A DNA stretch of 63,114 nt, taken from Desulfobacula sp. GTDB lineage: Bacteria > Desulfobacterota > Desulfobacteria > Desulfobacterales > Desulfobacteraceae. Every line of letters begins with the position of its first letter. The stretch's first letter is position 1. The stretch spans positions 1 through 63,114 of the forward strand of contig JAKIUJ010000001.1 of NCBI GenBank assembly GCA_021647625.1, written 5' to 3'. The notes beneath the pieces are model-generated. The model worked only from the letters and a program-made list of their open reading frames with translations, made no database searches and was not told the DNA's origin. Shown here one piece after another: positions 1-63,114 of the stretch. Position numbers and translations under genes: made by a program.

Positions 1-292
1 TTTCAGAATCGCCTGCAAGCTCATCTTCATAAACCGGTACCAGATCCATGCCCATTAAACTTTTGCCGGGTGCATCATATAGTTCGGTTGGATTCATGGG
101 GGCCTGCCAATAGGCGACTTTTCGTTCTTTTGAGCCTGTATCGTCATCCACAGCCTGTTCAGTAGTGGTGCCATTACCCTGATTCAGATTAAGGCCTGTG
201 AATTTCAAACCTGCAAAGATTATAGAAACGGTTATGAGAGCTGTTAGTAAAACAGTGATAACAATCAGTTTTTTGTTGTTTTTTTGATCCAT
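1..292 (-). CDS. Efflux RND transporter periplasmic adaptor (CusB-like), 5' part only; runs off the window
   Basis: Read manually: MDQKNNKKLIVITVLL...YWQAPMNPTELYDAPGKSLMGMDLVPVYEDE. This is a TM anchor plus the heavy-metal-binding motif typical of CusB-type adaptors, downstream of two TolC genes. Confidence 0.85.
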   Translation of the reverse strand, partial: MDQKNNKKLIVITVLLTALITVSIIFAGLKFTGLNLNQGNGTTTEQAVDDDTGSKERKVAYWQAPMNPTELYDAPGKSLMGMDLVPVYEDELAGDSE

Positions 293-310
293 CTTTAATT
301 TCCCCTGGTT

Positions 311-1861
311 TTAATATTTCACAAAGCTTTTACCAATTATATTTTCAAGTGCTGCAATGGAAGATCCTAAATCCGCCTGTTTTTTGACAACGGTCAGTTT
401 TACCTTTAACCAGTATGTATACGAGCCAATGGCCTGGGAAAAGGGTATTGAGCCGGATTCATATTCCCTTGTGGAGACATCCAGAGCTGATTTGGATAAG
501 GGTAAAATCCTTTTTTTATACAATTCCAGTTCACGTTTGTTTTTATCAACATAAAACCAGGAATCACGTACCTTTCTATCTGTTGAATTTTCAAGATCAA
601 CCAGAGCCTGCTTCAAGCTCAAAAGCTTTTGTCTGGTCTGCCTTAACCATGGATCATCAATACCGTACCAGGGTTTGGCAGGGCTCTGATTTGTCATGGC
701 TGCCATGGTTTTTTCCTGGAAAGATAATTTTTCAGAATCAGATCCAACCGTTTTAACGGCCTCATCTTCATAGGTTGAAAGCCCTAAGGTAAAAGGCTCC
801 TGTACCATTGATTCCGCAAGTTCTATCATGTTCTGAACCTTATTAATCTGGTGCCTGAGCGCCTTTAACTCCTGTCTTTTCTGCCTGGCAACCGGATAAA
901 GGTCTTCTGGTGCACCGGTAATTTTGTAAGGGTTTATAAAAATTACATTCCCTGCCCTGGTGTTTACCGGAAGATTTAAAAGTTCAAAGATTTTAATCTC
1001 AATATTCTTCTTTTTCGAAGTGAGCGTAACAAGATCTTCTATCAGGATCTCTATTTCAATATTTATTTTAATAATATCCTGAAAACTGGTCTTTCCGCTT
1101 TTATACAAAACAGTTGCCACATCCTTAAGACGCTCAAAGGCGTCAATGGTCTCTGTGGTTATTGTGATTGATTTTTCAATGAAAACAAGATTCCAGTAAG
1201 CTTTTCGAACGTTGGTGATCACATTTTTCCGGACAATTTTCATTTTTTCCAGCAAAGTTGCAACCTGATCATTAACAACCCTGCCCTTAAGAGAGGTCAA
1301 CCCAGGAAACGGGTACTTTAATTTTATTGAGTCCTTCATTTTAAGAGGACCTGTTTTGTTGTTGATATCCTTAGTAAATGCAGCATATTGTTTCAGGTTT
1401 TCATCAAGATCCAGCACCTGGTTAAAAGATTCAATTTCAGCCTTAACTTTTTTTTGAGCAGAAAGAATGGCAGGATTCCTTAAAGCTGACAATACCTCTA
1501 TTTCATCCAGTATAACATTTTGATTAAGTATTTTTTTAACAGCTTCTTTGTCATCTGCAATTTTTACAAGCCTTAAAAACAGCTTAGTGTCAACACCTGG
1601 CAAGAAAAGGATGTCATTGTCTTTTTTGATTTTCTTTTCATACTCAAGTTGCCTTGCCTGGATCTGAGTTATCACTGCTTCCAGGTTTCTTCGGCTTTCA
1701 ATTTTTGATCCGTCCTTTTCATTTTTTAATTTCAGAGAATCATTAAAATGTCCGGGCGGGCTGTAATTTTCAAGATTCTTATTCATTTGTGAATAATCAG
1801 CATACAAAGGAGATATAATCAGAGTGCACAGGATAAGTATGGCGGCAAATGTTCTTTTCAT
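311..1861 (-). CDS. TolC-family outer membrane efflux protein with N-terminal extension
   Basis: Signal peptide, OEP-like helical repeats (LYKSGKTSFQDII, YESGSIPF), operon context. Confidence 0.8.
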   Translation of the reverse strand: MKRTFAAILILCTLIISPLYADYSQMNKNLENYSPPGHFNDSLKLKNEKDGSKIESRRNLEAVITQIQARQLEYEKKIKKDNDILFLPGVDTKLFLRLVKIADDKEAVKKILNQNVILDEIEVLSALRNPAILSAQKKVKAEIESFNQVLDLDENLKQYAAFTKDINNKTGPLKMKDSIKLKYPFPGLTSLKGRVVNDQVATLLEKMKIVRKNVITNVRKAYWNLVFIEKSITITTETIDAFERLKDVATVLYKSGKTSFQDIIKINIEIEILIEDLVTLTSKKKNIEIKIFELLNLPVNTRAGNVIFINPYKITGAPEDLYPVARQKRQELKALRHQINKVQNMIELAESMVQEPFTLGLSTYEDEAVKTVGSDSEKLSFQEKTMAAMTNQSPAKPWYGIDDPWLRQTRQKLLSLKQALVDLENSTDRKVRDSWFYVDKNKRELELYKKRILPLSKSALDVSTREYESGSIPFSQAIGSYTYWLKVKLTVVKKQADLGSSIAALENIIGKSFVKY

Positions 1862-3204
1862 GATTTATTTTCTCCTTTTGCTTCAACGGTTTTTCTGTCC
1901 AGTGCAACGCCTGCCAATTGTTCCAGCTTGACAAGGGTCTTACCGTAATCTGCCCTGGCCCTTGCAAGCGACAATTGAAAATTATACGCAGTGGCCTGGA
2001 CTTCAAGGAAATCAGCAAAACTGCCTTCACCGTCCCTGTACCAGGTTTCAGCAGTTTCAACCGATCTTAAGGCCTGGGGGATCAAATTATCCCTATACAG
2101 AATGATCAGTCTTTTGGAATTCTGCAATTTAAACCAGAGCCTGCTGATTTGTGAATGAATATTATTTGTTACACTTGCTTTTTGAGCCTTGGCTTTTTGC
2201 CTTCCCGCCAGTGCTTTTGAAATTCTGCTCTTATTTTTTCCGAACCATAATGGAAGACTGAAGCCGAATTGGACACCAACAGCATCATCGCCTGCATTTT
2301 TGGGAGGAGCCGGGACATCAGGGTCACCAATACCGGCATAAAAAAGACCCAGCTTAAATGAAGGGAGATTTTCAAATTTTGACAGTTTAACTATTTCTTC
2401 GGATTGTTGTATTCTCTCATCTGCAATCAGAATATCTTCCAGGTTATTTCTGGATAACCTATACACTTCATCAAGTTCATAAACAATTTTTCGAAAAGCA
2501 AGGCCACGGGCATGACCAAGACCGGCATCAGGTGCCCTGTTCAACAAAGTGTTAAGCCGTACTTTTTCCGTTTGTTCAAGTTCTTCCAAAAGAAGGATAT
2601 CATACTGAATCTGGGCTGTTTGGGCCTGGGCCTTTGAAACGTCATAGAACAAGGCTTTGTCGTCGGCATAGGAATTTTCACTTATTTTTACCAACTCCTG
2701 ATTCAGGTTAAAATTTATTTTTGCAATTTGAATCGCATTCTGGATATATATGAGTTCATAAAAGGAAGCGGAAACCTTTGTGACAATTTTTCTGATTGTT
2801 TTATCCAGCTTAAGTTTTGCAATTTTTGCATCGGCTTCAAGCACACGGCCTTTTTGACTCAGCCTTCCTGGAAAAGGAATGGCCTGGGTGAGGTTCAGGC
2901 TCCAGTCCTGTGGCCCTAACCTGGTTTCAATGGGGTCTGGAAAATAGCTGGTCATAAGTTGGGGGTCAGGATAGCTTTTACCGATTCGATAATCCTCTAT
3001 AAACATCTTCCAGGACTCTTTTGATGCTTTGATGGATGGATTTGAACCATAAGCATACTTAAGCAGGTCAGACAGGGTAAGAACTTTTGAAAAATTTTTT
3101 TCAATCCGGGTCAACTCTTCATTGCTGTCGGCAAAAGAGAAGGGATTAAACAATAACAGAATACATAGGTTAAACAAAAATAGGGTTGCGATTTTTTTTC
3201 TCAT
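1858..3204 (-). CDS. TolC-family outer membrane efflux protein
   Basis: Signal peptide; NPSIKAS, YPDP, QAIPFPG and YRDGEGSFADFL OEP motifs. Confidence 0.88.
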   Translation of the reverse strand: MRKKIATLFLFNLCILLLFNPFSFADSNEELTRIEKNFSKVLTLSDLLKYAYGSNPSIKASKESWKMFIEDYRIGKSYPDPQLMTSYFPDPIETRLGPQDWSLNLTQAIPFPGRLSQKGRVLEADAKIAKLKLDKTIRKIVTKVSASFYELIYIQNAIQIAKINFNLNQELVKISENSYADDKALFYDVSKAQAQTAQIQYDILLLEELEQTEKVRLNTLLNRAPDAGLGHARGLAFRKIVYELDEVYRLSRNNLEDILIADERIQQSEEIVKLSKFENLPSFKLGLFYAGIGDPDVPAPPKNAGDDAVGVQFGFSLPLWFGKNKSRISKALAGRQKAKAQKASVTNNIHSQISRLWFKLQNSKRLIILYRDNLIPQALRSVETAETWYRDGEGSFADFLEVQATAYNFQLSLARARADYGKTLVKLEQLAGVALDRKTVEAKGENKS

Positions 3205-3262
3205 AATCCTTCCTTTTCAACTTTAAACCCGTTTTGGATTTAATTTCTGTGGACACTCACTT

Positions 3263-3278
3263 TGCATTTATTATGCCA
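3263..3278 (-). promoter_or_regulatory. sigma54 (-24/-12) promoter of the efflux operon
   Basis: Minus strand TGGCATAATAAATGCA (GG-N10-GC), about 60 nt upstream of the tolC start. Confidence 0.7.
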
Positions 3279-3433
3279 TAGCCGGGAAGTCATCATAACT
3301 ACCTGGTTTTTTAAATATTTTTTTAAAAATACCGTTTTTATCAAAATTGTGACTGTTGAATATTCTACACCATCGTATAATTATTATACAATTTGGAACA
3401 GATGATTCCGTTATATTTTTAAAACCGCCAAAC

Positions 3434-4480
3434 CTACTCATCCTTGTCCGGATTCCAGTCAGAGATTTTATTCATGTAATTTATTGGATTGGATGATTGA
3501 TCAATGGGTATTTTAACTTTAAAACAAGCCCCTTTACCAATGATTGAAGAAACATTCATATTCCCACCGCAGCTTTGAATAAATTTATAATTCGATGCTA
3601 AAGAAAGACCATGACTGCCCTGTTTTGTCGTGAAAAAGGGTCGAAAAATCTTTTTCAGGTGTTCGGGCTTAATACCGGTTCCTTCATCCTTTATTTCTAA
3701 CACATTATATGTCGGTCTATGGCTGGTTTCAATCCAGATTTTCCCTCCATTAGGTGAAGCTTCAATGGCATTATTCAATAAGTCGCTTATTAATTTTATT
3801 ATGGATTTTTCAAACACTTTGGAAGGGCAGCCCTTGTCGTCCAGCTGTGTTACGATTGAAATATCAGCCGCATCAATTTTTTCTTTGAATTTTAAAATTT
3901 GGTCTTCTATTAATGAATTAATGTTAAAATTTATTTTCTGACGATGGTCTTTTTCTACAAAAGAGGTGAGGATTGTGACAAGATTATCAAGCCTGTTAAA
4001 TCCCTCTTCAATTTCATCTTTTCCAGGCGAATCATTTTTTATTTGAATGTATGCTTTTTTCAAGGCTGTCAGAACATCCTGAATCTCTGTGCCAAGATTT
4101 AATGCCGCATTTCCCAATGCCGCCAGCTCTTTTTTTCTGATATTATCTTCATGGAATTTTTCATTATGATCCGCTAAACTGCCAAGGATGATTGCTACTA
4201 ATAAAAATGTAAATATTTGAAAAAGGGTCGGTACAAGCAATAGGCCCGTTCCAGATCCTATTATTGCTTTTGAGGCATATATCGCACTTATAATAATTGT
4301 AGAAATAAGGCCGGGTTTCAAGCCAAACCAGAAACAAGATAAAACAATAGGAATAAAAAACAATTCTCTATGAATCATATGACCAACCATCTGACTGGTT
4401 GATACAGCAAGATGAAAGACTGCTATTACGATGGTGGTTGTTAATACAATAAATATTTTTGATTCTATTTGTAATTTCAA
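3434..4480 (-). CDS. Membrane sensor histidine-kinase-like protein (DUF4118-like TM region + HATPase); phospho-His appears absent
   Basis: Four TM helices; N box LLNNAIEAS, G1 DEGTGI, F box PFFTTK; H box reads LGTEIQDVL. Confidence 0.75.
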   Translation of the reverse strand: MKLQIESKIFIVLTTTIVIAVFHLAVSTSQMVGHMIHRELFFIPIVLSCFWFGLKPGLISTIIISAIYASKAIIGSGTGLLLVPTLFQIFTFLLVAIILGSLADHNEKFHEDNIRKKELAALGNAALNLGTEIQDVLTALKKAYIQIKNDSPGKDEIEEGFNRLDNLVTILTSFVEKDHRQKINFNINSLIEDQILKFKEKIDAADISIVTQLDDKGCPSKVFEKSIIKLISDLLNNAIEASPNGGKIWIETSHRPTYNVLEIKDEGTGIKPEHLKKIFRPFFTTKQGSHGLSLASNYKFIQSCGGNMNVSSIIGKGACFKVKIPIDQSSNPINYMNKISDWNPDKDE

Positions 4481-4606
4481 AATATTTTTCCCCCTAAACT
4501 ATTAAAGACTGCTAAATTGCACCCCAGCCGACTCATTTTTGGAGTTGCAGTTTTGTAATTTTAAGACCCATGACGACTTCTTCTTCCTCACTTTCATTTA
4601 AGATTT

Positions 4607-6400
4607 TCAAAGAAATTTTAGAACCAGCAGCGTGATATCATCCATTTGCTTTGCTTTGCCGCGAAATTTTTCGCCATCTGATATTATCCGGGTCACAATT
4701 TCTTCCGATGAAAGGGAGCTTGATAGTTTAAGAACATTTTCCAATCTTTTTTTCCCAAATCGATCTCCTAGTTTATTTTCATCTTCCCAAACACCATCGG
4801 TCCCAATCAGGATAACGGTGCCCTTTTGAATATTTGAATAAATATTGTCAGTATACCGGAAGTCTTCATCCAAACCCAGAACAAGCCCGTCGCCATAAAG
4901 CTCCATAAAACTATTCTTGTCAGGATGATAAACCATGGCTGGGTCATGCCCTGCCCGAATCCATCTAAGTTCTCTTTTTTGGATATCGATCATGAACAAG
5001 AACAGGGAAACAAAACTTCCGCTCTCGTACGAATCAAGGCACAAGAGCCGGTTTACATCAGTCATAACCTGGGATAAAGAACCGCCTTGTGTAATCCGGC
5101 CTCTCAATAAGGCACGCGTTGTAGCCATTAAAAGAGCGGCACCAACCCCATGGCCGACCACATCCCCAACGGCAACACATATTTTTTGGGAGTCACCCGG
5201 AAACTCTATAATATCAAAGAAATCCCCACCTGTCTCATCACAATAGACAGAACGGCCACTTATCTCTAAATTTTCATATGATATATTTGTTGGCGGCAAA
5301 AGACTCTGCTGGACTTCTTTTGCTAGATCCATGGCCTCTTTTAACTCTATCCGTTCTTTTAATTGTCTTGTCATCCTATTAAAATTAAAGGTCAACTCCC
5401 CTACTTCATCCTTGTATTTGACAGGCAATTGTTCACCAAAAACGCCGTCGGCAAGGCTTTTAGCTGCTTCAGACACCTTTTTTATAGCCTTTGTAGTCCC
5501 GCTTATTGTTATGCGAATAAACAAAACAACACTTAAAATTGATAAAAAACCGATCACAAAATAAAACATTCTGAAATTTAAAATTGATTTTAATACCTGT
5601 TTACCCGGAGAAATGAGGACAAGACTCCAGGGAGCTTCATTTAAATGATAATATCCGCTAATCTCCTTTGGCGGATGACCCGGACCAAAAACAGTACCAT
5701 ACGGACTTTGTGATAGAGCATCCAATGTTAGTTTTTCCAAAGAATCTGTTTGAGCAAATTTAACAAACTGATCAGCATTGTTTTTATCTTCTATTCTTTG
5801 AGTACTGATAAGAATATTGCCTTCATTATCAATTATAAAAGCATTGTGGCTTTTCCACCAGTTTGCTTTGCTGATCTGCTCTATCAAATCCTGAAAAGAG
5901 ATGACCACTTCTATGCGGCCCACCTCATCACCATCCTTATCAATAAAATCTGTTGATAAAGATATTGTTTCGCTATTGAGCCGTGCATTGTATTTTGGCA
6001 ATGAAAAGCGAAATTTCCCTGCCATTGCCGTATGCATTCCTTTCATTTGTGCGCCGTGCATTCTTTCATTATTGGCAGCATTGCGAAAGTTTACAGGAAT
6101 GTCATAGTTTACTTCAACAACGCCTTCAAGATTTTTCAATTGATTGATAATAAATTCTTGAACAATAAAACTCTGGCTTTCGTCATTTTCCAGCATTAGT
6201 AATAAATCTTTTGTCTTGCTAAGACGCATATCAATCATATGTGACGCTTTTTGCAGTTTTGCAATGGCTGTTTCGCTCCATTGCTTTAAAATTGCATTTC
6301 GAGCATAAAGAAAACTTGCCCATCCCATTCCGGCTAAAATAAAAAACACAGGAACTAGTACAAAAATTGCGATGCGTTGTTGAAGGTTTTTAGGTTTCAT
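4607..6400 (-). CDS. SpoIIE/PP2C-family phosphatase with Cache-like sensor and HAMP domain
   Basis: TM-sensor-TM-HAMP (DEVGELTFNFNRM); GGDFFD, GDVVGHG, GTDGV and DDITL motifs. Confidence 0.9.
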   Translation of the reverse strand: MKPKNLQQRIAIFVLVPVFFILAGMGWASFLYARNAILKQWSETAIAKLQKASHMIDMRLSKTKDLLLMLENDESQSFIVQEFIINQLKNLEGVVEVNYDIPVNFRNAANNERMHGAQMKGMHTAMAGKFRFSLPKYNARLNSETISLSTDFIDKDGDEVGRIEVVISFQDLIEQISKANWWKSHNAFIIDNEGNILISTQRIEDKNNADQFVKFAQTDSLEKLTLDALSQSPYGTVFGPGHPPKEISGYYHLNEAPWSLVLISPGKQVLKSILNFRMFYFVIGFLSILSVVLFIRITISGTTKAIKKVSEAAKSLADGVFGEQLPVKYKDEVGELTFNFNRMTRQLKERIELKEAMDLAKEVQQSLLPPTNISYENLEISGRSVYCDETGGDFFDIIEFPGDSQKICVAVGDVVGHGVGAALLMATTRALLRGRITQGGSLSQVMTDVNRLLCLDSYESGSFVSLFLFMIDIQKRELRWIRAGHDPAMVYHPDKNSFMELYGDGLVLGLDEDFRYTDNIYSNIQKGTVILIGTDGVWEDENKLGDRFGKKRLENVLKLSSSLSSEEIVTRIISDGEKFRGKAKQMDDITLLVLKFL

Positions 6401-6930
6401 ATGCCTCTTTTGTGGTGGTTCTGAATAAACAAATTTAAGAATAACCTTCTAATAAAATTTTATTCCAGAATTATTAAATGCGCCAAAAGAATCCGAGTCA
6501 ACAGCATTTTGCTGCATCTATGCTACTTATTCACATTTCCAAAATTACAATTTTTAAAAAATGAAGAAAAATATTTCATTAAAATACAGGTTAAGATACT
6601 TTACTATATATCCTTTTTTATATGATTTTACAACTTCATTTATCAATTTGATTCCTTTACCATGTCTATCTTTTTTTTTTCAACAGCACTCAAAAAATAT
6701 TCAAACCTTTCCTGATTCTTTATTATATTCCCCTAACTCTACCTGACATTCTCACTTTCAATAAATATGCCAAAGGTGTTATATGGCAAAACGATTAATG
6801 ATATTACTCGATAATGCAAAACATCAATTTCATAGATGGATAATTTTTAAGCAGGGGGTGGATAAAAATGAGTCAGTTTTAGCAAAAACCACTTCACGGA
6901 CAGGTATCCCGGATCAACCTTTTGTGACTA

Positions 6931-7031
6931 AGGATCGGCTCCAAAATTACTTGATCTTTTATTTTCAAAATACCCAGTCTTTTAAGGGGTTTTGGAAATA
7001 ATTCAGATCAAGTAATTTTGGAACGATTCAT
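6931..7031. repeat. Miniature inverted-repeat element (fold-back)
   Basis: CCAAAATTACTTGATCT (6941-6957) is the exact reverse complement of AGATCAAGTAATTTTGG (7005-7021); arms extend imperfectly. Confidence 0.7.
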
Positions 7032-7033
7032 AA

Positions 7034-7186
7034 GGAACGGGAATTAAATAAGTGCCCATAATTAGCAGAAGTTTTTGTCGTATTCAAGACACGAGGAGGA
7101 AGCTAAACTAGCTATGTGCCCAACGAAAAATGCAGAAGACGACGAAAAAAGCAATAATTATGGGTAAGTTATTTAATGTACATTCC
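7034..7186. mobile_element. MITE with ~30-bp imperfect TIRs and TAA flanks
   Basis: GGAACGGGAATTAAATAAGTGCCCATAATT ... AATTATGGGTAAGTTATTTAATGTACATTCC; TAA at 7031-7033 and 7187-7189. Confidence 0.65.
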
Positions 7187-7249
7187 TAATTGTTCAAATT
7201 TGAGATTCATCAACAAGATATCATCTCAACCTCTATAAAGTGCTATGTA

Positions 7250-7400
7250 GTAGCCTGTCCCAAAAACTTGTGTTTGGGCGGAAACTTGCCCATATGCAAG
7301 GCGCAAGAAATGCTGAAACCGGAGTGTACTATAGCACATGAGGATTTTGCAGCAACGAAGCAGATGGGCGCTGCCGACGAGTGAGTTTTCGTTCAAACAC
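7250..7400 (+). mobile_element. MITE family A, copy 1
   Basis: Core GCCCATATGCAAGGCGCAAGAAAT-CTGAAACCGGAGTGTACTATAG shared by five loci; 6-bp TSD TATGTA (7244-7249 and 7401-7406). Confidence 0.85.
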
Positions 7401-7496
7401 TATGTATGCCGCCTACCATTAGAGGCAGGCAATACCCTGTCAATTCAAAGACAATGCCGATATGATCAAACGGATTCTGTTAACCATAACGTTGCG

Positions 7497-7970
7497 TTAC
7501 TTTTCCGGTTTATGCAGCACCACCAGGGCATCCGGGTCACGAGTGGCGATCTGCCCGGCCACCCTGACAGGTACAATCTCAAAGAGATTGTCAAATTTAA
7601 CAATGGCCAACTGCCCGAAACTTAGCTTTCTAGTAATTTCTTCGTTAATATATATTTTTTTAATTTTCTTCCCCACAGCAAAATAGTACGGGTCTTCGTA
7701 ATCATCCAGCTTTAAACGGTTTGTTTCAATGAGCTGTCTTACTTGTGCCAGTTTTTCACGTTTTAGTTTTTCTTTATTGAGCTGCTGGTTCAATTCTCGG
7801 TTGCATTTTTCTTTTGCCGATTGTTCCTGCTGTGTCTTGTTGATTTCACCAGGAGAGTTGTTCCCTTTATTTTTCTTTTGCTTAACGCGTTTGTCATGCC
7901 TGGCCTTTTTCACCTGTTTTTTATTTACAAGCCCTGCTTTAAGGAGCTGGTCTTTTAACGATATCCCCAT
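7497..7970 (-). CDS. DUF2058 (YaiL-like) family protein
   Basis: N-terminus SLKDQLLKAGLV, Lys-rich region, QVRQLIETNR. Confidence 0.8.
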   Translation of the reverse strand: MGISLKDQLLKAGLVNKKQVKKARHDKRVKQKKNKGNNSPGEINKTQQEQSAKEKCNRELNQQLNKEKLKREKLAQVRQLIETNRLKLDDYEDPYYFAVGKKIKKIYINEEITRKLSFGQLAIVKFDNLFEIVPVRVAGQIATRDPDALVVLHKPEK

Positions 7971-8131
7971 GATTGTCCTCTTTATTTAATTATGCCTGTA
8001 CAATAATATATTCTGAACAATAATGCATACCCCTTTTTTAACAAAACCGGGGATCTAATGAAAACAGGTCTCACCCGCACCAATGTCATGGATATCAGAA
8101 TTATGGTGATTCATTAAAAAAAGGTTTGGCT

Positions 8132-9058
8132 TCAAACCAGGTGTATTTCCCACAATTCTTCAGTTAGTTCCTGCCCCCAAATTTGATGGGTTCTGGTGGT
8201 GGTCAACTGAAACCCGGATTGTCCATAGAGATGACGAGCGGCATCTAAATTACTCACTGTCCACAAAATAATTTTCTGATAATTTTGCCGTTTACAAAAT
8301 TTCAAGGCCTCATCGAGCATTTTTTTCCCAAGACCGTTCCCCTGTACAGTTGGTTCTATTAAAAACCATCTCAGTTGTGCCACGTTCTCTCCAGTATTCA
8401 CAATTGCAATCGACCCCACAGGTATTTGGCCGTCTTCTGCGACCCAGAGATGTTCTTTTTGGGAATCATATTGCATCACAAATTCTGACAGGCCGGTTGC
8501 CACATAGGCATCAAAGCTGGTATCAAACCCATGGGCCTGTGAATAAAAGATCGCATGCCGATATGTAATATAACCGATATCACCTGATCGATGAGATCGA
8601 AGCGTAAATGTTTTTGATGGGGGCTTTTCTCCTGTAAAAATGTGTTCTATTTTTTCCATTGCTTTTATTAGGTGCATATGATCTTCTTTAGACGTATTGG
8701 TAAGGGATCGTGTAATCTGATGATTCGACATATCCTGAAGTTTTTCAAGTACGGATTTACCCGCAGATGTAAGTGATAGAATTTGTTTGCGAGTATCTTC
8801 TAAAGATTTTTTTTTACGAATCAGTCCTTGGTTTTCAAACCGTACCAAGAGACGGCTGAGATAGGCAGGATCAAGATAGAGTTGCATGGACAGATCCCTT
8901 GAAACAAGATTTATTTTTTTACCAAGCTCAAATAGAATCCGGGCCTGTGCCAATGAATAATCACTTTCTATAAACTTATTATCCAGCAGGCCAAAAATTT
9001 GTGTATAAAACCGATTAAAATGACGGATTTTCTCAATGGTATTTAGATTGATTGTCAT
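8132..9058 (-). CDS. MarR-family HTH / GNAT acetyltransferase bifunctional protein
   Basis: IRHFNRFYT, LAQARILFEL and DPAYLSR (MarR); QLRWFLIEP..QGNGLG and ARHLY (GNAT). Confidence 0.9.
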   Translation of the reverse strand: MTINLNTIEKIRHFNRFYTQIFGLLDNKFIESDYSLAQARILFELGKKINLVSRDLSMQLYLDPAYLSRLLVRFENQGLIRKKKSLEDTRKQILSLTSAGKSVLEKLQDMSNHQITRSLTNTSKEDHMHLIKAMEKIEHIFTGEKPPSKTFTLRSHRSGDIGYITYRHAIFYSQAHGFDTSFDAYVATGLSEFVMQYDSQKEHLWVAEDGQIPVGSIAIVNTGENVAQLRWFLIEPTVQGNGLGKKMLDEALKFCKRQNYQKIILWTVSNLDAARHLYGQSGFQLTTTRTHQIWGQELTEELWEIHLV

Positions 9059-9112
9059 ATGTCCTCACTCTCTGACTGGTGTTTGAACGGGGGCTCGAAG
9101 AGACATTAATTA

Positions 9113-9256
9113 GTGTTTGAACGAAAACCCACCCATCTGCTTCGTTGCTGCAAAATCCTGAAATCCTCATGTACAGTAGTACACTCCGGTTTCAGCATTT
9201 CTTGCGCCTTGCATATGGGCAACTTTTCGTCCAAACACGAGTTTTCGGTCAGGCAT
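9113..9256 (-). mobile_element. MITE family A, copy 2
   Basis: Reverse complement of the family core; 6-bp TSD TAATTA (9107-9112 and 9257-9262). Confidence 0.88.
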
Positions 9257-9304
9257 TAATTAACCATTAAGTAATGAGTCTCTTATGTTACTTCATTATG
9301 ATTA

Positions 9305-9327
9305 TTTACTTGACTATGTCAAATAAA
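9305..9327. promoter_or_regulatory. Palindromic operator, probably bound by the MarR-GNAT protein
   Basis: TTTACTTGAC-TAT-GTCAAATAAA inverted repeat upstream of the marR-GNAT gene. Confidence 0.5.
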
Positions 9328-9501
9328 CTTCACCACAGGTCAAAGTCAACCAAACATTTAACTCAGGATACCAGACCAATATAATTTACAGCCGAACCAT
9401 GGAGAAAGGATATCAGATTTGGGATAAATCAGCGAATATTGCTTTGCAATACAGCCCTTTAATGCTTATGATTAAAGAAAATAAAAATTGTTAACATATG
9501 C

Positions 9502-10014
9502 ATGGAGGGCTTACCAATTAGAAACAACCATTTAAAAATAAAAAAAAGTTTAATGATAATCTTACTTTTAACAAGCACTCTCCTTACCGGGTGTGCCGCC
9601 TCAAGGATCGCAAAAAACAATCTTATTCACGTTCCAAAATTCAATTCAAATCAAACCCATGCTGTTGGTGACTCAACCCTGGTATACGCAATATCGGTGA
9701 CATTAGGAGATACTGAAATGCAAGTTAAAAAATTCAGGTTAACTCAGCTGGATGATCAATATATTGAAATTAAGCATGGCCTTTCTTATTCTATTGATTT
9801 AAGTCAAATAGGTCCTGTTGCAAAATTTTTGCTGACTCGAATTTTCAAACAATACGGCTATCGTTCAATAGAGCACTACATCAAAGGACAGGACAACGCG
9901 ACACCTATTTTTTTGGGTAGTGATTTTATCGCACTGCCGGTCGGAAAGGGAAAACAATTGTTCGATTTAGCCACAGATACGAACTCCATGTGGAAAGACA
10001 CCAGGAATTTTTAA
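9502..10014 (+). CDS. Hypothetical lipoprotein
   Basis: Hydrophobic stretch ending in lipobox LTGC; start uncertain (9502 or 9553). Confidence 0.55.
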   Translation: MEGLPIRNNHLKIKKSLMIILLLTSTLLTGCAASRIAKNNLIHVPKFNSNQTHAVGDSTLVYAISVTLGDTEMQVKKFRLTQLDDQYIEIKHGLSYSIDLSQIGPVAKFLLTRIFKQYGYRSIEHYIKGQDNATPIFLGSDFIALPVGKGKQLFDLATDTNSMWKDTRNF

Positions 10015-10024
10015 AAACAAGCTA

Positions 10025-10216
10025 GTGCCTGACCGAAAACCCGTGTTTGAACGGCTCGTAGAGGAGCAAAGCTCACAAAGTTGCCCATATGCAAGGCGCA
10101 AGAAATCCTGAAACCGGAGTGTACTATAGTACATGAGGCCCGATTTATAATTTGGCAGGATTTTGCAGCAATAAAGCAGATGGGCGCTGCCGACGGGTGG
10201 GTTTTGGTTCAAACAC
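10025..10216 (+). mobile_element. MITE family A, copy 3 (with internal insertions)
   Basis: Ends GTGCCTGACCGAAAAC ... GTTTTGGTTCAAACAC; 6-bp TSD AAGCTA (10019-10024 and 10217-10222). Confidence 0.85.
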
Positions 10217-10265
10217 AAGCTACCCCGCCGCAAGAGGACGGGATAATGGCTTGTAAACATAAAAT

Positions 10266-11435
10266 TTATTTTCTGTATGACCTGGGGATACTCAAAAACC
10301 CATCTCCATTTTTATCTTCCAGGTCAAACCACCATTTTTGGGCGTTATCCGGCTTACCGTATCCCATCAAATCGTCTCCCCAGATACCAAACCTTCTGGC
10401 CACCGGAACATTTCTCATGGTCCAGTTAATGGCCCGATGGAATGGAGTATAGGGTTTGCTCCAGGGACAGACCTTGACACAGGTGCCGCACCCTGAACCA
10501 TGTTGATTCCCCACCCGCATGGTGGCGCATTTTTTAATATCAACGGGCCATTTTTCATATCCATTGTGCATGACTTTATCCCCGTCACTGATGGCACCGC
10601 TGGGGCATTCCCGAGCACATTTTTTACATCGGGCACAAAAATCCTGAAGCCCGAAATCAATGGGCTTATCCGGATGAAGCGGCATATTCGTTGTGACGAT
10701 GGCGGCCTTAAACCTCGGGCCCATAAATGGATGAAGCACGGTATCACCAATCCGGCTCATTTCGCCCAATCCAGCCATTAAAAGAATGGGCGGAACCAGT
10801 ACATCATAATAAGGTGCATAGTGCGCCTTGGCCGCGTACCCCAGCCTCCGGATATATTCCGCCAGGGTGATGGCAATAAAACCGGAGGTCGCATAGGACA
10901 TCATGCTCATGGAATTGGAAATCCAGTCATTACCGGCAAAGGCATGGTTGGTCCGCTCATCCTGATCCACCAAAATGGCAACGGCATTTTTATGCTGCAA
11001 TCGGGTGGGTGTTTCGCCTGCATCCATATTTTTAAAACTGAACCCATGGCTGTATACGGCATACTCTGGCAACTCACACACACCCACTGAATCTGCTCTT
11101 AAAAAATAAGCTGTTTCCTTTATATGCCGGGAAAGTTGAATGGGATTATCTGGTAAGGGGGCTGTTTTTGCTGCCGTATGTCCATCTCTGAACGGCTGCA
11201 TATTATCCCGCATCCAGGCAATGGCACCGGAGATGGGAAATTTTGGAACAAACCTGCGAAATTCTTTTTGCAACCGGTCCCCATAATCACCTGCGGCGGC
11301 TTTACAGAAACCGGACTCGCGCTCTGTAACGCGCCTGATTTTATCAGGTACAATTTTTGTGGTCGGTTGATCCACCCGCATAAGTTTATGCATGGGGAAG
11401 GTTTCCCAGTTACGATCAAGATATCCGCTCATCAT
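10266..11435 (-). CDS. rdhA: Reductive dehalogenase (cobalamin, 2x[4Fe-4S]); no Tat signal
   Basis: AGLGEMSRIG, GPRFKAAIVTTNMPLHPDKPIDFG, CARCKKCARECP and CGTCVKVCPW; start set at MMSG after RBS AAAGGAGAG. Confidence 0.85.
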   Translation of the reverse strand: MMSGYLDRNWETFPMHKLMRVDQPTTKIVPDKIRRVTERESGFCKAAAGDYGDRLQKEFRRFVPKFPISGAIAWMRDNMQPFRDGHTAAKTAPLPDNPIQLSRHIKETAYFLRADSVGVCELPEYAVYSHGFSFKNMDAGETPTRLQHKNAVAILVDQDERTNHAFAGNDWISNSMSMMSYATSGFIAITLAEYIRRLGYAAKAHYAPYYDVLVPPILLMAGLGEMSRIGDTVLHPFMGPRFKAAIVTTNMPLHPDKPIDFGLQDFCARCKKCARECPSGAISDGDKVMHNGYEKWPVDIKKCATMRVGNQHGSGCGTCVKVCPWSKPYTPFHRAINWTMRNVPVARRFGIWGDDLMGYGKPDNAQKWWFDLEDKNGDGFLSIPRSYRK

Positions 11436-11551
11436 CTCTCCTTTAAGTCCTGTGACTTTTGCCCCCGGACAGTTCATTTGATGTTTTACAAGTGGATTAA
11501 AAAATAGTAGACATTGGATTATTAATCAAATGATATATTTTCATAAAGGTT

Positions 11552-12490
11552 ATGCATCAAATGGATATACAAAATCTTGATTTAAACCTGCTTAAAACAC
11601 TTCATGTCCTGTTGGAAGAGCGCAATGTCAGCCGTGCAGCCACCAAGCTTTCTTTAAGTCAGTCTGCTGTCAGCCATGCCCTGGGTCGTTTAAGAACATA
11701 TTTCAATGATCCGCTTTTGATAAAAGTGCAAAATGGAATGACCCCCACTGTCCTGGCTGATGAACTTAAGGTTCCCTTATCCGGCATCATTGAACGTATC
11801 GGTGAATTGACCGGTAAAGATACCTTTAATCCAGCTGTTCAAACTGCCACCTTTAAGATTGCAGCCAGCGACTACGGCTCAGGGATCATTCTGCCCCGCC
11901 TGATTGAAAAAATGTCTGTGCTGGCACCCAATTGTTCAATTGAATGCAGCCCCATATCAAACCATCTTGAACATGACTTGAAAATCGGTATGATTGATCT
12001 GGCTTTTGGTGGCTACAAGCCTTTTGAAAACTTCAGTTACGATACCATATTTAATGACCGGTACGTGGGTGTTGTCAAAAAAGGTCACCCCATACTAAAA
12101 TCAGCAATCACAAAAAGACAACTCCAAGTTTGGCCACACACTTATATTGACATCTCTGCCAACACACAAAGAAAAGATGAACTGTACAAATCCCTTGGGA
12201 TTAAGACTTCCGATACCGTTATCGTCCGGCAGCCTTATTTTCTTGTGGCCCCGCTTATTGTTGAAAAAAGCGACCTGATCCTAATCATGCCTGAAATGGG
12301 GGCCAGGGTAATGGCACAGATCATTGATATCACCCTTTTTGAGTTGCCCACCCTGATTAATACCTTTCCTTTTATTCAGGTCTGGCACCGCCGCCGGGAT
12401 AACGATAAGATGCACCAATGGTTGCGGCAGCAGGTCGCTGATGTATGCCAGAAAATAAATGCCTTTTTTAATCCGCACCAAATAAAATAA
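11552..12490 (+). CDS. LysR-family regulator (NodD/LeuO-like), divergent from rdhA
   Basis: LDLNLLKTLHVLLEERNVSRAA...SQSAVSHALGRLR; C-terminal HQWLR. Confidence 0.93.
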   Translation: MHQMDIQNLDLNLLKTLHVLLEERNVSRAATKLSLSQSAVSHALGRLRTYFNDPLLIKVQNGMTPTVLADELKVPLSGIIERIGELTGKDTFNPAVQTATFKIAASDYGSGIILPRLIEKMSVLAPNCSIECSPISNHLEHDLKIGMIDLAFGGYKPFENFSYDTIFNDRYVGVVKKGHPILKSAITKRQLQVWPHTYIDISANTQRKDELYKSLGIKTSDTVIVRQPYFLVAPLIVEKSDLILIMPEMGARVMAQIIDITLFELPTLINTFPFIQVWHRRRDNDKMHQWLRQQVADVCQKINAFFNPHQIK

Positions 12491-12503
12491 AATAGTGCAT
12501 CTA

Positions 12504-14033
12504 TCAGAGCAACGCCCCTTTTCTGACTTTACCTAACGAGGTTCGCGGGAATTTCGATTTAAAGGTTACCTTCACCGGCCATTTATATTTTGCCAGCTTC
12601 CCATGACACATGGCAAGAACATCGTCTTGGTTTAATTTCGCACCGGAAGCCACGATCACAAAGGCATGCCCGGTTTCTCCCCAGATATCGTCGGGTATAC
12701 CGACCACGGCCACATCCTCGATATCCGGATGAAGTTTCAGAATTCTCTCCACTTCTGCCGGATATACATTCTCACCACCCGAGATATACATATCCCCGGC
12801 CCGGCCCTCTAAATAGAAAAAGCCGTCTTCATCCATCCGTGCCAGGTCACCTGTATGCAAAACACCATTTTTAATGGTTTCTTCTGTTTTGACCGGATCC
12901 TGCCAGTACTCCTTCATCATAATGGAACCCCGTACAACGATTTCTCCCACTTCACCGGGTTTGGCAACATTGCCTTTATCATCAAAAATGGATACCTCGG
13001 CATGGAATACAGGTCGCCCCACGGTTCCGGGTTTTTTGAGTGGATCATCTTCGGATGCCCACAAAAGAATGGATGTTTCTGTCTGCCCCATAACCTGGCG
13101 GAAAGCAAGCCCTGCTTCGGTACATTTTTTTACCAGATCTTCGGTCAATTTTTCGCCGCCTCCGGCACAGACCCTGAGAGAAGAAATATCGCATCGCTGG
13201 TCCGGATGGACCTTCAAAAGTTCCCGGTATACGGTGGGAACACCCAAAAATTTGGTGATCTTATACCGTTCAATATCCCTGTAAACCAAAAGCGGATCAA
13301 ATTTACGATGCAAAACGATAGTTGCACCCTTATAAAAAATTGGGGCAGCCTGGATAAAAAGACCGCCTGAATGAAATAAGGGTAAAAAGATCAACATCGT
13401 ATCATTAAAGTGGAGTTTGAAAAAAATGTCAGCATTCAAACAATTAAAAAATGTCTTGCGATGGGTAAGAACTGCCCCTTTAGGTTTTCCTGTAGTACCT
13501 GAAGTATACATGATCACCTGCGGTTCTTCTGGATTTGAAGGCCCGAGGGACCGGGTTAAAAAGGCACGTTTCCCATCAAATAGTTTTGTTTCTTTAATAA
13601 GATCAAATGTTTTGCTGTCCGGCTTTTGTTCACCTACATACGCCACCATCATCGGCGGCAGATATTTTTCAAGTTCCAGAGCATGAACAACATCTGAAAA
13701 ACCATTGCCGTGAATAAATAATCTGGGCCTGCAATTGGTGATGAAATAGTCAAGCTCAACAGAGGTGATCCTGAAATTAATGGGCACAAAAATAGCCCCA
13801 AGCCTGGAGCAGGCAAGGAACAGATCAAGGAACTGAGGACAATTATTCAACATGACTGCCACACGATCTCCTTTTTCAATACCAATGGACTGCAGCCAGC
13901 AACTTGTACTATCGGCACGGCGACACAGTTGTTTGTAAGAAATGACCTGATCTTCAAAAATAATTGCCGGTTTTTCCGGACTTAGGTCTGCCCAGCGCTG
14001 TACCCACCAGGCAATGTTCATTGATTTAATCAT
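12504..14033 (-). CDS. AMP-dependent acyl-CoA synthetase (MenE/FadD-like)
   Basis: YTSGTTGKPKG, GQTE, LHTGDLA, SGGENVYPAEVE, C-terminal GKV. Confidence 0.92.
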   Translation of the reverse strand: MIKSMNIAWWVQRWADLSPEKPAIIFEDQVISYKQLCRRADSTSCWLQSIGIEKGDRVAVMLNNCPQFLDLFLACSRLGAIFVPINFRITSVELDYFITNCRPRLFIHGNGFSDVVHALELEKYLPPMMVAYVGEQKPDSKTFDLIKETKLFDGKRAFLTRSLGPSNPEEPQVIMYTSGTTGKPKGAVLTHRKTFFNCLNADIFFKLHFNDTMLIFLPLFHSGGLFIQAAPIFYKGATIVLHRKFDPLLVYRDIERYKITKFLGVPTVYRELLKVHPDQRCDISSLRVCAGGGEKLTEDLVKKCTEAGLAFRQVMGQTETSILLWASEDDPLKKPGTVGRPVFHAEVSIFDDKGNVAKPGEVGEIVVRGSIMMKEYWQDPVKTEETIKNGVLHTGDLARMDEDGFFYLEGRAGDMYISGGENVYPAEVERILKLHPDIEDVAVVGIPDDIWGETGHAFVIVASGAKLNQDDVLAMCHGKLAKYKWPVKVTFKSKFPRTSLGKVRKGALL

Positions 14034-14194
14034 TTGTCCCCCCAAAAGGCATTTCGTGTATGCAATCATTTATTTCCTATTTCAGATTGAATATCAACCT
14101 TTGACTTAGTTTTTTTTATAATATCAAATCGTCAAATTGGTTCAGCATCCTAAAAGTGAGATTTATTGAGGAATAAAAACTATTAAAAATGTGC

Positions 14195-14222
14195 TTGACA
14201 TTTGCAGACATTGTTATAACAT
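14195..14222 (+). promoter_or_regulatory. sigma70-type promoter of the cold-shock gene (long 5' UTR)
   Basis: TTGACA (14195-14200), N16, TAACAT; about 140 nt upstream of the ATG. Confidence 0.5.
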
Positions 14223-14361
14223 GAATAAAAATTGTGCTGAAGTATGGGAAGCACGGTGGTTTCATCCTTCAGGAGCATTCCCCATCTTTCAATAAATGGT
14301 CCGTCTCCTTAGCGATAGAAACTAGTATTATTTTTTATTTTTATTACAGGAGAAAGGCAAG

Positions 14362-14562
14362 ATGGCGAACGGTACAGTAAAATGGTTTAACGACTCAAAA
14401 GGTTATGGTTTTATCGAACAGGAAAACGGAACTGATGTTTTCGTACATCATTCAGGCATTAATGCATCGGGCTTCAAATCTCTCAATGAAGGAGATAAAG
14501 TTTCATTCGATGTTGAAGAGGGACAAAAAGGTCCTGCGGCAACGAACGTTACCGTGCTATAG
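14362..14562 (+). CDS. Cold-shock protein (CspA family)
   Basis: [18 protein letters not shown]...DVFVHHS; strong RBS AGGAG. Confidence 0.97.
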
Positions 14563-14590
14563 TTAGCCGTTTTATTGATTAAAACGTGAC

Positions 14591-14633
14591 AACACCCTCT
14601 GGATGATTTTAATTCAGGGGGTGTTTTTATTTA
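14591..14633 (+). terminator. Rho-independent terminator after the csp gene
   Basis: AACACCCTCTGGAT...ATTCAGGGGGTGTT followed by a T-tract. Confidence 0.7.
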
Positions 14634-14644
14634 TGTCCGTAAAT

Positions 14645-15547
14645 ATGAAATCACAATCTATAATAACCGGTTATCTGTTTGCCATTGGCGCAACTGCCAT
14701 ATGGTCTGGAAATTTCATTGTTGCAAGGGGACTTCACGACAGTATTCCACCCGTCAGCCTTGCATTTTTCAGATGGCTTGTGGCTGGCATTGCTTTAACA
14801 CCATTCGCCATTAAGAATCTGATTGAGGAATGGCCGATTATTAAAAAGCACCCGGTCTATTTTGCCATCACCTCATTTCTTGGGATTACCACCTTTAATA
14901 CACTTATATATTTTGCAGCCCAGACCACGACCGCAATGAATCTTTCATTGATTGCCATCACCTTTCCCATATTTATCATTCTCTTGTCCCGGATACTTTA
15001 CAAGGAAGTATTAACCGTAAAAAAAGCCATTGGTATCATCCTTGTTTTAACAGGGGTCCTATTTTTAATCACAAAAGGCAATTTTTCCATACTGCTTGAT
15101 ATTTCATTCAATATCGGGGATGTGTGGATGCTGATTGCCGCCATTGTTTTTAGCGTTTACAGTCTGTTTTTAAAAAACAAACCCGAACAAATCAGTATAA
15201 AATCCCTTCAACTATCCACTTTTATTTTGGGGCTCATCTTTTTACTTCCTTTTTTTATATGGGAACAAGCCGCTACACCGGCAACAATTTTTACAGCGAC
15301 CTCCGTGGGTGCCATTTTATATATTGGACTATTTGCCTCCCTTGGTGCATTTTTTCTGTGGAATAATGCCATCATTATTTTAGGCCCTTCCAAAGCCGGT
15401 ATGGTATATTATGCACTTCCTGTGTTTTGTGGTCTTCTGGCGCATCTGTTTTTAGATGAGAACGTTCGACTGCTTCATTTGTATAGTATGGTTTTAATTT
15501 TTTCCGGCATTGTAATCACCAACCATGAACCTAAAAAGAGCAATTGA
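14645..15547 (+). CDS. DMT/EamA-family transporter
   Basis: IWSGNFIVAR, PPVSLAFFRW, about ten TM helices, GDVWML. Confidence 0.9.
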   Translation: MKSQSIITGYLFAIGATAIWSGNFIVARGLHDSIPPVSLAFFRWLVAGIALTPFAIKNLIEEWPIIKKHPVYFAITSFLGITTFNTLIYFAAQTTTAMNLSLIAITFPIFIILLSRILYKEVLTVKKAIGIILVLTGVLFLITKGNFSILLDISFNIGDVWMLIAAIVFSVYSLFLKNKPEQISIKSLQLSTFILGLIFLLPFFIWEQAATPATIFTATSVGAILYIGLFASLGAFFLWNNAIIILGPSKAGMVYYALPVFCGLLAHLFLDENVRLLHLYSMVLIFSGIVITNHEPKKSN

Positions 15548-15650
15548 TATCGCTGCATCATAAGTGGCCATACAAACAATCTTTTTCTTGACCTTCACAT
15601 GAATTCTGCATATGAGTGACCTTTAAAAATATAATAAAAGGGCTTCACTT

Positions 15651-16106
15651 ATGATAAAAATCGGATTACTTACATGCGGCAATGCCACCCAGGATTTAAA
15701 TTGCGCATCCATCGGCTGTTTAAAAGCCTTTAATAACAGAGGTGCCTATTTCAAAGATTACCCGGAAGATGAACCCATTGAGCTGACCGGTATCATCAGT
15801 TGCGCAGGGTGTCCCACTCTTAATGCACCGGCAAAAATTTTAAAACGGGTAAAATCTCTTGCCGGATACAAAATTGATGTACTTCATTTTTCATTCTGCC
15901 TGAAACATGGGTGTCCGTTTAAAAACAAATATGAAAAAATCATTAAAGAAGCCTTTCCGGAATTAAAAATTGTTCACGGAAGCCATGCCGACACGGATGA
16001 AAGCGTTGAAAGATTCAAACAGAATATGGCTGAATTGCTGGCACCCACGATCTGTATTCCCCAGGACATGAACGATCATATTAAGCAACGGGTTAAGCTT
16101 CGGTAA
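15651..16106 (+). CDS. CGGC-domain protein
   Basis: KIGLLTC, CASIGCL, ISCAGCP, HFSFC...CP, VHGSH. Confidence 0.85.
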   Translation: MIKIGLLTCGNATQDLNCASIGCLKAFNNRGAYFKDYPEDEPIELTGIISCAGCPTLNAPAKILKRVKSLAGYKIDVLHFSFCLKHGCPFKNKYEKIIKEAFPELKIVHGSHADTDESVERFKQNMAELLAPTICIPQDMNDHIKQRVKLR

Positions 16107-16260
16107 AGCATTTAACGTAAACATTCGACAGGCTGTTGCAAAACTCCAATTTTCCAGATTTCGGCGTTGGAAAAACAAATTTGATCCTCGAAATACTGCA
16201 TGTATGCCTGTGGTCAAATATATTTTGCATTACTCACACTTTTGCGGTATTCTTAATTTG

Positions 16261-16370
16261 TATATGAAAGAATTATGCAAACCGAATCAGGTTCTTTCTT
16301 GCTTTGTCCAAACCTATAATTTTTTGTGCACCCCCCCTGTTCAAAGGGGCAAAGCTGCGCATGGCCGTTA
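16261..16370 (-). repeat. Structured repeat family C, copy 1
   Basis: Reverse complement TAACGGCCATGCGCAGCTTTGCCCC...GAAAGAAC...TTCTTTCATATA matches the copies at 32939, 48831 and 56753. Confidence 0.75.
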
Positions 16371-16417
16371 TTCAAAAACTTAAAAAAACACCGACAAATC
16401 ACCTTTCATTTTGATTA

Positions 16418-17041
16418 TTGAGTGCTGTAATATTTTATGAAAAAACGATCAGACAAGACAAGCAGGCGACATATCCAAATCAGATTAATCTGGCTTTCCA
16501 TTTTAATTGCGGCTGGCAGCGTAATTTTTTTATCAATCAGCTTAGCGATCTTACAATCACAGATACGCTAACCAATCTTTATACAAAGCGGTTTTTAAAA
16601 GAAATATTACCCGCCCTGATAAAAAAAAAGGATAGGGAAAAAGAGCGTTTGCTGGCTGCCGTTTTTATTGACATTGATCATTTTAAAAAAGTGAACGACA
16701 CCTATGGTCATGCCTGCGGCGATCTTGTTTTATCAAAGATCGCAAAGATGATGCAGAATGCATTAAGTCCGGATGATATTTGCATACGATATGGGGGTGA
16801 AGAATTCGTAATTATCGGTTTTTTTAATGACAAGTCATCCATTGTGGATTGTGCGGACAGGATAAGATACCAGGCATCAAAAATCATTTTTACCCACAAA
16901 AATTTAGAATTCAAAATAACGTTAAGCGCCGGAATCGCTATCTATAATCATGGGGCGGAATTATTCGAAGAAACATTAAAACGGGCCGATAAAATGCTCT
17001 ACCAGGCAAAAAACATGGGACGAAATCAAGTTAAAATATAG
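16418..17041 (+). CDS. GGDEF diguanylate cyclase, apparently without a sensor domain (possibly 5'-truncated)
   Basis: DTLTNLY, DIDHFKKVNDTYGH, RYGGEEF, ADKMLYQAK; no RxxD I-site; weak TTG start. Confidence 0.75.
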   Translation: MSAVIFYEKTIRQDKQATYPNQINLAFHFNCGWQRNFFINQLSDLTITDTLTNLYTKRFLKEILPALIKKKDREKERLLAAVFIDIDHFKKVNDTYGHACGDLVLSKIAKMMQNALSPDDICIRYGGEEFVIIGFFNDKSSIVDCADRIRYQASKIIFTHKNLEFKITLSAGIAIYNHGAELFEETLKRADKMLYQAKNMGRNQVKI

Positions 17042-17361
17042 TGATCCAATATTTTTTCAATGGCGCAAACCTGACGTTCTAATATGTCGGCAGTTTTTTC
17101 CTGCACATCTATCAAATTTTTCTGGTTTTGTGATAATAACTGGACATAATCGTTTAAATTTTCAATAGCTTTTTGAAGCGGTGAACGTACGGATGCTTCT
17201 ACTGTCATCTGATTGGGCAAAATAAATTTTGGAACCGGACGGTTCGAATACTGATATCTTTGTGTTGAGTTGTAAAAGGTTTGATCATAGCTCTTTCGCG
17301 TCATCGGTGTACGGTGTCTTTCAGTGGAACCGTTTCGAAGTGTTTGTAAAAAATCATTCAT
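17026..17361 (-). CDS. Hypothetical protein with C-terminal coiled coil
   Basis: Good RBS (AGGAGAG) and a sigma54 promoter upstream. Confidence 0.65.
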   Translation of the reverse strand: MNDFLQTLRNGSTERHRTPMTRKSYDQTFYNSTQRYQYSNRPVPKFILPNQMTVEASVRSPLQKAIENLNDYVQLLSQNQKNLIDVQEKTADILERQVCAIEKILDHYILT

Positions 17362-17442
17362 ATTACTGCTCTCCTGGTTGCTTTGCCTGCTAATTTTAAA
17401 ACAGATTTTGTGATATTCTCTTTGAAGAATGTTAATTTTTAA

Positions 17443-17458
17443 TGCTATTTTCGTGCCA
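17443..17458 (-). promoter_or_regulatory. sigma54 promoter
   Basis: Minus strand TGGCACGAAAATAGCA (GG-N10-GC). Confidence 0.7.
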
Positions 17459-17651
17459 AATAGAACACCAATGTTTAATAAATGCTTAAAACCCTAATCC
17501 GGATACTTTTATTCCAATTTTCAAATCTATTTCGCATATCCATTTTAAGAAAAATTATGTAAAAAATTTTCCATTATGAGAAAAGAATAACCTAATTTTG
17601 ATTATTTTTATCCTATACTTTTAAAAAATTCAATGTTTTTTTGAGGATATT

Positions 17652-18752
17652 TCAAGAAGCATATCGTTTTAACGCAATCCATCCGAATATTGGACCGGGC
17701 AGAAGTAGCAAAAAAGCGGTCCGGATACCAAACAAATCAATCCAAAGTCCTAGAAGTTCGATGGTGATAATGGTAATAAAAAAACCAATACAATTGACAA
17801 TCGTCAATGCAGAGCCAACATAAGCCCTGGGAGCAAATTGAGTATTAAGAGATGAAAATTGTGGGGAATCGGCGACAACTGCCACCCCCCAGACCATGAT
17901 AATAATCAAAGCAGCCGTCTGGGGCAATTGGACAATAACAGGCGAAATCAAACAAACAAAACCGGATACTAACAATCCGGCAAGCGCAACAAAACGACTA
18001 CCGGTTTTAAGAGCTATAATGCCGCCGATGGAACACCCGGCAAACCCTGCCGCAAAAAAAAGGAATGACCATAGGTCGACATTATGGTTTGTAACATTTT
18101 TTATCAATAACGGAGCATATGCAAACAAGGCATAAAGTTCCCACATATGTCCGAAATAACCAAAAGAAGCCGCTCTGAACCCGGGATGCAAAAACATCTT
18201 TTTAATAACGTTGATATTAAATTTTGATCCTTTTGGCAGATGGGGCCCATCCCCGACAAACAGCAGCTGAATCGCACCGCCCAAAAAACAGAGAATCGAA
18301 GTGCCCAAAAGGATGATATCAGCATTGCCTTGCCAGCTAAAAACCTTAATCAAATAAGGAAACCCGGCGGCCAGGACCAGAGCGCCCACAAGCCAGCCTA
18401 ATGCTCGCGAAATAGTTGCAGGATACCAGGAGGCTGCAATCTTCATCCCAACCGGATAGATCCCGGCAAGTGTGATCCCACATGCAAGTCTTGATAAAAG
18501 AAGATAGATTTTTTGTTCCCCAAGGAAAATTCCTGAAACATTAAAAACCGCCCCCATGACGGCACAGGCAAAAAAGACCCTGGCAGGAGAGTACCGATCG
18601 GAAATATTAAAAATGGCAAACACCAGAGTACCGATGATAAATCCAAACTGAACAGCTGAAAGCAGCAAACCCTGACCCTGAAAAGCCACATTTGCAGCAA
18701 ACCAGATGGAGCCTGAAAAAAACTGGGATAAAACAATAAAAAACAAACGCAT
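17652..18752 (-). CDS. MFS transporter
   Basis: Multi-TM protein; GIYPVGMKIAASWY, GYFGHMWELYA, ADSPQFS. Confidence 0.88.
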   Translation of the reverse strand: MRLFFIVLSQFFSGSIWFAANVAFQGQGLLLSAVQFGFIIGTLVFAIFNISDRYSPARVFFACAVMGAVFNVSGIFLGEQKIYLLLSRLACGITLAGIYPVGMKIAASWYPATISRALGWLVGALVLAAGFPYLIKVFSWQGNADIILLGTSILCFLGGAIQLLFVGDGPHLPKGSKFNINVIKKMFLHPGFRAASFGYFGHMWELYALFAYAPLLIKNVTNHNVDLWSFLFFAAGFAGCSIGGIIALKTGSRFVALAGLLVSGFVCLISPVIVQLPQTAALIIIMVWGVAVVADSPQFSSLNTQFAPRAYVGSALTIVNCIGFFITIITIELLGLWIDLFGIRTAFLLLLPGPIFGWIALKRYAS

Positions 18753-18853
18753 CTGCCGGTTCCTCTCTTATGTTTGGCTTAAAAATAGTGGTTGTAAGAC
18801 ATCGGGTTTGAGTCTGTCAATATCCTGGGTTCAAAAAAAAAGGAGTTGACTTC

Positions 18854-18872
18854 AATAGACGACCGGTCTATT
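18854..18872. promoter_or_regulatory. NemR/AcuR-type TetR operator overlapping a promoter
   Basis: AATAGAC-GACCG-GTCTATT palindrome resembling the NemR box TAGACCnnnnGGTCTA; TTGACT -35 at 18846-18851. Confidence 0.7.
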
Positions 18873-18931
18873 ACTCAATCCATCATCACATTCTGGATGA
18901 TCTAACGATATTGAGCAAAAGGAGAAAAAAC

Positions 18932-19384
18932 ATGTCCGCAAAAGAAACCATGATTAAAGTGATTACAACGCATAACTTGATGCACCTTGCCACCATTGAT
19001 TCAAAAGGATTCCCCCATGTAAGAGGGGTTGATTATGCCTATGGCGAAAAGGCAGATATCCTCTATTTTATCACACAGAAAACCTCGAGAAAAGTTGAAC
19101 ATCTTTCACACAATAATCAAATTGCCATTGTCATTGACAGTGATTGTCCAAATTGGGAAGACCTGTCTCAAGTCAAGTACATTAAGGCAACCGGAACAGC
19201 TTCCATTATCAAAACTGCCCGAGAGATGCAAAAGGCATCCGGTTTATTGATCAAAAAATTTCCGTTCCTGGCTAATCTTCCAGGAGATCCGTCAGACTTT
19301 GTCGGAATCAGGGTGGAGCTTAAAGAGGTATTGGTCACAGACAACACCATCTCGTTCGGGAACACAGAAAAAATACTATTTTAA
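18932..19384 (+). CDS. Pyridoxamine 5'-phosphate oxidase-like FMN-binding protein
   Basis: MHLATIDSKGFPHVR, LYFITQKTSRKV; RBS AGGAG. Confidence 0.85.
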   Translation: MSAKETMIKVITTHNLMHLATIDSKGFPHVRGVDYAYGEKADILYFITQKTSRKVEHLSHNNQIAIVIDSDCPNWEDLSQVKYIKATGTASIIKTAREMQKASGLLIKKFPFLANLPGDPSDFVGIRVELKEVLVTDNTISFGNTEKILF

Positions 19385-19451
19385 CCGTGTCATAAAATTA
19401 GTTTTGTTGTATGCTTGCAAAAATTTATTTTTAAAGTGACTATGAAACAAG

Positions 19452-19594
19452 CAGGGTAAACGCATGCAACCTTGGCAAAATTTTAATCTTTTAATTTACA
19501 GCGACGTACATAGATTGAATAGCAGGCAGCGTTTACCTTTAACACATAACATATTGAATTTATACGATCAAATAAATTGCATGCGCCTGCCCTG
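19452..19594. mobile_element. MITE family B (ISAs1-like CAGGG ends), diverged copy
   Basis: CAGGGTAAACGCATGCAA ... TTGCATGCGCCTGCCCTG; perfect 10-bp TSD ATGAAACAAG (19442-19451 and 19595-19604). Confidence 0.88.
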
Positions 19595-20173
19595 ATGAAA
19601 CAAGACACTAAACATAAAATACTTGAGGCGGGCGCCCGGATAATTCATCATAAAGGATTCCACCATACAGGTATCCAGGAAGTGCTGAATGCTGCGGGTG
19701 TGCCCAAGGGTTCTTTTTATTTTTATTTTAAAAGCAAAGATGATTTCGGCCTTCATATCATTGATTTTTTCAATGCTATGTATATTGGTATGCTTGAGCC
19801 GATTCTCACAGACAAAGACCTTTCACCGCTTAAACGGATCGAAAAAATTTTTGATTATTACACTGATGTGTTTGAAAAAAGAGACTATCAATGCGGTTGC
19901 CCCATTGGGAATCTTTCCCAGGAAATGGGAGACCTGAATCCCGCATTTAGTGACAAATTGACAGCTTCCGTTGAAATGATGGCCAATATATACCAGAATA
20001 TTCTGGATGAAGCCAAAGATTCGGATGATATTGCCAAAGATTTGGACACTTCACAGATGGCTGAATTTATTGTTTCCTCCTGGCATGGGGCATTGATAAA
20101 AATGAAAATTAACAGAAGTGTTGAACCCCTGCGGCTTCACAAAAAATTTATCCTGGAATTTATAACAAAATAA
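19595..20173 (+). CDS. TetR/AcrR-family regulator (NemR/AcuR-like)
   Basis: GFHHTGIQEVLNAAGVPKGSFYFYFKSK, GCPIGNLSQE, SSWHGAL. Confidence 0.92.
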   Translation: MKQDTKHKILEAGARIIHHKGFHHTGIQEVLNAAGVPKGSFYFYFKSKDDFGLHIIDFFNAMYIGMLEPILTDKDLSPLKRIEKIFDYYTDVFEKRDYQCGCPIGNLSQEMGDLNPAFSDKLTASVEMMANIYQNILDEAKDSDDIAKDLDTSQMAEFIVSSWHGALIKMKINRSVEPLRLHKKFILEFITK

Positions 20174-20216
20174 CCACCCTAAAAAATAATATAAAGAAGA
20201 TCGAAATAAGGAGCCA

Positions 20217-20720
20217 ATGGAAACTTCAAAATGTTCTCAGGACACAAGTGTTATTATATCCCGCGTCATGCTGCCCGAAGATGCCAATCCTGCCGGAATC
20301 GTTCATGGTGGCGTCATTATGAAAGAAATTGATAACGCTGCGGGGGTAACTGCTGTACGTCATACTCGAAAAATTTGCGTCACTGCTTCTATTGACCGGC
20401 TTGATTTTCACAAACCCGCCTTTATCGGCAATCTGGTTACCATCAAAACCAGTATCAACATGACCGGTACAACATCCATGGAAATCGGGGCCCATGTTGA
20501 AACAGAAGACCTGCTCACCGGAACAATAACGCATTTGGCATCTGCCTACCTTACCTTTGTAGCTCTGGATAAAAACCACAAACCCATACCGGTTCCCCCT
20601 TTAAAACTGGTCACCAACGCAGATCACCGAAGGCACAGGGAGGCTGTTGCCAGAAAAGCGCTGCGTCTTTCAGAAAAAAGAAAAGAATCCGAATGCCAAT
20701 CCGATACCACTAAATGCTGA
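20217..20720 (+). CDS. Acyl-CoA thioesterase (hotdog fold, YciA-like)
   Basis: DANPAGIVHGGVIMKEID, VTASID, AYLTFVALD. Confidence 0.92.
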   Translation: METSKCSQDTSVIISRVMLPEDANPAGIVHGGVIMKEIDNAAGVTAVRHTRKICVTASIDRLDFHKPAFIGNLVTIKTSINMTGTTSMEIGAHVETEDLLTGTITHLASAYLTFVALDKNHKPIPVPPLKLVTNADHRRHREAVARKALRLSEKRKESECQSDTTKC

Positions 20721-20739
20721 TTTTTTGAAAGGAAAGACC

Positions 20740-21171
20740 ATGGCGCGTATAAAAATTGACATACCAAAAAAATTTGAGTTTGAAACAAACCTGGACATCC
20801 GGATTCAAGATATTAACTACGGCAATCATGTTGGTCATGATTGCTTTATTTCCATTCTCCATGAAGCAAGGCTTAAATTTTTTAAAACACTTGGATATAC
20901 CGAAACGGATATAGAAGGAAAAGCGCTTGTTATATCGGATCTTGCCGTGTCCTATAAATCTCAATGTTTTTATGGTGATGCATTGAAAATTCAGGTTCAA
21001 CCGGCAGAGTTTAACAAATATGGATGTGATATATTCTACAGGGTCACCCATGTAAAGACCCAAGCTCTTATTTTGCTTGCAAAAACGGGTATCGTCTTTT
21101 TTGATTATACTCAAAACAAGATCGCAAGAGTCCCAGAACCATTTGCCGGCAGGTATTCATCAGATATTTAA
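20740..21171 (+). CDS. Thioesterase-family protein (4HBT-like)
   Basis: IRIQDINYGNHVGHD...HEAR; start at MARIKID after RBS. Confidence 0.85.
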   Translation: MARIKIDIPKKFEFETNLDIRIQDINYGNHVGHDCFISILHEARLKFFKTLGYTETDIEGKALVISDLAVSYKSQCFYGDALKIQVQPAEFNKYGCDIFYRVTHVKTQALILLAKTGIVFFDYTQNKIARVPEPFAGRYSSDI

Positions 21172-23967
21172 TGATCGGGTCAGCAATAGATTGATACTGT
21201 TTATATATTCTTTATTTTGACACGGTTTTGAGAGATGATCGACAAACATATCTTTCTCTTTTAGCTCTTTAATGGATTGCAAAAATTCAATATTACCGGA
21301 AATAAAAAGAATGGGGACTTTTTCATTGGTTTTTCTTATATGATGATATACATCCATTCCATTTAATTTACCGGACAATATGTAGTCCAGACTGATTAAA
21401 TCATAAACATTCCTGTCAAACAGATCCAGGGCGACCTGTCCACTGTTTGCAATATCAACTTTGCTATTACAGGGACCTTGTGTCAATACAGTGTATTGAA
21501 CATCGGATATATCGGTTTCATCTTCTACCAGAAGAATATATTTTTCAAAATGACACACACCATTTTGAATCTCTTTTTTTTCTTTATGTGTTAATTCTTT
21601 TTTTATCACAGGAAGGCTGATTAAAAATCTGGTTCCAACCCCAGGCTCCGAATCAACTGAAATAATACCTCTGTGCTGCTCGATGTATCTTTTTACATTG
21701 GCCATGCCATAGCCTGTTCCTTTAATATCATCTTTATACGCCCCGGCTGTATCCCTGCTGCCTTTTAAGGTAAAAGACGGATGATAAATACTTTTCAGAT
21801 ATCCCTCAGGGATACCACAGCCGTTATCTTGAATCGCAAAAAAGATATTATCACCTTTACTATATGTTTTGATAATTATCTTAGGATACTCTACCATGCT
21901 TAAAGCATGGATTGAATTTTGTATCAGGTTGACTAAAGCATGTTCAATCATTCCCGGATCAGCAAGCAAATCCGGCACATCACTATCATCATCCCTAACT
22001 AACGCAATACCCTCCAAATCTTTTTTCATCAAAGTCAAAACCAGATTTATTTTTTCATTAATTTTGAAAAATTTCTGTCTGGGTTCCTGATCTTTTGCAA
22101 AGGCAACTAAGTTTTTAGTTAAATTTCTCCCCCTCAAGGTTTGATTCAGTATCAATTCCAACTTCTTTTTAGTTTCCAGTTCTTTACTGTCAATGAGCAA
22201 CAGTTCTGTGTTACCCATAATGATACCTAAAATATTATTAAAATCATGGGCCAGTTTACCTGCGATCCGGCCGACCATGACCAGTTTTTTTTGTTCTCCT
22301 GCGACTTTTTCAGCTTGAATTTTTTCTTTTTCCACACGCTTTAGATCTGTAATATCATGGGCAACCACGCGGGCACCTTTTAGTCTATCACCATCAAGTA
22401 TGTAATCGCTGGCCATGATGATACGGATTAATTCACCATCTTTACTTATGAGATCTGCTTCAATCGTATCCTCTAATTCCTCGCCTTTAAAAAGCATTTT
22501 AAATCTTTTATCAAACCTGGCCAATGTCTCCCGGGAAAAAAGATCTTTTGGATCCATAGATAGAAATTGAGATTCCGAATATCCGGAGAATTGACACATC
22601 ACATCATTTACATTGATAAATTTGCCTTTGACAAAATCAATTTCATATATGCCTGTGGGTGCATGTTGAAATAGATGCCTGTATTTTTTTTCACTCTCGC
22701 GCAACGCTTTTTCACTATTTTGTCGTTCTTTAGCCATTTCATTTGCCGAAACAGCCAGAGACTGAAATTCGCTGAACATAACCTTTTCCTGATCAATCGG
22801 TATTGCCTGGCTTGCCGAGCGTTTAAAGAACTCAATAAACATATCCAGATTCTTTTTAATTTTCACAGAAATAAACCGGACCAGCACAAATGAAATGAGG
22901 ATGAACACACATAACACGCCTGCCGATTTATTAACCAGCGCCTGAATAGTTCTTTTTACTTCTAATCGCTTTTGAATAATCTCATTCTCAACTGCGTCGA
23001 TGGACACACCTGTCCCTATATACCATTCCCATTCATCAATGGATTCTGCATAGCTTATTTTTGACGCCGGCGGTTGGCCTTTGAATCCTGGTGCCGTATA
23101 TTCAACAAACCCACCACCCGATCTGGCCTCCTGGATCAATCTGTCAACAATTTTAACGCCATTGGAATCAACAATATATCGCATGTTTTTACCTTTGAAA
23201 GGACCGGACAGGCTATCACCATCCCATGTAGCTGCAAAAACATACCCATCTGAACCATAGCGAATTTGTTCTATCCGTTCTATGACCTCTTTTTTTATCT
23301 TTTCTTCCTCATCAACAATATATTTTCCATTGCCAATCACCCAGTCAAAGGGTTTAAAATATTTTACAAAGGATACTTTTGGAACAAGCTTGCCGGGGTA
23401 TTCTGGTTTGTTCCAAAAATAGGAACAATACCCTTCCTGCTCAGCAGACCTTGCAGCAGCAATGATCACTTTCATGATATAGGTGCCGTTACCGTCTTGA
23501 ATATTCATTATGTTAACCCCTTCAAGTTCAGGGTTGTTTCTGTTTATCAATTCGGTGCCCTGCATATCTTCTGCAAAATAATACCCTTTTCCACCATCCC
23601 ACGAACAGGCATAAAGTGCATCGTGAACAACCTTCTTAATCTGTTTTAATGATTTTGTACTTTTATGTAAATTATAAAGATATAATGCAGTTCCATAGGC
23701 CTCATATGTACGCGATTTCACTTCCGACCTGACGCGCTTTTCAATAAGCGATTGTTCATGTCGAACATAGTCAACAGCCTTCTTGACCTGTGTTTTAATC
23801 ATTTGTTTTTGAGAATCGATATAGGTTTGCCTGATATTGTCAATTTGAAATTGGGCATTTCGAATTTCATCGCCAATCCACAGATACACCATCAGGCAGA
23901 CAATGATAACGCAAAGCGATATCATTGATATCCACAGTATACTGGTCAATTGTCTGGGCTTGGTCAT
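21160..23967 (-). CDS. Hybrid sensor histidine kinase (Cache, PAS, HisKA, HATPase, receiver)
   Basis: AHDFNNIL, NLIQNS, DNGCGI, GTGYGM; receiver ILLVEDE...SLD...SKP. Confidence 0.92.
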   Translation of the reverse strand: MTKPRQLTSILWISMISLCVIIVCLMVYLWIGDEIRNAQFQIDNIRQTYIDSQKQMIKTQVKKAVDYVRHEQSLIEKRVRSEVKSRTYEAYGTALYLYNLHKSTKSLKQIKKVVHDALYACSWDGGKGYYFAEDMQGTELINRNNPELEGVNIMNIQDGNGTYIMKVIIAAARSAEQEGYCSYFWNKPEYPGKLVPKVSFVKYFKPFDWVIGNGKYIVDEEEKIKKEVIERIEQIRYGSDGYVFAATWDGDSLSGPFKGKNMRYIVDSNGVKIVDRLIQEARSGGGFVEYTAPGFKGQPPASKISYAESIDEWEWYIGTGVSIDAVENEIIQKRLEVKRTIQALVNKSAGVLCVFILISFVLVRFISVKIKKNLDMFIEFFKRSASQAIPIDQEKVMFSEFQSLAVSANEMAKERQNSEKALRESEKKYRHLFQHAPTGIYEIDFVKGKFINVNDVMCQFSGYSESQFLSMDPKDLFSRETLARFDKRFKMLFKGEELEDTIEADLISKDGELIRIIMASDYILDGDRLKGARVVAHDITDLKRVEKEKIQAEKVAGEQKKLVMVGRIAGKLAHDFNNILGIIMGNTELLLIDSKELETKKKLELILNQTLRGRNLTKNLVAFAKDQEPRQKFFKINEKINLVLTLMKKDLEGIALVRDDDSDVPDLLADPGMIEHALVNLIQNSIHALSMVEYPKIIIKTYSKGDNIFFAIQDNGCGIPEGYLKSIYHPSFTLKGSRDTAGAYKDDIKGTGYGMANVKRYIEQHRGIISVDSEPGVGTRFLISLPVIKKELTHKEKKEIQNGVCHFEKYILLVEDETDISDVQYTVLTQGPCNSKVDIANSGQVALDLFDRNVYDLISLDYILSGKLNGMDVYHHIRKTNEKVPILFISGNIEFLQSIKELKEKDMFVDHLSKPCQNKEYINSINLLLTRSLNI

Positions 23968-24467
23968 TACCTTTTTTCCCTTCTGATGCGATATAATTCT
24001 TTTTTTTGCATCAAAAAACACTTTTGTTTTATATCACATTGTGTGATAAACTATTCCATAAAAAATTGGTTTGAATATGAAGACCCCCCTTAAATTCTCG
24101 ATAAAACATTGAATTCTCGTATTAAAACGTTTGACCGAACAAACGAATCCTCTTAATCGGGATGGCGAATTACAAAATTCCCATCCATATCTTAAAATCG
24201 TTTTTTAGAGCCTTATGCCATGAAAATAGTTTGGTATCAAAAAATAAGTATTCTGACTATCGTATTACTATTCTCGATCCATCTCCATTCTTTAGGCGGT
24301 AAATATGAAAACAATTTTTCACTCACCAAAGAAACAACGGAGAAAGAACTTTATGGCACCTCAATATATGGTGATATATTTTCAGAAAAAGCAAACCGCA
24401 GCGGCAGTTCCACCCACTTAAAGAACATACCAAAATCACTCTTAAACTTTCTTTTAGTGTTGCAACG

Positions 24468-26837
24468 GTGATTACCTGTTCAGATTCAAGAGTTCCGGTG
24501 GAAAGAATTTTTGATGCCGGTATCATGGATATCTTTGTTATCAGAGTCGCAGGCAATGTTGTGGATACGGATGAAGCCGGTTCAATTGAATACGGGCTGG
24601 CCCACGTAAACACACCGGTGCTGGTCATCCTTGGCCACAAACAGTGCGGTGCCGTGACTGCTGTGACCCATGCAGTTCTTGGGACAGGCCATGCTTTGGA
24701 GCGCAATATTCCGCCGTTGGTGGACAATATTATACCTGCCGTAAAAAGAGCCATGGCACAAAACCCCAATATACATGGCGATGATATTATCCCTGCGGCC
24801 ATTATAGAAAATGTCTGGCAGGGGGCCCAGGATCTTTTCATGAAAAGTCCTTCGTCACGCAGGCTTGTCAACTCCGGCAAGGTAAAAGTCATGGGTGCTG
24901 TTTATGATGTGGGTACGGGAAAAGTTGAGTGGCTGCCACAGCTGCCCATCGCACAAACTCTTGCTAGGGTTGAATCTAATCCTGCCAGGGCCATGAATGC
25001 CATGGCCCAAAAAGGACATGGAGACTCAAAAGAGTACAGCAAAGATAAAAATAGTACAAAAAAAAGTGTTCAAATCAAAGCACTTCCCGTACTCCTTGCA
25101 GACAATGCTACAATAAACCTGCTCAAAACCGATTGGTTAAAAAATACTGGTACAAAAGATCAGCTTTCAGATAAAAAAAATAATCTTTCAGGAACCTTCT
25201 GGGTATTTGTTTCTATTCTTGGTGTTTTCGGTCTCTTTATCTCTGTGGCTGTCGGAAGCGGTTTCTTTGGCCGGGCCGGCCTTAATGTCAAATTGTATTC
25301 AAGTTTTGGCAGTATGATCATGCTGGCCACAATACTTGGCATCGGCGCCTACATTTATATTGGGAACTTAAACGGGTTCTCTCATATTGAAACAGCCTTT
25401 TTAGACCTGGACATGATGGTGGGTGAAACGACCACAACTCAGAATAGTTTTCTGCTCTATGGCATTGAAAATAAAGCCTATGGAAAAACGCAGACAGATG
25501 CGATAAAAAAGCTTCTTAAAAAATTCAAGACAGATCTAAATAATATTAAAATAAGTTCATTTCTATCAGATAAGCAATTGGGCATGGTTGAAAAACTGCA
25601 ACCCATAGTCAATGAATATGAAAACAAATTGGGCGATGTGGTGACGGCATATCATGAAGTTGAGTCGGGGAAAGAAAAACTGAACGAAGTTGCAGAACAA
25701 TTCGACGAAAAACTCGAAGTCCTGACAGAACACCACAAAGCGTCTCTTGCCAAGACTGAAAACAAAGGAACTGATTTTGAAGAAATCAACTACCAGACTA
25801 CCATTGTTGAGTACCTGTCAGCAGCAAAAATTCATGCATTAAAAGCTGCACATGCCGAGGTTGAATTCTTGCTGGATAAAAACCCGAACCATGTCGGGAT
25901 AATGGAAAAAGAGCTTGGATTTTTTAAAGGATATCTCAATGCAGTTAAACAAGAAGTGAGCGATGAATCTGAAATAAAACAGTTACAAGAGGTCGAAGAA
26001 ACGGTTGGAAAATACGAAACCATGCTTAAAAGGGTTATTGTGGATGAAGCATTCATTCAAAAGGATGTCGCTTTTATGAATGAACTGATGCAGAAATTTG
26101 AAACCCGGGCCGGCGCACTCTCCCATGAGGCTGAAATGGCTGCCCAAGGCATGGAAGATATCTCTAAAGCCAGTGAAGAGACTTCAAAGATCATAAAAAC
26201 CATTGATGAAATAGCGTTCCAGACCAATCTTCTGGCATTGAATGCCGCAGTTGAGGCTGCCCGTGCCGGAGAAGCAGGAGCAGGCTTTGCCGTGGTGGCC
26301 GATGAAGTCAAAAACCTTGCCTTGAGAGCTGCTGACGCGGCAAAAGAGACAGCCGGGTTGATCGAAGGCATTGTAAAAAAGGTAACCCAGGGATCCGAAC
26401 TTGTTTTAAACACAAATAATGCTTTCAGCTGCGTTGCAGAAAGTACAGCCAAAGTGGGTGATCTTGTCTCGGAAATATCACATGCATCCCATGAGCAGTC
26501 CAATGGAATAGAGCAGGTGAACACGGCTATTTCTGAAATGGATAAAATTGTTCAACAGAATGCAGCCAATGCAGAAGAATCCGCGGCAGCATCTGAAGAA
26601 ATGAATGCCCAGGCAGAACAGCTCAGAGAATTTGTGGGAGATCTTGTTGCCCTGATCACCGGGGAAAAAGCCCAAAAGAATATCCAGAGCCACCATAAAG
26701 CTATGCATACAGCATCATCACCCAGTGCAAGGCCCCAAAAACCGGGTAAAAACAAAATACTTGCACATCATATCAAGGAAGTTAAACCGAACCGAGTCAT
26801 TCCCTTTGATGATGACAAAGATTTTAAAGAGTTTTAA
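24468..26837 (+). CDS. Beta-carbonic anhydrase / methyl-accepting chemotaxis protein fusion, probably 5'-truncated and internally deleted
   Basis: CSDSRVP, RVAGN and LGHKQCGAV (beta-CA); two TM helices; helical sensor; IAFQTNLLALNAAVEAARAGEAGAGFAVVADEV (MCP tip); C-terminal DFKEF pentapeptide. Confidence 0.8.
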   Translation: MITCSDSRVPVERIFDAGIMDIFVIRVAGNVVDTDEAGSIEYGLAHVNTPVLVILGHKQCGAVTAVTHAVLGTGHALERNIPPLVDNIIPAVKRAMAQNPNIHGDDIIPAAIIENVWQGAQDLFMKSPSSRRLVNSGKVKVMGAVYDVGTGKVEWLPQLPIAQTLARVESNPARAMNAMAQKGHGDSKEYSKDKNSTKKSVQIKALPVLLADNATINLLKTDWLKNTGTKDQLSDKKNNLSGTFWVFVSILGVFGLFISVAVGSGFFGRAGLNVKLYSSFGSMIMLATILGIGAYIYIGNLNGFSHIETAFLDLDMMVGETTTTQNSFLLYGIENKAYGKTQTDAIKKLLKKFKTDLNNIKISSFLSDKQLGMVEKLQPIVNEYENKLGDVVTAYHEVESGKEKLNEVAEQFDEKLEVLTEHHKASLAKTENKGTDFEEINYQTTIVEYLSAAKIHALKAAHAEVEFLLDKNPNHVGIMEKELGFFKGYLNAVKQEVSDESEIKQLQEVEETVGKYETMLKRVIVDEAFIQKDVAFMNELMQKFETRAGALSHEAEMAAQGMEDISKASEETSKIIKTIDEIAFQTNLLALNAAVEAARAGEAGAGFAVVADEVKNLALRAADAAKETAGLIEGIVKKVTQGSELVLNTNNAFSCVAESTAKVGDLVSEISHASHEQSNGIEQVNTAISEMDKIVQQNAANAEESAAASEEMNAQAEQLREFVGDLVALITGEKAQKNIQSHHKAMHTASSPSARPQKPGKNKILAHHIKEVKPNRVIPFDDDKDFKEF

Positions 26838-26865
26838 CGCACTGTAAAGTGCCATCCTGCTTCTC

Positions 26866-26916
26866 AATAATTAATACTTGCTCTGAAATTTACAATTTCA
26901 AAGCAAGTATTATATT
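26866..26916 (+). terminator. Hairpin downstream of the MCP gene
   Basis: TAATACTTGCTCTGAAAT ... ATTTCAAAGCAAGTATTA inverted repeat. Confidence 0.5.
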
Positions 26917-26973
26917 AAACCAATAATTGTTTTGTATATTTTTTTGTTGTAGTATATTTTTTATTGAATTCAC

Positions 26974-27030
26974 TAACAGCCATGCGCGCCCTTGGCTTCT
27001 GGTTCAGGGGATTGCGCAAAAAATAATCCG
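26974..27030 (+). repeat. Structured repeat family C, partial copy (5' half)
   Basis: TAACAGCCATGCGCGCCCTTG...CAGGGGATTGCGCAAAAAA. Confidence 0.55.
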
Positions 27031-27064
27031 GACTGTATGCAAAAAAAAGAGACTCCAAAAGATT

Positions 27065-27484
27065 ATGTTGAAAATATCTGAACAAATAAGCATTTCGGAA
27101 AATGAAATCCGGTTCGAAGCCATCCGGGCCCAGGGAGCCGGGGGCCAGAATGTCAATAAAGTATCAAGTGCGGTTCATTTACGGTTTGATATTTCCGTAT
27201 CAAGCCTGCCGGATGCTGCGAAAGAGAAACTCCTCAAATTCCGGGACAAACGCATTTCAAAAGACGGCATTGTTGTTATCAAGGCACAGCGTTTCCGAAC
27301 AAGAGAAAAAAACCGTGAAGATTCACTTGGAAGACTAAAAGCCTTAATTCTAAAGTCCATGGAAATCAAAAAGAAAAGGAAACCCACCAGGCCATCAAAA
27401 AATGCGACAAAAAAGAGAGTGGATTCCAAAACAAAGCATGGCCTGACAAAGAGATTAAGGGGTAAGGTCTCTTTTAACGAATGA
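27065..27484 (+). CDS. arfB: Alternative ribosome rescue peptidyl-tRNA hydrolase ArfB
   Basis: RAQGAGGQNVNKVSSAVHLRF; basic C-terminal tail RKPTRPS. Confidence 0.95.
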   Translation: MLKISEQISISENEIRFEAIRAQGAGGQNVNKVSSAVHLRFDISVSSLPDAAKEKLLKFRDKRISKDGIVVIKAQRFRTREKNREDSLGRLKALILKSMEIKKKRKPTRPSKNATKKRVDSKTKHGLTKRLRGKVSFNE

Positions 27485-27500
27485 TTTCCAGCTTTTCCAG

Positions 27501-27549
27501 GCGCAATAAAAAAAACGCAGTGCTATATTTTTATTGCGCTTTATTTTTA
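27501..27549 (+). terminator. Terminator-like hairpin after arfB
   Basis: GCGCAATAAAAA ... TTTTTATTGCGC followed by a T-rich tract. Confidence 0.55.
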
Positions 27550-27748
27550 TTGCGTCTTCGCACCAATTCTCTTTAAAAGCCCTGTAAACACTGAATTTCA
27601 AGATTTTTAAGCGATAAATCCTCTTTCTTAAGATAAACACGGCCACATCCTAATCAAAACAGACCTTTCTTTTAGTAAAAAAAATATTGCTTTTAATTTC
27701 AAATACTTGCTTTGTTGGAAATCAAATTTTTATCGCCTTTTTTTGCCT

Positions 27749-27764
27749 TGGCATACTTATGGCT
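27749..27764 (+). promoter_or_regulatory. sigma54 promoter of the Mo-oxidoreductase operon
   Basis: TGGCATACTTATGGCT (GG-N10-GC), about 57 nt upstream of the ATG; a sigma54 activator is encoded at the end of the cluster. Confidence 0.65.
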
Positions 27765-27820
27765 ATGTAGGGGGAAATGATATTAAAAAAAATATTAGTT
27801 TGCTAAGGAGGCAAAATATA

Positions 27821-29911
27821 ATGAATAAAGACGTTTTTAGTTTATGCTTCATGTGTTCTATCAGATGTCCCATCAAAGTTAAGGTCAAAGACGGGCATGT
27901 GGATTTTATAGAGGGAAACCCGCATGTCGCAGGAATTGACGGCAGTTTATGCCCCCGAGGGTCTGCCGGGAAAAACCTGCTCTATGATGACCAAAGGGTC
28001 CAAACGCCTTTAATCCGGGATGGGGAACGCGGGTCCGGAAAATGGAAAAAAGCCGGCTGGGATGAAGCCATTGCCTATGTGTCTGACAAGCTTTCTGCTA
28101 TTATTAAAAAGGATGGCGGTCATTCCGTGGCGTTAATGGAAAGGACCCAGATGGCTACCCATGTGAGTAAGACGTTTCTAAAAGCCATTAAATCACCCAA
28201 CCATTTCACCCACGATGCACTGTGCAAGGGATCTGTTAATACGGCCTGTCGCTCCCTTTTCGGCATTAACGACGGCCAGATTGGAATCCATTATAAAAAA
28301 ACCAAACACATTGTTCTTTACGGCAGAAATATCTTTGAGTCCATTAATCTGAAAGAAGTCAACACCCTGATGCATGCCCTGGAAAATGGTGCAAAACTGA
28401 CCTATATCGATCCGAGGGTCAATGTGACGGCTTCCAAAGCCCACCGGTACTGGATGATACGACCGGGAACCGATCTTGCGCTCAACTATGCCTTGATCCA
28501 TGTAATTTTAAAGGAGCGGCTCTATGATGCAGCTTTTGTTGACACCTGGGTTCACGGCTTTTCCGAACTCCAGGAGTTTGTGGAAGACTATACCCCTCAA
28601 TGGGCCCAGAAAGAGACCGGAATTGATGCCGAACAAATTATAGCTCTGGCAAGAGAAATGAGCCAGGATAAACCCTCTGTGATTTTCCATTACGGATACA
28701 GGGGTGCCAATCATGTGGATGAAATTTACATGCGAAGATCCCTGCTTATTTTAAACGCGCTTATGGGAAGTATAGAAGCCCAGGGCGGGCTTTTTATTAA
28801 AAAAGGCCCGGGGTATCTCGGGAAAAAGCCAGCCAGAAAACTCACCGAACAAAAATTTCCCAAAATTGAGGTGGGACGGTGTGACAAGGTCGGGACAAAA
28901 GAGTTCCCCTTACCAGACCCCAATCACGGTGTGGCCCAGATGCTTCCGGATGCAATCCTCACAGCCGATCCCTACCCTGTGAAAGCATTGATTGCATACA
29001 GAATGGACCCCTTAATGTCCATCGCCGATACCACAAAGACCAAAAAGGCCCTGTCAAAGCTGGACCTTTTAGTTTCCATTGATATCAACTATTCAGACAT
29101 TGCCTGGTATTCTGATGTCATCCTGCCGGAATCAATGTATTTGGAAAGAACTGACTGCATCATGCAGGGCAACGGTTTAAAGCCCCAGATGTTGTTGCGG
29201 GAAAAAGCGGTTGAGCCCCGTTATGACACCATGGAAGGCGCCATGATCTTAAAAAAAATTGGTGAGAATTTAGGAATCGGTGATTTTTTCCCGTACGAGA
29301 GCATGGACGAACTTGTGGACTGGCAGCTTGAAGGCACAGGATTTACAAGACAGGATTTCAAAAAGAAGGGCTTTGTTGCCTATGGTTCTGAACAGATCTT
29401 TTATGATAGAAAAAACGGACTGCCGTTTAAAACCCCATCCAAAAAAATCGAATTCAAATCTTCTTTATTAGAAGATGCGGGATTTGAATCCTTTCCAGCA
29501 TACACACCGGTGAAGACCCCGGGTGAGGGTAAGTTCAGGCTGGTGGTGGGACGTTCAGCCATCCACACCCATGTCTCCACACAGAATGTTGAATATCTAA
29601 ACGAGCTTCAAAAAGAAAACCTGCTCTGGATCAATACAAAAAAAGCCGCTGCCCTTGGTATTAAAAACAACGACTATGTCCAAGTCCAATCCGCTGTTGG
29701 AAAAGGCCGGATTAAAGCCTTTGTTACTAATTTTATCCACCCTGAAGCTGTTTTCATGGTTCATGGTTTTGGGCATGAAGGTGCCCGTGCCAAACGATCC
29801 TATAAACAAGGGTTATCTGATGCGCTTATCCAGGAGAACATCACTGACAAGGTTGGCGGAAGTCCTGCCTATCACGATACCTTTGTATCGGTTAAGGCAC
29901 AAAACCGATAA
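27821..29911 (+). CDS. Molybdopterin (bis-PGD) oxidoreductase catalytic subunit, PhsA/PsrA-like, no Tat signal
   Basis: CFMCSIRC...C FS0 cluster at the extreme N-terminus; HDALC Cys ligand; SDVILPESMYLER; RBS AAGGAGG. Confidence 0.9.
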   Translation: MNKDVFSLCFMCSIRCPIKVKVKDGHVDFIEGNPHVAGIDGSLCPRGSAGKNLLYDDQRVQTPLIRDGERGSGKWKKAGWDEAIAYVSDKLSAIIKKDGGHSVALMERTQMATHVSKTFLKAIKSPNHFTHDALCKGSVNTACRSLFGINDGQIGIHYKKTKHIVLYGRNIFESINLKEVNTLMHALENGAKLTYIDPRVNVTASKAHRYWMIRPGTDLALNYALIHVILKERLYDAAFVDTWVHGFSELQEFVEDYTPQWAQKETGIDAEQIIALAREMSQDKPSVIFHYGYRGANHVDEIYMRRSLLILNALMGSIEAQGGLFIKKGPGYLGKKPARKLTEQKFPKIEVGRCDKVGTKEFPLPDPNHGVAQMLPDAILTADPYPVKALIAYRMDPLMSIADTTKTKKALSKLDLLVSIDINYSDIAWYSDVILPESMYLERTDCIMQGNGLKPQMLLREKAVEPRYDTMEGAMILKKIGENLGIGDFFPYESMDELVDWQLEGTGFTRQDFKKKGFVAYGSEQIFYDRKNGLPFKTPSKKIEFKSSLLEDAGFESFPAYTPVKTPGEGKFRLVVGRSAIHTHVSTQNVEYLNELQKENLLWINTKKAAALGIKNNDYVQVQSAVGKGRIKAFVTNFIHPEAVFMVHGFGHEGARAKRSYKQGLSDALIQENITDKVGGSPAYHDTFVSVKAQNR

Positions 29912-30061
29912 ATAAATCATCCGTTGAAATTAAATGTATGCCCGGTTTAAGCTTATATCGAGTTCAGTTCAAATTTTGGATGATTTTAATTTGATACCGG
30001 GCCTAACCCACTTTAACATTGAAAACAATACGAAACCAGATTCAAAAGCGGAGGCTTTTAA

Positions 30062-30577
30062 ATGAGTAAATATTATCTTTTCCAGGACATTAAAAAATGC
30101 ATCGGATGCCATGCATGTGAAGTCCAGTGCAAGTCTAATAAGAATCTTCCAGTGGGCCCGAAACCCTGTCAGATCATCCAGGTGGGTCCTGAATTCATTA
30201 ATGGACTGCCGAAAACATCCTTTATTTTCATGCCTTGTTTTCACTGCGAAAACCCATGGTGCGTCTCTGCCTGTCCCACAGGTGCCATGCAGAAAAGAGT
30301 TAAGGATGGCATTGTTTTTATTGATAAAGATCTTTGTGTGGGGTGTAAAACATGCGTATCAGCCTGCCCCTGGGGCGCGCCACAGTGGAACCCTGATACG
30401 GGAAAAGTTGAAAAATGTGATTATTGCAAGGATAGAATCGATGCGGGACTAAATCCTGCCTGTGTCACGACCTGTACCACAGGATGCCTGAAGTTCGGCA
30501 ATGTGGAAGAGATGACCCAGGTCCTTCGTGAACGGCATGCAGCATCTATTGCATCCCTTGAAAACAGCAGTTTTTAA
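30062..30577 (+). CDS. 4Fe-4S dicluster subunit (PsrB/DmsB-like)
   Basis: CIGCHACEVQC, CFHCENPWCVSACP, CVGCKTCVSACP, KCDYC...PACVTTC. Confidence 0.93.
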   Translation: MSKYYLFQDIKKCIGCHACEVQCKSNKNLPVGPKPCQIIQVGPEFINGLPKTSFIFMPCFHCENPWCVSACPTGAMQKRVKDGIVFIDKDLCVGCKTCVSACPWGAPQWNPDTGKVEKCDYCKDRIDAGLNPACVTTCTTGCLKFGNVEEMTQVLRERHAASIASLENSSF

Positions 30578-30603
30578 TAATACCAATCGAGATAGGAGTA
30601 AAA

Positions 30604-32763
30604 ATGGCACAAAAAACCTGTCCGGTTCGAAGAACCATAATCTATCTTTCCCGGCAGATCGGTTCTTTAACTGATCCTAAGGGGAGGAGAATCTCTGAAC
30701 AGATTTTATTGCTGACAGAAGAGATTGCCGAAGGCGCAGCAGGTAAGGATCATCTTTTGGCCATTGATTCTCTTATCCAAGAATATTTTTATACAAAAAG
30801 TTCTGTGCAAAACCTTGAGACCGGTAAAATTATAAAGGGTCTTATAGCACAGCACAGGGAGGTGTTCCAAAGTCATATTGAATCAAGGAACTGCCCTTCC
30901 CACGATTGTGGGAAACTAGCACCGTCACCCTGCCAGATGGCATGCCCGGCCGGGATTGATATCCCGACTTACCTGAGCTTAATCGCCGAAGGTAAGGACG
31001 CACAGGCAATTGCCGTGATCCGGCGTGACAATCCATTACCGTGGGTTTGCGGCCTCATCTGTACACGACCCTGTGAAATGATGTGTGTCCGTTCCAGGAT
31101 TGACACGCCGGTCTCCATTAAATTTTTAAAAGCCTTTGCAGCCGAGCGGGCCATGTCTGACCGGGAGTATAAAAATCCTGAGAAAAAAGAATATAACGGA
31201 AAATCGGTCTGCGTTATAGGGGCGGGGCCCGGCGGCCTGTCAGCTTCATATTACCTGGCGCTTATGGGATACAAGGTAAGAATCATAGAAGCCCTTCCCA
31301 TTCCAGGTGGTATGCTCATGGTGGGTATCCCTAGATATCGCTTACCAAGGGAGGTCATTGACCGTGAAGTTGCCATGATTGAAGACCTTGGGGTTCAAAT
31401 CTCCTATAACACCAGGTTCGGTGAGGATGTCACCTTTGAAGAATTGAAAGATCAGGGCACGGACGCTTTTTTCATCGCTGTTGGTGCCCATAAGTCATGG
31501 AATCTGGATGTAAAAGGGGAAAAAGAGTTTTCACAGATGTTGGATGCCGTCACGTTTTTAAAGGATGTGGCCCTGGGCGATCACCATGCACCGGGCAAAC
31601 ATGTGGCGGTAATTGGCGGTGGAAACGTTGCCATTGATGCGGCAAGAACAAGTCTTCGGCTGGGCGCTGAAAAAGTAACCATTGCCTACAGACGATCCAG
31701 AAACCAGATGCCGGCGGATATAGAAGAAGTTGAACAGGCACAGGAAGAAGGCATTGAGTTTTCTTTTTTAACCATTCCCAAAAAAATACAGGGAAAAAAC
31801 AATATTATTACAGGTCTTGATTGCATTAAGGCCGAATTGATAAAAAAACAAGGATCCGGCAGACTGGCCCCTTCTCCCATAGCGGGTCAAAATTTCATTA
31901 TAAAAGCTGATGCCGTGATCTGTGCCATTGGCCAATATGTAGATGACGACGGGCTGCAGGCCTTTGACCGGATAAAATGGACAAAAAGAGGCACCATTGA
32001 AGTCAACCATGCCAGCATGGAAACCGCCATGCCGGGTGTGTTTGCCGCAGGAGATGCCGTATCCGGACCGGCAACGGTAATTGAAGCCATCGGAGGAGGC
32101 AAACGGGCAGCAGAGGCAATTGACAGGTATATTAATCATCTTCCCCAGCCAAGAATGCCGAAAATCCCTGTCCGGTATAATATTGAAACACCCATTGAAA
32201 TGTCGGCCGGCCGAAAAATGACCCTTGAATACCCCAAGATGCCCATGTTGAATATAGATCGAAGACGAACCACGTTTCAACAGGTGGAACTTGGATATGA
32301 TGAGGCAAGTGTCCGCAAGGAGGCCTATCGATGTCTTCGGTGTGATATCTGCAGAAGGTGCGGCAAATGCGTGGAGGTCTGCAAAGATAAAATGGGGATA
32401 GATGCTTTAAAATTCGGGTACATGGATTTTGATAATCCCACAAAAACCGATTTTCGCGCAACACAAAAAAATTGTATTACCTGTGGGGCCTGTGCTGCCA
32501 ATTGTGAAAACAAAGCCATTGTCATTGAAGAAAAAAACGGCAAACGGAAGTTAAAACTATGCGGTACGATATTGAACTCCCAGGATATCCAGTATTGTGA
32601 AGAATGCAATGCCGTTTTACCCTCAACCCAGTACATGCAGTTTATTTCACAAAAAACAGGCAGGCTGACAAAGGTGACCCCCAAAAGGCTCCTGTGCAAT
32701 ACCTGCCAGCGCAAATTAAGTGCAAAAACCAATGTTGAAACACGGCCTGCTCGGCCAGGGTAA
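30604..32763 (+). CDS. FAD/NAD(P)-dependent GltD/SudA/NfnB-like oxidoreductase with extra Fe-S domains
   Basis: PCQMACPAG, CGLICTRPCE, GAGPGG, GGGNVAID, GVFAAGD, C-terminal CxxCxxC clusters; stop codon supplied by a MITE. Confidence 0.9.
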   Translation: MAQKTCPVRRTIIYLSRQIGSLTDPKGRRISEQILLLTEEIAEGAAGKDHLLAIDSLIQEYFYTKSSVQNLETGKIIKGLIAQHREVFQSHIESRNCPSHDCGKLAPSPCQMACPAGIDIPTYLSLIAEGKDAQAIAVIRRDNPLPWVCGLICTRPCEMMCVRSRIDTPVSIKFLKAFAAERAMSDREYKNPEKKEYNGKSVCVIGAGPGGLSASYYLALMGYKVRIIEALPIPGGMLMVGIPRYRLPREVIDREVAMIEDLGVQISYNTRFGEDVTFEELKDQGTDAFFIAVGAHKSWNLDVKGEKEFSQMLDAVTFLKDVALGDHHAPGKHVAVIGGGNVAIDAARTSLRLGAEKVTIAYRRSRNQMPADIEEVEQAQEEGIEFSFLTIPKKIQGKNNIITGLDCIKAELIKKQGSGRLAPSPIAGQNFIIKADAVICAIGQYVDDDGLQAFDRIKWTKRGTIEVNHASMETAMPGVFAAGDAVSGPATVIEAIGGGKRAAEAIDRYINHLPQPRMPKIPVRYNIETPIEMSAGRKMTLEYPKMPMLNIDRRRTTFQQVELGYDEASVRKEAYRCLRCDICRRCGKCVEVCKDKMGIDALKFGYMDFDNPTKTDFRATQKNCITCGACAANCENKAIVIEEKNGKRKLKLCGTILNSQDIQYCEECNAVLPSTQYMQFISQKTGRLTKVTPKRLLCNTCQRKLSAKTNVETRPARPG

Positions 32764-32900
32764 ACGCATTTAAACTTGGCATGAATTTTAATTCTTTGTT
32801 TTACAGGTACTTATACAAAACAAGATTTTTATTTGCGTTTACCTTCAAACTGTAACTACCTGAAATCATTAATATGGAAAAGTTACATGCGTTAGCCCTG
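32756..32900 (+). mobile_element. MITE family B (ISAs1-like)
   Basis: CAGGGTAAACGCAT ... ATGCGTTAGCCCTG; near-identical reverse complement of 48454-48598; 9-bp TSD CTGCTCGGC/CTGGTCGGC. Confidence 0.9.
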
Positions 32901-32938
32901 CTGGTCGGCCCCAATTGCAACAAGGATCAAAACAAAAA

Positions 32939-33047
32939 TAACGGCCATGCACAGCTTTGCCCCCCCCTCGATCAGGGGGCTCGCAAAAAACCGGAGGTTT
33001 TGACAAAACATGAAATATTAGACTGATTTTGAATATTATTTCATATA
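32939..33047 (+). repeat. Structured repeat family C
   Basis: TAACGGCCATGCACAGCTTTGCCCC...GGTTTTGACAAAACATGAAATATT...AATATTATTTCATAT. Confidence 0.8.
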
Positions 33048-33066
33048 TAAAAAAAAGGATGCCACC

Positions 33067-33276
33067 ATGCCATTCCAAAGAGGCGACAAAATCAAAGTAT
33101 TTCAAAAATCCACAGATGAAGCCTGGGAACCCTATATGGACGATTTTTTAGGTGTTTTTGGATTTATTACAGACCCTGACACCATGATCAATGACCCCGA
33201 TGCATTGATTGAAGTCAGCCTGGACGAAAAAGGAACCCATAGGCTGCCCCAGGATTGTTTGGAATTGATTGTATGA
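33067..33276 (+). CDS. Small acidic hypothetical protein (SH3-like beta pattern)
   Basis: RBS AAGGA; FQRGDKIKV...HRLPQDCLELI; ATGA overlap with the next ORF. Confidence 0.7.
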   Translation: MPFQRGDKIKVFQKSTDEAWEPYMDDFLGVFGFITDPDTMINDPDALIEVSLDEKGTHRLPQDCLELIV

Positions 33277-33419
33277 AAACAAAAGACATTTTAGAAGGTT
33301 GTTCCGGCTCATTTCGCACCATCGACCAGGACCAAACTGTAGAAAAAGCGCTACAGCTTTTATCAGGGTTTTGGGTATCTGGCCTGGTGGTTACTACGGG
33401 AGACCCAGCCCATGATTGA
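33273..33419 (+). pseudogene. Truncated CBS-domain fragment (48 aa)
   Basis: MKTKDILEGCSGSFRTIDQDQTVEKALQLLSGFWVSGLVVTTGDPAHD* corresponds to the first half of one CBS motif. Confidence 0.6.
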
Positions 33420-34188
33420 TATTATTATTGACAAAAAAAAAATTGGCGTGAGAGAGAACCAGACCGTCCTTGCTGCGGCAAAGGAAAACGGGATTAAAAT
33501 TCCCCATCTATGTTTTCATCCAGCCCTGAGACCATCCGGATCATGTAAACTTTGCGGGGTTGAGGTAATTTCAACTGGCGGCAAACAGGTTGTGATGCTC
33601 TCGTGTATCCTTAAAGTTAAAGAAAACCTTGAAATAAAAACAGATTCCGAACTTGTACGGTTCAACCGGGAAAAATCATTTAACAATTTGCTGCAGATGG
33701 CTCCGGATTCATCCAGAATCAGAAATCTTGCAAAAGAATTTGACGTACCCGTCACACCACAGCCAAATGGATGTATCAACTGCCGTCTGTGTATCAGGGT
33801 CTGCAATGAAATCGTTAAGGCTTCTGCGTTGAAAATGGTGAAAAATAAAAACAAAAGCCGCATTATGCCCGAATTAGGTCATTGTATCGGGTGCGGAACC
33901 TGCGCGAATCTTTGTCCGACCGATATTATCAAAGTGAATGATCAGGACAGTGTCAGGACGATTTCCATAAAAGGGGAGATCATCGGGCAATTGCCTTTGG
34001 AGCAGTGTGAAGGATGCGGCAATATGTACGCAACGGCCAGTTTTTTGAGACATGTGCAGGAAATCACGCACCCCCACCCTGACACAAAAGAACACCATCA
34101 CCTTTGCCCGTCCTGCATAAAGCTTATGTCAAACAGGACTCTAACCCGGACATTTCATGAGACTTTAGTATCTTGGAAAAACACTTAA
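33412..34188 (+). CDS. 2Fe-2S/4Fe-4S protein (NuoG/HndD N-terminal-like)
   Basis: IPHLCFH...GSCKLCGVE...SC; CINCRLCIRVC; CIGCGTCANLCP; CxxC...CxxC tail. Confidence 0.88.
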   Translation: MIDIIIDKKKIGVRENQTVLAAAKENGIKIPHLCFHPALRPSGSCKLCGVEVISTGGKQVVMLSCILKVKENLEIKTDSELVRFNREKSFNNLLQMAPDSSRIRNLAKEFDVPVTPQPNGCINCRLCIRVCNEIVKASALKMVKNKNKSRIMPELGHCIGCGTCANLCPTDIIKVNDQDSVRTISIKGEIIGQLPLEQCEGCGNMYATASFLRHVQEITHPHPDTKEHHHLCPSCIKLMSNRTLTRTFHETLVSWKNT

Positions 34189-34361
34189 ATATTATCAAAG
34201 AGTTAAAGTTGATTTTTCAATCAACTTATAGTGACGAAGTATCACCCTCAGGGCGAGCCGAATTTATTCCATCTGCTTCGCTCCAGGCCATTTGCAGTAG
34301 ACAACTACAAATGATCTGCAACCCGCAGCTAAAACAAATTCGACTCGTGAGCTATCCGGGT
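34144..34361. mobile_element. MITE-like element inserted in the 3' end of the Fe-S gene
   Basis: TA-ACCCGGACATTTCATGAG ... CTCGTGAGCTATCCGGGT-TA imperfect TIRs flanked by TA. Confidence 0.65.
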
Positions 34362-34387
34362 TAACTTAAAAAAGAGAGACTAAAAAA

Positions 34388-34759
34388 ATGACAATAGCAG
34401 CTTTAAAATCGGTTTTTGCAGGGGTCGGGGGATCACTTGTCCTTGCCGCTTTTTGTTCGACCTTCATCACCATGGAAAAAATTTTATTTATCATCCCGTT
34501 CTTTGTTGCCTTTAACGGTGCAATGACAGGCTACAGGATGGTGGAAGTATTGAAAGAAAAGATTGCAAACGTGCCGGTTTTTTCATTTGTTCTGGGAATC
34601 GGCGGGGGAGCCGCAACATTTTCAATCCTGAATATCACAGGGTCTCTTGTTAAAATTGCATTTTCACTGAGTCTGTTTGATCTGTTCATTTATATGGCAA
34701 TATCAGGAATTACAAGCTATCTGGGGGCAAAACTGGCTGTCAGATATTTTAATTTATAA
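34388..34759 (+). CDS. Small four-TM membrane protein of unknown function
   Basis: Hydrophobic Gly-rich helices; lies within the operon. Confidence 0.7.
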   Translation: MTIAALKSVFAGVGGSLVLAAFCSTFITMEKILFIIPFFVAFNGAMTGYRMVEVLKEKIANVPVFSFVLGIGGGAATFSILNITGSLVKIAFSLSLFDLFIYMAISGITSYLGAKLAVRYFNL

Positions 34760-34796
34760 TCCACGTGTTTGTTTTTTTAAAAAAAAGGAGAGTCAA

Positions 34797-36491
34797 ATGA
34801 AAAAAGTTTTTCCACATTTTATTATGATGGCATTGGTTTTACTATTTGCCGCGTCAGGATCATATGCTGCAAACAGCATATCAGCATCCTCTTATAAAGC
34901 AGGAGATATTGTAGAGATTAAAGGCAAGATCACGCCGGGCCAGGACCTATATATAGCCATTGCCCAGCAGGACATGTTTGCACCTGGCGATACCACGGGT
35001 GTTCATGAAATAAAAAAGTTTAAAAAAGAGAGTAAAAAAAGAGGGTTTTCTTTAGATACTAAGATTCCGCCTCTATACTATATGCTCACCAATGTACCGG
35101 AACAATTTGGTAAAGTGGACAAGAAAAGATTTGGCGGACCTTCCGTTCTTCTCAAAAAAGGACAGGGAATCTACAGCACGACCATGTTCTATCTGAATAA
35201 AAAATTTAATGATGTGGATGATACTGCCCGTTCCATGATGGGCCCAATCAAGTCAGACGAGCAGTGGAATTTTTTCAGGTATGCCAATGAGAATTCTTAT
35301 GGTATCAATACCATTGTTAAAGAAGGCAACAGAAAGGGTAAAGTCGTTATCTTTTCAAGAACGGTTATTGGTGATCAGTCATCAGGAAATTACTGGGACA
35401 AAAACACAAATGTAAAACTCGACAAAGCAACCGGTGAGTTTACGGCTTCCTTTAAATCCTTCAGGCACACTCCGCCCGATACTCAGTTTGATGTATATGT
35501 AAACGGTGCTAAAATCGGAGATTATAGTGTTGAAAAAAACGGTTTCTGGCTCTCCAAAGGGTATCGGTATATGAATCCTTTATGGATTGTTATTGGTGCT
35601 ATCCTTGTTGGAACCTATTTCTCCATGATAGGTGCGGCAGGTGGTATGCTCATGGCGGCCTTCCAGGTCTTGGTTGTTAACACCATGGGCCCTGTGGGCA
35701 TCAATGCAGCCAATGTATTAAAACCCTCCAATATGGCACTCACCCTGTTTTCTCCCCTGGGATCTTTCTACCGGTATGCCGTGGTTGAAAAACGCGTTGC
35801 ATGGCCTGTGGGACTCTCCTTTGGTGTGGGTATTTTTGTCGGTTCCATCTGGCTGGGTAAATATGTATCCGCCGTTCTTCCCATGAAAGCCTATAAAGAA
35901 TGGCTGGCAGTTCTCGTGATCATCATGGGAGTCAAGACCCTGCTGGAAATGACCCCTAGCGCCATGAATAAAAGAAAAAACATCAAAGCCATGACCAAAA
36001 AATTTAACGATGAAATTGCCGCAGCAAAAGCCGAGGGCCGTTCAGCTGAAATGGGCAGCATTGAGCCGGTTAAAACAGGTATCATGGATTATCGGTTTAA
36101 ATTCTGGGGCGAAGAATTTAAAATCAACCCCTTGCTTTTCGCAATGCTTGGTGTTGTCATTGGTATCGTTTCAAGATCATTCGGTATTGGCGGCGGTTTT
36201 CTTTTAGTTCCTGCCATGACTACTTTAGGTGCGCTTCCCATGTATGTGGCCGTGCCCATCTCTTTGATCGGAACCTGTTTCTCCAGTATCGGATCATTTA
36301 TCGGATATCTGATGACAGGATACCTGCCGGACATGACCCTGGCCATCTGTATCATTATCGGTGGATTTGCAGGCGGTATGCTGGGTAGCCGTGCCCAAAA
36401 ACTGTTCTCGGAAATGACTTTAAAGGTTGTTCTGGCTGCTACATTGTTTTTCTTGTTCTTTAGATTTTTCAAAATTGAAATCTGGATCTAA
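34797..36491 (+). CDS. TauE/SafE-family sulfite/anion exporter with a large N-terminal periplasmic domain
   Basis: Signal peptide, soluble domain, then GAAGG and SFGIGGGFLLVP TauE motifs; RBS AAGGAG. Confidence 0.88.
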   Translation: MKKVFPHFIMMALVLLFAASGSYAANSISASSYKAGDIVEIKGKITPGQDLYIAIAQQDMFAPGDTTGVHEIKKFKKESKKRGFSLDTKIPPLYYMLTNVPEQFGKVDKKRFGGPSVLLKKGQGIYSTTMFYLNKKFNDVDDTARSMMGPIKSDEQWNFFRYANENSYGINTIVKEGNRKGKVVIFSRTVIGDQSSGNYWDKNTNVKLDKATGEFTASFKSFRHTPPDTQFDVYVNGAKIGDYSVEKNGFWLSKGYRYMNPLWIVIGAILVGTYFSMIGAAGGMLMAAFQVLVVNTMGPVGINAANVLKPSNMALTLFSPLGSFYRYAVVEKRVAWPVGLSFGVGIFVGSIWLGKYVSAVLPMKAYKEWLAVLVIIMGVKTLLEMTPSAMNKRKNIKAMTKKFNDEIAAAKAEGRSAEMGSIEPVKTGIMDYRFKFWGEEFKINPLLFAMLGVVIGIVSRSFGIGGGFLLVPAMTTLGALPMYVAVPISLIGTCFSSIGSFIGYLMTGYLPDMTLAICIIIGGFAGGMLGSRAQKLFSEMTLKVVLAATLFFLFFRFFKIEIWI

Positions 36492-36518
36492 TCTTTAGAT
36501 TAAAAACAAATCAACCTT

Positions 36519-36570
36519 GAAACCCGTGTACTGAGACTCTATACTATAATATCAGCCACGGGTTTCATTT
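36519..36570 (+). terminator. Hairpin after tauE
   Basis: TGAAACCCGTG ... CACGGGTTTCA followed by TTTT. Confidence 0.55.
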
Positions 36571-36583
36571 TAAGGAACATCTT

Positions 36584-37168
36584 ATGAATGATTTTTTAGA
36601 CAGGGTATGGGAACAGATTCAAGTTTTGTTAAACTTTGCCGTGATATCCCTTGACACCTTGTTTTCTCCACTTGAAATACTGGGCCCGGGCTTTGTGATA
36701 TTTGTCCTTGCAGGTCTGGTTGTGGGCATAACAAGACTTAATGCAAAATTTTATGAAACCAAACGTTTTGTTACATTAAAAAAGGATTTTGAACACTGGC
36801 AGAGTGTCAGGGAAGAAGCAATGAAACAGCCTGACAGAGAAAAAGGCAAAGCCCTTGCCAAAAACATAGACCAGGCCCAGTTGAACCGTGCCTACTACGA
36901 CTATTTTTTTGAAGGACTGTTAAAAAATTTTATTACCAATGTCCTTCCTATGTTATTGACGGCTGCCTATGTCACAACCATTTACACACCCCAAAACCTG
37001 TTAAACAGGTTTGGCACACAATGGGTGTTTTCATTTTCTTTTGGATCTTCCCAGGTGAATGTAAGTTCCCTGCTCTGGTTTGTTGTTTGTGTTATATTTT
37101 CGTTTATTTTATTTTATATCCTTAAAATCATACTAAAAAAACCACATGTTAAAAACGCTTTGGCATAG
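36584..37168 (+). CDS. Membrane protein, DUF106 / EMC3-TMCO1 (Oxa1 superfamily)-like
   Basis: Amphipathic N-helix, TM1, cytoplasmic coiled coil, TM2 with LP, TM3 with LLWF. Confidence 0.55.
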   Translation: MNDFLDRVWEQIQVLLNFAVISLDTLFSPLEILGPGFVIFVLAGLVVGITRLNAKFYETKRFVTLKKDFEHWQSVREEAMKQPDREKGKALAKNIDQAQLNRAYYDYFFEGLLKNFITNVLPMLLTAAYVTTIYTPQNLLNRFGTQWVFSFSFGSSQVNVSSLLWFVVCVIFSFILFYILKIILKKPHVKNALA

Positions 37169-37652
37169 CATAAAAAAAACAATAAGGTTCATACCTGCTA
37201 TGGTGTTTGCGGGCTGGATTTTACTGCCCCTTGATGCATATGCCACTCAGCTTCATGCAAATTCAGAAGGCATTGTCACCCATCAGATAGGCCATCTTTT
37301 TTTCCTTTTTTCCATGGTTGTCCTTATCTTTACCATTACAGGTAAGGGATTGGACAAACAAAAAGGCTGGCGTCTGATTCAATATTCAGCCTTCTTTTTT
37401 ATCCTCTGGAACCTTGACGCCCTTACAGCCCATTTTTTTGATAACCAGATTCAAGCTGTGAAAATAGAAAATATTTCCCTAACCCAGATAAAAGTTATTG
37501 CAAACAATGGTTCAACTGTTCTTGCCTGGTTCTATTATGTTTTAAAACTGGATCATCTTCTTTGTGTTCCTGCCATGTTTTTTCTTTATAAAGGACTTTC
37601 AAGCCTTGTTAATGAACAAAGGCAGGTGATCAAAAAAAAGGATACGCCATGA
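37146..37652 (+). CDS. His-rich membrane protein, probable accessory to the sensor kinase
   Basis: ATQLHANSEGIVTHQIGHLFF, WNLDALTAH, KLDHLLCVPA; ATGA overlap with the kinase. Confidence 0.7.
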   Translation: MLKTLWHSIKKTIRFIPAMVFAGWILLPLDAYATQLHANSEGIVTHQIGHLFFLFSMVVLIFTITGKGLDKQKGWRLIQYSAFFFILWNLDALTAHFFDNQIQAVKIENISLTQIKVIANNGSTVLAWFYYVLKLDHLLCVPAMFFLYKGLSSLVNEQRQVIKKKDTP

Positions 37653-39172
37653 TCGCTTCGTTTATTCCCATACTGGCAATAGATGTTATAGGATCCGTTT
37701 TCATGGTGGTGATTGCATTTCTTTGTCTTTACAAGGCAAGGCTGTTGAGAGAGATGGACCCCGACAATGCGGTCTTTTTATATCTATTGTGGATCAGTAC
37801 AGGATTCACAGTGTTTGCCCTGTCAAGATCTTTTGGTCATATTTTAAGACAATTTCTCATTCTTACTTCCACGGCTGAAACCTGGCATGCCATCAGCTCT
37901 TATTCGGGCAGCATAAATACGGTATCCTTTATGCTTGTGGGTCTAATCACGCTTTTTTTCAACCAGAGCTGGAATATTAACGAAAAAATACTTTCCGGCA
38001 GAAAAAAACTTGAAGAAACCCATATCAAACTTGTGGATCTTAACCAGACCCTTGAGCACAAGGTCGTTGAGAGAACGGAAAAGCTGACAAGCAGCGAACA
38101 CAAAGCCAGACGAATTTTTGAACAGTCACTGGATACCATTCTTGTAACCGATGAAAAATTTAACATATCGGAAATCAACCCGGCCGGCGTCACCCTGACA
38201 GGGTACAAAAAAGAAGATATGCTGGCGAACCAAATGGGGTTAAAAAATTTTCTGGCTCAAGGCTCTGAATGGAAAAGAATAAAGCACCTGCTTGAAACTC
38301 GAGAATATATTTTAAATGACGAGACCGATTTTTTAAGGCCCGATTATTCCCAGATCAGGGTTCTTATCACAGGTGGTGTGGATTATGGTGCCTTTGGGTG
38401 CGGTAAAACATTTCATTTTATCATCAAAGATATTAATGACAAAAGACAGATGGAGCAGCAGATTGCCCAGGCTGATAAACTTGCCGCTCTTGGTGAATTG
38501 TCCGCAGGTGTGGCCCACGAAATCAACAATCCTCTGGGGATTATCCTTGGGTATACCCAGTTGATGTTAAAAGAAGACTCTGAATTTGAAGAAGATCTTA
38601 AAACTATTGAAAAGCATGTGAAAAATTGTAAGACTGTTGTTTCGGATCTTCTCTCTTTTTCCAGAAAAGGAACCTTGGAAAAAAGCCTGGTGAATGTGGC
38701 AATTATCATTGATGGTGTGGTCAAGTTTTTAGCAAACCACACGGATTTTCGCAATGTTAAAATACAGCTTAAGCGATTGAAAAAAGATCGACTCATGATA
38801 TACGGCAATGAACAGGAACTGTCCCAGGTCATCATTAACCTGATGATCAATGCCTGTCACGCAGTAAACAAAAAAGGCACCATTCAGGTTGCAATAAAAA
38901 AAACAGGTGACAATCAGATTTTTATAACGGTAAAAGACAATGGTACAGGTATCCGGAAAAAACATTTTTCACGTATATTTGATCCATTTTTCACAACCAA
39001 ACCCGTGGGACAAGGAACAGGCTTAGGACTGTCCGTTGGCTACGGCATTATCCGCCGGCATGGCGGGGATATCACCGCAAGAAACCGAAAAGAAAAAGGG
39101 GCAGCCTTTACAATCAGTCTTCCGCTTGCCTTGACAAAAGATAATATTAAAGAAGACAGGAGCAATACCTAA
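37649..39172 (+). CDS. PAS sensor histidine kinase
   Basis: AHEINNPL, NLMINA, DNGTGI, FDPFFTTK, GTGLGL. Confidence 0.95.
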   Translation: MIASFIPILAIDVIGSVFMVVIAFLCLYKARLLREMDPDNAVFLYLLWISTGFTVFALSRSFGHILRQFLILTSTAETWHAISSYSGSINTVSFMLVGLITLFFNQSWNINEKILSGRKKLEETHIKLVDLNQTLEHKVVERTEKLTSSEHKARRIFEQSLDTILVTDEKFNISEINPAGVTLTGYKKEDMLANQMGLKNFLAQGSEWKRIKHLLETREYILNDETDFLRPDYSQIRVLITGGVDYGAFGCGKTFHFIIKDINDKRQMEQQIAQADKLAALGELSAGVAHEINNPLGIILGYTQLMLKEDSEFEEDLKTIEKHVKNCKTVVSDLLSFSRKGTLEKSLVNVAIIIDGVVKFLANHTDFRNVKIQLKRLKKDRLMIYGNEQELSQVIINLMINACHAVNKKGTIQVAIKKTGDNQIFITVKDNGTGIRKKHFSRIFDPFFTTKPVGQGTGLGLSVGYGIIRRHGGDITARNRKEKGAAFTISLPLALTKDNIKEDRSNT

Positions 39173-40579
39173 ATGACCGTAAATATTCTGGTTGTGGATG
39201 ATGAAAAGGATATGACCCGGCTTTTGCAGCGTACCCTTGAACCTGAGTTGGACTGCCGGGTCACCATGGCTTTTTCCGGAGACATGGCCCTGAATGTTTT
39301 GGGACAGGCCTTCGTTGACAAGACCCCGTTTGACCTGGTCATCTGCGATATTAAAATGCCGGGTATGGACGGGTTTGAACTTCTTGACCGGTTAAAACAG
39401 GATTACCCCGATATCACCGTGGTGATGCTCACTGCATTCGGAAACATTGAGTCGGCTGTAAAAGCCATAAAAAAGGGGGCTTATGATTTTATACCCAAAC
39501 CTTTTGAGCAGGGTGAGATTATATTCAAGATCCAAAAGGCCCTTGAAAGAAGCCTGCTGTTAAAAGAAAACAAACGCCTGAAAGAAAATGGAACAAGACC
39601 ATTTGAATTGATCGGCAAAAGCGAACCCATGCAAAGGGTGTTTGATCAAATAAGTTTGATTGCTTCAAGTGATGTCACTGTATTAATCACCGGGGAATCA
39701 GGGACCGGAAAAGACCTGACTGCAAGATCCATCCATGCAGCAAGCCCTCGAAACAAAAAAGCATTTATCCCGGTCAACTGCCCGACCATTCCCGAGCATA
39801 TTCTGGAAAGCGAATTGTTCGGATATAAAAAAGGGGCATTTACAAGCGCAACCCGGGACAAGACAGGCCTTTTCCAGGAAGCAGATAAAGGAACCATTTT
39901 CTTAGATGAAATCGGAGATATCGGCCCGTCCATTCAGACCAAATTATTAAGGGTCCTCCAGGAAAAAGAGATCAAACCTTTAGGCGATACAAAAATTAAA
40001 AAAGTAGATGTTAGAATCATTGCATCTACCAATCAGAATCTTCAGCAGAAAATGGCGGATAATGAATTCAGACAGGATTTTTTCTACCGGCTCAATGTGC
40101 TCTCCATTGAACTGCCCCCCCTCAGGGACAGGATCACCGATATCCCGTTAATTGCTGAACATCTTGTGGTAAAACACTGCAAAAAAATGAAAAAAAAAAT
40201 GAAAACCATACCTTTGGATGTGATGGATCTGTTAATGAAACATCCCTGGCCCGGAAATGTACGGGAGTTGGAAAACGTCCTTGTGCAAGGTATTCTTTAT
40301 TCAAAGGAAGATGCCCTGCAATTGTCCAATATTCCGATTGATAACACGAACATCCCAAAGAGCAAGCGCATCCATTTTGACACTGAGCACCTTGCATCCC
40401 TACCCTATAAAAATGCCAAAGAAAAAATGCTCCATGAATTTAACCATGATTACATCGGTGCCAAACTTTCCATTACAAACGGTAATATCACCCAGGCAGC
40501 TAAAAAATGTCACATGGACAGACAGGCATTACAACAAATTATGAAACGATTTGAGATAGACCCGGACCGTTTCAGATAG
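39173..40579 (+). CDS. sigma54-dependent response regulator (NtrC family)
   Basis: Receiver domain; GESGTGK; ESELFGYKKGAFTSA; WPGNVRELEN; Fis-type HTH. Confidence 0.95.
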   Translation: MTVNILVVDDEKDMTRLLQRTLEPELDCRVTMAFSGDMALNVLGQAFVDKTPFDLVICDIKMPGMDGFELLDRLKQDYPDITVVMLTAFGNIESAVKAIKKGAYDFIPKPFEQGEIIFKIQKALERSLLLKENKRLKENGTRPFELIGKSEPMQRVFDQISLIASSDVTVLITGESGTGKDLTARSIHAASPRNKKAFIPVNCPTIPEHILESELFGYKKGAFTSATRDKTGLFQEADKGTIFLDEIGDIGPSIQTKLLRVLQEKEIKPLGDTKIKKVDVRIIASTNQNLQQKMADNEFRQDFFYRLNVLSIELPPLRDRITDIPLIAEHLVVKHCKKMKKKMKTIPLDVMDLLMKHPWPGNVRELENVLVQGILYSKEDALQLSNIPIDNTNIPKSKRIHFDTEHLASLPYKNAKEKMLHEFNHDYIGAKLSITNGNITQAAKKCHMDRQALQQIMKRFEIDPDRFR

Positions 40580-40582
40580 CTA

Positions 40583-40600
40583 GTGTTTGAACAAAAAAGT
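40583..40600 (-). repeat. Solo terminal repeat of MITE family A
   Basis: TAGCTA target followed by GTGTTTGAACAAAAA; no element body follows. Confidence 0.45.
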
Positions 40601-40695
40601 GGAAAACATGGATATTATTCAGAATATAAATTCAGCCTCCTGTAAATTGCGCGGTCACTGTGATAGGATGCCGCATAAATTTGTGAGGAGATAAA

Positions 40696-41421
40696 ATGAG
40701 CTTGATGTACGAGGAACTGGATTTTCGGCCAACGCCTATCGGAGACCTGATGCTGAGACGCCGTCGTTTGATACAACTTGGGGGGCTTGATATCTATGAA
40801 GTCAAGCTTGGCGAGCACTTTTTAATGACCAGTTTGTTTCATGAGGCCGAAGTTCAGCTGTCCGGACTTGGGCTTGGTCTGTTGGAAAAAGAAAATCTTG
40901 ACGTTGTGGTCGGAGGGCTCGGGCTGGGGTATACAGCGGTTGCCGCATTGGAGGACCCGCGCGTAAAGTCGCTCGTTGTTGTCGAGTATTTAGAGGGTGT
41001 TATCGAGTGGCATCAAAACGGGCTGGTTCCGATGGGAAAAACCTTGACTAACGATTCCCGCTGCCGGCTCGTACATGCTGATTTTTTTGCTCTGTCCCGA
41101 AACGTACCCAAAAGCTTTGACCCAGAAAATCCTGAAAATAAGCATGACGCCATCCTTTTAGATATCGATCATACGCCAACGAACGTATTACACCATACGA
41201 ACACCCGGTTTTATACTGAAAAAGGCCTTGGGGAGCTTGCGCAGCATTTGAAGCCCGGCGGAGTGTTCGGCCTCTGGGCAGACGGGTTCCCGGAAAGAGC
41301 ATTTACCGATCTTTTGAGCACGGTGTTTGAAAGCGCGAAATCGCATACCATCGAATTTGATAATCCGTTAACCGGAGGCAAGTCCGAAGGTGCGGTTTAC
41401 GTGGCTCGAGTGGGGTTTTAG
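40696..41421 (+). CDS. Spermidine synthase-like SAM-dependent methyltransferase
   Basis: FLMTSLF, VVVGGLGLGYT, DAILLDIDH, HLKPGGVF. Confidence 0.85.
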   Translation: MSLMYEELDFRPTPIGDLMLRRRRLIQLGGLDIYEVKLGEHFLMTSLFHEAEVQLSGLGLGLLEKENLDVVVGGLGLGYTAVAALEDPRVKSLVVVEYLEGVIEWHQNGLVPMGKTLTNDSRCRLVHADFFALSRNVPKSFDPENPENKHDAILLDIDHTPTNVLHHTNTRFYTEKGLGELAQHLKPGGVFGLWADGFPERAFTDLLSTVFESAKSHTIEFDNPLTGGKSEGAVYVARVGF

Positions 41422-41685
41422 GCAAAGGGGTATGAAATAAAAACATGTTCCTTGTTTGATTTTCGTTAGGTTAAAAGCAGATCCCTTGCCCATTCCGGTA
41501 AGAAATTTGATTTTATTTCATAGTGTCCTGAATCCGTAGTCCCCTGTCCTGTTTCAGGTTCATATAAAATTTGTTGTAGTTTTGCGACTTCAACAAGAGT
41601 TTCTAAACGAACCACCCGTTTATCAATTTCAATGGTTCTTTCTGACAGTTTTTCGGTTTTTGTATCATACACATAATATAAGCAA

Positions 41686-42015
41686 CTATAGTTTGCTGTC
41701 TTCATCCTTACTTCCCATCTTTACGTTTCTTTTTCATCTGCCGAGACCACTCTTCTTCTCCATACAGTTTCTCAGAGCATTCATCACACATCCCGTGACT
41801 GAACTGCGCATCAGAGTGTTTTTCAATATATGATTCTATCTGGTTCCAGTATCCTTTATCATCTCTGATTTTCTTACAGGATGCGCAGATGGCAACAGTC
41901 CGCTAAGATTTTTTACTTCGTCCAGGGCGGTTTTCAGATGGTCTATCACTTTTTCCCGCTCGTTTTCTTCTTTGGCAAGGGCATTAACCGCAAAAAAGAG
42001 CCCGATTAATCCCAT
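41686..42015 (-). pseudogene. Frameshifted remnant of the deltaproteobacterial 'LSGLLPICASCKKIRDD...FSHGMC' domain protein
   Basis: ...ALDEVKNLSGLLP / ICASCKKIRDDKGYWNQIESYIEKHSDAQFSHGMCDEC, split by a 1-nt deletion near 41890. Confidence 0.75.
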
Positions 42016-42036
42016 TGCTAATGAGCAAATAGCCTA

Positions 42037-42924
42037 TCATACTCCTTTTAATTCCGGTCTTTTTGGCTGATTAACAATTGGTATACCACCGATTTCAAGA
42101 TTGATCGCATTGGCTTTACACGCCTTAGTGCAGGCCAGACATGAGATGCATTCCAGGTCATCGGGTGACTCATTGAAACGGACACCCATGGGGCAGACAT
42201 CATGGCAGGCTTGACAATGGGTACATAAATTGAGATCCAGATTCAGCCTGACCAGTTTAACCCTGGAAAACAGTGCATAAAATGCCCCGAGCGGACAGGC
42301 GGTTCGACAAAAAGGCCTGCTTGACAACACAGCCCAGACAATAAAAAAGACAAGTATAAACACCTTTAGTGCAAAAATCCAGCCCAGATTCATACGCAGT
42401 GCCGGTTGAAGTATTATCATCGGAATCCCGGCTTCCAATGTACCGGCCGGACAAAAATACTTGCAGAACCATGGCTCCCCGGTTCCAAATTCATCAACGG
42501 CAAAGAGTGGCAACAGAACCACCATGAAAATCAAAAGACCATATTTAAAATAACGCAGCACAGGCCAGATCCCAAACTTTGGAGAGGGAATCTTATGAAT
42601 AAGTTCCTGGAACAATCCAAACGGGCAGGCCCACCCACATACCATGCGGCCGACAAAACCGCCGATGACACCCATGGTACCAATGACATAGAACCCAATA
42701 AAAAACTGCCCTGTTTCAATAGATATCCTGATCCCTGCAAAAAGTTGTTGCAGAGACCCTATCGGACAATAGGTGGTTGAAGCCGGACATGAGTAACAAT
42801 TAAGCCCTGGCGAACAAATTACTTTTAGCGGGCCTTTGTATATTGCTCTTGTGTATGGAAATTTCCAATACCCATTGGTCATAAAAAAAAACAGGACCTG
42901 AACCCATTTACGCATGACATCCAT
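42037..42924 (-). CDS. Membrane 4Fe-4S binding protein (NapH/MauN-like)
   Basis: CSPGLNCYSCP, GRMVCGWACPFG, FCKYFCPAG, RPFCRTACPLG, two ferredoxin motifs. Confidence 0.9.
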   Translation of the reverse strand: MDVMRKWVQVLFFFMTNGYWKFPYTRAIYKGPLKVICSPGLNCYSCPASTTYCPIGSLQQLFAGIRISIETGQFFIGFYVIGTMGVIGGFVGRMVCGWACPFGLFQELIHKIPSPKFGIWPVLRYFKYGLLIFMVVLLPLFAVDEFGTGEPWFCKYFCPAGTLEAGIPMIILQPALRMNLGWIFALKVFILVFFIVWAVLSSRPFCRTACPLGAFYALFSRVKLVRLNLDLNLCTHCQACHDVCPMGVRFNESPDDLECISCLACTKACKANAINLEIGGIPIVNQPKRPELKGV

Positions 42925-42927
42925 AGA

Positions 42928-43098
42928 CTACCCTATACCAATGCAAGACAGACAAATCTGTGTTGCCTGGTTAAGGATCTGTGAAGGTTCATCCAGACCG
43001 ATGCCAATCATACCAAGGATGATAAAAATTATGATTACCACAAATGGGATAATTTTATTTTTTTGTTTTGGCTTTTTTTTTTGATTTTTGCTCTTCAT
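42928..43098 (-). CDS. CD1871A-family CxxC small membrane protein (56 aa, absent from the ORF track)
   Basis: MKSKNQKK...IIPFVVIIIFIILGMIGIGLDEPSQILNQATQICLSCIGIG*. Confidence 0.85.
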   Translation of the reverse strand: MKSKNQKKKPKQKNKIIPFVVIIIFIILGMIGIGLDEPSQILNQATQICLSCIGIG

Positions 43099-43109
43099 GT
43101 TCTTAATTC

Positions 43110-43613
43110 TTACTTATTTATATATTTCATCATCATTTGAAAATATCGGGGTGAATCCCATTGGGCAGGACCGATAAATTTTTCGACAAGAATGCCTTGT
43201 TGATCAACAACAAAGCTCTCGGGTAGACCTGTCAGAAAATATTTAGTACCGGCTACATTCTGAGCATCATCAAGAACAGGCATGGTGATCCCTTTTTGTT
43301 TAGTTACAAAATCTGCTAACGAGACTTTGTCTTTATTCAAGATGGCCAGCATTTTAAACTTATCTTTTGGCAGAGAGGTGTAGAGTTTTTGCATTGAGGG
43401 TAACTCTTTGAGACACGGCGGGCACCAGGTTGCCCAGAAATTAATAAAAACCACCTGTCCTTTGAGTTCAGAAAGAACCCAGGTCTTGCCCTGGCGGTCC
43501 ACCAAAGAAAAATCCGGTGCAGGATCGCCTACTTTCAAAATAGCAGCCCCTTGCCCGCAAGCCGAAATTAACAACGGCAAAGAAATTATCATCAAAAGAA
43601 ATATTTTTTTCAT
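43110..43613 (-). CDS. TlpA-family thiol:disulfide oxidoreductase lipoprotein
   Basis: Lipobox ISAC; VGDPAPDF; INFWATWCPPC; GLPESFVVD. Confidence 0.92.
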   Translation of the reverse strand: MKKIFLLMIISLPLLISACGQGAAILKVGDPAPDFSLVDRQGKTWVLSELKGQVVFINFWATWCPPCLKELPSMQKLYTSLPKDKFKMLAILNKDKVSLADFVTKQKGITMPVLDDAQNVAGTKYFLTGLPESFVVDQQGILVEKFIGPAQWDSPRYFQMMMKYINK

Positions 43614-43690
43614 ACTATTTAAATTTCTCCAAAATCTAACGAACGAATAAGGTATAAAACCCATCCAAGTAATTAATATAGATATCATGT

Positions 43691-44338
43691 TTAATACTTT
43701 GCATCAATTTCTGATTGAATCAATTGATACAATTGTTCACGACCAAAGGTTTCAAGAGGTTTCCCATTCACAAAAAAACCCGGCGTTTTTCGAACATTAA
43801 GTGTTTTAGCATCGGCAAGATCCTGTTCAATAATTTTTAAAATTGCCGGATCCTTCATGTCCTTTTTGATTTGTTCCAGGTCAAGACCGGCTTTTGGAAG
43901 AAATTGCCAAATTTTTTGCGGTTGCGGGTTGTTGTGACTTGCCCAGGATGACTGGGTTTTAAACATAATGTCTAATGTTTCCCAATATTTCCCTTGTTTT
44001 TTAGCTGCTTCAAGAATCTTTACAAAATAGTCTGCCCCATCATGAAAGGGAGCGTATCGAAGAACCAATTTTATTTTACCCGGATTTATTGCCATGATTT
44101 GTTTAACAAGGGGTGAAAAAGCAGCACATGTTTCGCATGCAGGATCCATAAATTCAACAACAAAGACCTTGGCATCATCATCACCAAGTGTTTGGGAATG
44201 CTCGCGTACAAAGGTGGAAGCATTATTTTGAGCCATAAAATCATACATTCGAGCTTGTTCTTTTTTATAGTATAAACCTGTAACGACAAATAGTCCGATC
44301 AATACAATGCATGTACCTGCAAATATTTTATATTTCAT
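43691..44338 (-). CDS. DsbA/BdbD-like thioredoxin-fold protein
   Basis: TM anchor; VEFMDPACETC; VRKTPGFFVNG. Confidence 0.9.
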   Translation of the reverse strand: MKYKIFAGTCIVLIGLFVVTGLYYKKEQARMYDFMAQNNASTFVREHSQTLGDDDAKVFVVEFMDPACETCAAFSPLVKQIMAINPGKIKLVLRYAPFHDGADYFVKILEAAKKQGKYWETLDIMFKTQSSWASHNNPQPQKIWQFLPKAGLDLEQIKKDMKDPAILKIIEQDLADAKTLNVRKTPGFFVNGKPLETFGREQLYQLIQSEIDAKY

Positions 44339-44833
44339 TTAGGATGTCCTTTTCTTTAATAGTATTAAGAGGATTATAATTATTGTAAACGTAAACAAAG
44401 AAAGCATGGGTATTGTTATAAAACCAAACAAATCTATATATTTTTCCGTACACGAAACTCCCTGACTGCAGGGTTGCAAATCTTGCGGAATAATTTTTGA
44501 ATAAAGCAAATTATGGTAAAGGGCTGTCATCCACCCGGCAATTGCCAATGGCAACGCATACACCACAGCACGCTTGTCAAAAGGGAAAAGTCCTGTTCCT
44601 AAAATAATGACCAGCGGGAACAAGCATATTCTTTGATACCAGCACAAAACACAGGGGGCAAACTCCATGACATGACTGAAAAAAAGACTTCCCAAGGTAG
44701 AGACGGTGACGATAACCCAGGTAAAAAAAAGTATGGTCCAATTCTTGTTGGACAAATTCTTGTTGGACAAATTCTTGTCGGGCACATTCTTATTGGGCAA
44801 TGGATCTGTTTGGGGCATTTTTAATTCTTTCAA
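44339..44833 (-). CDS. DsbB/BdbC-family disulfide bond formation protein
   Basis: GSLFFS, PCVLCWYQRI, PCSQGVSC, FGFITIPMLS. Confidence 0.92.
   Translation of the reverse strand: MKELKMPQTDPLPNKNVPDKNLSNKNLSNKNWTILFFTWVIVTVSTLGSLFFSHVMEFAPCVLCWYQRICLFPLVIILGTGLFPFDKRAVVYALPLAIAGWMTALYHNLLYSKIIPQDLQPCSQGVSCTEKYIDLFGFITIPMLSLFTFTIIIILLILLKKRTS
44741..44800. repeat. 15-bp tandem repeat x4 in the dsbB 5' end
   Basis: ATTCTTGTTGGACAA twice plus two degenerate copies, encoding [LV][PS][ND]KN repeats. Confidence 0.85.
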
Positions 44834-44948
44834 AATATTTTTTTTAAAATGATCAAGTTTTTATCAGAACACAGCATGCCTGATAAACACCCACCACACA
44901 CGATGATCATCATACCTGCCTGTTGATATTTAGTTTTTGAACGATCCG

Positions 44949-45416
44949 TTAACAGAGAAAACTCTGGGTGAGGGTGTAAATAGGAACGGATTGAATTGAT
45001 CTGTGGTGTTCAAAAACAGGACGTATTGTTTTATTTTTATTTCCTATATTTTGACCAATATCAACAAGACCTAAAGACTGCATCTTAAAATTGGAGTGTT
45101 GCGTATTTAAAAAAAGAGAGCCTTCAGATGGACACGCCTTGGTTTTGCAACAAAAATCCTTTTCAGCCATCGGGGCTTTAACCATCGGGGCTTTAACCAT
45201 CGGGATATTCCTGGCTGGAATGAAAAGCACCGGCATACAGCGAGAACTATTTGGATATGTTGAAATCAGCGATCCGGGCTTTTGAGAAAGCGGACTTGTT
45301 TTGCAGCATAGATTGTATCCTGAATCATCACACGTTATACCCGCATAGGTGGATCCAAAAATTATAATCCATAAAACAAGGGTTGTCCAAAATAAATTGT
45401 AAAAAATTTTTTTCAT
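44949..45416 (-). CDS. Cys-rich hypothetical protein leading the dsb operon
   Basis: N-terminal hydrophobic segment, CC pairs, C-terminal PIYTLTQSFLC; internal 15-bp duplication (PMVKA twice). Confidence 0.6.
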   Translation of the reverse strand: MKKIFYNLFWTTLVLWIIIFGSTYAGITCDDSGYNLCCKTSPLSQKPGSLISTYPNSSRCMPVLFIPARNIPMVKAPMVKAPMAEKDFCCKTKACPSEGSLFLNTQHSNFKMQSLGLVDIGQNIGNKNKTIRPVFEHHRSIQSVPIYTLTQSFLC

Positions 45417-45572
45417 TATTATCTATCTCAATTCCAGGTTTAGCTATCCCAAAACAAGTGGTTTTGTCAAGAAATTCCTAATTATTATACCTGGATACTA
45501 ATACTTAAGCAAGTTACCAAAAAATCACTTGATCATTATTATCGGCACGATATCACTGTTAAAAAATTATAC

Positions 45573-45604
45573 TTGACACCCTTCTATTGTATACAGTATA
45601 CAAT
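45573..45604 (+). promoter_or_regulatory. Promoter with GntR-type operator 1
   Basis: TTGACA (45573-45578) followed by the perfect palindrome ATTGTATAC-A-GTATACAAT (45586-45604) over the -10 region. Confidence 0.8.
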
Positions 45605-45714
45605 TATGAGCGATTTGTCATGAAAATACAATAAATTCAATAGTTCATGGCTTTGAAAATAAGCAATAACGGCTTTAAAAACAAGCAACAAAACCCCTAC
45701 AAAGGACAGTGAAC

Positions 45715-47274
45715 ATGGCTGAAAAAACCCACGAAAAAGAACTTGAACGATTAAAGGAACTCCAGCAAAAAGCCTGTATGGGCGGCGGAGAAAAAGCCAT
45801 TAACCGCCACCGTTCCAGAGGAAAACTCACCGCACAAGAGAGGCTTGATCTTTTATTTGATCCGAAAAGTTTTGTTGAATTAAATGATTTGGCCCAAAGC
45901 CAGTGTGTGGATTTTGGCATGGAAAAAAGAGCGGTACCCGGAGACGGTGTTGTCATTGGCTATGGCACAATTGATGGACGAACCGTCTTTGCCTATGCCC
46001 AGGATGCCACTGTCCTAGGCGGGTCTGTGGGAACGATCCACGGGCAAAAGATATGCAGGATCATGGATGAAGCCTTAAAGGTAAAAGCGCCATTGATCGG
46101 CCTGAACGATTCAGGAGGCGGCCGGCTTCATGAAGGTTTTTTTGCATCTAAAGGTGTTGCAGGCATGTTCCTGCGAAATACGGCAGCCTCCGGAGTGATT
46201 CCACAGATCTCCTGCATCATGGGACCCTGCGCCGGTGTTTCAGTATACTCCCCTGCCCTGACCGATTTTATTATCATGGTGGAAAAACAAAGCCAGATGG
46301 TCATCACAGGACCCAAGATTATTAAAGATGTCACAGGAGAGACTGTTACTCTTGAAGAGCTTGGCGGATCTGATATTCATAGCAGTGTGACAGGTCAGGC
46401 CCATTTTGTTACCAAAGATGACAAAGAAAGCATTGAACTGATCCGGTATCTTTTGGGATTTTTACCTTCTAACCATGAAAAAGCCCCACCCTGCCTTGAG
46501 TGTAATGATGATCCGGAACGGAAAAATACGACGCTGACAGATATCGTACCGGCAAACTTCAAACAGGCCTATGACATGCATAAGGTCATAACCGAGGTTA
46601 CGGACAACAATGAATTTTTAGAAATTCTGCCCAGGTTTGCCCCGAACATCATCACAGGATTAGCCCGTATAGAGGGACAAAGTGTGGGTGTAGTTGCAAA
46701 CCAGCCCTCTCTTATGGCTGGTTGTCTGGATTATAATTCTTCTGATAAAGCGGCACGATTTATCAGATTTTGTGATTGTTTTAACATTCCTTTGGTCAAC
46801 TTAGTGGATGTTCCGGGATATTTCCCAGGAATTGACCAGGAACGGGCCGGTATTATCCGGCATGGCGCCAAAATGCTCTATGCTTATGCAGAAGCCACTG
46901 TACCCAAAATCACCCTTGCCTTAAGAAAAGAATACGGCGGCGCTGTCATGGCCATGTGCTGTGCCGGAATGGGTGTGGATTTAATGTTGGCCTGGCCTGT
47001 AGCCCAATTGGTTGTATTGGATACCGCAGCTGCCATAAACATTATATATAGAAAAGAAATCATGGCTGCTGAAGATCCGGAAAGCTTTAAGGCACAAAAA
47101 ATTGATGAATATAATTTTAAATATTCAAACCCGTTCCATGCTGCATCCAATATGCTGGTGGACCGGATTATTGAACCCGAAGAGACACGGACCCAGATCG
47201 CAAAAGGCCTTCGTATGCTCAAAAACAAAAAACGGCCCGAACCGTTCAGAAGACATGGAAATATACCCTTATAA
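45715..47274 (+). CDS. Acyl-CoA carboxylase/decarboxylase carboxyltransferase subunit (PccB/MmdA-like)
   Basis: RGKLTAQERL, PGDGVV, NDSGGGR, VDVPGYFPG, GIIRHGAKMLYAYAEATVPK, RHGNIPL. Confidence 0.93.
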   Translation: MAEKTHEKELERLKELQQKACMGGGEKAINRHRSRGKLTAQERLDLLFDPKSFVELNDLAQSQCVDFGMEKRAVPGDGVVIGYGTIDGRTVFAYAQDATVLGGSVGTIHGQKICRIMDEALKVKAPLIGLNDSGGGRLHEGFFASKGVAGMFLRNTAASGVIPQISCIMGPCAGVSVYSPALTDFIIMVEKQSQMVITGPKIIKDVTGETVTLEELGGSDIHSSVTGQAHFVTKDDKESIELIRYLLGFLPSNHEKAPPCLECNDDPERKNTTLTDIVPANFKQAYDMHKVITEVTDNNEFLEILPRFAPNIITGLARIEGQSVGVVANQPSLMAGCLDYNSSDKAARFIRFCDCFNIPLVNLVDVPGYFPGIDQERAGIIRHGAKMLYAYAEATVPKITLALRKEYGGAVMAMCCAGMGVDLMLAWPVAQLVVLDTAAAINIIYRKEIMAAEDPESFKAQKIDEYNFKYSNPFHAASNMLVDRIIEPEETRTQIAKGLRMLKNKKRPEPFRRHGNIPL

Positions 47275-47304
47275 CCAATTTTTAATGGATGGAGATGTAC
47301 AGAT

Positions 47305-48450
47305 ATGGATTTTAGACTTACTAAAGAACAAAAATATATTCAAAAAGCAGCCCGGGAATTTGCAAAAGGAGAATTGGCACAGGTTGGCCGCGAATATGAT
47401 TTAAACGAAACCTACCCGGAAGAGATTATTAAGAAAGCAAGAGAACTCGATTTGATCGGGCTTTTCATTCCTGAAAAATTCGGTGGCCCGGGGCTTGGCT
47501 ATCTGGAACAGGCCATTGTGTTGGAAGAATTGTGGAAAGTTGATCCTGGGATAAGCCAGCAACTGTGTTCTTTAACCTTTGGTGCAGAAGAATTTATTCT
47601 TTTCGGCACCCAGGATCAGGGTAAAAAGTTTCTTGAGCCGATTTTTACAGGCGATGCTGTCATGGGATTCGCCATCACAGAACCGGATGCGGGATCGGAT
47701 ACGCTTTCCGCCTCTACTCTGGCTGTTAAAGAGGGCAATGAATGGGTGATTAACGGTTCAAAGGTCATGATTGGAAACGGCACCAAGGGGACGTTCATGC
47801 TTATCTTTGCGCTCACTGATCCCGATGCAAAATCCAGTGCAAAACGACACAGTATCTTTATTGTTGAAACCGACAGAGAGGGATACACGGCAGAACCCAT
47901 GCATGGCAAAATGGGGCTGCGCTGTTCCGATACGGCAGCCATCTATCTGAACAATGTACGCGTACCCGAAGAAAACCTTCTGGGAAAACAGGGCAATGGT
48001 TTTCATCAACTCATGGCCTTTTTTGACAGAAGCCGGGCCTATGTCAGCGCCCATGGGGTTGGCCTTGCCCAGGGAGCCCTGGATATGGCAGTCAAGCATA
48101 TAAAGGGAAGAAAACAGTTTGGAAAACCCATTGGCAGTTTCCAGGGTGTCCAGTTTAAAGTGGCTGACATGGCTGTCAAAGTTGAGCTTGCCCGGAACAT
48201 TATGTACAAGGCGGCCTGGCTGTTGGATAACGGCACGCCGGATACCCACGTAACGGCCATGGCAAAAATGTATGCCGCCCGTATTGCTGTTGAGGTGGTT
48301 GATGAAGCGCTTCAGCTTCATGGTGGCTACGGATATTTTGATGATTATGATATTGAACGGTTTTACAGGGCTGCCAAGGTGCTTGAAATCTATGAAGGGG
48401 CCAAGGAAATTGAAAAAATGATTATTGGACGGACGATTATCGGGCTATAG
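47305..48450 (+). CDS. Acyl-CoA dehydrogenase
   Basis: FAITEPDAGSD, RKQFGKPIGSFQ, QLHGGYGY, IYEGAKEI. Confidence 0.95.
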   Translation: MDFRLTKEQKYIQKAAREFAKGELAQVGREYDLNETYPEEIIKKARELDLIGLFIPEKFGGPGLGYLEQAIVLEELWKVDPGISQQLCSLTFGAEEFILFGTQDQGKKFLEPIFTGDAVMGFAITEPDAGSDTLSASTLAVKEGNEWVINGSKVMIGNGTKGTFMLIFALTDPDAKSSAKRHSIFIVETDREGYTAEPMHGKMGLRCSDTAAIYLNNVRVPEENLLGKQGNGFHQLMAFFDRSRAYVSAHGVGLAQGALDMAVKHIKGRKQFGKPIGSFQGVQFKVADMAVKVELARNIMYKAAWLLDNGTPDTHVTAMAKMYAARIAVEVVDEALQLHGGYGYFDDYDIERFYRAAKVLEIYEGAKEIEKMIIGRTIIGL

Positions 48451-48453
48451 CAC

Positions 48454-48598
48454 CAGGGCTAACGCATGTAACTTTTCCATATTAATGATTTCAGGTAGTT
48501 ACGGTTTGAAGGTAAACGCAAATGAAAATCTCGTTTTGCATAAGTACCTGTAAAACAAAGAATTAAAATTCATGCCAAGTTTAAATGCGTTTACCCTG
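48454..48598 (-). mobile_element. MITE family B (ISAs1-like)
   Basis: CAGGGCTAACGCAT ... ATGCGTTTACCCTG; 10-bp TSD GCTATAGCAC/GCTATAGTAC. Confidence 0.9.
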
Positions 48599-48635
48599 GC
48601 TATAGTACGATTATAATAATACTTGCACAAACAAG

Positions 48636-48652
48636 CTGTATACCGTATACAG
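48636..48652 (+). promoter_or_regulatory. GntR-type operator 2
   Basis: CTGTATAC-C-GTATACAG palindrome followed by degenerate GTGTAC/AGGTAC units. Confidence 0.75.
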
Positions 48653-48706
48653 TGTACGAGGTACAATTATTATAAACCGTATCTATCTTCATTAATGGAG
48701 AAGTTT

Positions 48707-48799
48707 ATGAAACTCTTTAAACACTGCACTATTTATAATGCCAAATCTGCTTTAGCATTATCCTTAATCACCCATTGGCCTGCCCTGAATGCAGTCTGA
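48707..48799 (+). CDS. Putative 30-aa leader peptide upstream of iorA
   Basis: GGAG RBS; MKLFKHCTIYNAKSALALSLITHWPALNAV*; lies between operator 2 and iorA. Confidence 0.4.
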   Translation: MKLFKHCTIYNAKSALALSLITHWPALNAV

Positions 48800-48830
48800 C
48801 CTTCATTTTCGTAAAAAAAGTTCATCGAAT

Positions 48831-48938
48831 TTACGGCCATGCGCAGCCTTGCCCTTTCGTCCAGGGGTTGTGCAAAAAACCGAAAATTTTGACAAAACAT
48901 GAAAGAACTCCAGCCGGTTTGCACAAGTTCTTTCATAG
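48831..48938 (+). repeat. Structured repeat family C
   Basis: TTACGGCCATGCGCAGCCTTGCCC...TTTTGACAAAACATGAAAGAAC...GTTCTTTCATA. Confidence 0.8.
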
Positions 48939-49000
48939 AAACAGCTTAAAATCCGTGCTTTAAATAAGTTCCATTCATTTAATTTTATAAGGATTAAACA

Positions 49001-50860
49001 ATGAAAGAAGAGTTTTTATTAGGAAACGGCGCTATGGCCATAGGCCTTCTTGAGGCTGGCTGTCAGATCATGACCTCTTATCCGGGCACCCCTTCTTCAG
49101 AAATTTTACCTGAAGTGGTCCGGTTTTCCAAAGCAAATGAATTAAACACGGCCATTGAATGGTCAGTGAATGAAAAAGTCGCCTTTGATAATGCATTTGC
49201 TGCTGCCATATCCGGTAAACGAGCGGCCTGCTGTATGAAAATGGTGGGCTTGAATGTGGCTGCTGACTCATTTATGTCTGCCGCCTATATCGGCAATATA
49301 GGCGGGCTTGTAATAATTTCCTGTGATGATCCAGGGCCTCACTCCTCCCAGACGGAACAGGATTCCCGCCTTATGGCCCGTCTTGGCAAAGTGCCTGTCA
49401 TGGATCCGGGAAGCCCTGAAGAAGCCCGGGAAATGATCAAAGCCGCTTTTGAACTGTCAGAACAATTCCAGGTACCTGTTCTGGTTCGGCCTGCTATCCG
49501 GGTGTGCCATGCCAGACAGAACATCAAGTATGACAAGCTTGAAAGCAATCTAACTAAAGCTGATTTTAAAAAAGAACCTACTCGTTGGGCCTCTACCCCG
49601 AAATTCAGATTTTTGCAGCACAAAGCCTTGAATGAAAAACACATTAAGATCAGTGAAAAATTTGATACCTTTGCACCCTTTAATATGAGTACCCGGAAAA
49701 AAGGGCAGTCTTATCCCTTTGGCATTGTCACAGGCGGTGTGCCCTCCGCTGTGATCCAGGACATGTTCGATGATCTTGGCAGAGACGATATCCCTGTCCT
49801 GAAACTTGGCGCGCCCTATCCTTTCCCTGAAAAACTGGCTGAAGGTTTCATGGATGCCTGTGATAAAGTGCTTGTTATCGAAGAAACAGACACGGTTATC
49901 GAGTACATGCTCAGAGACCGGCATAAAACTCTTGGAAGACTTTCAGGGCATGTACCCATGGAAGGCGAACTGATCCCGGAAAAAATAGAAGGACTGATCA
50001 ACAATGCATTGACTGATTGCGGCTTGACGCCATTATCAACCAGTGACTGTGGTGCTGAAGCAATGGAACTTATCGGTGGCCTTGAACTTCCCATGAGACG
50101 TCCGACCCTGTGCCCGGGCTGCCCCCACAGAGCCTCTTTTTATTCGATTCGAAAAGCCATGCCCAAAGCGATTTTTCCATCAGATATCGGGTGCTACACC
50201 CTTGGCAGCAATTTAGGTGTTGTGGACACCGTGCTTGATATGGGTGCCGGTATCACCATGGCATCCGGTTTTTACAATGCATACATTCAGGATGATGTAC
50301 ACAAACCCATCGTTGCTACCATGGGGGATTCGACATTCTTTCATTCCGGTACCACAGCGCTGATTAATGCTGTTTATAATGATTCAAGGTTCGTTCTGGT
50401 TATTCTGGACAACCATATCACCGCCATGACCGGTATGCAGCCGGCCATTACCCAGGGAGTAAGGGTGGATGGTAGAAAAGGTAATGCCATTTCATTGGAA
50501 ACCATTGTTAAAGGCTGCGGCATTGAATATCTAAAAGTGATTGATCCCTTTGATACAAAAAACATGATTCAGACAATAAAAGATGCCGCTGAATACGCGA
50601 ATGATCCGGATGGAGGCATCGCTGTCATCATATCCCGTCACCCCTGTGTGATAGGATTCAAGGATGAGGCCATTCCTGAAAAAATTGAGGTGTGTGTGTC
50701 TGATGATTGTGACGATTGCGGATTTTGCCACATGCGATTTGAGTGTCCTGCCATGGTTCGCAATAAAGAGACTGAAAAAACAGAGATTAACAAAGTACTC
50801 TGCGCTGAATGTGGTGTCTGTATTCAGATCTGTCCGAGAGATGCAGTGGAAAAAGCATAA
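49001..50860 (+). CDS. iorA: Indolepyruvate:ferredoxin oxidoreductase alpha subunit
   Basis: YPGTPSSE, EWSVNEKVA, HSSQTEQDSR, LCPGCPHR, DIGCYTLG, GDSTFFHSG, C-terminal ferredoxin. Confidence 0.93.
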   Translation: MKEEFLLGNGAMAIGLLEAGCQIMTSYPGTPSSEILPEVVRFSKANELNTAIEWSVNEKVAFDNAFAAAISGKRAACCMKMVGLNVAADSFMSAAYIGNIGGLVIISCDDPGPHSSQTEQDSRLMARLGKVPVMDPGSPEEAREMIKAAFELSEQFQVPVLVRPAIRVCHARQNIKYDKLESNLTKADFKKEPTRWASTPKFRFLQHKALNEKHIKISEKFDTFAPFNMSTRKKGQSYPFGIVTGGVPSAVIQDMFDDLGRDDIPVLKLGAPYPFPEKLAEGFMDACDKVLVIEETDTVIEYMLRDRHKTLGRLSGHVPMEGELIPEKIEGLINNALTDCGLTPLSTSDCGAEAMELIGGLELPMRRPTLCPGCPHRASFYSIRKAMPKAIFPSDIGCYTLGSNLGVVDTVLDMGAGITMASGFYNAYIQDDVHKPIVATMGDSTFFHSGTTALINAVYNDSRFVLVILDNHITAMTGMQPAITQGVRVDGRKGNAISLETIVKGCGIEYLKVIDPFDTKNMIQTIKDAAEYANDPDGGIAVIISRHPCVIGFKDEAIPEKIEVCVSDDCDDCGFCHMRFECPAMVRNKETEKTEINKVLCAECGVCIQICPRDAVEKA

Positions 50861-50884
50861 AACTTATCTGATGGAGAAAAAAAT

Positions 50885-51454
50885 ATGAAAACGATTAATT
50901 ATGTACTAACGGGTCTGGGCGGACAGGGCATCCTTTTTTTGACAAAGGTGCTGGCCACCACGGCTTTAACTAAAGGATTTAATATTCTGGGTGCGGAAAC
51001 CCACGGCATGGCGCAACGAGGCGGCTCTGTTGTGTCACATTTACGAGTTGGGGATGCACGATCCAGCCTGATCCGGGCAGGAGAAGCGGATTTTTTGTTG
51101 TCCATGGATGAAGCAGAAGCCTATCGGTATCTGCCCTATCTTAAAAAAGGCGCAAAATTATTTGCCAATGCACCGTCCAATGCCTTTCCAAATGAAAAAG
51201 TGGCCGCCTTTCTGGATAAGAACCAGATTGAACCCTTTGCCATGGAGGCTTCAAAAATCGCTATGGACCTGGGTTCACCCCGGTCTACGAATCTTGCCAT
51301 GATTGCCTTTTATGCAGCTTTTGATTCAGGCCCTTTGAGTGCTGATGATCTGAGAGCCACAGTGGACAGTATGAGCCCCGGAGCTTTTAAGACGACTAAT
51401 TTGAAGATATTTGATGCTTGTTATGATACGGGCAGAAAAATGGCAATTAAATAG
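50885..51454 (+). CDS. iorB: Indolepyruvate:ferredoxin oxidoreductase beta subunit
   Basis: GLGGQG, ETHGMAQRGGSV. Confidence 0.93.
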   Translation: MKTINYVLTGLGGQGILFLTKVLATTALTKGFNILGAETHGMAQRGGSVVSHLRVGDARSSLIRAGEADFLLSMDEAEAYRYLPYLKKGAKLFANAPSNAFPNEKVAAFLDKNQIEPFAMEASKIAMDLGSPRSTNLAMIAFYAAFDSGPLSADDLRATVDSMSPGAFKTTNLKIFDACYDTGRKMAIK

Positions 51455-51597
51455 TGCTTGAACGAAGACTCACCCATCTGCTTCGTTGCTGCAAAATCCT
51501 GAAATCCTCATGTACTATAGTACACTCCGGTTTCAGAATTTTTTGCGCCTTGCATACGGGCAACTTTTCGTTCAAGCACGACTTTTAGGTCAGGCAC
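51454..51597 (-). mobile_element. MITE family A, copy 4
   Basis: GTGCTTGAACG ... GGTCAGGCAC; TSD TAAATA/TAAGTA; the first G completes the iorB TAG stop. Confidence 0.88.
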
Positions 51598-51638
51598 TAA
51601 GTAATAGCTCAAATTCAGCTGTTTTATAGGAAAACTTC

Positions 51639-51676
51639 TTGACATGGAATGATTGTATACAGTATACCGTATACAA
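51639..51676 (+). promoter_or_regulatory. Promoter with GntR-type operator 3
   Basis: TTGACA (51639-51644) then TTGTATAC-A-GTATAC-C-GTATACAA (three GTATAC units). Confidence 0.8.
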
Positions 51677-51724
51677 CAATGCTTGATAAATCTATTGTGT
51701 TTAATATATGGAGATCCTTATATT

Positions 51725-52915
51725 ATGGAACATTTAAAAAAACTCACCGTATTATCCCTTGAGCAGGCAACGGTTGCACCCTATCTGACTTACCGCCTTG
51801 CCCAGGACGGCATGAACGTCATCCGGCTTGAGCATCCAATCTACGGTGATCCCAACCGATTCATCGGTGACAATGTATTGGACGAAAAACGGATGAACTC
51901 CTATTTTCTGTGCATCAACTCCGGAAAAAAAGCGTTGACCTTGAACCTTGCCGCACCTGAAGGGCAGGAGATTTTCAAAAAACTGCTCAAAGAGCTTGAT
52001 GTTGATATCTTTGTAACCAATCAACTGCCAAAAAATTATAACAAACTGGGCATTGCCTATGACCTGATGAAAGAAGTCAAACCCGACATTATCTGGCTCG
52101 GGCTGACCGGTTTTGGCCCGGATTCAAACGAAGGCGCATACGACCCCATTCTCCAGGCAAGATCAGGCTTGATGGAACTCACCGGAGAGGCTGATGGTGA
52201 TCCCCAGGTAACCGGCATTCCACTGCCGGATATGGGCACCAGTGAACATGGATACGGCCTTTTGATGAAAGCCTTGTTTAAACGTGCGGTTACAAAAAAA
52301 GGAACAAGAATCGATCTATCCATGTTTGAATCCACTGTCTCCTGGCTGACCGTCCCCATTGCGTTGTCCAAAAGTTTTGGTGCAAGTATTTCAAGGCGCG
52401 GGAACACCCATGAATTTTTCAGCCCGGTATCTGTTTACAAAACCAGCAATGGCTTTGTCTATCTTGCCTGCGGGAATGACCGCCAGTGGGAATCCATGGT
52501 TTCCCAGGATATGTTTAAATCGCTTGCCAAAGAAGAGTACAAGAAAAACAAGGGCAGAATTGATGATGTTGCAAATCTGAACAAGGCGATCAATGCCATC
52601 ACAAAACAGCATACATCTGAAGAATTGATTGATTTTTTTAACTCAATCACCGTACCGATTTCCAAGATCAAAAATGTAAATGAAGTGGTTGATGATCCAT
52701 TGGTTGCCAAAAAGATTTTGTCATCCACTGATCCAAAAACAGGTACAAAGGTTACCCTTGCACCCCCACCGAACATGACGCCATTTCTTGAAGAATGTGA
52801 CCGGAAGTTGAGCTTTCCACCACGATTTGGAGAACAGAACCAGAAAATTTATGGCGATCTTCTCGGGATTGATGAGGCCACGCTTTCTGAATATAAAGAA
52901 AAAGGGGTTATATAG
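51725..52915 (+). CDS. CaiB/BaiF family III CoA-transferase (IaaL-like candidate)
   Basis: LEQATVAPY, GDPNR, NSGKKALTLNL, TGFGPD, AYDPILQA, FPPRFGEQ; start moved to MEHLKK after GGAG. Confidence 0.9.
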   Translation: MEHLKKLTVLSLEQATVAPYLTYRLAQDGMNVIRLEHPIYGDPNRFIGDNVLDEKRMNSYFLCINSGKKALTLNLAAPEGQEIFKKLLKELDVDIFVTNQLPKNYNKLGIAYDLMKEVKPDIIWLGLTGFGPDSNEGAYDPILQARSGLMELTGEADGDPQVTGIPLPDMGTSEHGYGLLMKALFKRAVTKKGTRIDLSMFESTVSWLTVPIALSKSFGASISRRGNTHEFFSPVSVYKTSNGFVYLACGNDRQWESMVSQDMFKSLAKEEYKKNKGRIDDVANLNKAINAITKQHTSEELIDFFNSITVPISKIKNVNEVVDDPLVAKKILSSTDPKTGTKVTLAPPPNMTPFLEECDRKLSFPPRFGEQNQKIYGDLLGIDEATLSEYKEKGVI

Positions 52916-52945
52916 CGAATAATTTAAAGGAAGATTAAATCCAAA

Positions 52946-53632
52946 ATGAAGCTGAAAAACAGTTTTAGTCAAAGAAGGTCACTAGGACAGGATGTATTTG
53001 AGTATTTAAAAAATGCCATCATTGACCAGACCATTGAACAGGGTCAGCGCCTTGTTGAGAGCAAAATTTCCGATATGTTAGGCATCAGCAGAACTCCATT
53101 GCGTGAAGCCCTGCATAAGCTGGAAAGAGAAGACTGGATAGAGAAAATCCCGTCCGGCGGCTATATGGTGGTCACACTGACCAAAGATGACATTGAGCAT
53201 ACTTTTGGCATCCGAAGTGTTCTTGAGGCTTATGCTGCAAGATTGGCTGCCGAGAACCACACAAACAAAGAGCTGATTCCTTTGGAAAAAAAGATGAAGG
53301 AATATCAAAAGTGTTTAGAAACCAAAAATAGTGATAAGCTTCAAAAGATCAATACCGAATTCCATGACCTGCTTTACAGTTTAAGCGGCAGTCCCAAGCT
53401 GATTAAAATGATCAACCAGCTTAGAGCACAGATCTCCCGCTTCAGACAAATCATCTTAAAGCAGATTGCCTTTGCCCATAAAAGCAACCAGGACCATATC
53501 AAAATGATGGATGCCATAAAAAAAAGGGACGGGGATGCTGTGGAACTGCTTGTCAGAAATCATATCATTAAGGGCAAAACAGCGGTATTAAGCCAGCTTA
53601 CCAAAGAGGAAGAAGAAAAGAAAAGTGCTTAA
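52946..53632 (+). CDS. GntR-family regulator with FCD domain
   Basis: LVESKISDMLGISRTPLREAL, RSVLE, NTEFH, NHI. Confidence 0.93.
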   Translation: MKLKNSFSQRRSLGQDVFEYLKNAIIDQTIEQGQRLVESKISDMLGISRTPLREALHKLEREDWIEKIPSGGYMVVTLTKDDIEHTFGIRSVLEAYAARLAAENHTNKELIPLEKKMKEYQKCLETKNSDKLQKINTEFHDLLYSLSGSPKLIKMINQLRAQISRFRQIILKQIAFAHKSNQDHIKMMDAIKKRDGDAVELLVRNHIIKGKTAVLSQLTKEEEEKKSA

Positions 53633-54632
53633 GATTGATGACATACGATCGGGCAGCCACCTGGCGGGTGCCAGGCTGATCCGGCTTATTGAAGACAATG
53701 AGCCATCGGCCATTGAGCTGTTGAAATCTTTATACGCCAATACCGGTAAAGCTTTTATCATCGGCATCACAGGCTCGCCCGGTGTTGGCAAGTCAACGCT
53801 GATTGATGCTTTGATTTTTCAATTTCGTGAACTTTCCAAAAAAGTTGCCGTCATTGCTGTTGACCCCACAAGCCCCTATACCGGCGGTGCTATTTTAGGA
53901 GATCGGTTGAGAATGCAGCGCCATGCCACCGACCCTGATGTCTTTATCCGGTCCATGGCATCCCGGGGTCAGACAGGGGGTCTCTCCCGTGCAGCAAAAG
54001 ATGCAACAACCGTTCTGGATGCCATGGGATTTGATATCATCATTATTGAGACGGTTGGTGCAGGACAGGCCCAGTTTGATATTGCAAGCCTTGCCCATTG
54101 TGTCGGCATTGTGTCTATCCCTTCAAGCGGAGATGGTATCCAGGCAGTAAAGGCTGGTATTTTAGAAACAGGAGACATCTTTATTGTCAACAAATCTGAC
54201 ACACCCGATGCAGATCTTAGCTTTATTGAACTTTGCGGCATGCTGGAGATGAGACAATCACGAGAATTCCTACGGACATTACCGCCGGGATTACCGCCTA
54301 AAACAGACAACGGCCATCCGACCTGGCAGCCAAAAGTTTTAAAAACCATTGCCCAGGACGGCACAGGGATCAAAGAACTAACCCACACTTTTTTGTCTTA
54401 TTTGGATTTCATGAAAAAAAACAATCTTTTGAAATCAAAACAAAAAACCCAGGAGAAACTTTATTTTAAAACCCTTTTAAAAGATCTGATATTAGAAAAA
54501 ATCAATGGGTTCATGGACGAATCAAAATATGTTGAAACCGCTTTAAATGATATTCAATTAAATATTACAGATCCAATTTCCGCAGCACAGCATGTGGTTA
54601 ATAAAACAATTGGACATAAGATAAAGGAATAA
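53625..54632 (+). CDS. meaB: MeaB/ArgK GTPase chaperone for a B12 mutase
   Basis: GITGSPGVGKST, AVDPTSPYTGGAILGDRLRM, IETVGAGQ, VNKSD. Confidence 0.93.
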   Translation: MLKIDDIRSGSHLAGARLIRLIEDNEPSAIELLKSLYANTGKAFIIGITGSPGVGKSTLIDALIFQFRELSKKVAVIAVDPTSPYTGGAILGDRLRMQRHATDPDVFIRSMASRGQTGGLSRAAKDATTVLDAMGFDIIIIETVGAGQAQFDIASLAHCVGIVSIPSSGDGIQAVKAGILETGDIFIVNKSDTPDADLSFIELCGMLEMRQSREFLRTLPPGLPPKTDNGHPTWQPKVLKTIAQDGTGIKELTHTFLSYLDFMKKNNLLKSKQKTQEKLYFKTLLKDLILEKINGFMDESKYVETALNDIQLNITDPISAAQHVVNKTIGHKIKE

Positions 54633-54637
54633 ACCAA

Positions 54638-55036
54638 ATGGAAACAAAAAACAAAATTCGGGTACTCATTGCCAAACCCGGCCTGGATGGGCATGACAAG
54701 GGAGCAAAAATTGTTTGTCTGGCCTTAAGAGATGCAGGCTTTGAAGTTATCTACTCAGGTCTTCACCAGAGTCTTGACCAGATCATCCGGACAGCCACCC
54801 AGGAAGCCGTGGATGTAATTGGTTTAAGCATTATGTCCGGCGCACATCTTCCTATATCTGAAAAACTGATCGCCATGATGAATAAAAACGGTCTTGGGGA
54901 CATTAAACTTACCGTGGGCGGTGTTATCCCGAACAGGGATATCCCAACGCTCAAAGAGATGGGTGTGGCACAAGTTTTTCCCGGCGGTACCTCCTTTGAC
55001 AAGATTACCACCGGTATGAAACTATTGTTTAAATAA
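54638..55036 (+). CDS. Acyl-CoA mutase small (cobalamin-binding) subunit
   Basis: AKPGLDGHDKGAK (DxHxxG), GLSIMSGAH, VGGVIP. Confidence 0.95.
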   Translation: METKNKIRVLIAKPGLDGHDKGAKIVCLALRDAGFEVIYSGLHQSLDQIIRTATQEAVDVIGLSIMSGAHLPISEKLIAMMNKNGLGDIKLTVGGVIPNRDIPTLKEMGVAQVFPGGTSFDKITTGMKLLFK

Positions 55037-55086
55037 AGGTCTGGGTATTTCAAATATTTGAGACGTAAAACAAGAGAGGTAAAGCA

Positions 55087-56742
55087 ATGGGTGTTGCAAA
55101 GTATATAAAAGATGAACGCGGGGCAATCAAAGAGGTAACCTACCAGTCCGGTATCAAGGTCAAACCGGCATATGGTCCTGAAGATCTTGAAAATAAAGGT
55201 TTTGAATATGAAAAAGATCTGGGTGCGCCGGGTGAATATCCATTTACGCGAAGTATCCATCCCGAAAGCTATAGAAGCCGTGCCTGGACCACAAGGCAAT
55301 ATACAGGATTCGGCACACCACAAGAGACAAACGAACGGTTCAAACTGATGATCAAAAACGGCCAGAACGGTTTGAACGTGGCCTTTGATCTGCCCACCCA
55401 GATGGGATATGACTCTGACCACCCCCTGGCACAGGGAGAGGTTGGCCGTGTGGGCATGGCCATTGATTCATTAAAAGATTTTGAGACCGCCTTTGCAGGG
55501 ATACCCTTGGATAAAATCGGATCAGGCCTGACCATAAACGGGGTGGCCACCATCATGATGGCCATGTACCAGGCCACGGCGGAAAAGTTCGGATATGCAA
55601 AAGACAAAATCTCCACCACTCCCCAGAATGATATTTTAAAAGAGATGATTGGTCGCGGCGCCTGGATTTTCCCTGTTGAACATGGGGTCAGACTTGTTGG
55701 CGACAGTATTGAATACGCAGTAAAGGAACTGCCCCGGTCCAACCCGGTCAGCATCTGCGGATATCATATCAGAGAGTCCGGTGCCACGCCTGCCCAGGAA
55801 ATCGCCTATGCATTTGCCATTGCAAAAGCATACATTGACAACGTCATGGAACGTGACATCGATCCATCTGATTTTGTGGGTCGTTTTTCCTTTAACTTTA
55901 ATGTTTACGGTAATATGTGGGAACAGATCGCTAAATTCCGTGCTGCCCGAAAGCTATGGGCCAGGATGCTCAAAGAGGAGTATGGCGTAACAGATAAGAA
56001 AAAACTGTTCCTGCGCGGACTTTTCGGCGGCGGCGGATCAGGGCTCACCAAAGAGCAGCCTGAAAACAATATCATGCGCGGAGCGTATTATGCACTTGGT
56101 GCTGCATTATCCGGTGCCCAGACCACAGCCCTTTGTTCTTTTGATGAAGCCTATACCATCCCCACGCCCCGGTCTGCGCTTTTATCCTTGAGGACCCTTG
56201 AAATGCTCATGGATGAAGTGGGGCTAAGAGATACGGTAGACCCATTGGCCGGCTCCTATTTTATCGAGACTATCACCCTTGAGATGGAAGAAAAAATCAT
56301 CGAAGAGATGAAGGAGGTCGAAAAATGGGGCGGCATGGTCAAGAGTATCTCCAATGGTTTTATCCAGCGCAAGGTATCCCGCCAGGCCTATGAATTTGAA
56401 AAGGGTATGCAAGCCGGGGTTTACAAAAAAGTGGGTGTAACACCGGGGGGCCAGAGGGATCAAGCGGACGGCGAAGACGACACTCAAAAAACAGACGTAG
56501 AACTGCATGAATACAATGAAGACTGGGCTATAAAATCAAAAGCCAATTTAGAAGAGTTGCGGCGCACAAGAAACGATAAAAAGGTGAAAGACAGTCTTGC
56601 CGCACTTGAAAAGGCAGCCAAGGGTTCCGACAACGTTATGCCGCATCTTGTTAAATGCTGTCATTCATACGCCACAGTTGGAGAGATGGCCGGGGTTTTC
56701 AGGGATGTTTTTGGCGAATGGAAAGAACCTGAGTTTTATTAG
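55087..56742 (+). CDS. Acyl-CoA mutase large subunit (methylmalonyl-CoA mutase family, non-canonical active site)
   Basis: PGEYPFTR, RQYTGFG, AFDLPTQMGYDSD, QNDILKE, GYHIRE, DPLAGSY; LRGLFGGGGSGLT replaces LRTHxQTSG. Confidence 0.92.
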   Translation: MGVAKYIKDERGAIKEVTYQSGIKVKPAYGPEDLENKGFEYEKDLGAPGEYPFTRSIHPESYRSRAWTTRQYTGFGTPQETNERFKLMIKNGQNGLNVAFDLPTQMGYDSDHPLAQGEVGRVGMAIDSLKDFETAFAGIPLDKIGSGLTINGVATIMMAMYQATAEKFGYAKDKISTTPQNDILKEMIGRGAWIFPVEHGVRLVGDSIEYAVKELPRSNPVSICGYHIRESGATPAQEIAYAFAIAKAYIDNVMERDIDPSDFVGRFSFNFNVYGNMWEQIAKFRAARKLWARMLKEEYGVTDKKKLFLRGLFGGGGSGLTKEQPENNIMRGAYYALGAALSGAQTTALCSFDEAYTIPTPRSALLSLRTLEMLMDEVGLRDTVDPLAGSYFIETITLEMEEKIIEEMKEVEKWGGMVKSISNGFIQRKVSRQAYEFEKGMQAGVYKKVGVTPGGQRDQADGEDDTQKTDVELHEYNEDWAIKSKANLEELRRTRNDKKVKDSLAALEKAAKGSDNVMPHLVKCCHSYATVGEMAGVFRDVFGEWKEPEFY

Positions 56743-56752
56743 CCATATCTTT

Positions 56753-56853
56753 TATATGAAATAATATTCAAATTCAGTCTAATATTTCATGTTTTGTCAA
56801 AACCCCTGGTTTTTTGCGCAATTGCTTGCAGGCAAAGCTGCGCATTGCCGTTA
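56753..56853 (-). repeat. Structured repeat family C
   Basis: Reverse complement TAACGGCAATGCGCAGCTTTGCC...GGTTTTGACAAAACATGAAATATTAGACTGA-TTTGAATATTATTTCATAT. Confidence 0.8.
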
Positions 56854-56875
56854 TCAGATTGTAAGGAGACATACT

Positions 56876-59014
56876 TTGGAAAAAGCGACTTATAGACTTG
56901 GATGTGATATTGGCGGCACGTTTACCGATTTTGTCCTGGTCAATAATATAACGGGTGAGTTTCATACAAACAAATGCCTGACCACACCTTCTGATCCATC
57001 GGATGCTATTGAACAGGGCATCAGGGAACTTGCACAAATTTTGCCGGGTTTCATGGATAATGTTGAAGAGATCATCCATGGGACCACACTGGTGATCAAT
57101 GCTATTATTGAAAGGAAAGGTGCCAAAACCGGCCTGATCACTACAAAAGGTTTCAGGGATATTTTAGAACTGGGCCGCGAAAAACGGTATGATGCCTATG
57201 ATATTTTCAGTGAATACCCCGAGCCCATTGTGCCCCGGTCAGACAGGGCACAAATTGATGAACGGCTGACCTTTGACGGCAAAGTGCTCAAAAGTGTTGA
57301 TGAAAATGAAGTGATGAGAGTTCTGGAAAAATTCAAAAAAGACGGGATAGAGTCTGTTGCTGTCTGCTTTATTAATTCCTATGAAAACGCTGTAAATGAA
57401 AAAAAGATAAAACAGATCATTGAAGAGGTTGCACCGGAACTGTTTTTATCTGCATCATTTGAAGTTTTACCTGAAATAAAAGAATATGAACGCACCTGCA
57501 CCACTGCTGTTAATGCCTATGTAAAACCCATTACCTATTGGTATTTAAATAAACTGATCAAAAGACTTGGCACCATCGGGTTTAACGGTAAATTTTTCAT
57601 CATGCTGTCTTCAGGGGGAATCACTTCCATTGAAACAGCAAAAAATTTTCCCGTCAGAATCATTGAATCAGGACCCACAGCCGCTGTTATAGCCTCCCAG
57701 CATTATGGGAAAATGTTCAATATCAAGGATATGTTCTGCTTTGATATGGGCGGCACCACAGCCAAATCATGTTTGATTCAGGATGGCCATGCAGGGCTTG
57801 TATCCACATTTGAGGTGGGGCGCGTGCAGCGGTTTCAAAAAGGCAGCGGCTTGCCCATCCAGGTGCCGGTTGTAGATCTGATGGAGATTGGTGCAGGCGG
57901 TGGATCCATTGCTAAAATAAGCAGTCTCGGGTTATTACAGGTTGGCCCTGAAAGTGCGGGAGCCGATCCCGGGCCTGCCTGTTACAAACAGGGCGGCGAC
58001 AATCCCACAGTCACTGATGCCGACCTTGTATTGGGATATCTTGATCCTGACTTCTTTTTGGGCGGAACCATGACTCTTGACATTGAATTGTCTAAAAAAG
58101 CCATCAAAGAAAAAATCGCAGACCCGCTTGGCACAACAATGGTTGACGCGGCTTTTGGTATCCATGATCTGATTAATGAAACCATGGCTGCGGCTGCCAA
58201 AACCCATATTGCTGAAAAAGGCGGCAACCCCAACATTGTTACCATGTCGGCCTTTGGCGGTGCCGGACCTGTTCATACTTACGGACTGGCAAAAAAAATC
58301 GGTGCACCGGCCATTATGGTTCCACCCCTTGCAGGTGTGGGATCAGCCCTTGGTTTCTTTACTGCGCCCGTGGCATTTGACCTTTCACGAAGTCACAGAA
58401 AAGTGTTAGATGAAGCCGACTTTAAAGAGATTGAACTTCTTTTTAACGGACTCGAAAAAGAGAGTGCAAAAATCTTAGAAGGTGCCCAGAGCGGTGATGA
58501 AATCATTTATGAAAGAACCCTTTTAATGCGCTTTGTGGGCCAGGGTGCTGAGATCGATCTATCCATCGAACTTAAAGATTTCCAAAAATTTTCAAAAAAA
58601 GAGATCCGAACCATGTTTGATGATGAGTATAAACGGCTTTACGGCAGAACCAGCACTCAATCACCTGTGGAGTTTGTAACATTCAAGGTAAGGGCAAGTC
58701 TTCCTAAAAAACCATTTTCAATTTCAAAATTGACTACAAGAAACCGTGATCTTTTGACCTGTATCAAGGGCCGGAGACAGGCATTTTCCGTAATCAAAAA
58801 AGACTATATCCCGTTTACCGTTTATGACCGGTCCAAGCTCTTTCCCGATGAACAATTTGACGGGCCCGACATTATTGAGGAACGTGAATCCACCATCGTA
58901 ATCGGAGAAGATGCCAAAGCCCGGGTGGATGAATTCGGTTTTATCTGGATCGACAGCATTAAATCCGGTGGGCCCGATTCAAATAGAAAAGATTCCGGCG
59001 GAGGGCATAAATAA
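56876..59014 (+). CDS. Hydantoinase A / oxoprolinase family ATP-dependent amidohydrolase subunit
   Basis: DIGGTFTD, HGTT, ESGP, DMGGTT, IGAGGGS, GPESAGADPGP; TTG start after AAGGAG. Confidence 0.93.
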   Translation: MEKATYRLGCDIGGTFTDFVLVNNITGEFHTNKCLTTPSDPSDAIEQGIRELAQILPGFMDNVEEIIHGTTLVINAIIERKGAKTGLITTKGFRDILELGREKRYDAYDIFSEYPEPIVPRSDRAQIDERLTFDGKVLKSVDENEVMRVLEKFKKDGIESVAVCFINSYENAVNEKKIKQIIEEVAPELFLSASFEVLPEIKEYERTCTTAVNAYVKPITYWYLNKLIKRLGTIGFNGKFFIMLSSGGITSIETAKNFPVRIIESGPTAAVIASQHYGKMFNIKDMFCFDMGGTTAKSCLIQDGHAGLVSTFEVGRVQRFQKGSGLPIQVPVVDLMEIGAGGGSIAKISSLGLLQVGPESAGADPGPACYKQGGDNPTVTDADLVLGYLDPDFFLGGTMTLDIELSKKAIKEKIADPLGTTMVDAAFGIHDLINETMAAAAKTHIAEKGGNPNIVTMSAFGGAGPVHTYGLAKKIGAPAIMVPPLAGVGSALGFFTAPVAFDLSRSHRKVLDEADFKEIELLFNGLEKESAKILEGAQSGDEIIYERTLLMRFVGQGAEIDLSIELKDFQKFSKKEIRTMFDDEYKRLYGRTSTQSPVEFVTFKVRASLPKKPFSISKLTTRNRDLLTCIKGRRQAFSVIKKDYIPFTVYDRSKLFPDEQFDGPDIIEERESTIVIGEDAKARVDEFGFIWIDSIKSGGPDSNRKDSGGGHK

Positions 59015-60738
59015 TGACAACCAATAAAAAAAAATTCGACCCGATTACATTAGAAATCCTATGGAAAAGGCTTATTTCCATCGTAGACGAATCTGACGCA
59101 TCGGTTATCAGGACCGCTTTTTCATCTCTTTTACGGGATGCCCACGATTATACCTGCATGTTTACTGACAGTCGCGGACAGGAACTTGTACAAGGAACCT
59201 TATGCACACCCGGCATGGCCGGTGCCATGGCATTGGGAATGAAAAAAATTGTCAAATCCATTCCCCTTGAAGACTACAACGAAGGCGATGTATTTATTAT
59301 CAATGACCCCTGGCTTCTGGCCGGACATTTAAACGATGTCTGCGTATGGAGCCCCATATTTTTCAAGGGCAAACCTGTGGCATTTACCGCATGCATATTC
59401 CATCATACCGATATTGGCGGAAGAACAGCTTCCGATAACCGGGATGTTTACGCAGAAGGCCTTTACATCCCTTTAACAAAACTTTATGACGCAGGCAAGC
59501 TCAATGAAGCACTTGTTAATTTAATTGGCTGGAATGTACGAACCTCAACAGAGTTTGACGGGGATATCCGTTCACAGGTTGCTGCCAATCATATCTGTTC
59601 CCAAAAAATCATAGAGATGATGGAAGACGAAGGGCTTGATACCCTTGATGACCTTGCCGACGATATTATCGACCGGACTGAAAAAAGCATGCGGTCCGCC
59701 ATTGAAAAAATTCCCGACGGGACCTATCCACACGAGGGCTTAATCGAAGGTGCAGGCGACAAACCTGATATCCCCATCAAACTGACGGTAAAAGTCACGG
59801 GTTCAAAAATTCATGTTAATTTTGACGGGTCATCCAAACAGGTCCACTGGGGTGTGAATGTGGTTTACAATTTCACATACGCATACGTGTTCATGGCCAT
59901 CAAATCAGCCTTTGATCCCGGCATTCCCATTAATGAAGGCGCGATCCGCCCCATCACCATGTCAGCACCAAAAGGAACTATTGTCAATTGTACATTCCCG
60001 GCAGCCGTGGCAGCACGAATGGTGGTGGGTCATTTTATGACTGAAATGGTGTTTAATGCCCTGGGCAAAGCGGCCCCCGATAATATTATTGCCGGTTCCG
60101 GCGGCACACCGGCCCAGACCAATATCTTTCATGGCTCTTTTGCAAATGGCAAACCATGGCACACCATGATTATCCGTGGCGGCGGAATGGGTGCTTCTTC
60201 AAGGTTTGACGGTCACCATTGTGCTATTTTCCCGGCCAACGGGGCAAACACACCGGTTGAAATCCTTGAAAGCGATACAACCATGATTGTTGAAGAGCGA
60301 GGACTGATTATGGATTCGGGTGGTCCTGGTAAACAGCGCGGCGGTATTGGCAGACGGATGATCATCCGCTCGCCCGAAGCTAATGGAAACAATGCTGTTG
60401 GCACAACCTCCATAGCCGTACAGGCAGGACGTTATATTTACCCGCCCCAAGGCATATTTGAAGGTAAAGACGGGGCAAAAGCCCAGTATCTGAAAAATGG
60501 AGAAAACGCAGATCCAAGCACACTTACCTTTTGTGACCCAGGCGATAGAATCACATTTATCAGCGCCGGGGGCGGGGGATACGGCGATCCTTTTGAACGG
60601 GACCCAAAAGCTGTGGAACGCGATGTACAATACGGTTATGTCAGTATAGAAAAAGCCAAGTCAGACTATGGTGTTATCATTAAGCCGGACTCTTTAACGC
60701 TTGATATGAAGGCTACACAAAAATTGCGAGCTAAATAA
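59014..60738 (+). CDS. Hydantoinase B / oxoprolinase family subunit
   Basis: DPITLEIL, INDPW..GHLND, HHTDIGG, NTPVE, DSGGPGKQRGG, GGGGYGDP. Confidence 0.93.
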   Translation: MTTNKKKFDPITLEILWKRLISIVDESDASVIRTAFSSLLRDAHDYTCMFTDSRGQELVQGTLCTPGMAGAMALGMKKIVKSIPLEDYNEGDVFIINDPWLLAGHLNDVCVWSPIFFKGKPVAFTACIFHHTDIGGRTASDNRDVYAEGLYIPLTKLYDAGKLNEALVNLIGWNVRTSTEFDGDIRSQVAANHICSQKIIEMMEDEGLDTLDDLADDIIDRTEKSMRSAIEKIPDGTYPHEGLIEGAGDKPDIPIKLTVKVTGSKIHVNFDGSSKQVHWGVNVVYNFTYAYVFMAIKSAFDPGIPINEGAIRPITMSAPKGTIVNCTFPAAVAARMVVGHFMTEMVFNALGKAAPDNIIAGSGGTPAQTNIFHGSFANGKPWHTMIIRGGGMGASSRFDGHHCAIFPANGANTPVEILESDTTMIVEERGLIMDSGGPGKQRGGIGRRMIIRSPEANGNNAVGTTSIAVQAGRYIYPPQGIFEGKDGAKAQYLKNGENADPSTLTFCDPGDRITFISAGGGGYGDPFERDPKAVERDVQYGYVSIEKAKSDYGVIIKPDSLTLDMKATQKLRAK

Positions 60739-60872
60739 TTTGAGCGAAAACTCACCCATCTGCGGCGTTGCTGCAAAATCCTGCAATCCTCATGTACTAT
60801 CGTACACTCCGGTTTCAGAATTTCTTGCGCCTTGCATATGGGCAACTTTTCACCCAAATGAAAGGTTTTGGA
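60738..60872 (-). mobile_element. MITE family A, copy 5 (variant ends)
   Basis: Shared core; TSD TAAATA (60732-60737 and 60873-60878); overlaps the stop codon of the hydantoinase B gene. Confidence 0.8.
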
Positions 60873-60932
60873 TAAATATAAAAACGATTCAGTGAACCCC
60901 AATGTTGCATAAAAATATTTAGGGAGACAAAA

Positions 60933-62222
60933 ATGAAAAAGACGTTCATGCCCGATTTTAAGGATACTGGGCAGCTGTTTGACCATCAATTAAAAGGATT
61001 AAAATGGACAATTGCCCACGCGTATAAAGGATCACAATTTTATAAATCCCAATTTGAAAAAGCGGGCATTGTCCCGGAGGATATAACATCCCTTGATGAT
61101 ATAAGACGTCTTTCCTTTACCACGGGCAACGATCTCAAGACAGGATATCCATTACCTTTATTATCCGTTCGACAAGCTGATGTGGTCAGAATCCATGCAT
61201 CCTCCGGTACAACCGGAAAACGCAAAGTACTGTCCTATACACAAAACGACCTTGATACTTGGTTTGACATGTTTGCCCGGTGTTATGAAATGGCAGGATT
61301 AACAACAAAAGACAGGGTGCAGATAGCTGTGGGTTACGGTGTCTGGACAGCGGGCATGGGATTTCAGCTGGGATGTGAACGCCTGGGTGCCATGGCCATT
61401 CCTGTGGGTCCCGGCAACATTGACATGCAATGCCGATTCTTAGTGGACCTTCAGTCCACTGTCTTTTGCTGTACAGCTTCCATGGCCCTGCTTATGGCTG
61501 AAGAAGTCAATAAACGCGGTATCAAAGATAAAATCAATCTTAAAAAAATCATATTGGGTTCCGAACGTAGTTCCTCTGCCATGCGGGCAAAGATAAAGGA
61601 TTTATTAGGACTTGAAGACATGTTTGATATCACAGGGATGACGGAACTTTATGGTCCTGGAGCCGGGATAGACTGCCATAAACACGAAGGAATTCACTAT
61701 TGGGCAGATAAATACATCCTTGAAATTCTCAATCCGGAAACTCTGGAACCGGTTAAAGACGGTGAAATAGGTGAGATGGTGGTGACAACGCTTTGCAAAG
61801 AGGCCTCTCCCTTGATTCGCTACAGAACACGAGATTTGACACGAAAAATCACCCAGTCCTGTTCATGTGGCAATATTCTTTTTATGCACGATAAAATCAT
61901 GGGTCGGTCCGATGACATGATCATCTTGAAAGGGGTTAATATTTACCCCGGCCAGATTGATGAAGTGCTGTCGTCCATTCCCGAAGTGGGCAGTGAGTAC
62001 CAGCTCCATCTTGAACGTAAAAGTGACGGCAAAGATTATATGACGATCAAGGCTGAAGCCCGCCAAGGATTTGATGTGAACCATGCAAAAGAAATAATGG
62101 ATAAAATAAAGAAAGCTGTGCATTCAAAGATTATGGTCAGCTGCGCCGCAGACCTGTGTGCATACGGTAAGTTGCCACGGGTTGCCGGCAAATCCCAACG
62201 CATCTTTGATAACCGCAGTTAA
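60933..62222 (+). CDS. Phenylacetate-CoA ligase family (PaaK-like aryl-acetate CoA ligase)
   Basis: RIHASSGTTG, GMTELYGPG, PLIRYRTRDLT, GRSDDM, GVNIYP. Confidence 0.92.
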   Translation: MKKTFMPDFKDTGQLFDHQLKGLKWTIAHAYKGSQFYKSQFEKAGIVPEDITSLDDIRRLSFTTGNDLKTGYPLPLLSVRQADVVRIHASSGTTGKRKVLSYTQNDLDTWFDMFARCYEMAGLTTKDRVQIAVGYGVWTAGMGFQLGCERLGAMAIPVGPGNIDMQCRFLVDLQSTVFCCTASMALLMAEEVNKRGIKDKINLKKIILGSERSSSAMRAKIKDLLGLEDMFDITGMTELYGPGAGIDCHKHEGIHYWADKYILEILNPETLEPVKDGEIGEMVVTTLCKEASPLIRYRTRDLTRKITQSCSCGNILFMHDKIMGRSDDMIILKGVNIYPGQIDEVLSSIPEVGSEYQLHLERKSDGKDYMTIKAEARQGFDVNHAKEIMDKIKKAVHSKIMVSCAADLCAYGKLPRVAGKSQRIFDNRS

Positions 62223-62311
62223 CAGCCAGGGGCTGACCCTGGTATAGCACCCGGTCATGGCCCACAATAAAACATGAAAGACCAATTGGGTTTGAAAAGT
62301 TCTTTCATATA
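62220..62311 (+). repeat. Degenerate copy of repeat family C
   Basis: Starts TAACAGCCA at the ligase stop codon; ends AAAACATGAAAGAC...GTTCTTTCATATA. Confidence 0.5.
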
Positions 62312-62333
62312 AAAAATAAAAAAGGAACCCAGT

Positions 62334-63114
62334 ATGAAACATTTTACCTACATTGCCCCAAGCACCGTAGAAGAGGCAATCTCCTTTTACGGTCAACACA
62401 GTGAAACCTCAAAATTTATGGCCGGGGGAACAGACGTAATTGTCAAAGCCAAAGAAGGCTGGCTGGAACCCGACTATCTGATTTCACTAAAAAAGATAAA
62501 AGAGATGAATGAACTTCATAAAAATGAAGCCACCAAAGAGTTGTCCATCGGTGCCACAGTGACCCACGCAACCCTGGAAAAATCACTCATGATCCAGAAT
62601 GAATATCCCATTATTTATGATGCGGTTTCCAATATCGGCTCCCTTCAGGTTAGAAATGTCGGGACCATTGGGGGCAATCTGATTAATGCAGTTCCCTCTG
62701 CAGATGGTGCGATTCCCCTGATTGCTCTGGATGGCGTGGCCCTGCTCCACGGCCCTGATGGAGAACGTTCGGCAGATGTAAAAGATTTGTTCATCGAACC
62801 ATACAAGACCATCCTGAAAAAAGGGGAACTTCTTAAAAAAATAACCATTCCCCCCCAGGAAGCCAACACCGGATCTGCATATATTAAGTTTGGCCGAAGA
62901 GCAGCCATGGAACTTCCGCTTATCGGCATAGGCGTTTTACTGACACTTGATGAGACCCAAAAAACCTGCACCAAGGCAAGAATTGTCCTAGGAGTAGCAG
63001 CACCCACCCCCATGAGAGCCTTTGATGCTGAAAAATTTCTGGTTGGCAAAAAGATCACTGCAGATGTTTTGGTAAAGGCCGGCCAGATCGCAGCTGATGA
63101 GTCAAAAGTTCGGG
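62334..63114 (+). CDS. Xanthine dehydrogenase family FAD-binding (medium) subunit; runs off the window
   Basis: Read manually: MKHFTYIAPSTVEEA...AGGTD...IGSLQVRNVGTIGGNL..AVPSADG. Confidence 0.9.
   Translation, partial: MKHFTYIAPSTVEEAISFYGQHSETSKFMAGGTDVIVKAKEGWLEPDYLISLKKIKEMNELHKNEATKELSIGATVTHATLEKSLMIQNEYPIIYDAVSNIGSLQVRNVGTIGGNLINAVPSADGAIPLIALDGVALLHGPDGERSADVKDLFIEPYKTILKKGELLKKITIPPQEANTGSAYIKFGRRAAMELPLIGIGVLLTLDETQKTCTKARIVLGVAAPTPMRAFDAEKFLVGKKITADVLVKAGQIAADESKVR

What the first reader, a model, noticed from the sequence alone, without database searches (positions are those of the whole stretch)
45573..63114. Candidate anaerobic tryptophan / indole-3-acetate degradation cluster in a sulfate reducer
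Seen: co-oriented genes for a carboxyltransferase, acyl-CoA dehydrogenase, IorAB, family III CoA-transferase, GntR, MeaB, two-subunit B12 mutase, hydantoinase A and B, aryl-acetate CoA ligase and a xanthine-dehydrogenase-family subunit, linked by three copies of one operator. Established: the iaa pathway of denitrifying Azoarcus/Aromatoleum uses a Mo-hydroxylase (IAA to 2-oxo-IAA), an ATP-dependent hydantoinase-like ring opener, a CoA ligase and transferase, a B12 mutase (2-aminophenylsuccinyl-CoA to 2-aminobenzylmalonyl-CoA), an acyl-CoA dehydrogenase and a GntR regulator. Inference: this is a strict-anaerobe version, extended upstream by indolepyruvate:ferredoxin oxidoreductase so that tryptophan can feed it through indoleacetyl-CoA, and ending at 2-aminobenzoyl-CoA.
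Basis: partly seen in the sequence, partly recalled or inferred. Interest (0 to 1): 0.88.

Follow-up and report, generated by a model that had tools for sequence, protein, structure and literature searches.

The report
Auxin-degradation cluster with swapped decarboxylase
This sulfate-reducer genome carries the gene set known for oxygen-free breakdown of the plant hormone indoleacetate, likely fed from tryptophan, but no gene for the pathway's usual CO2-releasing dehydrogenase was found, and a co-regulated biotin-type decarboxylase plus an ordinary dehydrogenase likely do that step instead.

Summary
Observation confirmed: 13 co-oriented genes and three operator sites; the cluster continues on contigs C64 and C312. 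It is an iaa (anaerobic indoleacetate) cluster: the mutase is 55% identical to an Aromatoleum bremense protein, most genes of an Aromatoleum-type iaa operon find their best genome hit here, and that operon carries the same operator. Strict-anaerobe iaa operons were already predicted (PMC8360864). Two assignments fail: the acyl-CoA dehydrogenase has YEG, not IaaF's GGG, and the ligase is PaaK-type, not IaaB. What is new: of 50 mutase-bearing relatives, 35 have this carboxyltransferase, 11 have IaaF, none both. A biotin-type decarboxylase plus a conventional dehydrogenase therefore likely replaces IaaF, as in anaerobic alkane degradation. Against: in 3 distant genomes the carboxyltransferase co-occurs with an IaaF-sister enzyme; no hydratase (IaaP) or Trp transaminase was found in the regulon; nothing is shown biochemically. 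The scan noted this same variant before on another genome (e1-4760608). New variant of a known pathway; interest 0.5.

The parts
45573..45602 (+). TTGACA (-35-like) and operator 1, TGTATACAGTATACA (45588-45602); predicted IaaR-type GntR repressor site
   Evidence: same motif before iaaR in Aromatoleum-type loci
45715..47274 (+). Carboxyltransferase (PccB/MmdA fold; ORF can start at GTG 45709); predicted (2-aminobenzyl)malonyl-CoA decarboxylase
   Evidence: exclusive with IaaF in 50 genomes; altered pocket motifs in 14 of 14 orthologues
47305..48450 (+). Conventional acyl-CoA dehydrogenase (IYEG motif), not IaaF; predicted 3-(2-aminophenyl)propionyl-CoA dehydrogenase
   Evidence: GGG rule from PMC8360864
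48637..48651 (+). Operator 2, TGTATACCGTATACA, upstream of iorA
49001..50860 (+). IorA, indolepyruvate:ferredoxin oxidoreductase alpha family (639 bits, cut-off 651)
   Evidence: one of 4 paralogues in the genome
50885..51454 (+). IorB family subunit
51639..51675 (+). TTGACA and operator 3, tandem-doubled (51654-51675)
51725..52915 (+). Family III CoA-transferase, IaaL counterpart
   Evidence: 38% and best genome hit to the L085 gene; 282 bits vs at most 165 to solved structures
52946..53632 (+). GntR/FCD regulator, IaaR counterpart
   Evidence: shared operator
53625..54632 (+). MeaB GTPase chaperone of the mutase
   Evidence: TIGR00750 over cut-off
54638..55036 (+). B12-binding mutase subunit, IaaG counterpart
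   Evidence: 49%
55087..56742 (+). Mutase large subunit, IaaH orthologue
   Evidence: 55% to A. bremense WP_169202953; 640 bits vs 410 to the best solved mutase
56876..59014 (+). Hydantoinase/oxoprolinase A (TTG start), IaaC counterpart
   Evidence: 34%, 398 bits to L085 gene vs 348 to other family members
59014..60738 (+). Hydantoinase B, IaaE counterpart
   Evidence: 29%
60933..62222 (+). PaaK-type aryl-acetate CoA ligase; likely functional stand-in for IaaB, not its orthologue
62334..63114 (+). FAD subunit of the XDH-family Mo hydroxylase (IaaIJK counterpart); 2Fe-2S and Mo subunits follow on G000:C64
   Evidence: Mo subunit 45-47%
12504..14069 (-). Separate acyl-CoA ligase, the genome's best hit to IaaB (38%); possible second indoleacetate ligase, no operator seen
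   Evidence: its homologues lie in or near the cluster in L051 and L066

Best explanation
This is an iaa-type gene cluster under one shared operator in a sulfate reducer, which likely degrades indoleacetate without oxygen, likely fed from tryptophan through IorAB, and in which a predicted biotin-type decarboxylase plus a conventional acyl-CoA dehydrogenase likely replace the decarboxylating dehydrogenase IaaF, for which no gene was found. Proposed route: indolepyruvate -> indoleacetyl-CoA (IorAB; inferred), or indoleacetate taken up by a TRAP transporter and activated by the ligase (inferred); hydroxylation at C2 by the Mo enzyme, ATP-dependent lactam opening by the hydantoinase pair, CoA shift by the transferase and B12 rearrangement to (2-aminobenzyl)malonyl-CoA (inferred by orthology to the iaa pathway); then carboxyl removal by the carboxyltransferase to 3-(2-aminophenyl)propionyl-CoA and oxidation by the YEG dehydrogenase to 2-aminocinnamoyl-CoA (inferred from the swap pattern); beta-oxidation and thiolysis to 2-aminobenzoyl-CoA and entry to the class II benzoyl-CoA route (thiolase and BamB genes shown; the hydration/oxidation genes not identified). 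The GntR protein likely represses the three promoters. The carboxyl group would pass to a biotin carrier encoded elsewhere.
For: Orthology: locus L085 (mutase 97% to A. bremense) has the order GntR-thiolase-ligase-HydA-HydB-GGG dehydrogenase-mutase pair-XDH trio-CoA-transferase and an exact 22-nt match to the published reverse iaaF primer; its HydA/HydB lengths fit IaaC 707 and IaaE 564 aa (PMC8453981). Of its 11 genes from GntR to the CoA-transferase, 9 have their best genome hit in this cluster (C112, C64, C312; GntR only marginally); the two exceptions are IaaF and IaaB. Regulation: the same motif (one mismatch allowed) occurs in 23 of 80 Aromatoleum-type loci, at the iaaR end where that is covered. 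Swap: no locus among 60 holds both modules; 14 show carboxyltransferase+YEG enzyme, 12 show ETF with or beside a GGG enzyme. Whole genomes: 35 of 50 carboxyltransferase only (71-90%), 11 IaaF only, 0 both, 4 neither; a second IaaF query rang in 2 of 2 controls and above background in 0 of 36 carboxyltransferase genomes. The GGG enzymes group with Aromatoleum-type IaaF (SH-aLRT 98), the window's enzyme does not. The two modules need 4 changes on a quick mutase tree, at least 2 forced. Where the carboxyltransferase-dehydrogenase pair is detached (G009, G044) it keeps the operator. Its pocket motifs differ from PccB and are conserved in 14 of 14 orthologues, while a separate 50-52% PccB paralogue exists. 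Partners exist in the genome: 4 biotin/lipoyl domains, an OadB/GcdB-type Na+ pump subunit, an epimerase, BamB. Mutase followed by carboxyltransferase is the proposed alkane route (PMC5606693). IorA/B lie within 10 kb of the mutase in 29 of 60 loci, and an unrelated long IOR-family gene follows 9 of 80 Aromatoleum-type operons.
Against: No activity, growth or expression data. In a phylum-wide sample only 3 of 80 mutase-bearing genomes had this carboxyltransferase (71-72%); in two of them it is not beside the mutase, has no operator and faces a GGG dehydrogenase that is sister to IaaF, all three hold such an enzyme, and none has a YEG orthologue above 51%: so the carboxyltransferase does not always exclude a GGG enzyme. 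The 50 genomes are mostly close kin and incomplete, so the exclusion rests on few independent events. Hydantoinase identity to IaaCE is low (34/29%) and only a little above other family members. No biotin carrier, epimerase, ETF, IaaP or Trp transaminase lies in the window's cluster or behind an operator. IorA is just under, IorB well under the family cut-offs, and IOR enzymes take several aryl-pyruvates (established knowledge).
Confidence: 0.65

Rival explanations
1. It is an iaa cluster, but the carboxyltransferase and YEG dehydrogenase do something else (for example re-carboxylation, CO2 shuttling, or handling of a side product such as a cyclised quinolinone), and the IaaF step is done by an enzyme not recognised here.
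For: Carboxyltransferase homologues sit beside or co-occur with an IaaF-sister GGG enzyme in G748, G795, G772. Detached IaaF genes exist: 5 of 5 distant genomes that first looked IaaF-free had one elsewhere.
Against: Two different IaaF queries found none in 36 carboxyltransferase genomes, among them one with a 4.8 Mb contig; 0 of 11 IaaF genomes in the close set keep the carboxyltransferase; dehydrogenase and carboxyltransferase travel as one operator-led unit.
Confidence: 0.15
2. The cluster degrades free indoleacetate only (or mainly another aryl substrate enters through IorAB); tryptophan is not a feed.
For: No Trp transaminase in the regulon; IorAB missing beside the mutase in several complete-looking loci (L037, L042, L048, L051, L053) and in the 18 distant regions; operator-led TRAP transporter on C77 suggests uptake of an acid.
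Against: iorA has its own operator here and in relatives; the IOR product indoleacetyl-CoA is the first intermediate drawn in PMC8360864 Fig. 1 legend; a second IOR subfamily is linked to 9 of 80 Aromatoleum-type operons.
Confidence: 0.12
3. The cluster has drifted to another substrate (a substituted indole, oxindole, quinolinone or phenylsuccinate-like compound), which explains the changed hydantoinase, ligase and dehydrogenase.
For: Low identity of hydantoinase (34/29%), FAD subunit (31%) and GntR (26%) to the Aromatoleum-type genes, a different ligase family, no IaaP.
Against: The same hydantoinase and ligase types (79-92% identical to the window's) sit in IaaF+ETF clusters, which fit the iaa operons described for sulfate reducers; Aromatoleum-type hydantoinases and IaaB-like ligases occupy the same slots in L223, L224, L226, L230; mutase active-site motifs are the same in both module types; operator conserved.
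Confidence: 0.08

Closest known systems
iaa operon of Aromatoleum aromaticum / Azoarcus evansii (anaerobic indoleacetate degradation; Ebenau-Jehle 2012, Schuehle 2016, both not held and known here through PMC8360864 and PMC8453981)
   Same: Mutase pair, CoA-transferase, hydantoinase pair, XDH-family trio, thiolase, GntR and the operator motif.
   Different: No IaaF: carboxyltransferase + YEG dehydrogenase instead; PaaK-type ligase, not IaaB; MeaB and two-subunit IorAB inside the regulon; TRAP rather than the IaaM binding protein in relatives; no IaaP found.
Predicted iaa operons of strict anaerobes (Desulfatiglans anilini, strain NaphS2, Desulfocarbo, Ferroglobus placidus; PMC8360864)
   Same: Sister loci of this cluster carry exactly the described EtfB-EtfA-IaaF(GGG) set, with mutases 82-87% identical to the window's in the close loci.
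   Different: The window's type lacks the ETF-IaaF set and has the carboxyltransferase-dehydrogenase pair.
Anaerobic alkane route after fumarate addition (alkylsuccinyl-CoA mutase, then carboxyltransferase-type decarboxylation; passage in PMC5606693)
   Same: B12 rearrangement of a substituted succinyl-CoA followed by a carboxyltransferase and ordinary beta-oxidation.
   Different: Aryl (2-aminobenzyl) substituent, substrate made from indole by hydroxylation and lactam opening; no glycyl-radical enzyme in the cluster.
PccB / MmdA / transcarboxylase 12S carboxyltransferases, and MccB (long-chain variant, PMC5187497)
   Same: Fold family; 578 bits to T. maritima PccB.
   Different: FFASKGVAGMF, GPCAGVSVYS and GGAVMAM replace VDALAGYGEIF, GPCAGGAVYS and GGAYIAM; no biotin carrier or carboxylase gene beside it.

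Membership tests
iaa pathway cluster | IaaGH-type B12 mutase | tested here: met
   55% to A. bremense protein and L085; 640 bits vs 410 to best solved mutase; shared glycine-rich motif
iaa pathway cluster | IaaL-type family III CoA-transferase | tested here: met
   38%, best genome hit, 282 vs at most 165 bits
iaa pathway cluster | IaaCE-type ATP-dependent hydantoinase pair | tested here: inconclusive
   Family and position met; 34/29% identity, 398 vs 348 bits is a thin margin for orthology; no tree built
iaa pathway cluster | IaaIJK XDH-family Mo hydroxylase | tested here: met
   FAD subunit in window, 2Fe-2S and Mo on C64; Mo subunit 45-47%
iaa pathway cluster | IaaF decarboxylating dehydrogenase (GGG) | tested here: not met
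   IYEG motif; separate clade; no IaaF in genome with three queries
iaa pathway cluster | IaaB-type indoleacetate-CoA ligase in the cluster | tested here: not met
   Cluster ligase scores 11.5 bits against the L085 ligase; a 38% homologue lies at 12504-14069
iaa pathway cluster | IaaA thiolase and IaaP hydratase/dehydrogenase | tested here: inconclusive
   Thiolase tail on C312; IaaP-like protein in 4 of 50 genomes, not in G000, which is 92.9% complete with a gap here
iaa pathway cluster | GntR regulator IaaR | tested here: met
   GntR/FCD, 26-28% only, but same operator motif in both groups
iaa pathway cluster | Induction by and turnover of IAA | not testable with these tools
   Needs cultures and proteomics
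IaaF (benzylmalonyl-CoA dehydrogenase) for gene 47305-48450 | GGG in place of YEG; BMal clade | tested here: not met
Housekeeping PccB/MmdA for gene 45715-47274 | Score over the MmdA cut-off and canonical pocket motifs, partner biotin carrier beside it | tested here: not met
   736 bits vs cut-off 999; motifs differ; the 52% paralogue on C310 is the one beside the biotin-carrier gene
Biotin-dependent decarboxylase/transcarboxylase | Carboxyl transfer to a biotin carrier, shown in vitro | not testable with these tools
   Carriers and a Na+ pump subunit exist elsewhere in the genome; partnership untested
Indolepyruvate:ferredoxin oxidoreductase IorAB | Alpha and beta subunit families; preference for indolepyruvate | tested here: inconclusive
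   Best family hits but under cut-offs (639/651; 121/206); substrate not testable

The most novel reading that the evidence does not exclude
Desulfobacula-type sulfate reducers run a rewired tryptophan/auxin pathway: the carboxyl group of (2-aminobenzyl)malonyl-CoA is not lost through IaaF but passed by a new aryl-specific carboxyltransferase to a biotin carrier and used for Na+ pumping or pyruvate carboxylation, and the downstream block seen in relatives (second HcrABC-like Mo enzyme with an Fe-S flavin subunit, HemL-like transaminase, saccharopine-dehydrogenase-like protein beside the thiolase) replaces IaaP or is the long-missing deaminating step for 2-aminobenzoyl-CoA.
Probability: 0.22. 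Interest if true: 0.72.

Novelty: new variant of a known kind. Interest (0 to 1): 0.5.

Why it matters
It names a testable new enzyme activity (an arylmethylmalonyl-CoA decarboxylase/carboxyltransferase, also of interest as an aryl extender-unit carboxylase) and offers a way round the open question in PMC8360864 of how IaaF is re-oxidised: many sulfate reducers seem to drop IaaF. It defines the likely IaaR operator across two phyla. And the IaaH-type mutase was found in 86 of 401 sampled genomes of this phylum, so anaerobic indoleacetate/tryptophan degradation may be a common, overlooked function of sulfate reducers and their kin.

Tried and rejected
The primary iaa papers (Ebenau-Jehle 2012, Schuehle 2016) and the Ferroglobus amino-acid paper were not held, so their gene maps were not seen. 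A. aromaticum proteins themselves were not retrieved: one search reached only close relatives, plasmid searches gave at most 44%, and 0 of 401 genomes in the phylum of G001 rang (no positive control); L085 and the A. bremense mutase served as stand-ins. The promoter/terminator scan was at chance level. I first read the ECH-like hits beside the mutase in family f18 as a crotonase-type decarboxylase; they are full-length hydratase/dehydrogenase fusions and those genomes have a detached IaaF: rejected. The apparent exclusion of IaaP and the HemL-like transaminase (IaaP-like 4 of 50, transaminase 41 of 50, both 1) is weak: only G005 has IaaP in the cluster and it follows lineage; kept as a lead only. 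The long repeats inside the cluster are genome-wide elements, not part of the regulon. The careful mutase tree did not finish; the quick tree is cited. No structure or complex prediction was run, as a pass would follow from likeness to solved carboxylases.


Full report
Observation. The window is contig C112 of a 4.27 Mb, 92.9% complete genome with dsrA; the closest mutase relatives are labelled Desulfobacula or Desulfobacteraceae. The operator is real: the core GTATAC-N-GTATAC occurs five times in the genome, four times here (before the carboxyltransferase, before iorA, and doubled before the CoA-transferase) and once on C77 before a TRAP transporter; chance expectation is under 0.5. Two sites lie 9 nt after a perfect TTGACA, the place of a repressor over the -10 region (inference). 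The cluster runs on in C64 (tail of the FAD subunit, 2Fe-2S, Mo subunit) and, after an assembly gap, C312 (thiolase tail and two further genes).

Link to the known pathway. I could not fetch A. aromaticum proteins directly. A profile-free search of 50% representatives showed a small group of mutases at 50-62% above a background of about 44% or less for full-length matches; one led to a named Aromatoleum bremense protein, 55% identical to the window's mutase. With it I fetched 80 loci. L085, 97% to that protein, has the order GntR, thiolase, ligase, hydantoinase A and B, GGG dehydrogenase, mutase small and large, XDH trio, CoA-transferase, binding protein, and matches the published reverse iaaF primer exactly. 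Nine of the 11 genes from GntR to the transferase have their best genome hit in this cluster. The same operator motif, one mismatch allowed, stands in 23 of the 80 loci, at the GntR end where the contig reaches it. The mutase keeps the RQY, QNDILKE..R and GYH motifs of dicarboxylate mutases and has a glycine-rich stretch where methylmalonyl-CoA mutase has HCQTSG, as does the L085 enzyme (residue roles recalled). So the iaa assignment stands, best for mutase, transferase and Mo subunit, weakest for the hydantoinase (34/29%).

Where it departs. PMC8360864 (parts 1-5 of 6 read) states that all IaaF orthologues carry GGG in place of YEG, and that predicted iaa operons of sulfate reducers and Ferroglobus hold IaaF with a dedicated ETF. 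The window's dehydrogenase has IYEG and falls outside the IaaF clade. Among 60 relatives' loci two forms alternate in the same cluster: carboxyltransferase plus YEG enzyme (14 loci, one more with the dehydrogenase at its edge) or ETF with the GGG enzyme (12 loci); none has both. I gave 50 of the 60 loci to whole-genome searches (cap; ten mostly short loci left out): 35 genomes have the carboxyltransferase at 71-90% and no IaaF, 11 have IaaF and only the 49-52% paralogues, 4 have neither. Because a detached, divergent IaaF turned up in 5 of 5 distant genomes, I repeated the test with that subclade: both controls rang, and of 36 carboxyltransferase genomes one gave a 39% background hit and none more. 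On a quick mutase tree (45 labelled rows) the labels need four changes, at least two forced, so the swap is not one single split, but kin dominate and the Fisher value overstates. Where the pair has moved away (23 kb in G009, another contig in G044) it keeps the operator. None of the 80 Aromatoleum-type loci has a carboxyltransferase.

Mechanism. After the B12 rearrangement the pathway must turn (2-aminobenzyl)malonyl-CoA into 2-aminocinnamoyl-CoA, one CO2 and two electrons. IaaF does this in one step. A carboxyltransferase that removes the carboxyl and a YEG dehydrogenase that oxidises the resulting 3-(2-aminophenyl)propionyl-CoA give the same sum, and this order (mutase, carboxyltransferase) is the proposed alkane route (passage in PMC5606693). 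The protein differs from PccB at three motifs near the acyl pocket, two Tyr becoming Val among them, in 14 of 14 orthologues; pocket changes are what widen MccB (passages of PMC5187497; mapping by eye, and the Phe that MccB loses is kept here). Biotin carriers, a Na+-pump beta subunit and an epimerase are encoded elsewhere, so the carboxyl could be pumped, transferred to pyruvate or just released; none is shown. IorAB has its own operator and would deliver indoleacetyl-CoA, the first intermediate in that paper's Fig. 1 legend; it flanks the mutase in 29 of 60 close loci. The PaaK-type ligase alternates with IaaB-like ligases in distant loci. BamB (1247 bits to the solved enzyme) and a cut-off oah fragment give an outlet for benzoyl-CoA-type products.

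Against. All of this is genomic inference. In an even sample of the phylum, 86 of 401 genomes carry the mutase; of 80 tested (five weakest left out for the cap) 48 gave an IaaF-like hit at the threshold used, which misses a divergent subclade, and only 3 had the carboxyltransferase. In those three it co-occurs with a GGG enzyme sister to IaaF, without operator or YEG orthologue. So the variant is mostly confined to the Desulfobacula group and the L051/L053 lineage, and the carboxyltransferase is not always an IaaF substitute. No IaaP, Trp transaminase, ETF or biotin carrier was found in the regulon.

Novelty. Strict-anaerobe iaa operons are in print. I recall, without having seen the text, that a tryptophan-IOR-iaa route was proposed for Ferroglobus placidus. 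The carboxyltransferase swap did not appear in ten full-text searches (listings only, apart from the papers named), but the two primary papers and their supplements were not available and may show it. The scan's note e1-4760608 reached the same reading on another genome; I had stated mine before that look-up, checked the IaaF loss and co-regulation here, and found no operator-led crotonase in this genome. It is an AI note, not independent evidence. PMC4539516 (passages) confirms that a 2-aminobenzoyl-CoA reductase step is described for A. evansii.

Verdict. Observation confirmed; interpretation partly supported. It works like the iaa pathway and is a variant of it, failing the IaaF and IaaB membership features. 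Confidence in the full mechanism 0.65, in the iaa assignment alone about 0.9. Interest 0.5.

Noticed in passing
L001 (G000:C77) 4223-10535, minus strand: AdmH-like MIO enzyme (466 bits to AdmH, TSG motif), class III aminotransferase, small regulator, beta-keto acid cleavage enzyme and acyl-CoA ligase in a row: a possible phenylalanine -> beta-phenylalanine -> benzoylacetate -> benzoyl-CoA route. Inference only; distribution and literature not checked.
   Followed up: partly
L001 (G000:C77) 1042-4095: Fifth copy of the operator core before a TRAP transporter; the orthologous TRAP lies directly upstream of the carboxyltransferase in G038: likely part of the regulon.
   Followed up: partly
L067, L069, L072, L079-L082; G000:C312:1-3048: Downstream of the cluster in relatives: TRAP, a second XDH-family trio (best solved match 4-hydroxybenzoyl-CoA reductase, 437 bits), YqeB, thiolase, saccharopine-dehydrogenase-like protein, HemL-like class III transaminase. 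The second trio, YqeB and this TRAP were not found in G000. A HemL-like gene beside a thiolase is an acyl-CoA beta-transaminase in PMC3149608; amine entry (tryptamine) or deamination are alternatives.
   Followed up: partly
window 51452-51582, 60740-60851, 9111-9240, 7270-7402, 10077-10184: About 130-nt palindromic intergenic repeat, 136 places on 101 contigs, strong hairpin (z -5.7); REP/MITE-like.
   Followed up: partly
window 56750-56855, 32938-33050; partial copies near 48833-48940 and 62260-62320: Second repeat family, 69 places on 57 contigs, weaker fold.
   Followed up: partly
L216, L217 (G748, G795), L208, L281 (G772): Carboxyltransferase homologue (71-72%, same pocket motifs) divergent from, or in the same genome as, a GGG dehydrogenase sister to IaaF, away from the mutase; several such GGG paralogues per genome. 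Unexplained.
   Followed up: partly
L085-L164: Long single-chain IOR-family gene downstream of 9 of 80 Aromatoleum-type iaa operons: tryptophan entry may also hold for denitrifier-type clusters.
   Followed up: no
L175, L176, L054 (G047): In a 1.9 Mb genome the whole cluster is kept in order but interrupted by many unrelated genes, several looking like restriction/toxin-antitoxin cargo.
   Followed up: no
window 44734-44793: 15-nt tandem repeat inside the DsbB-like gene (KNLSN repeats).
   Followed up: no
alignment: All IaaF-clade rows share a Glu in E-[IV]-R on the helix before the conserved Arg, absent from the other dehydrogenases shown; a possible second diagnostic of IaaF.
   Followed up: no
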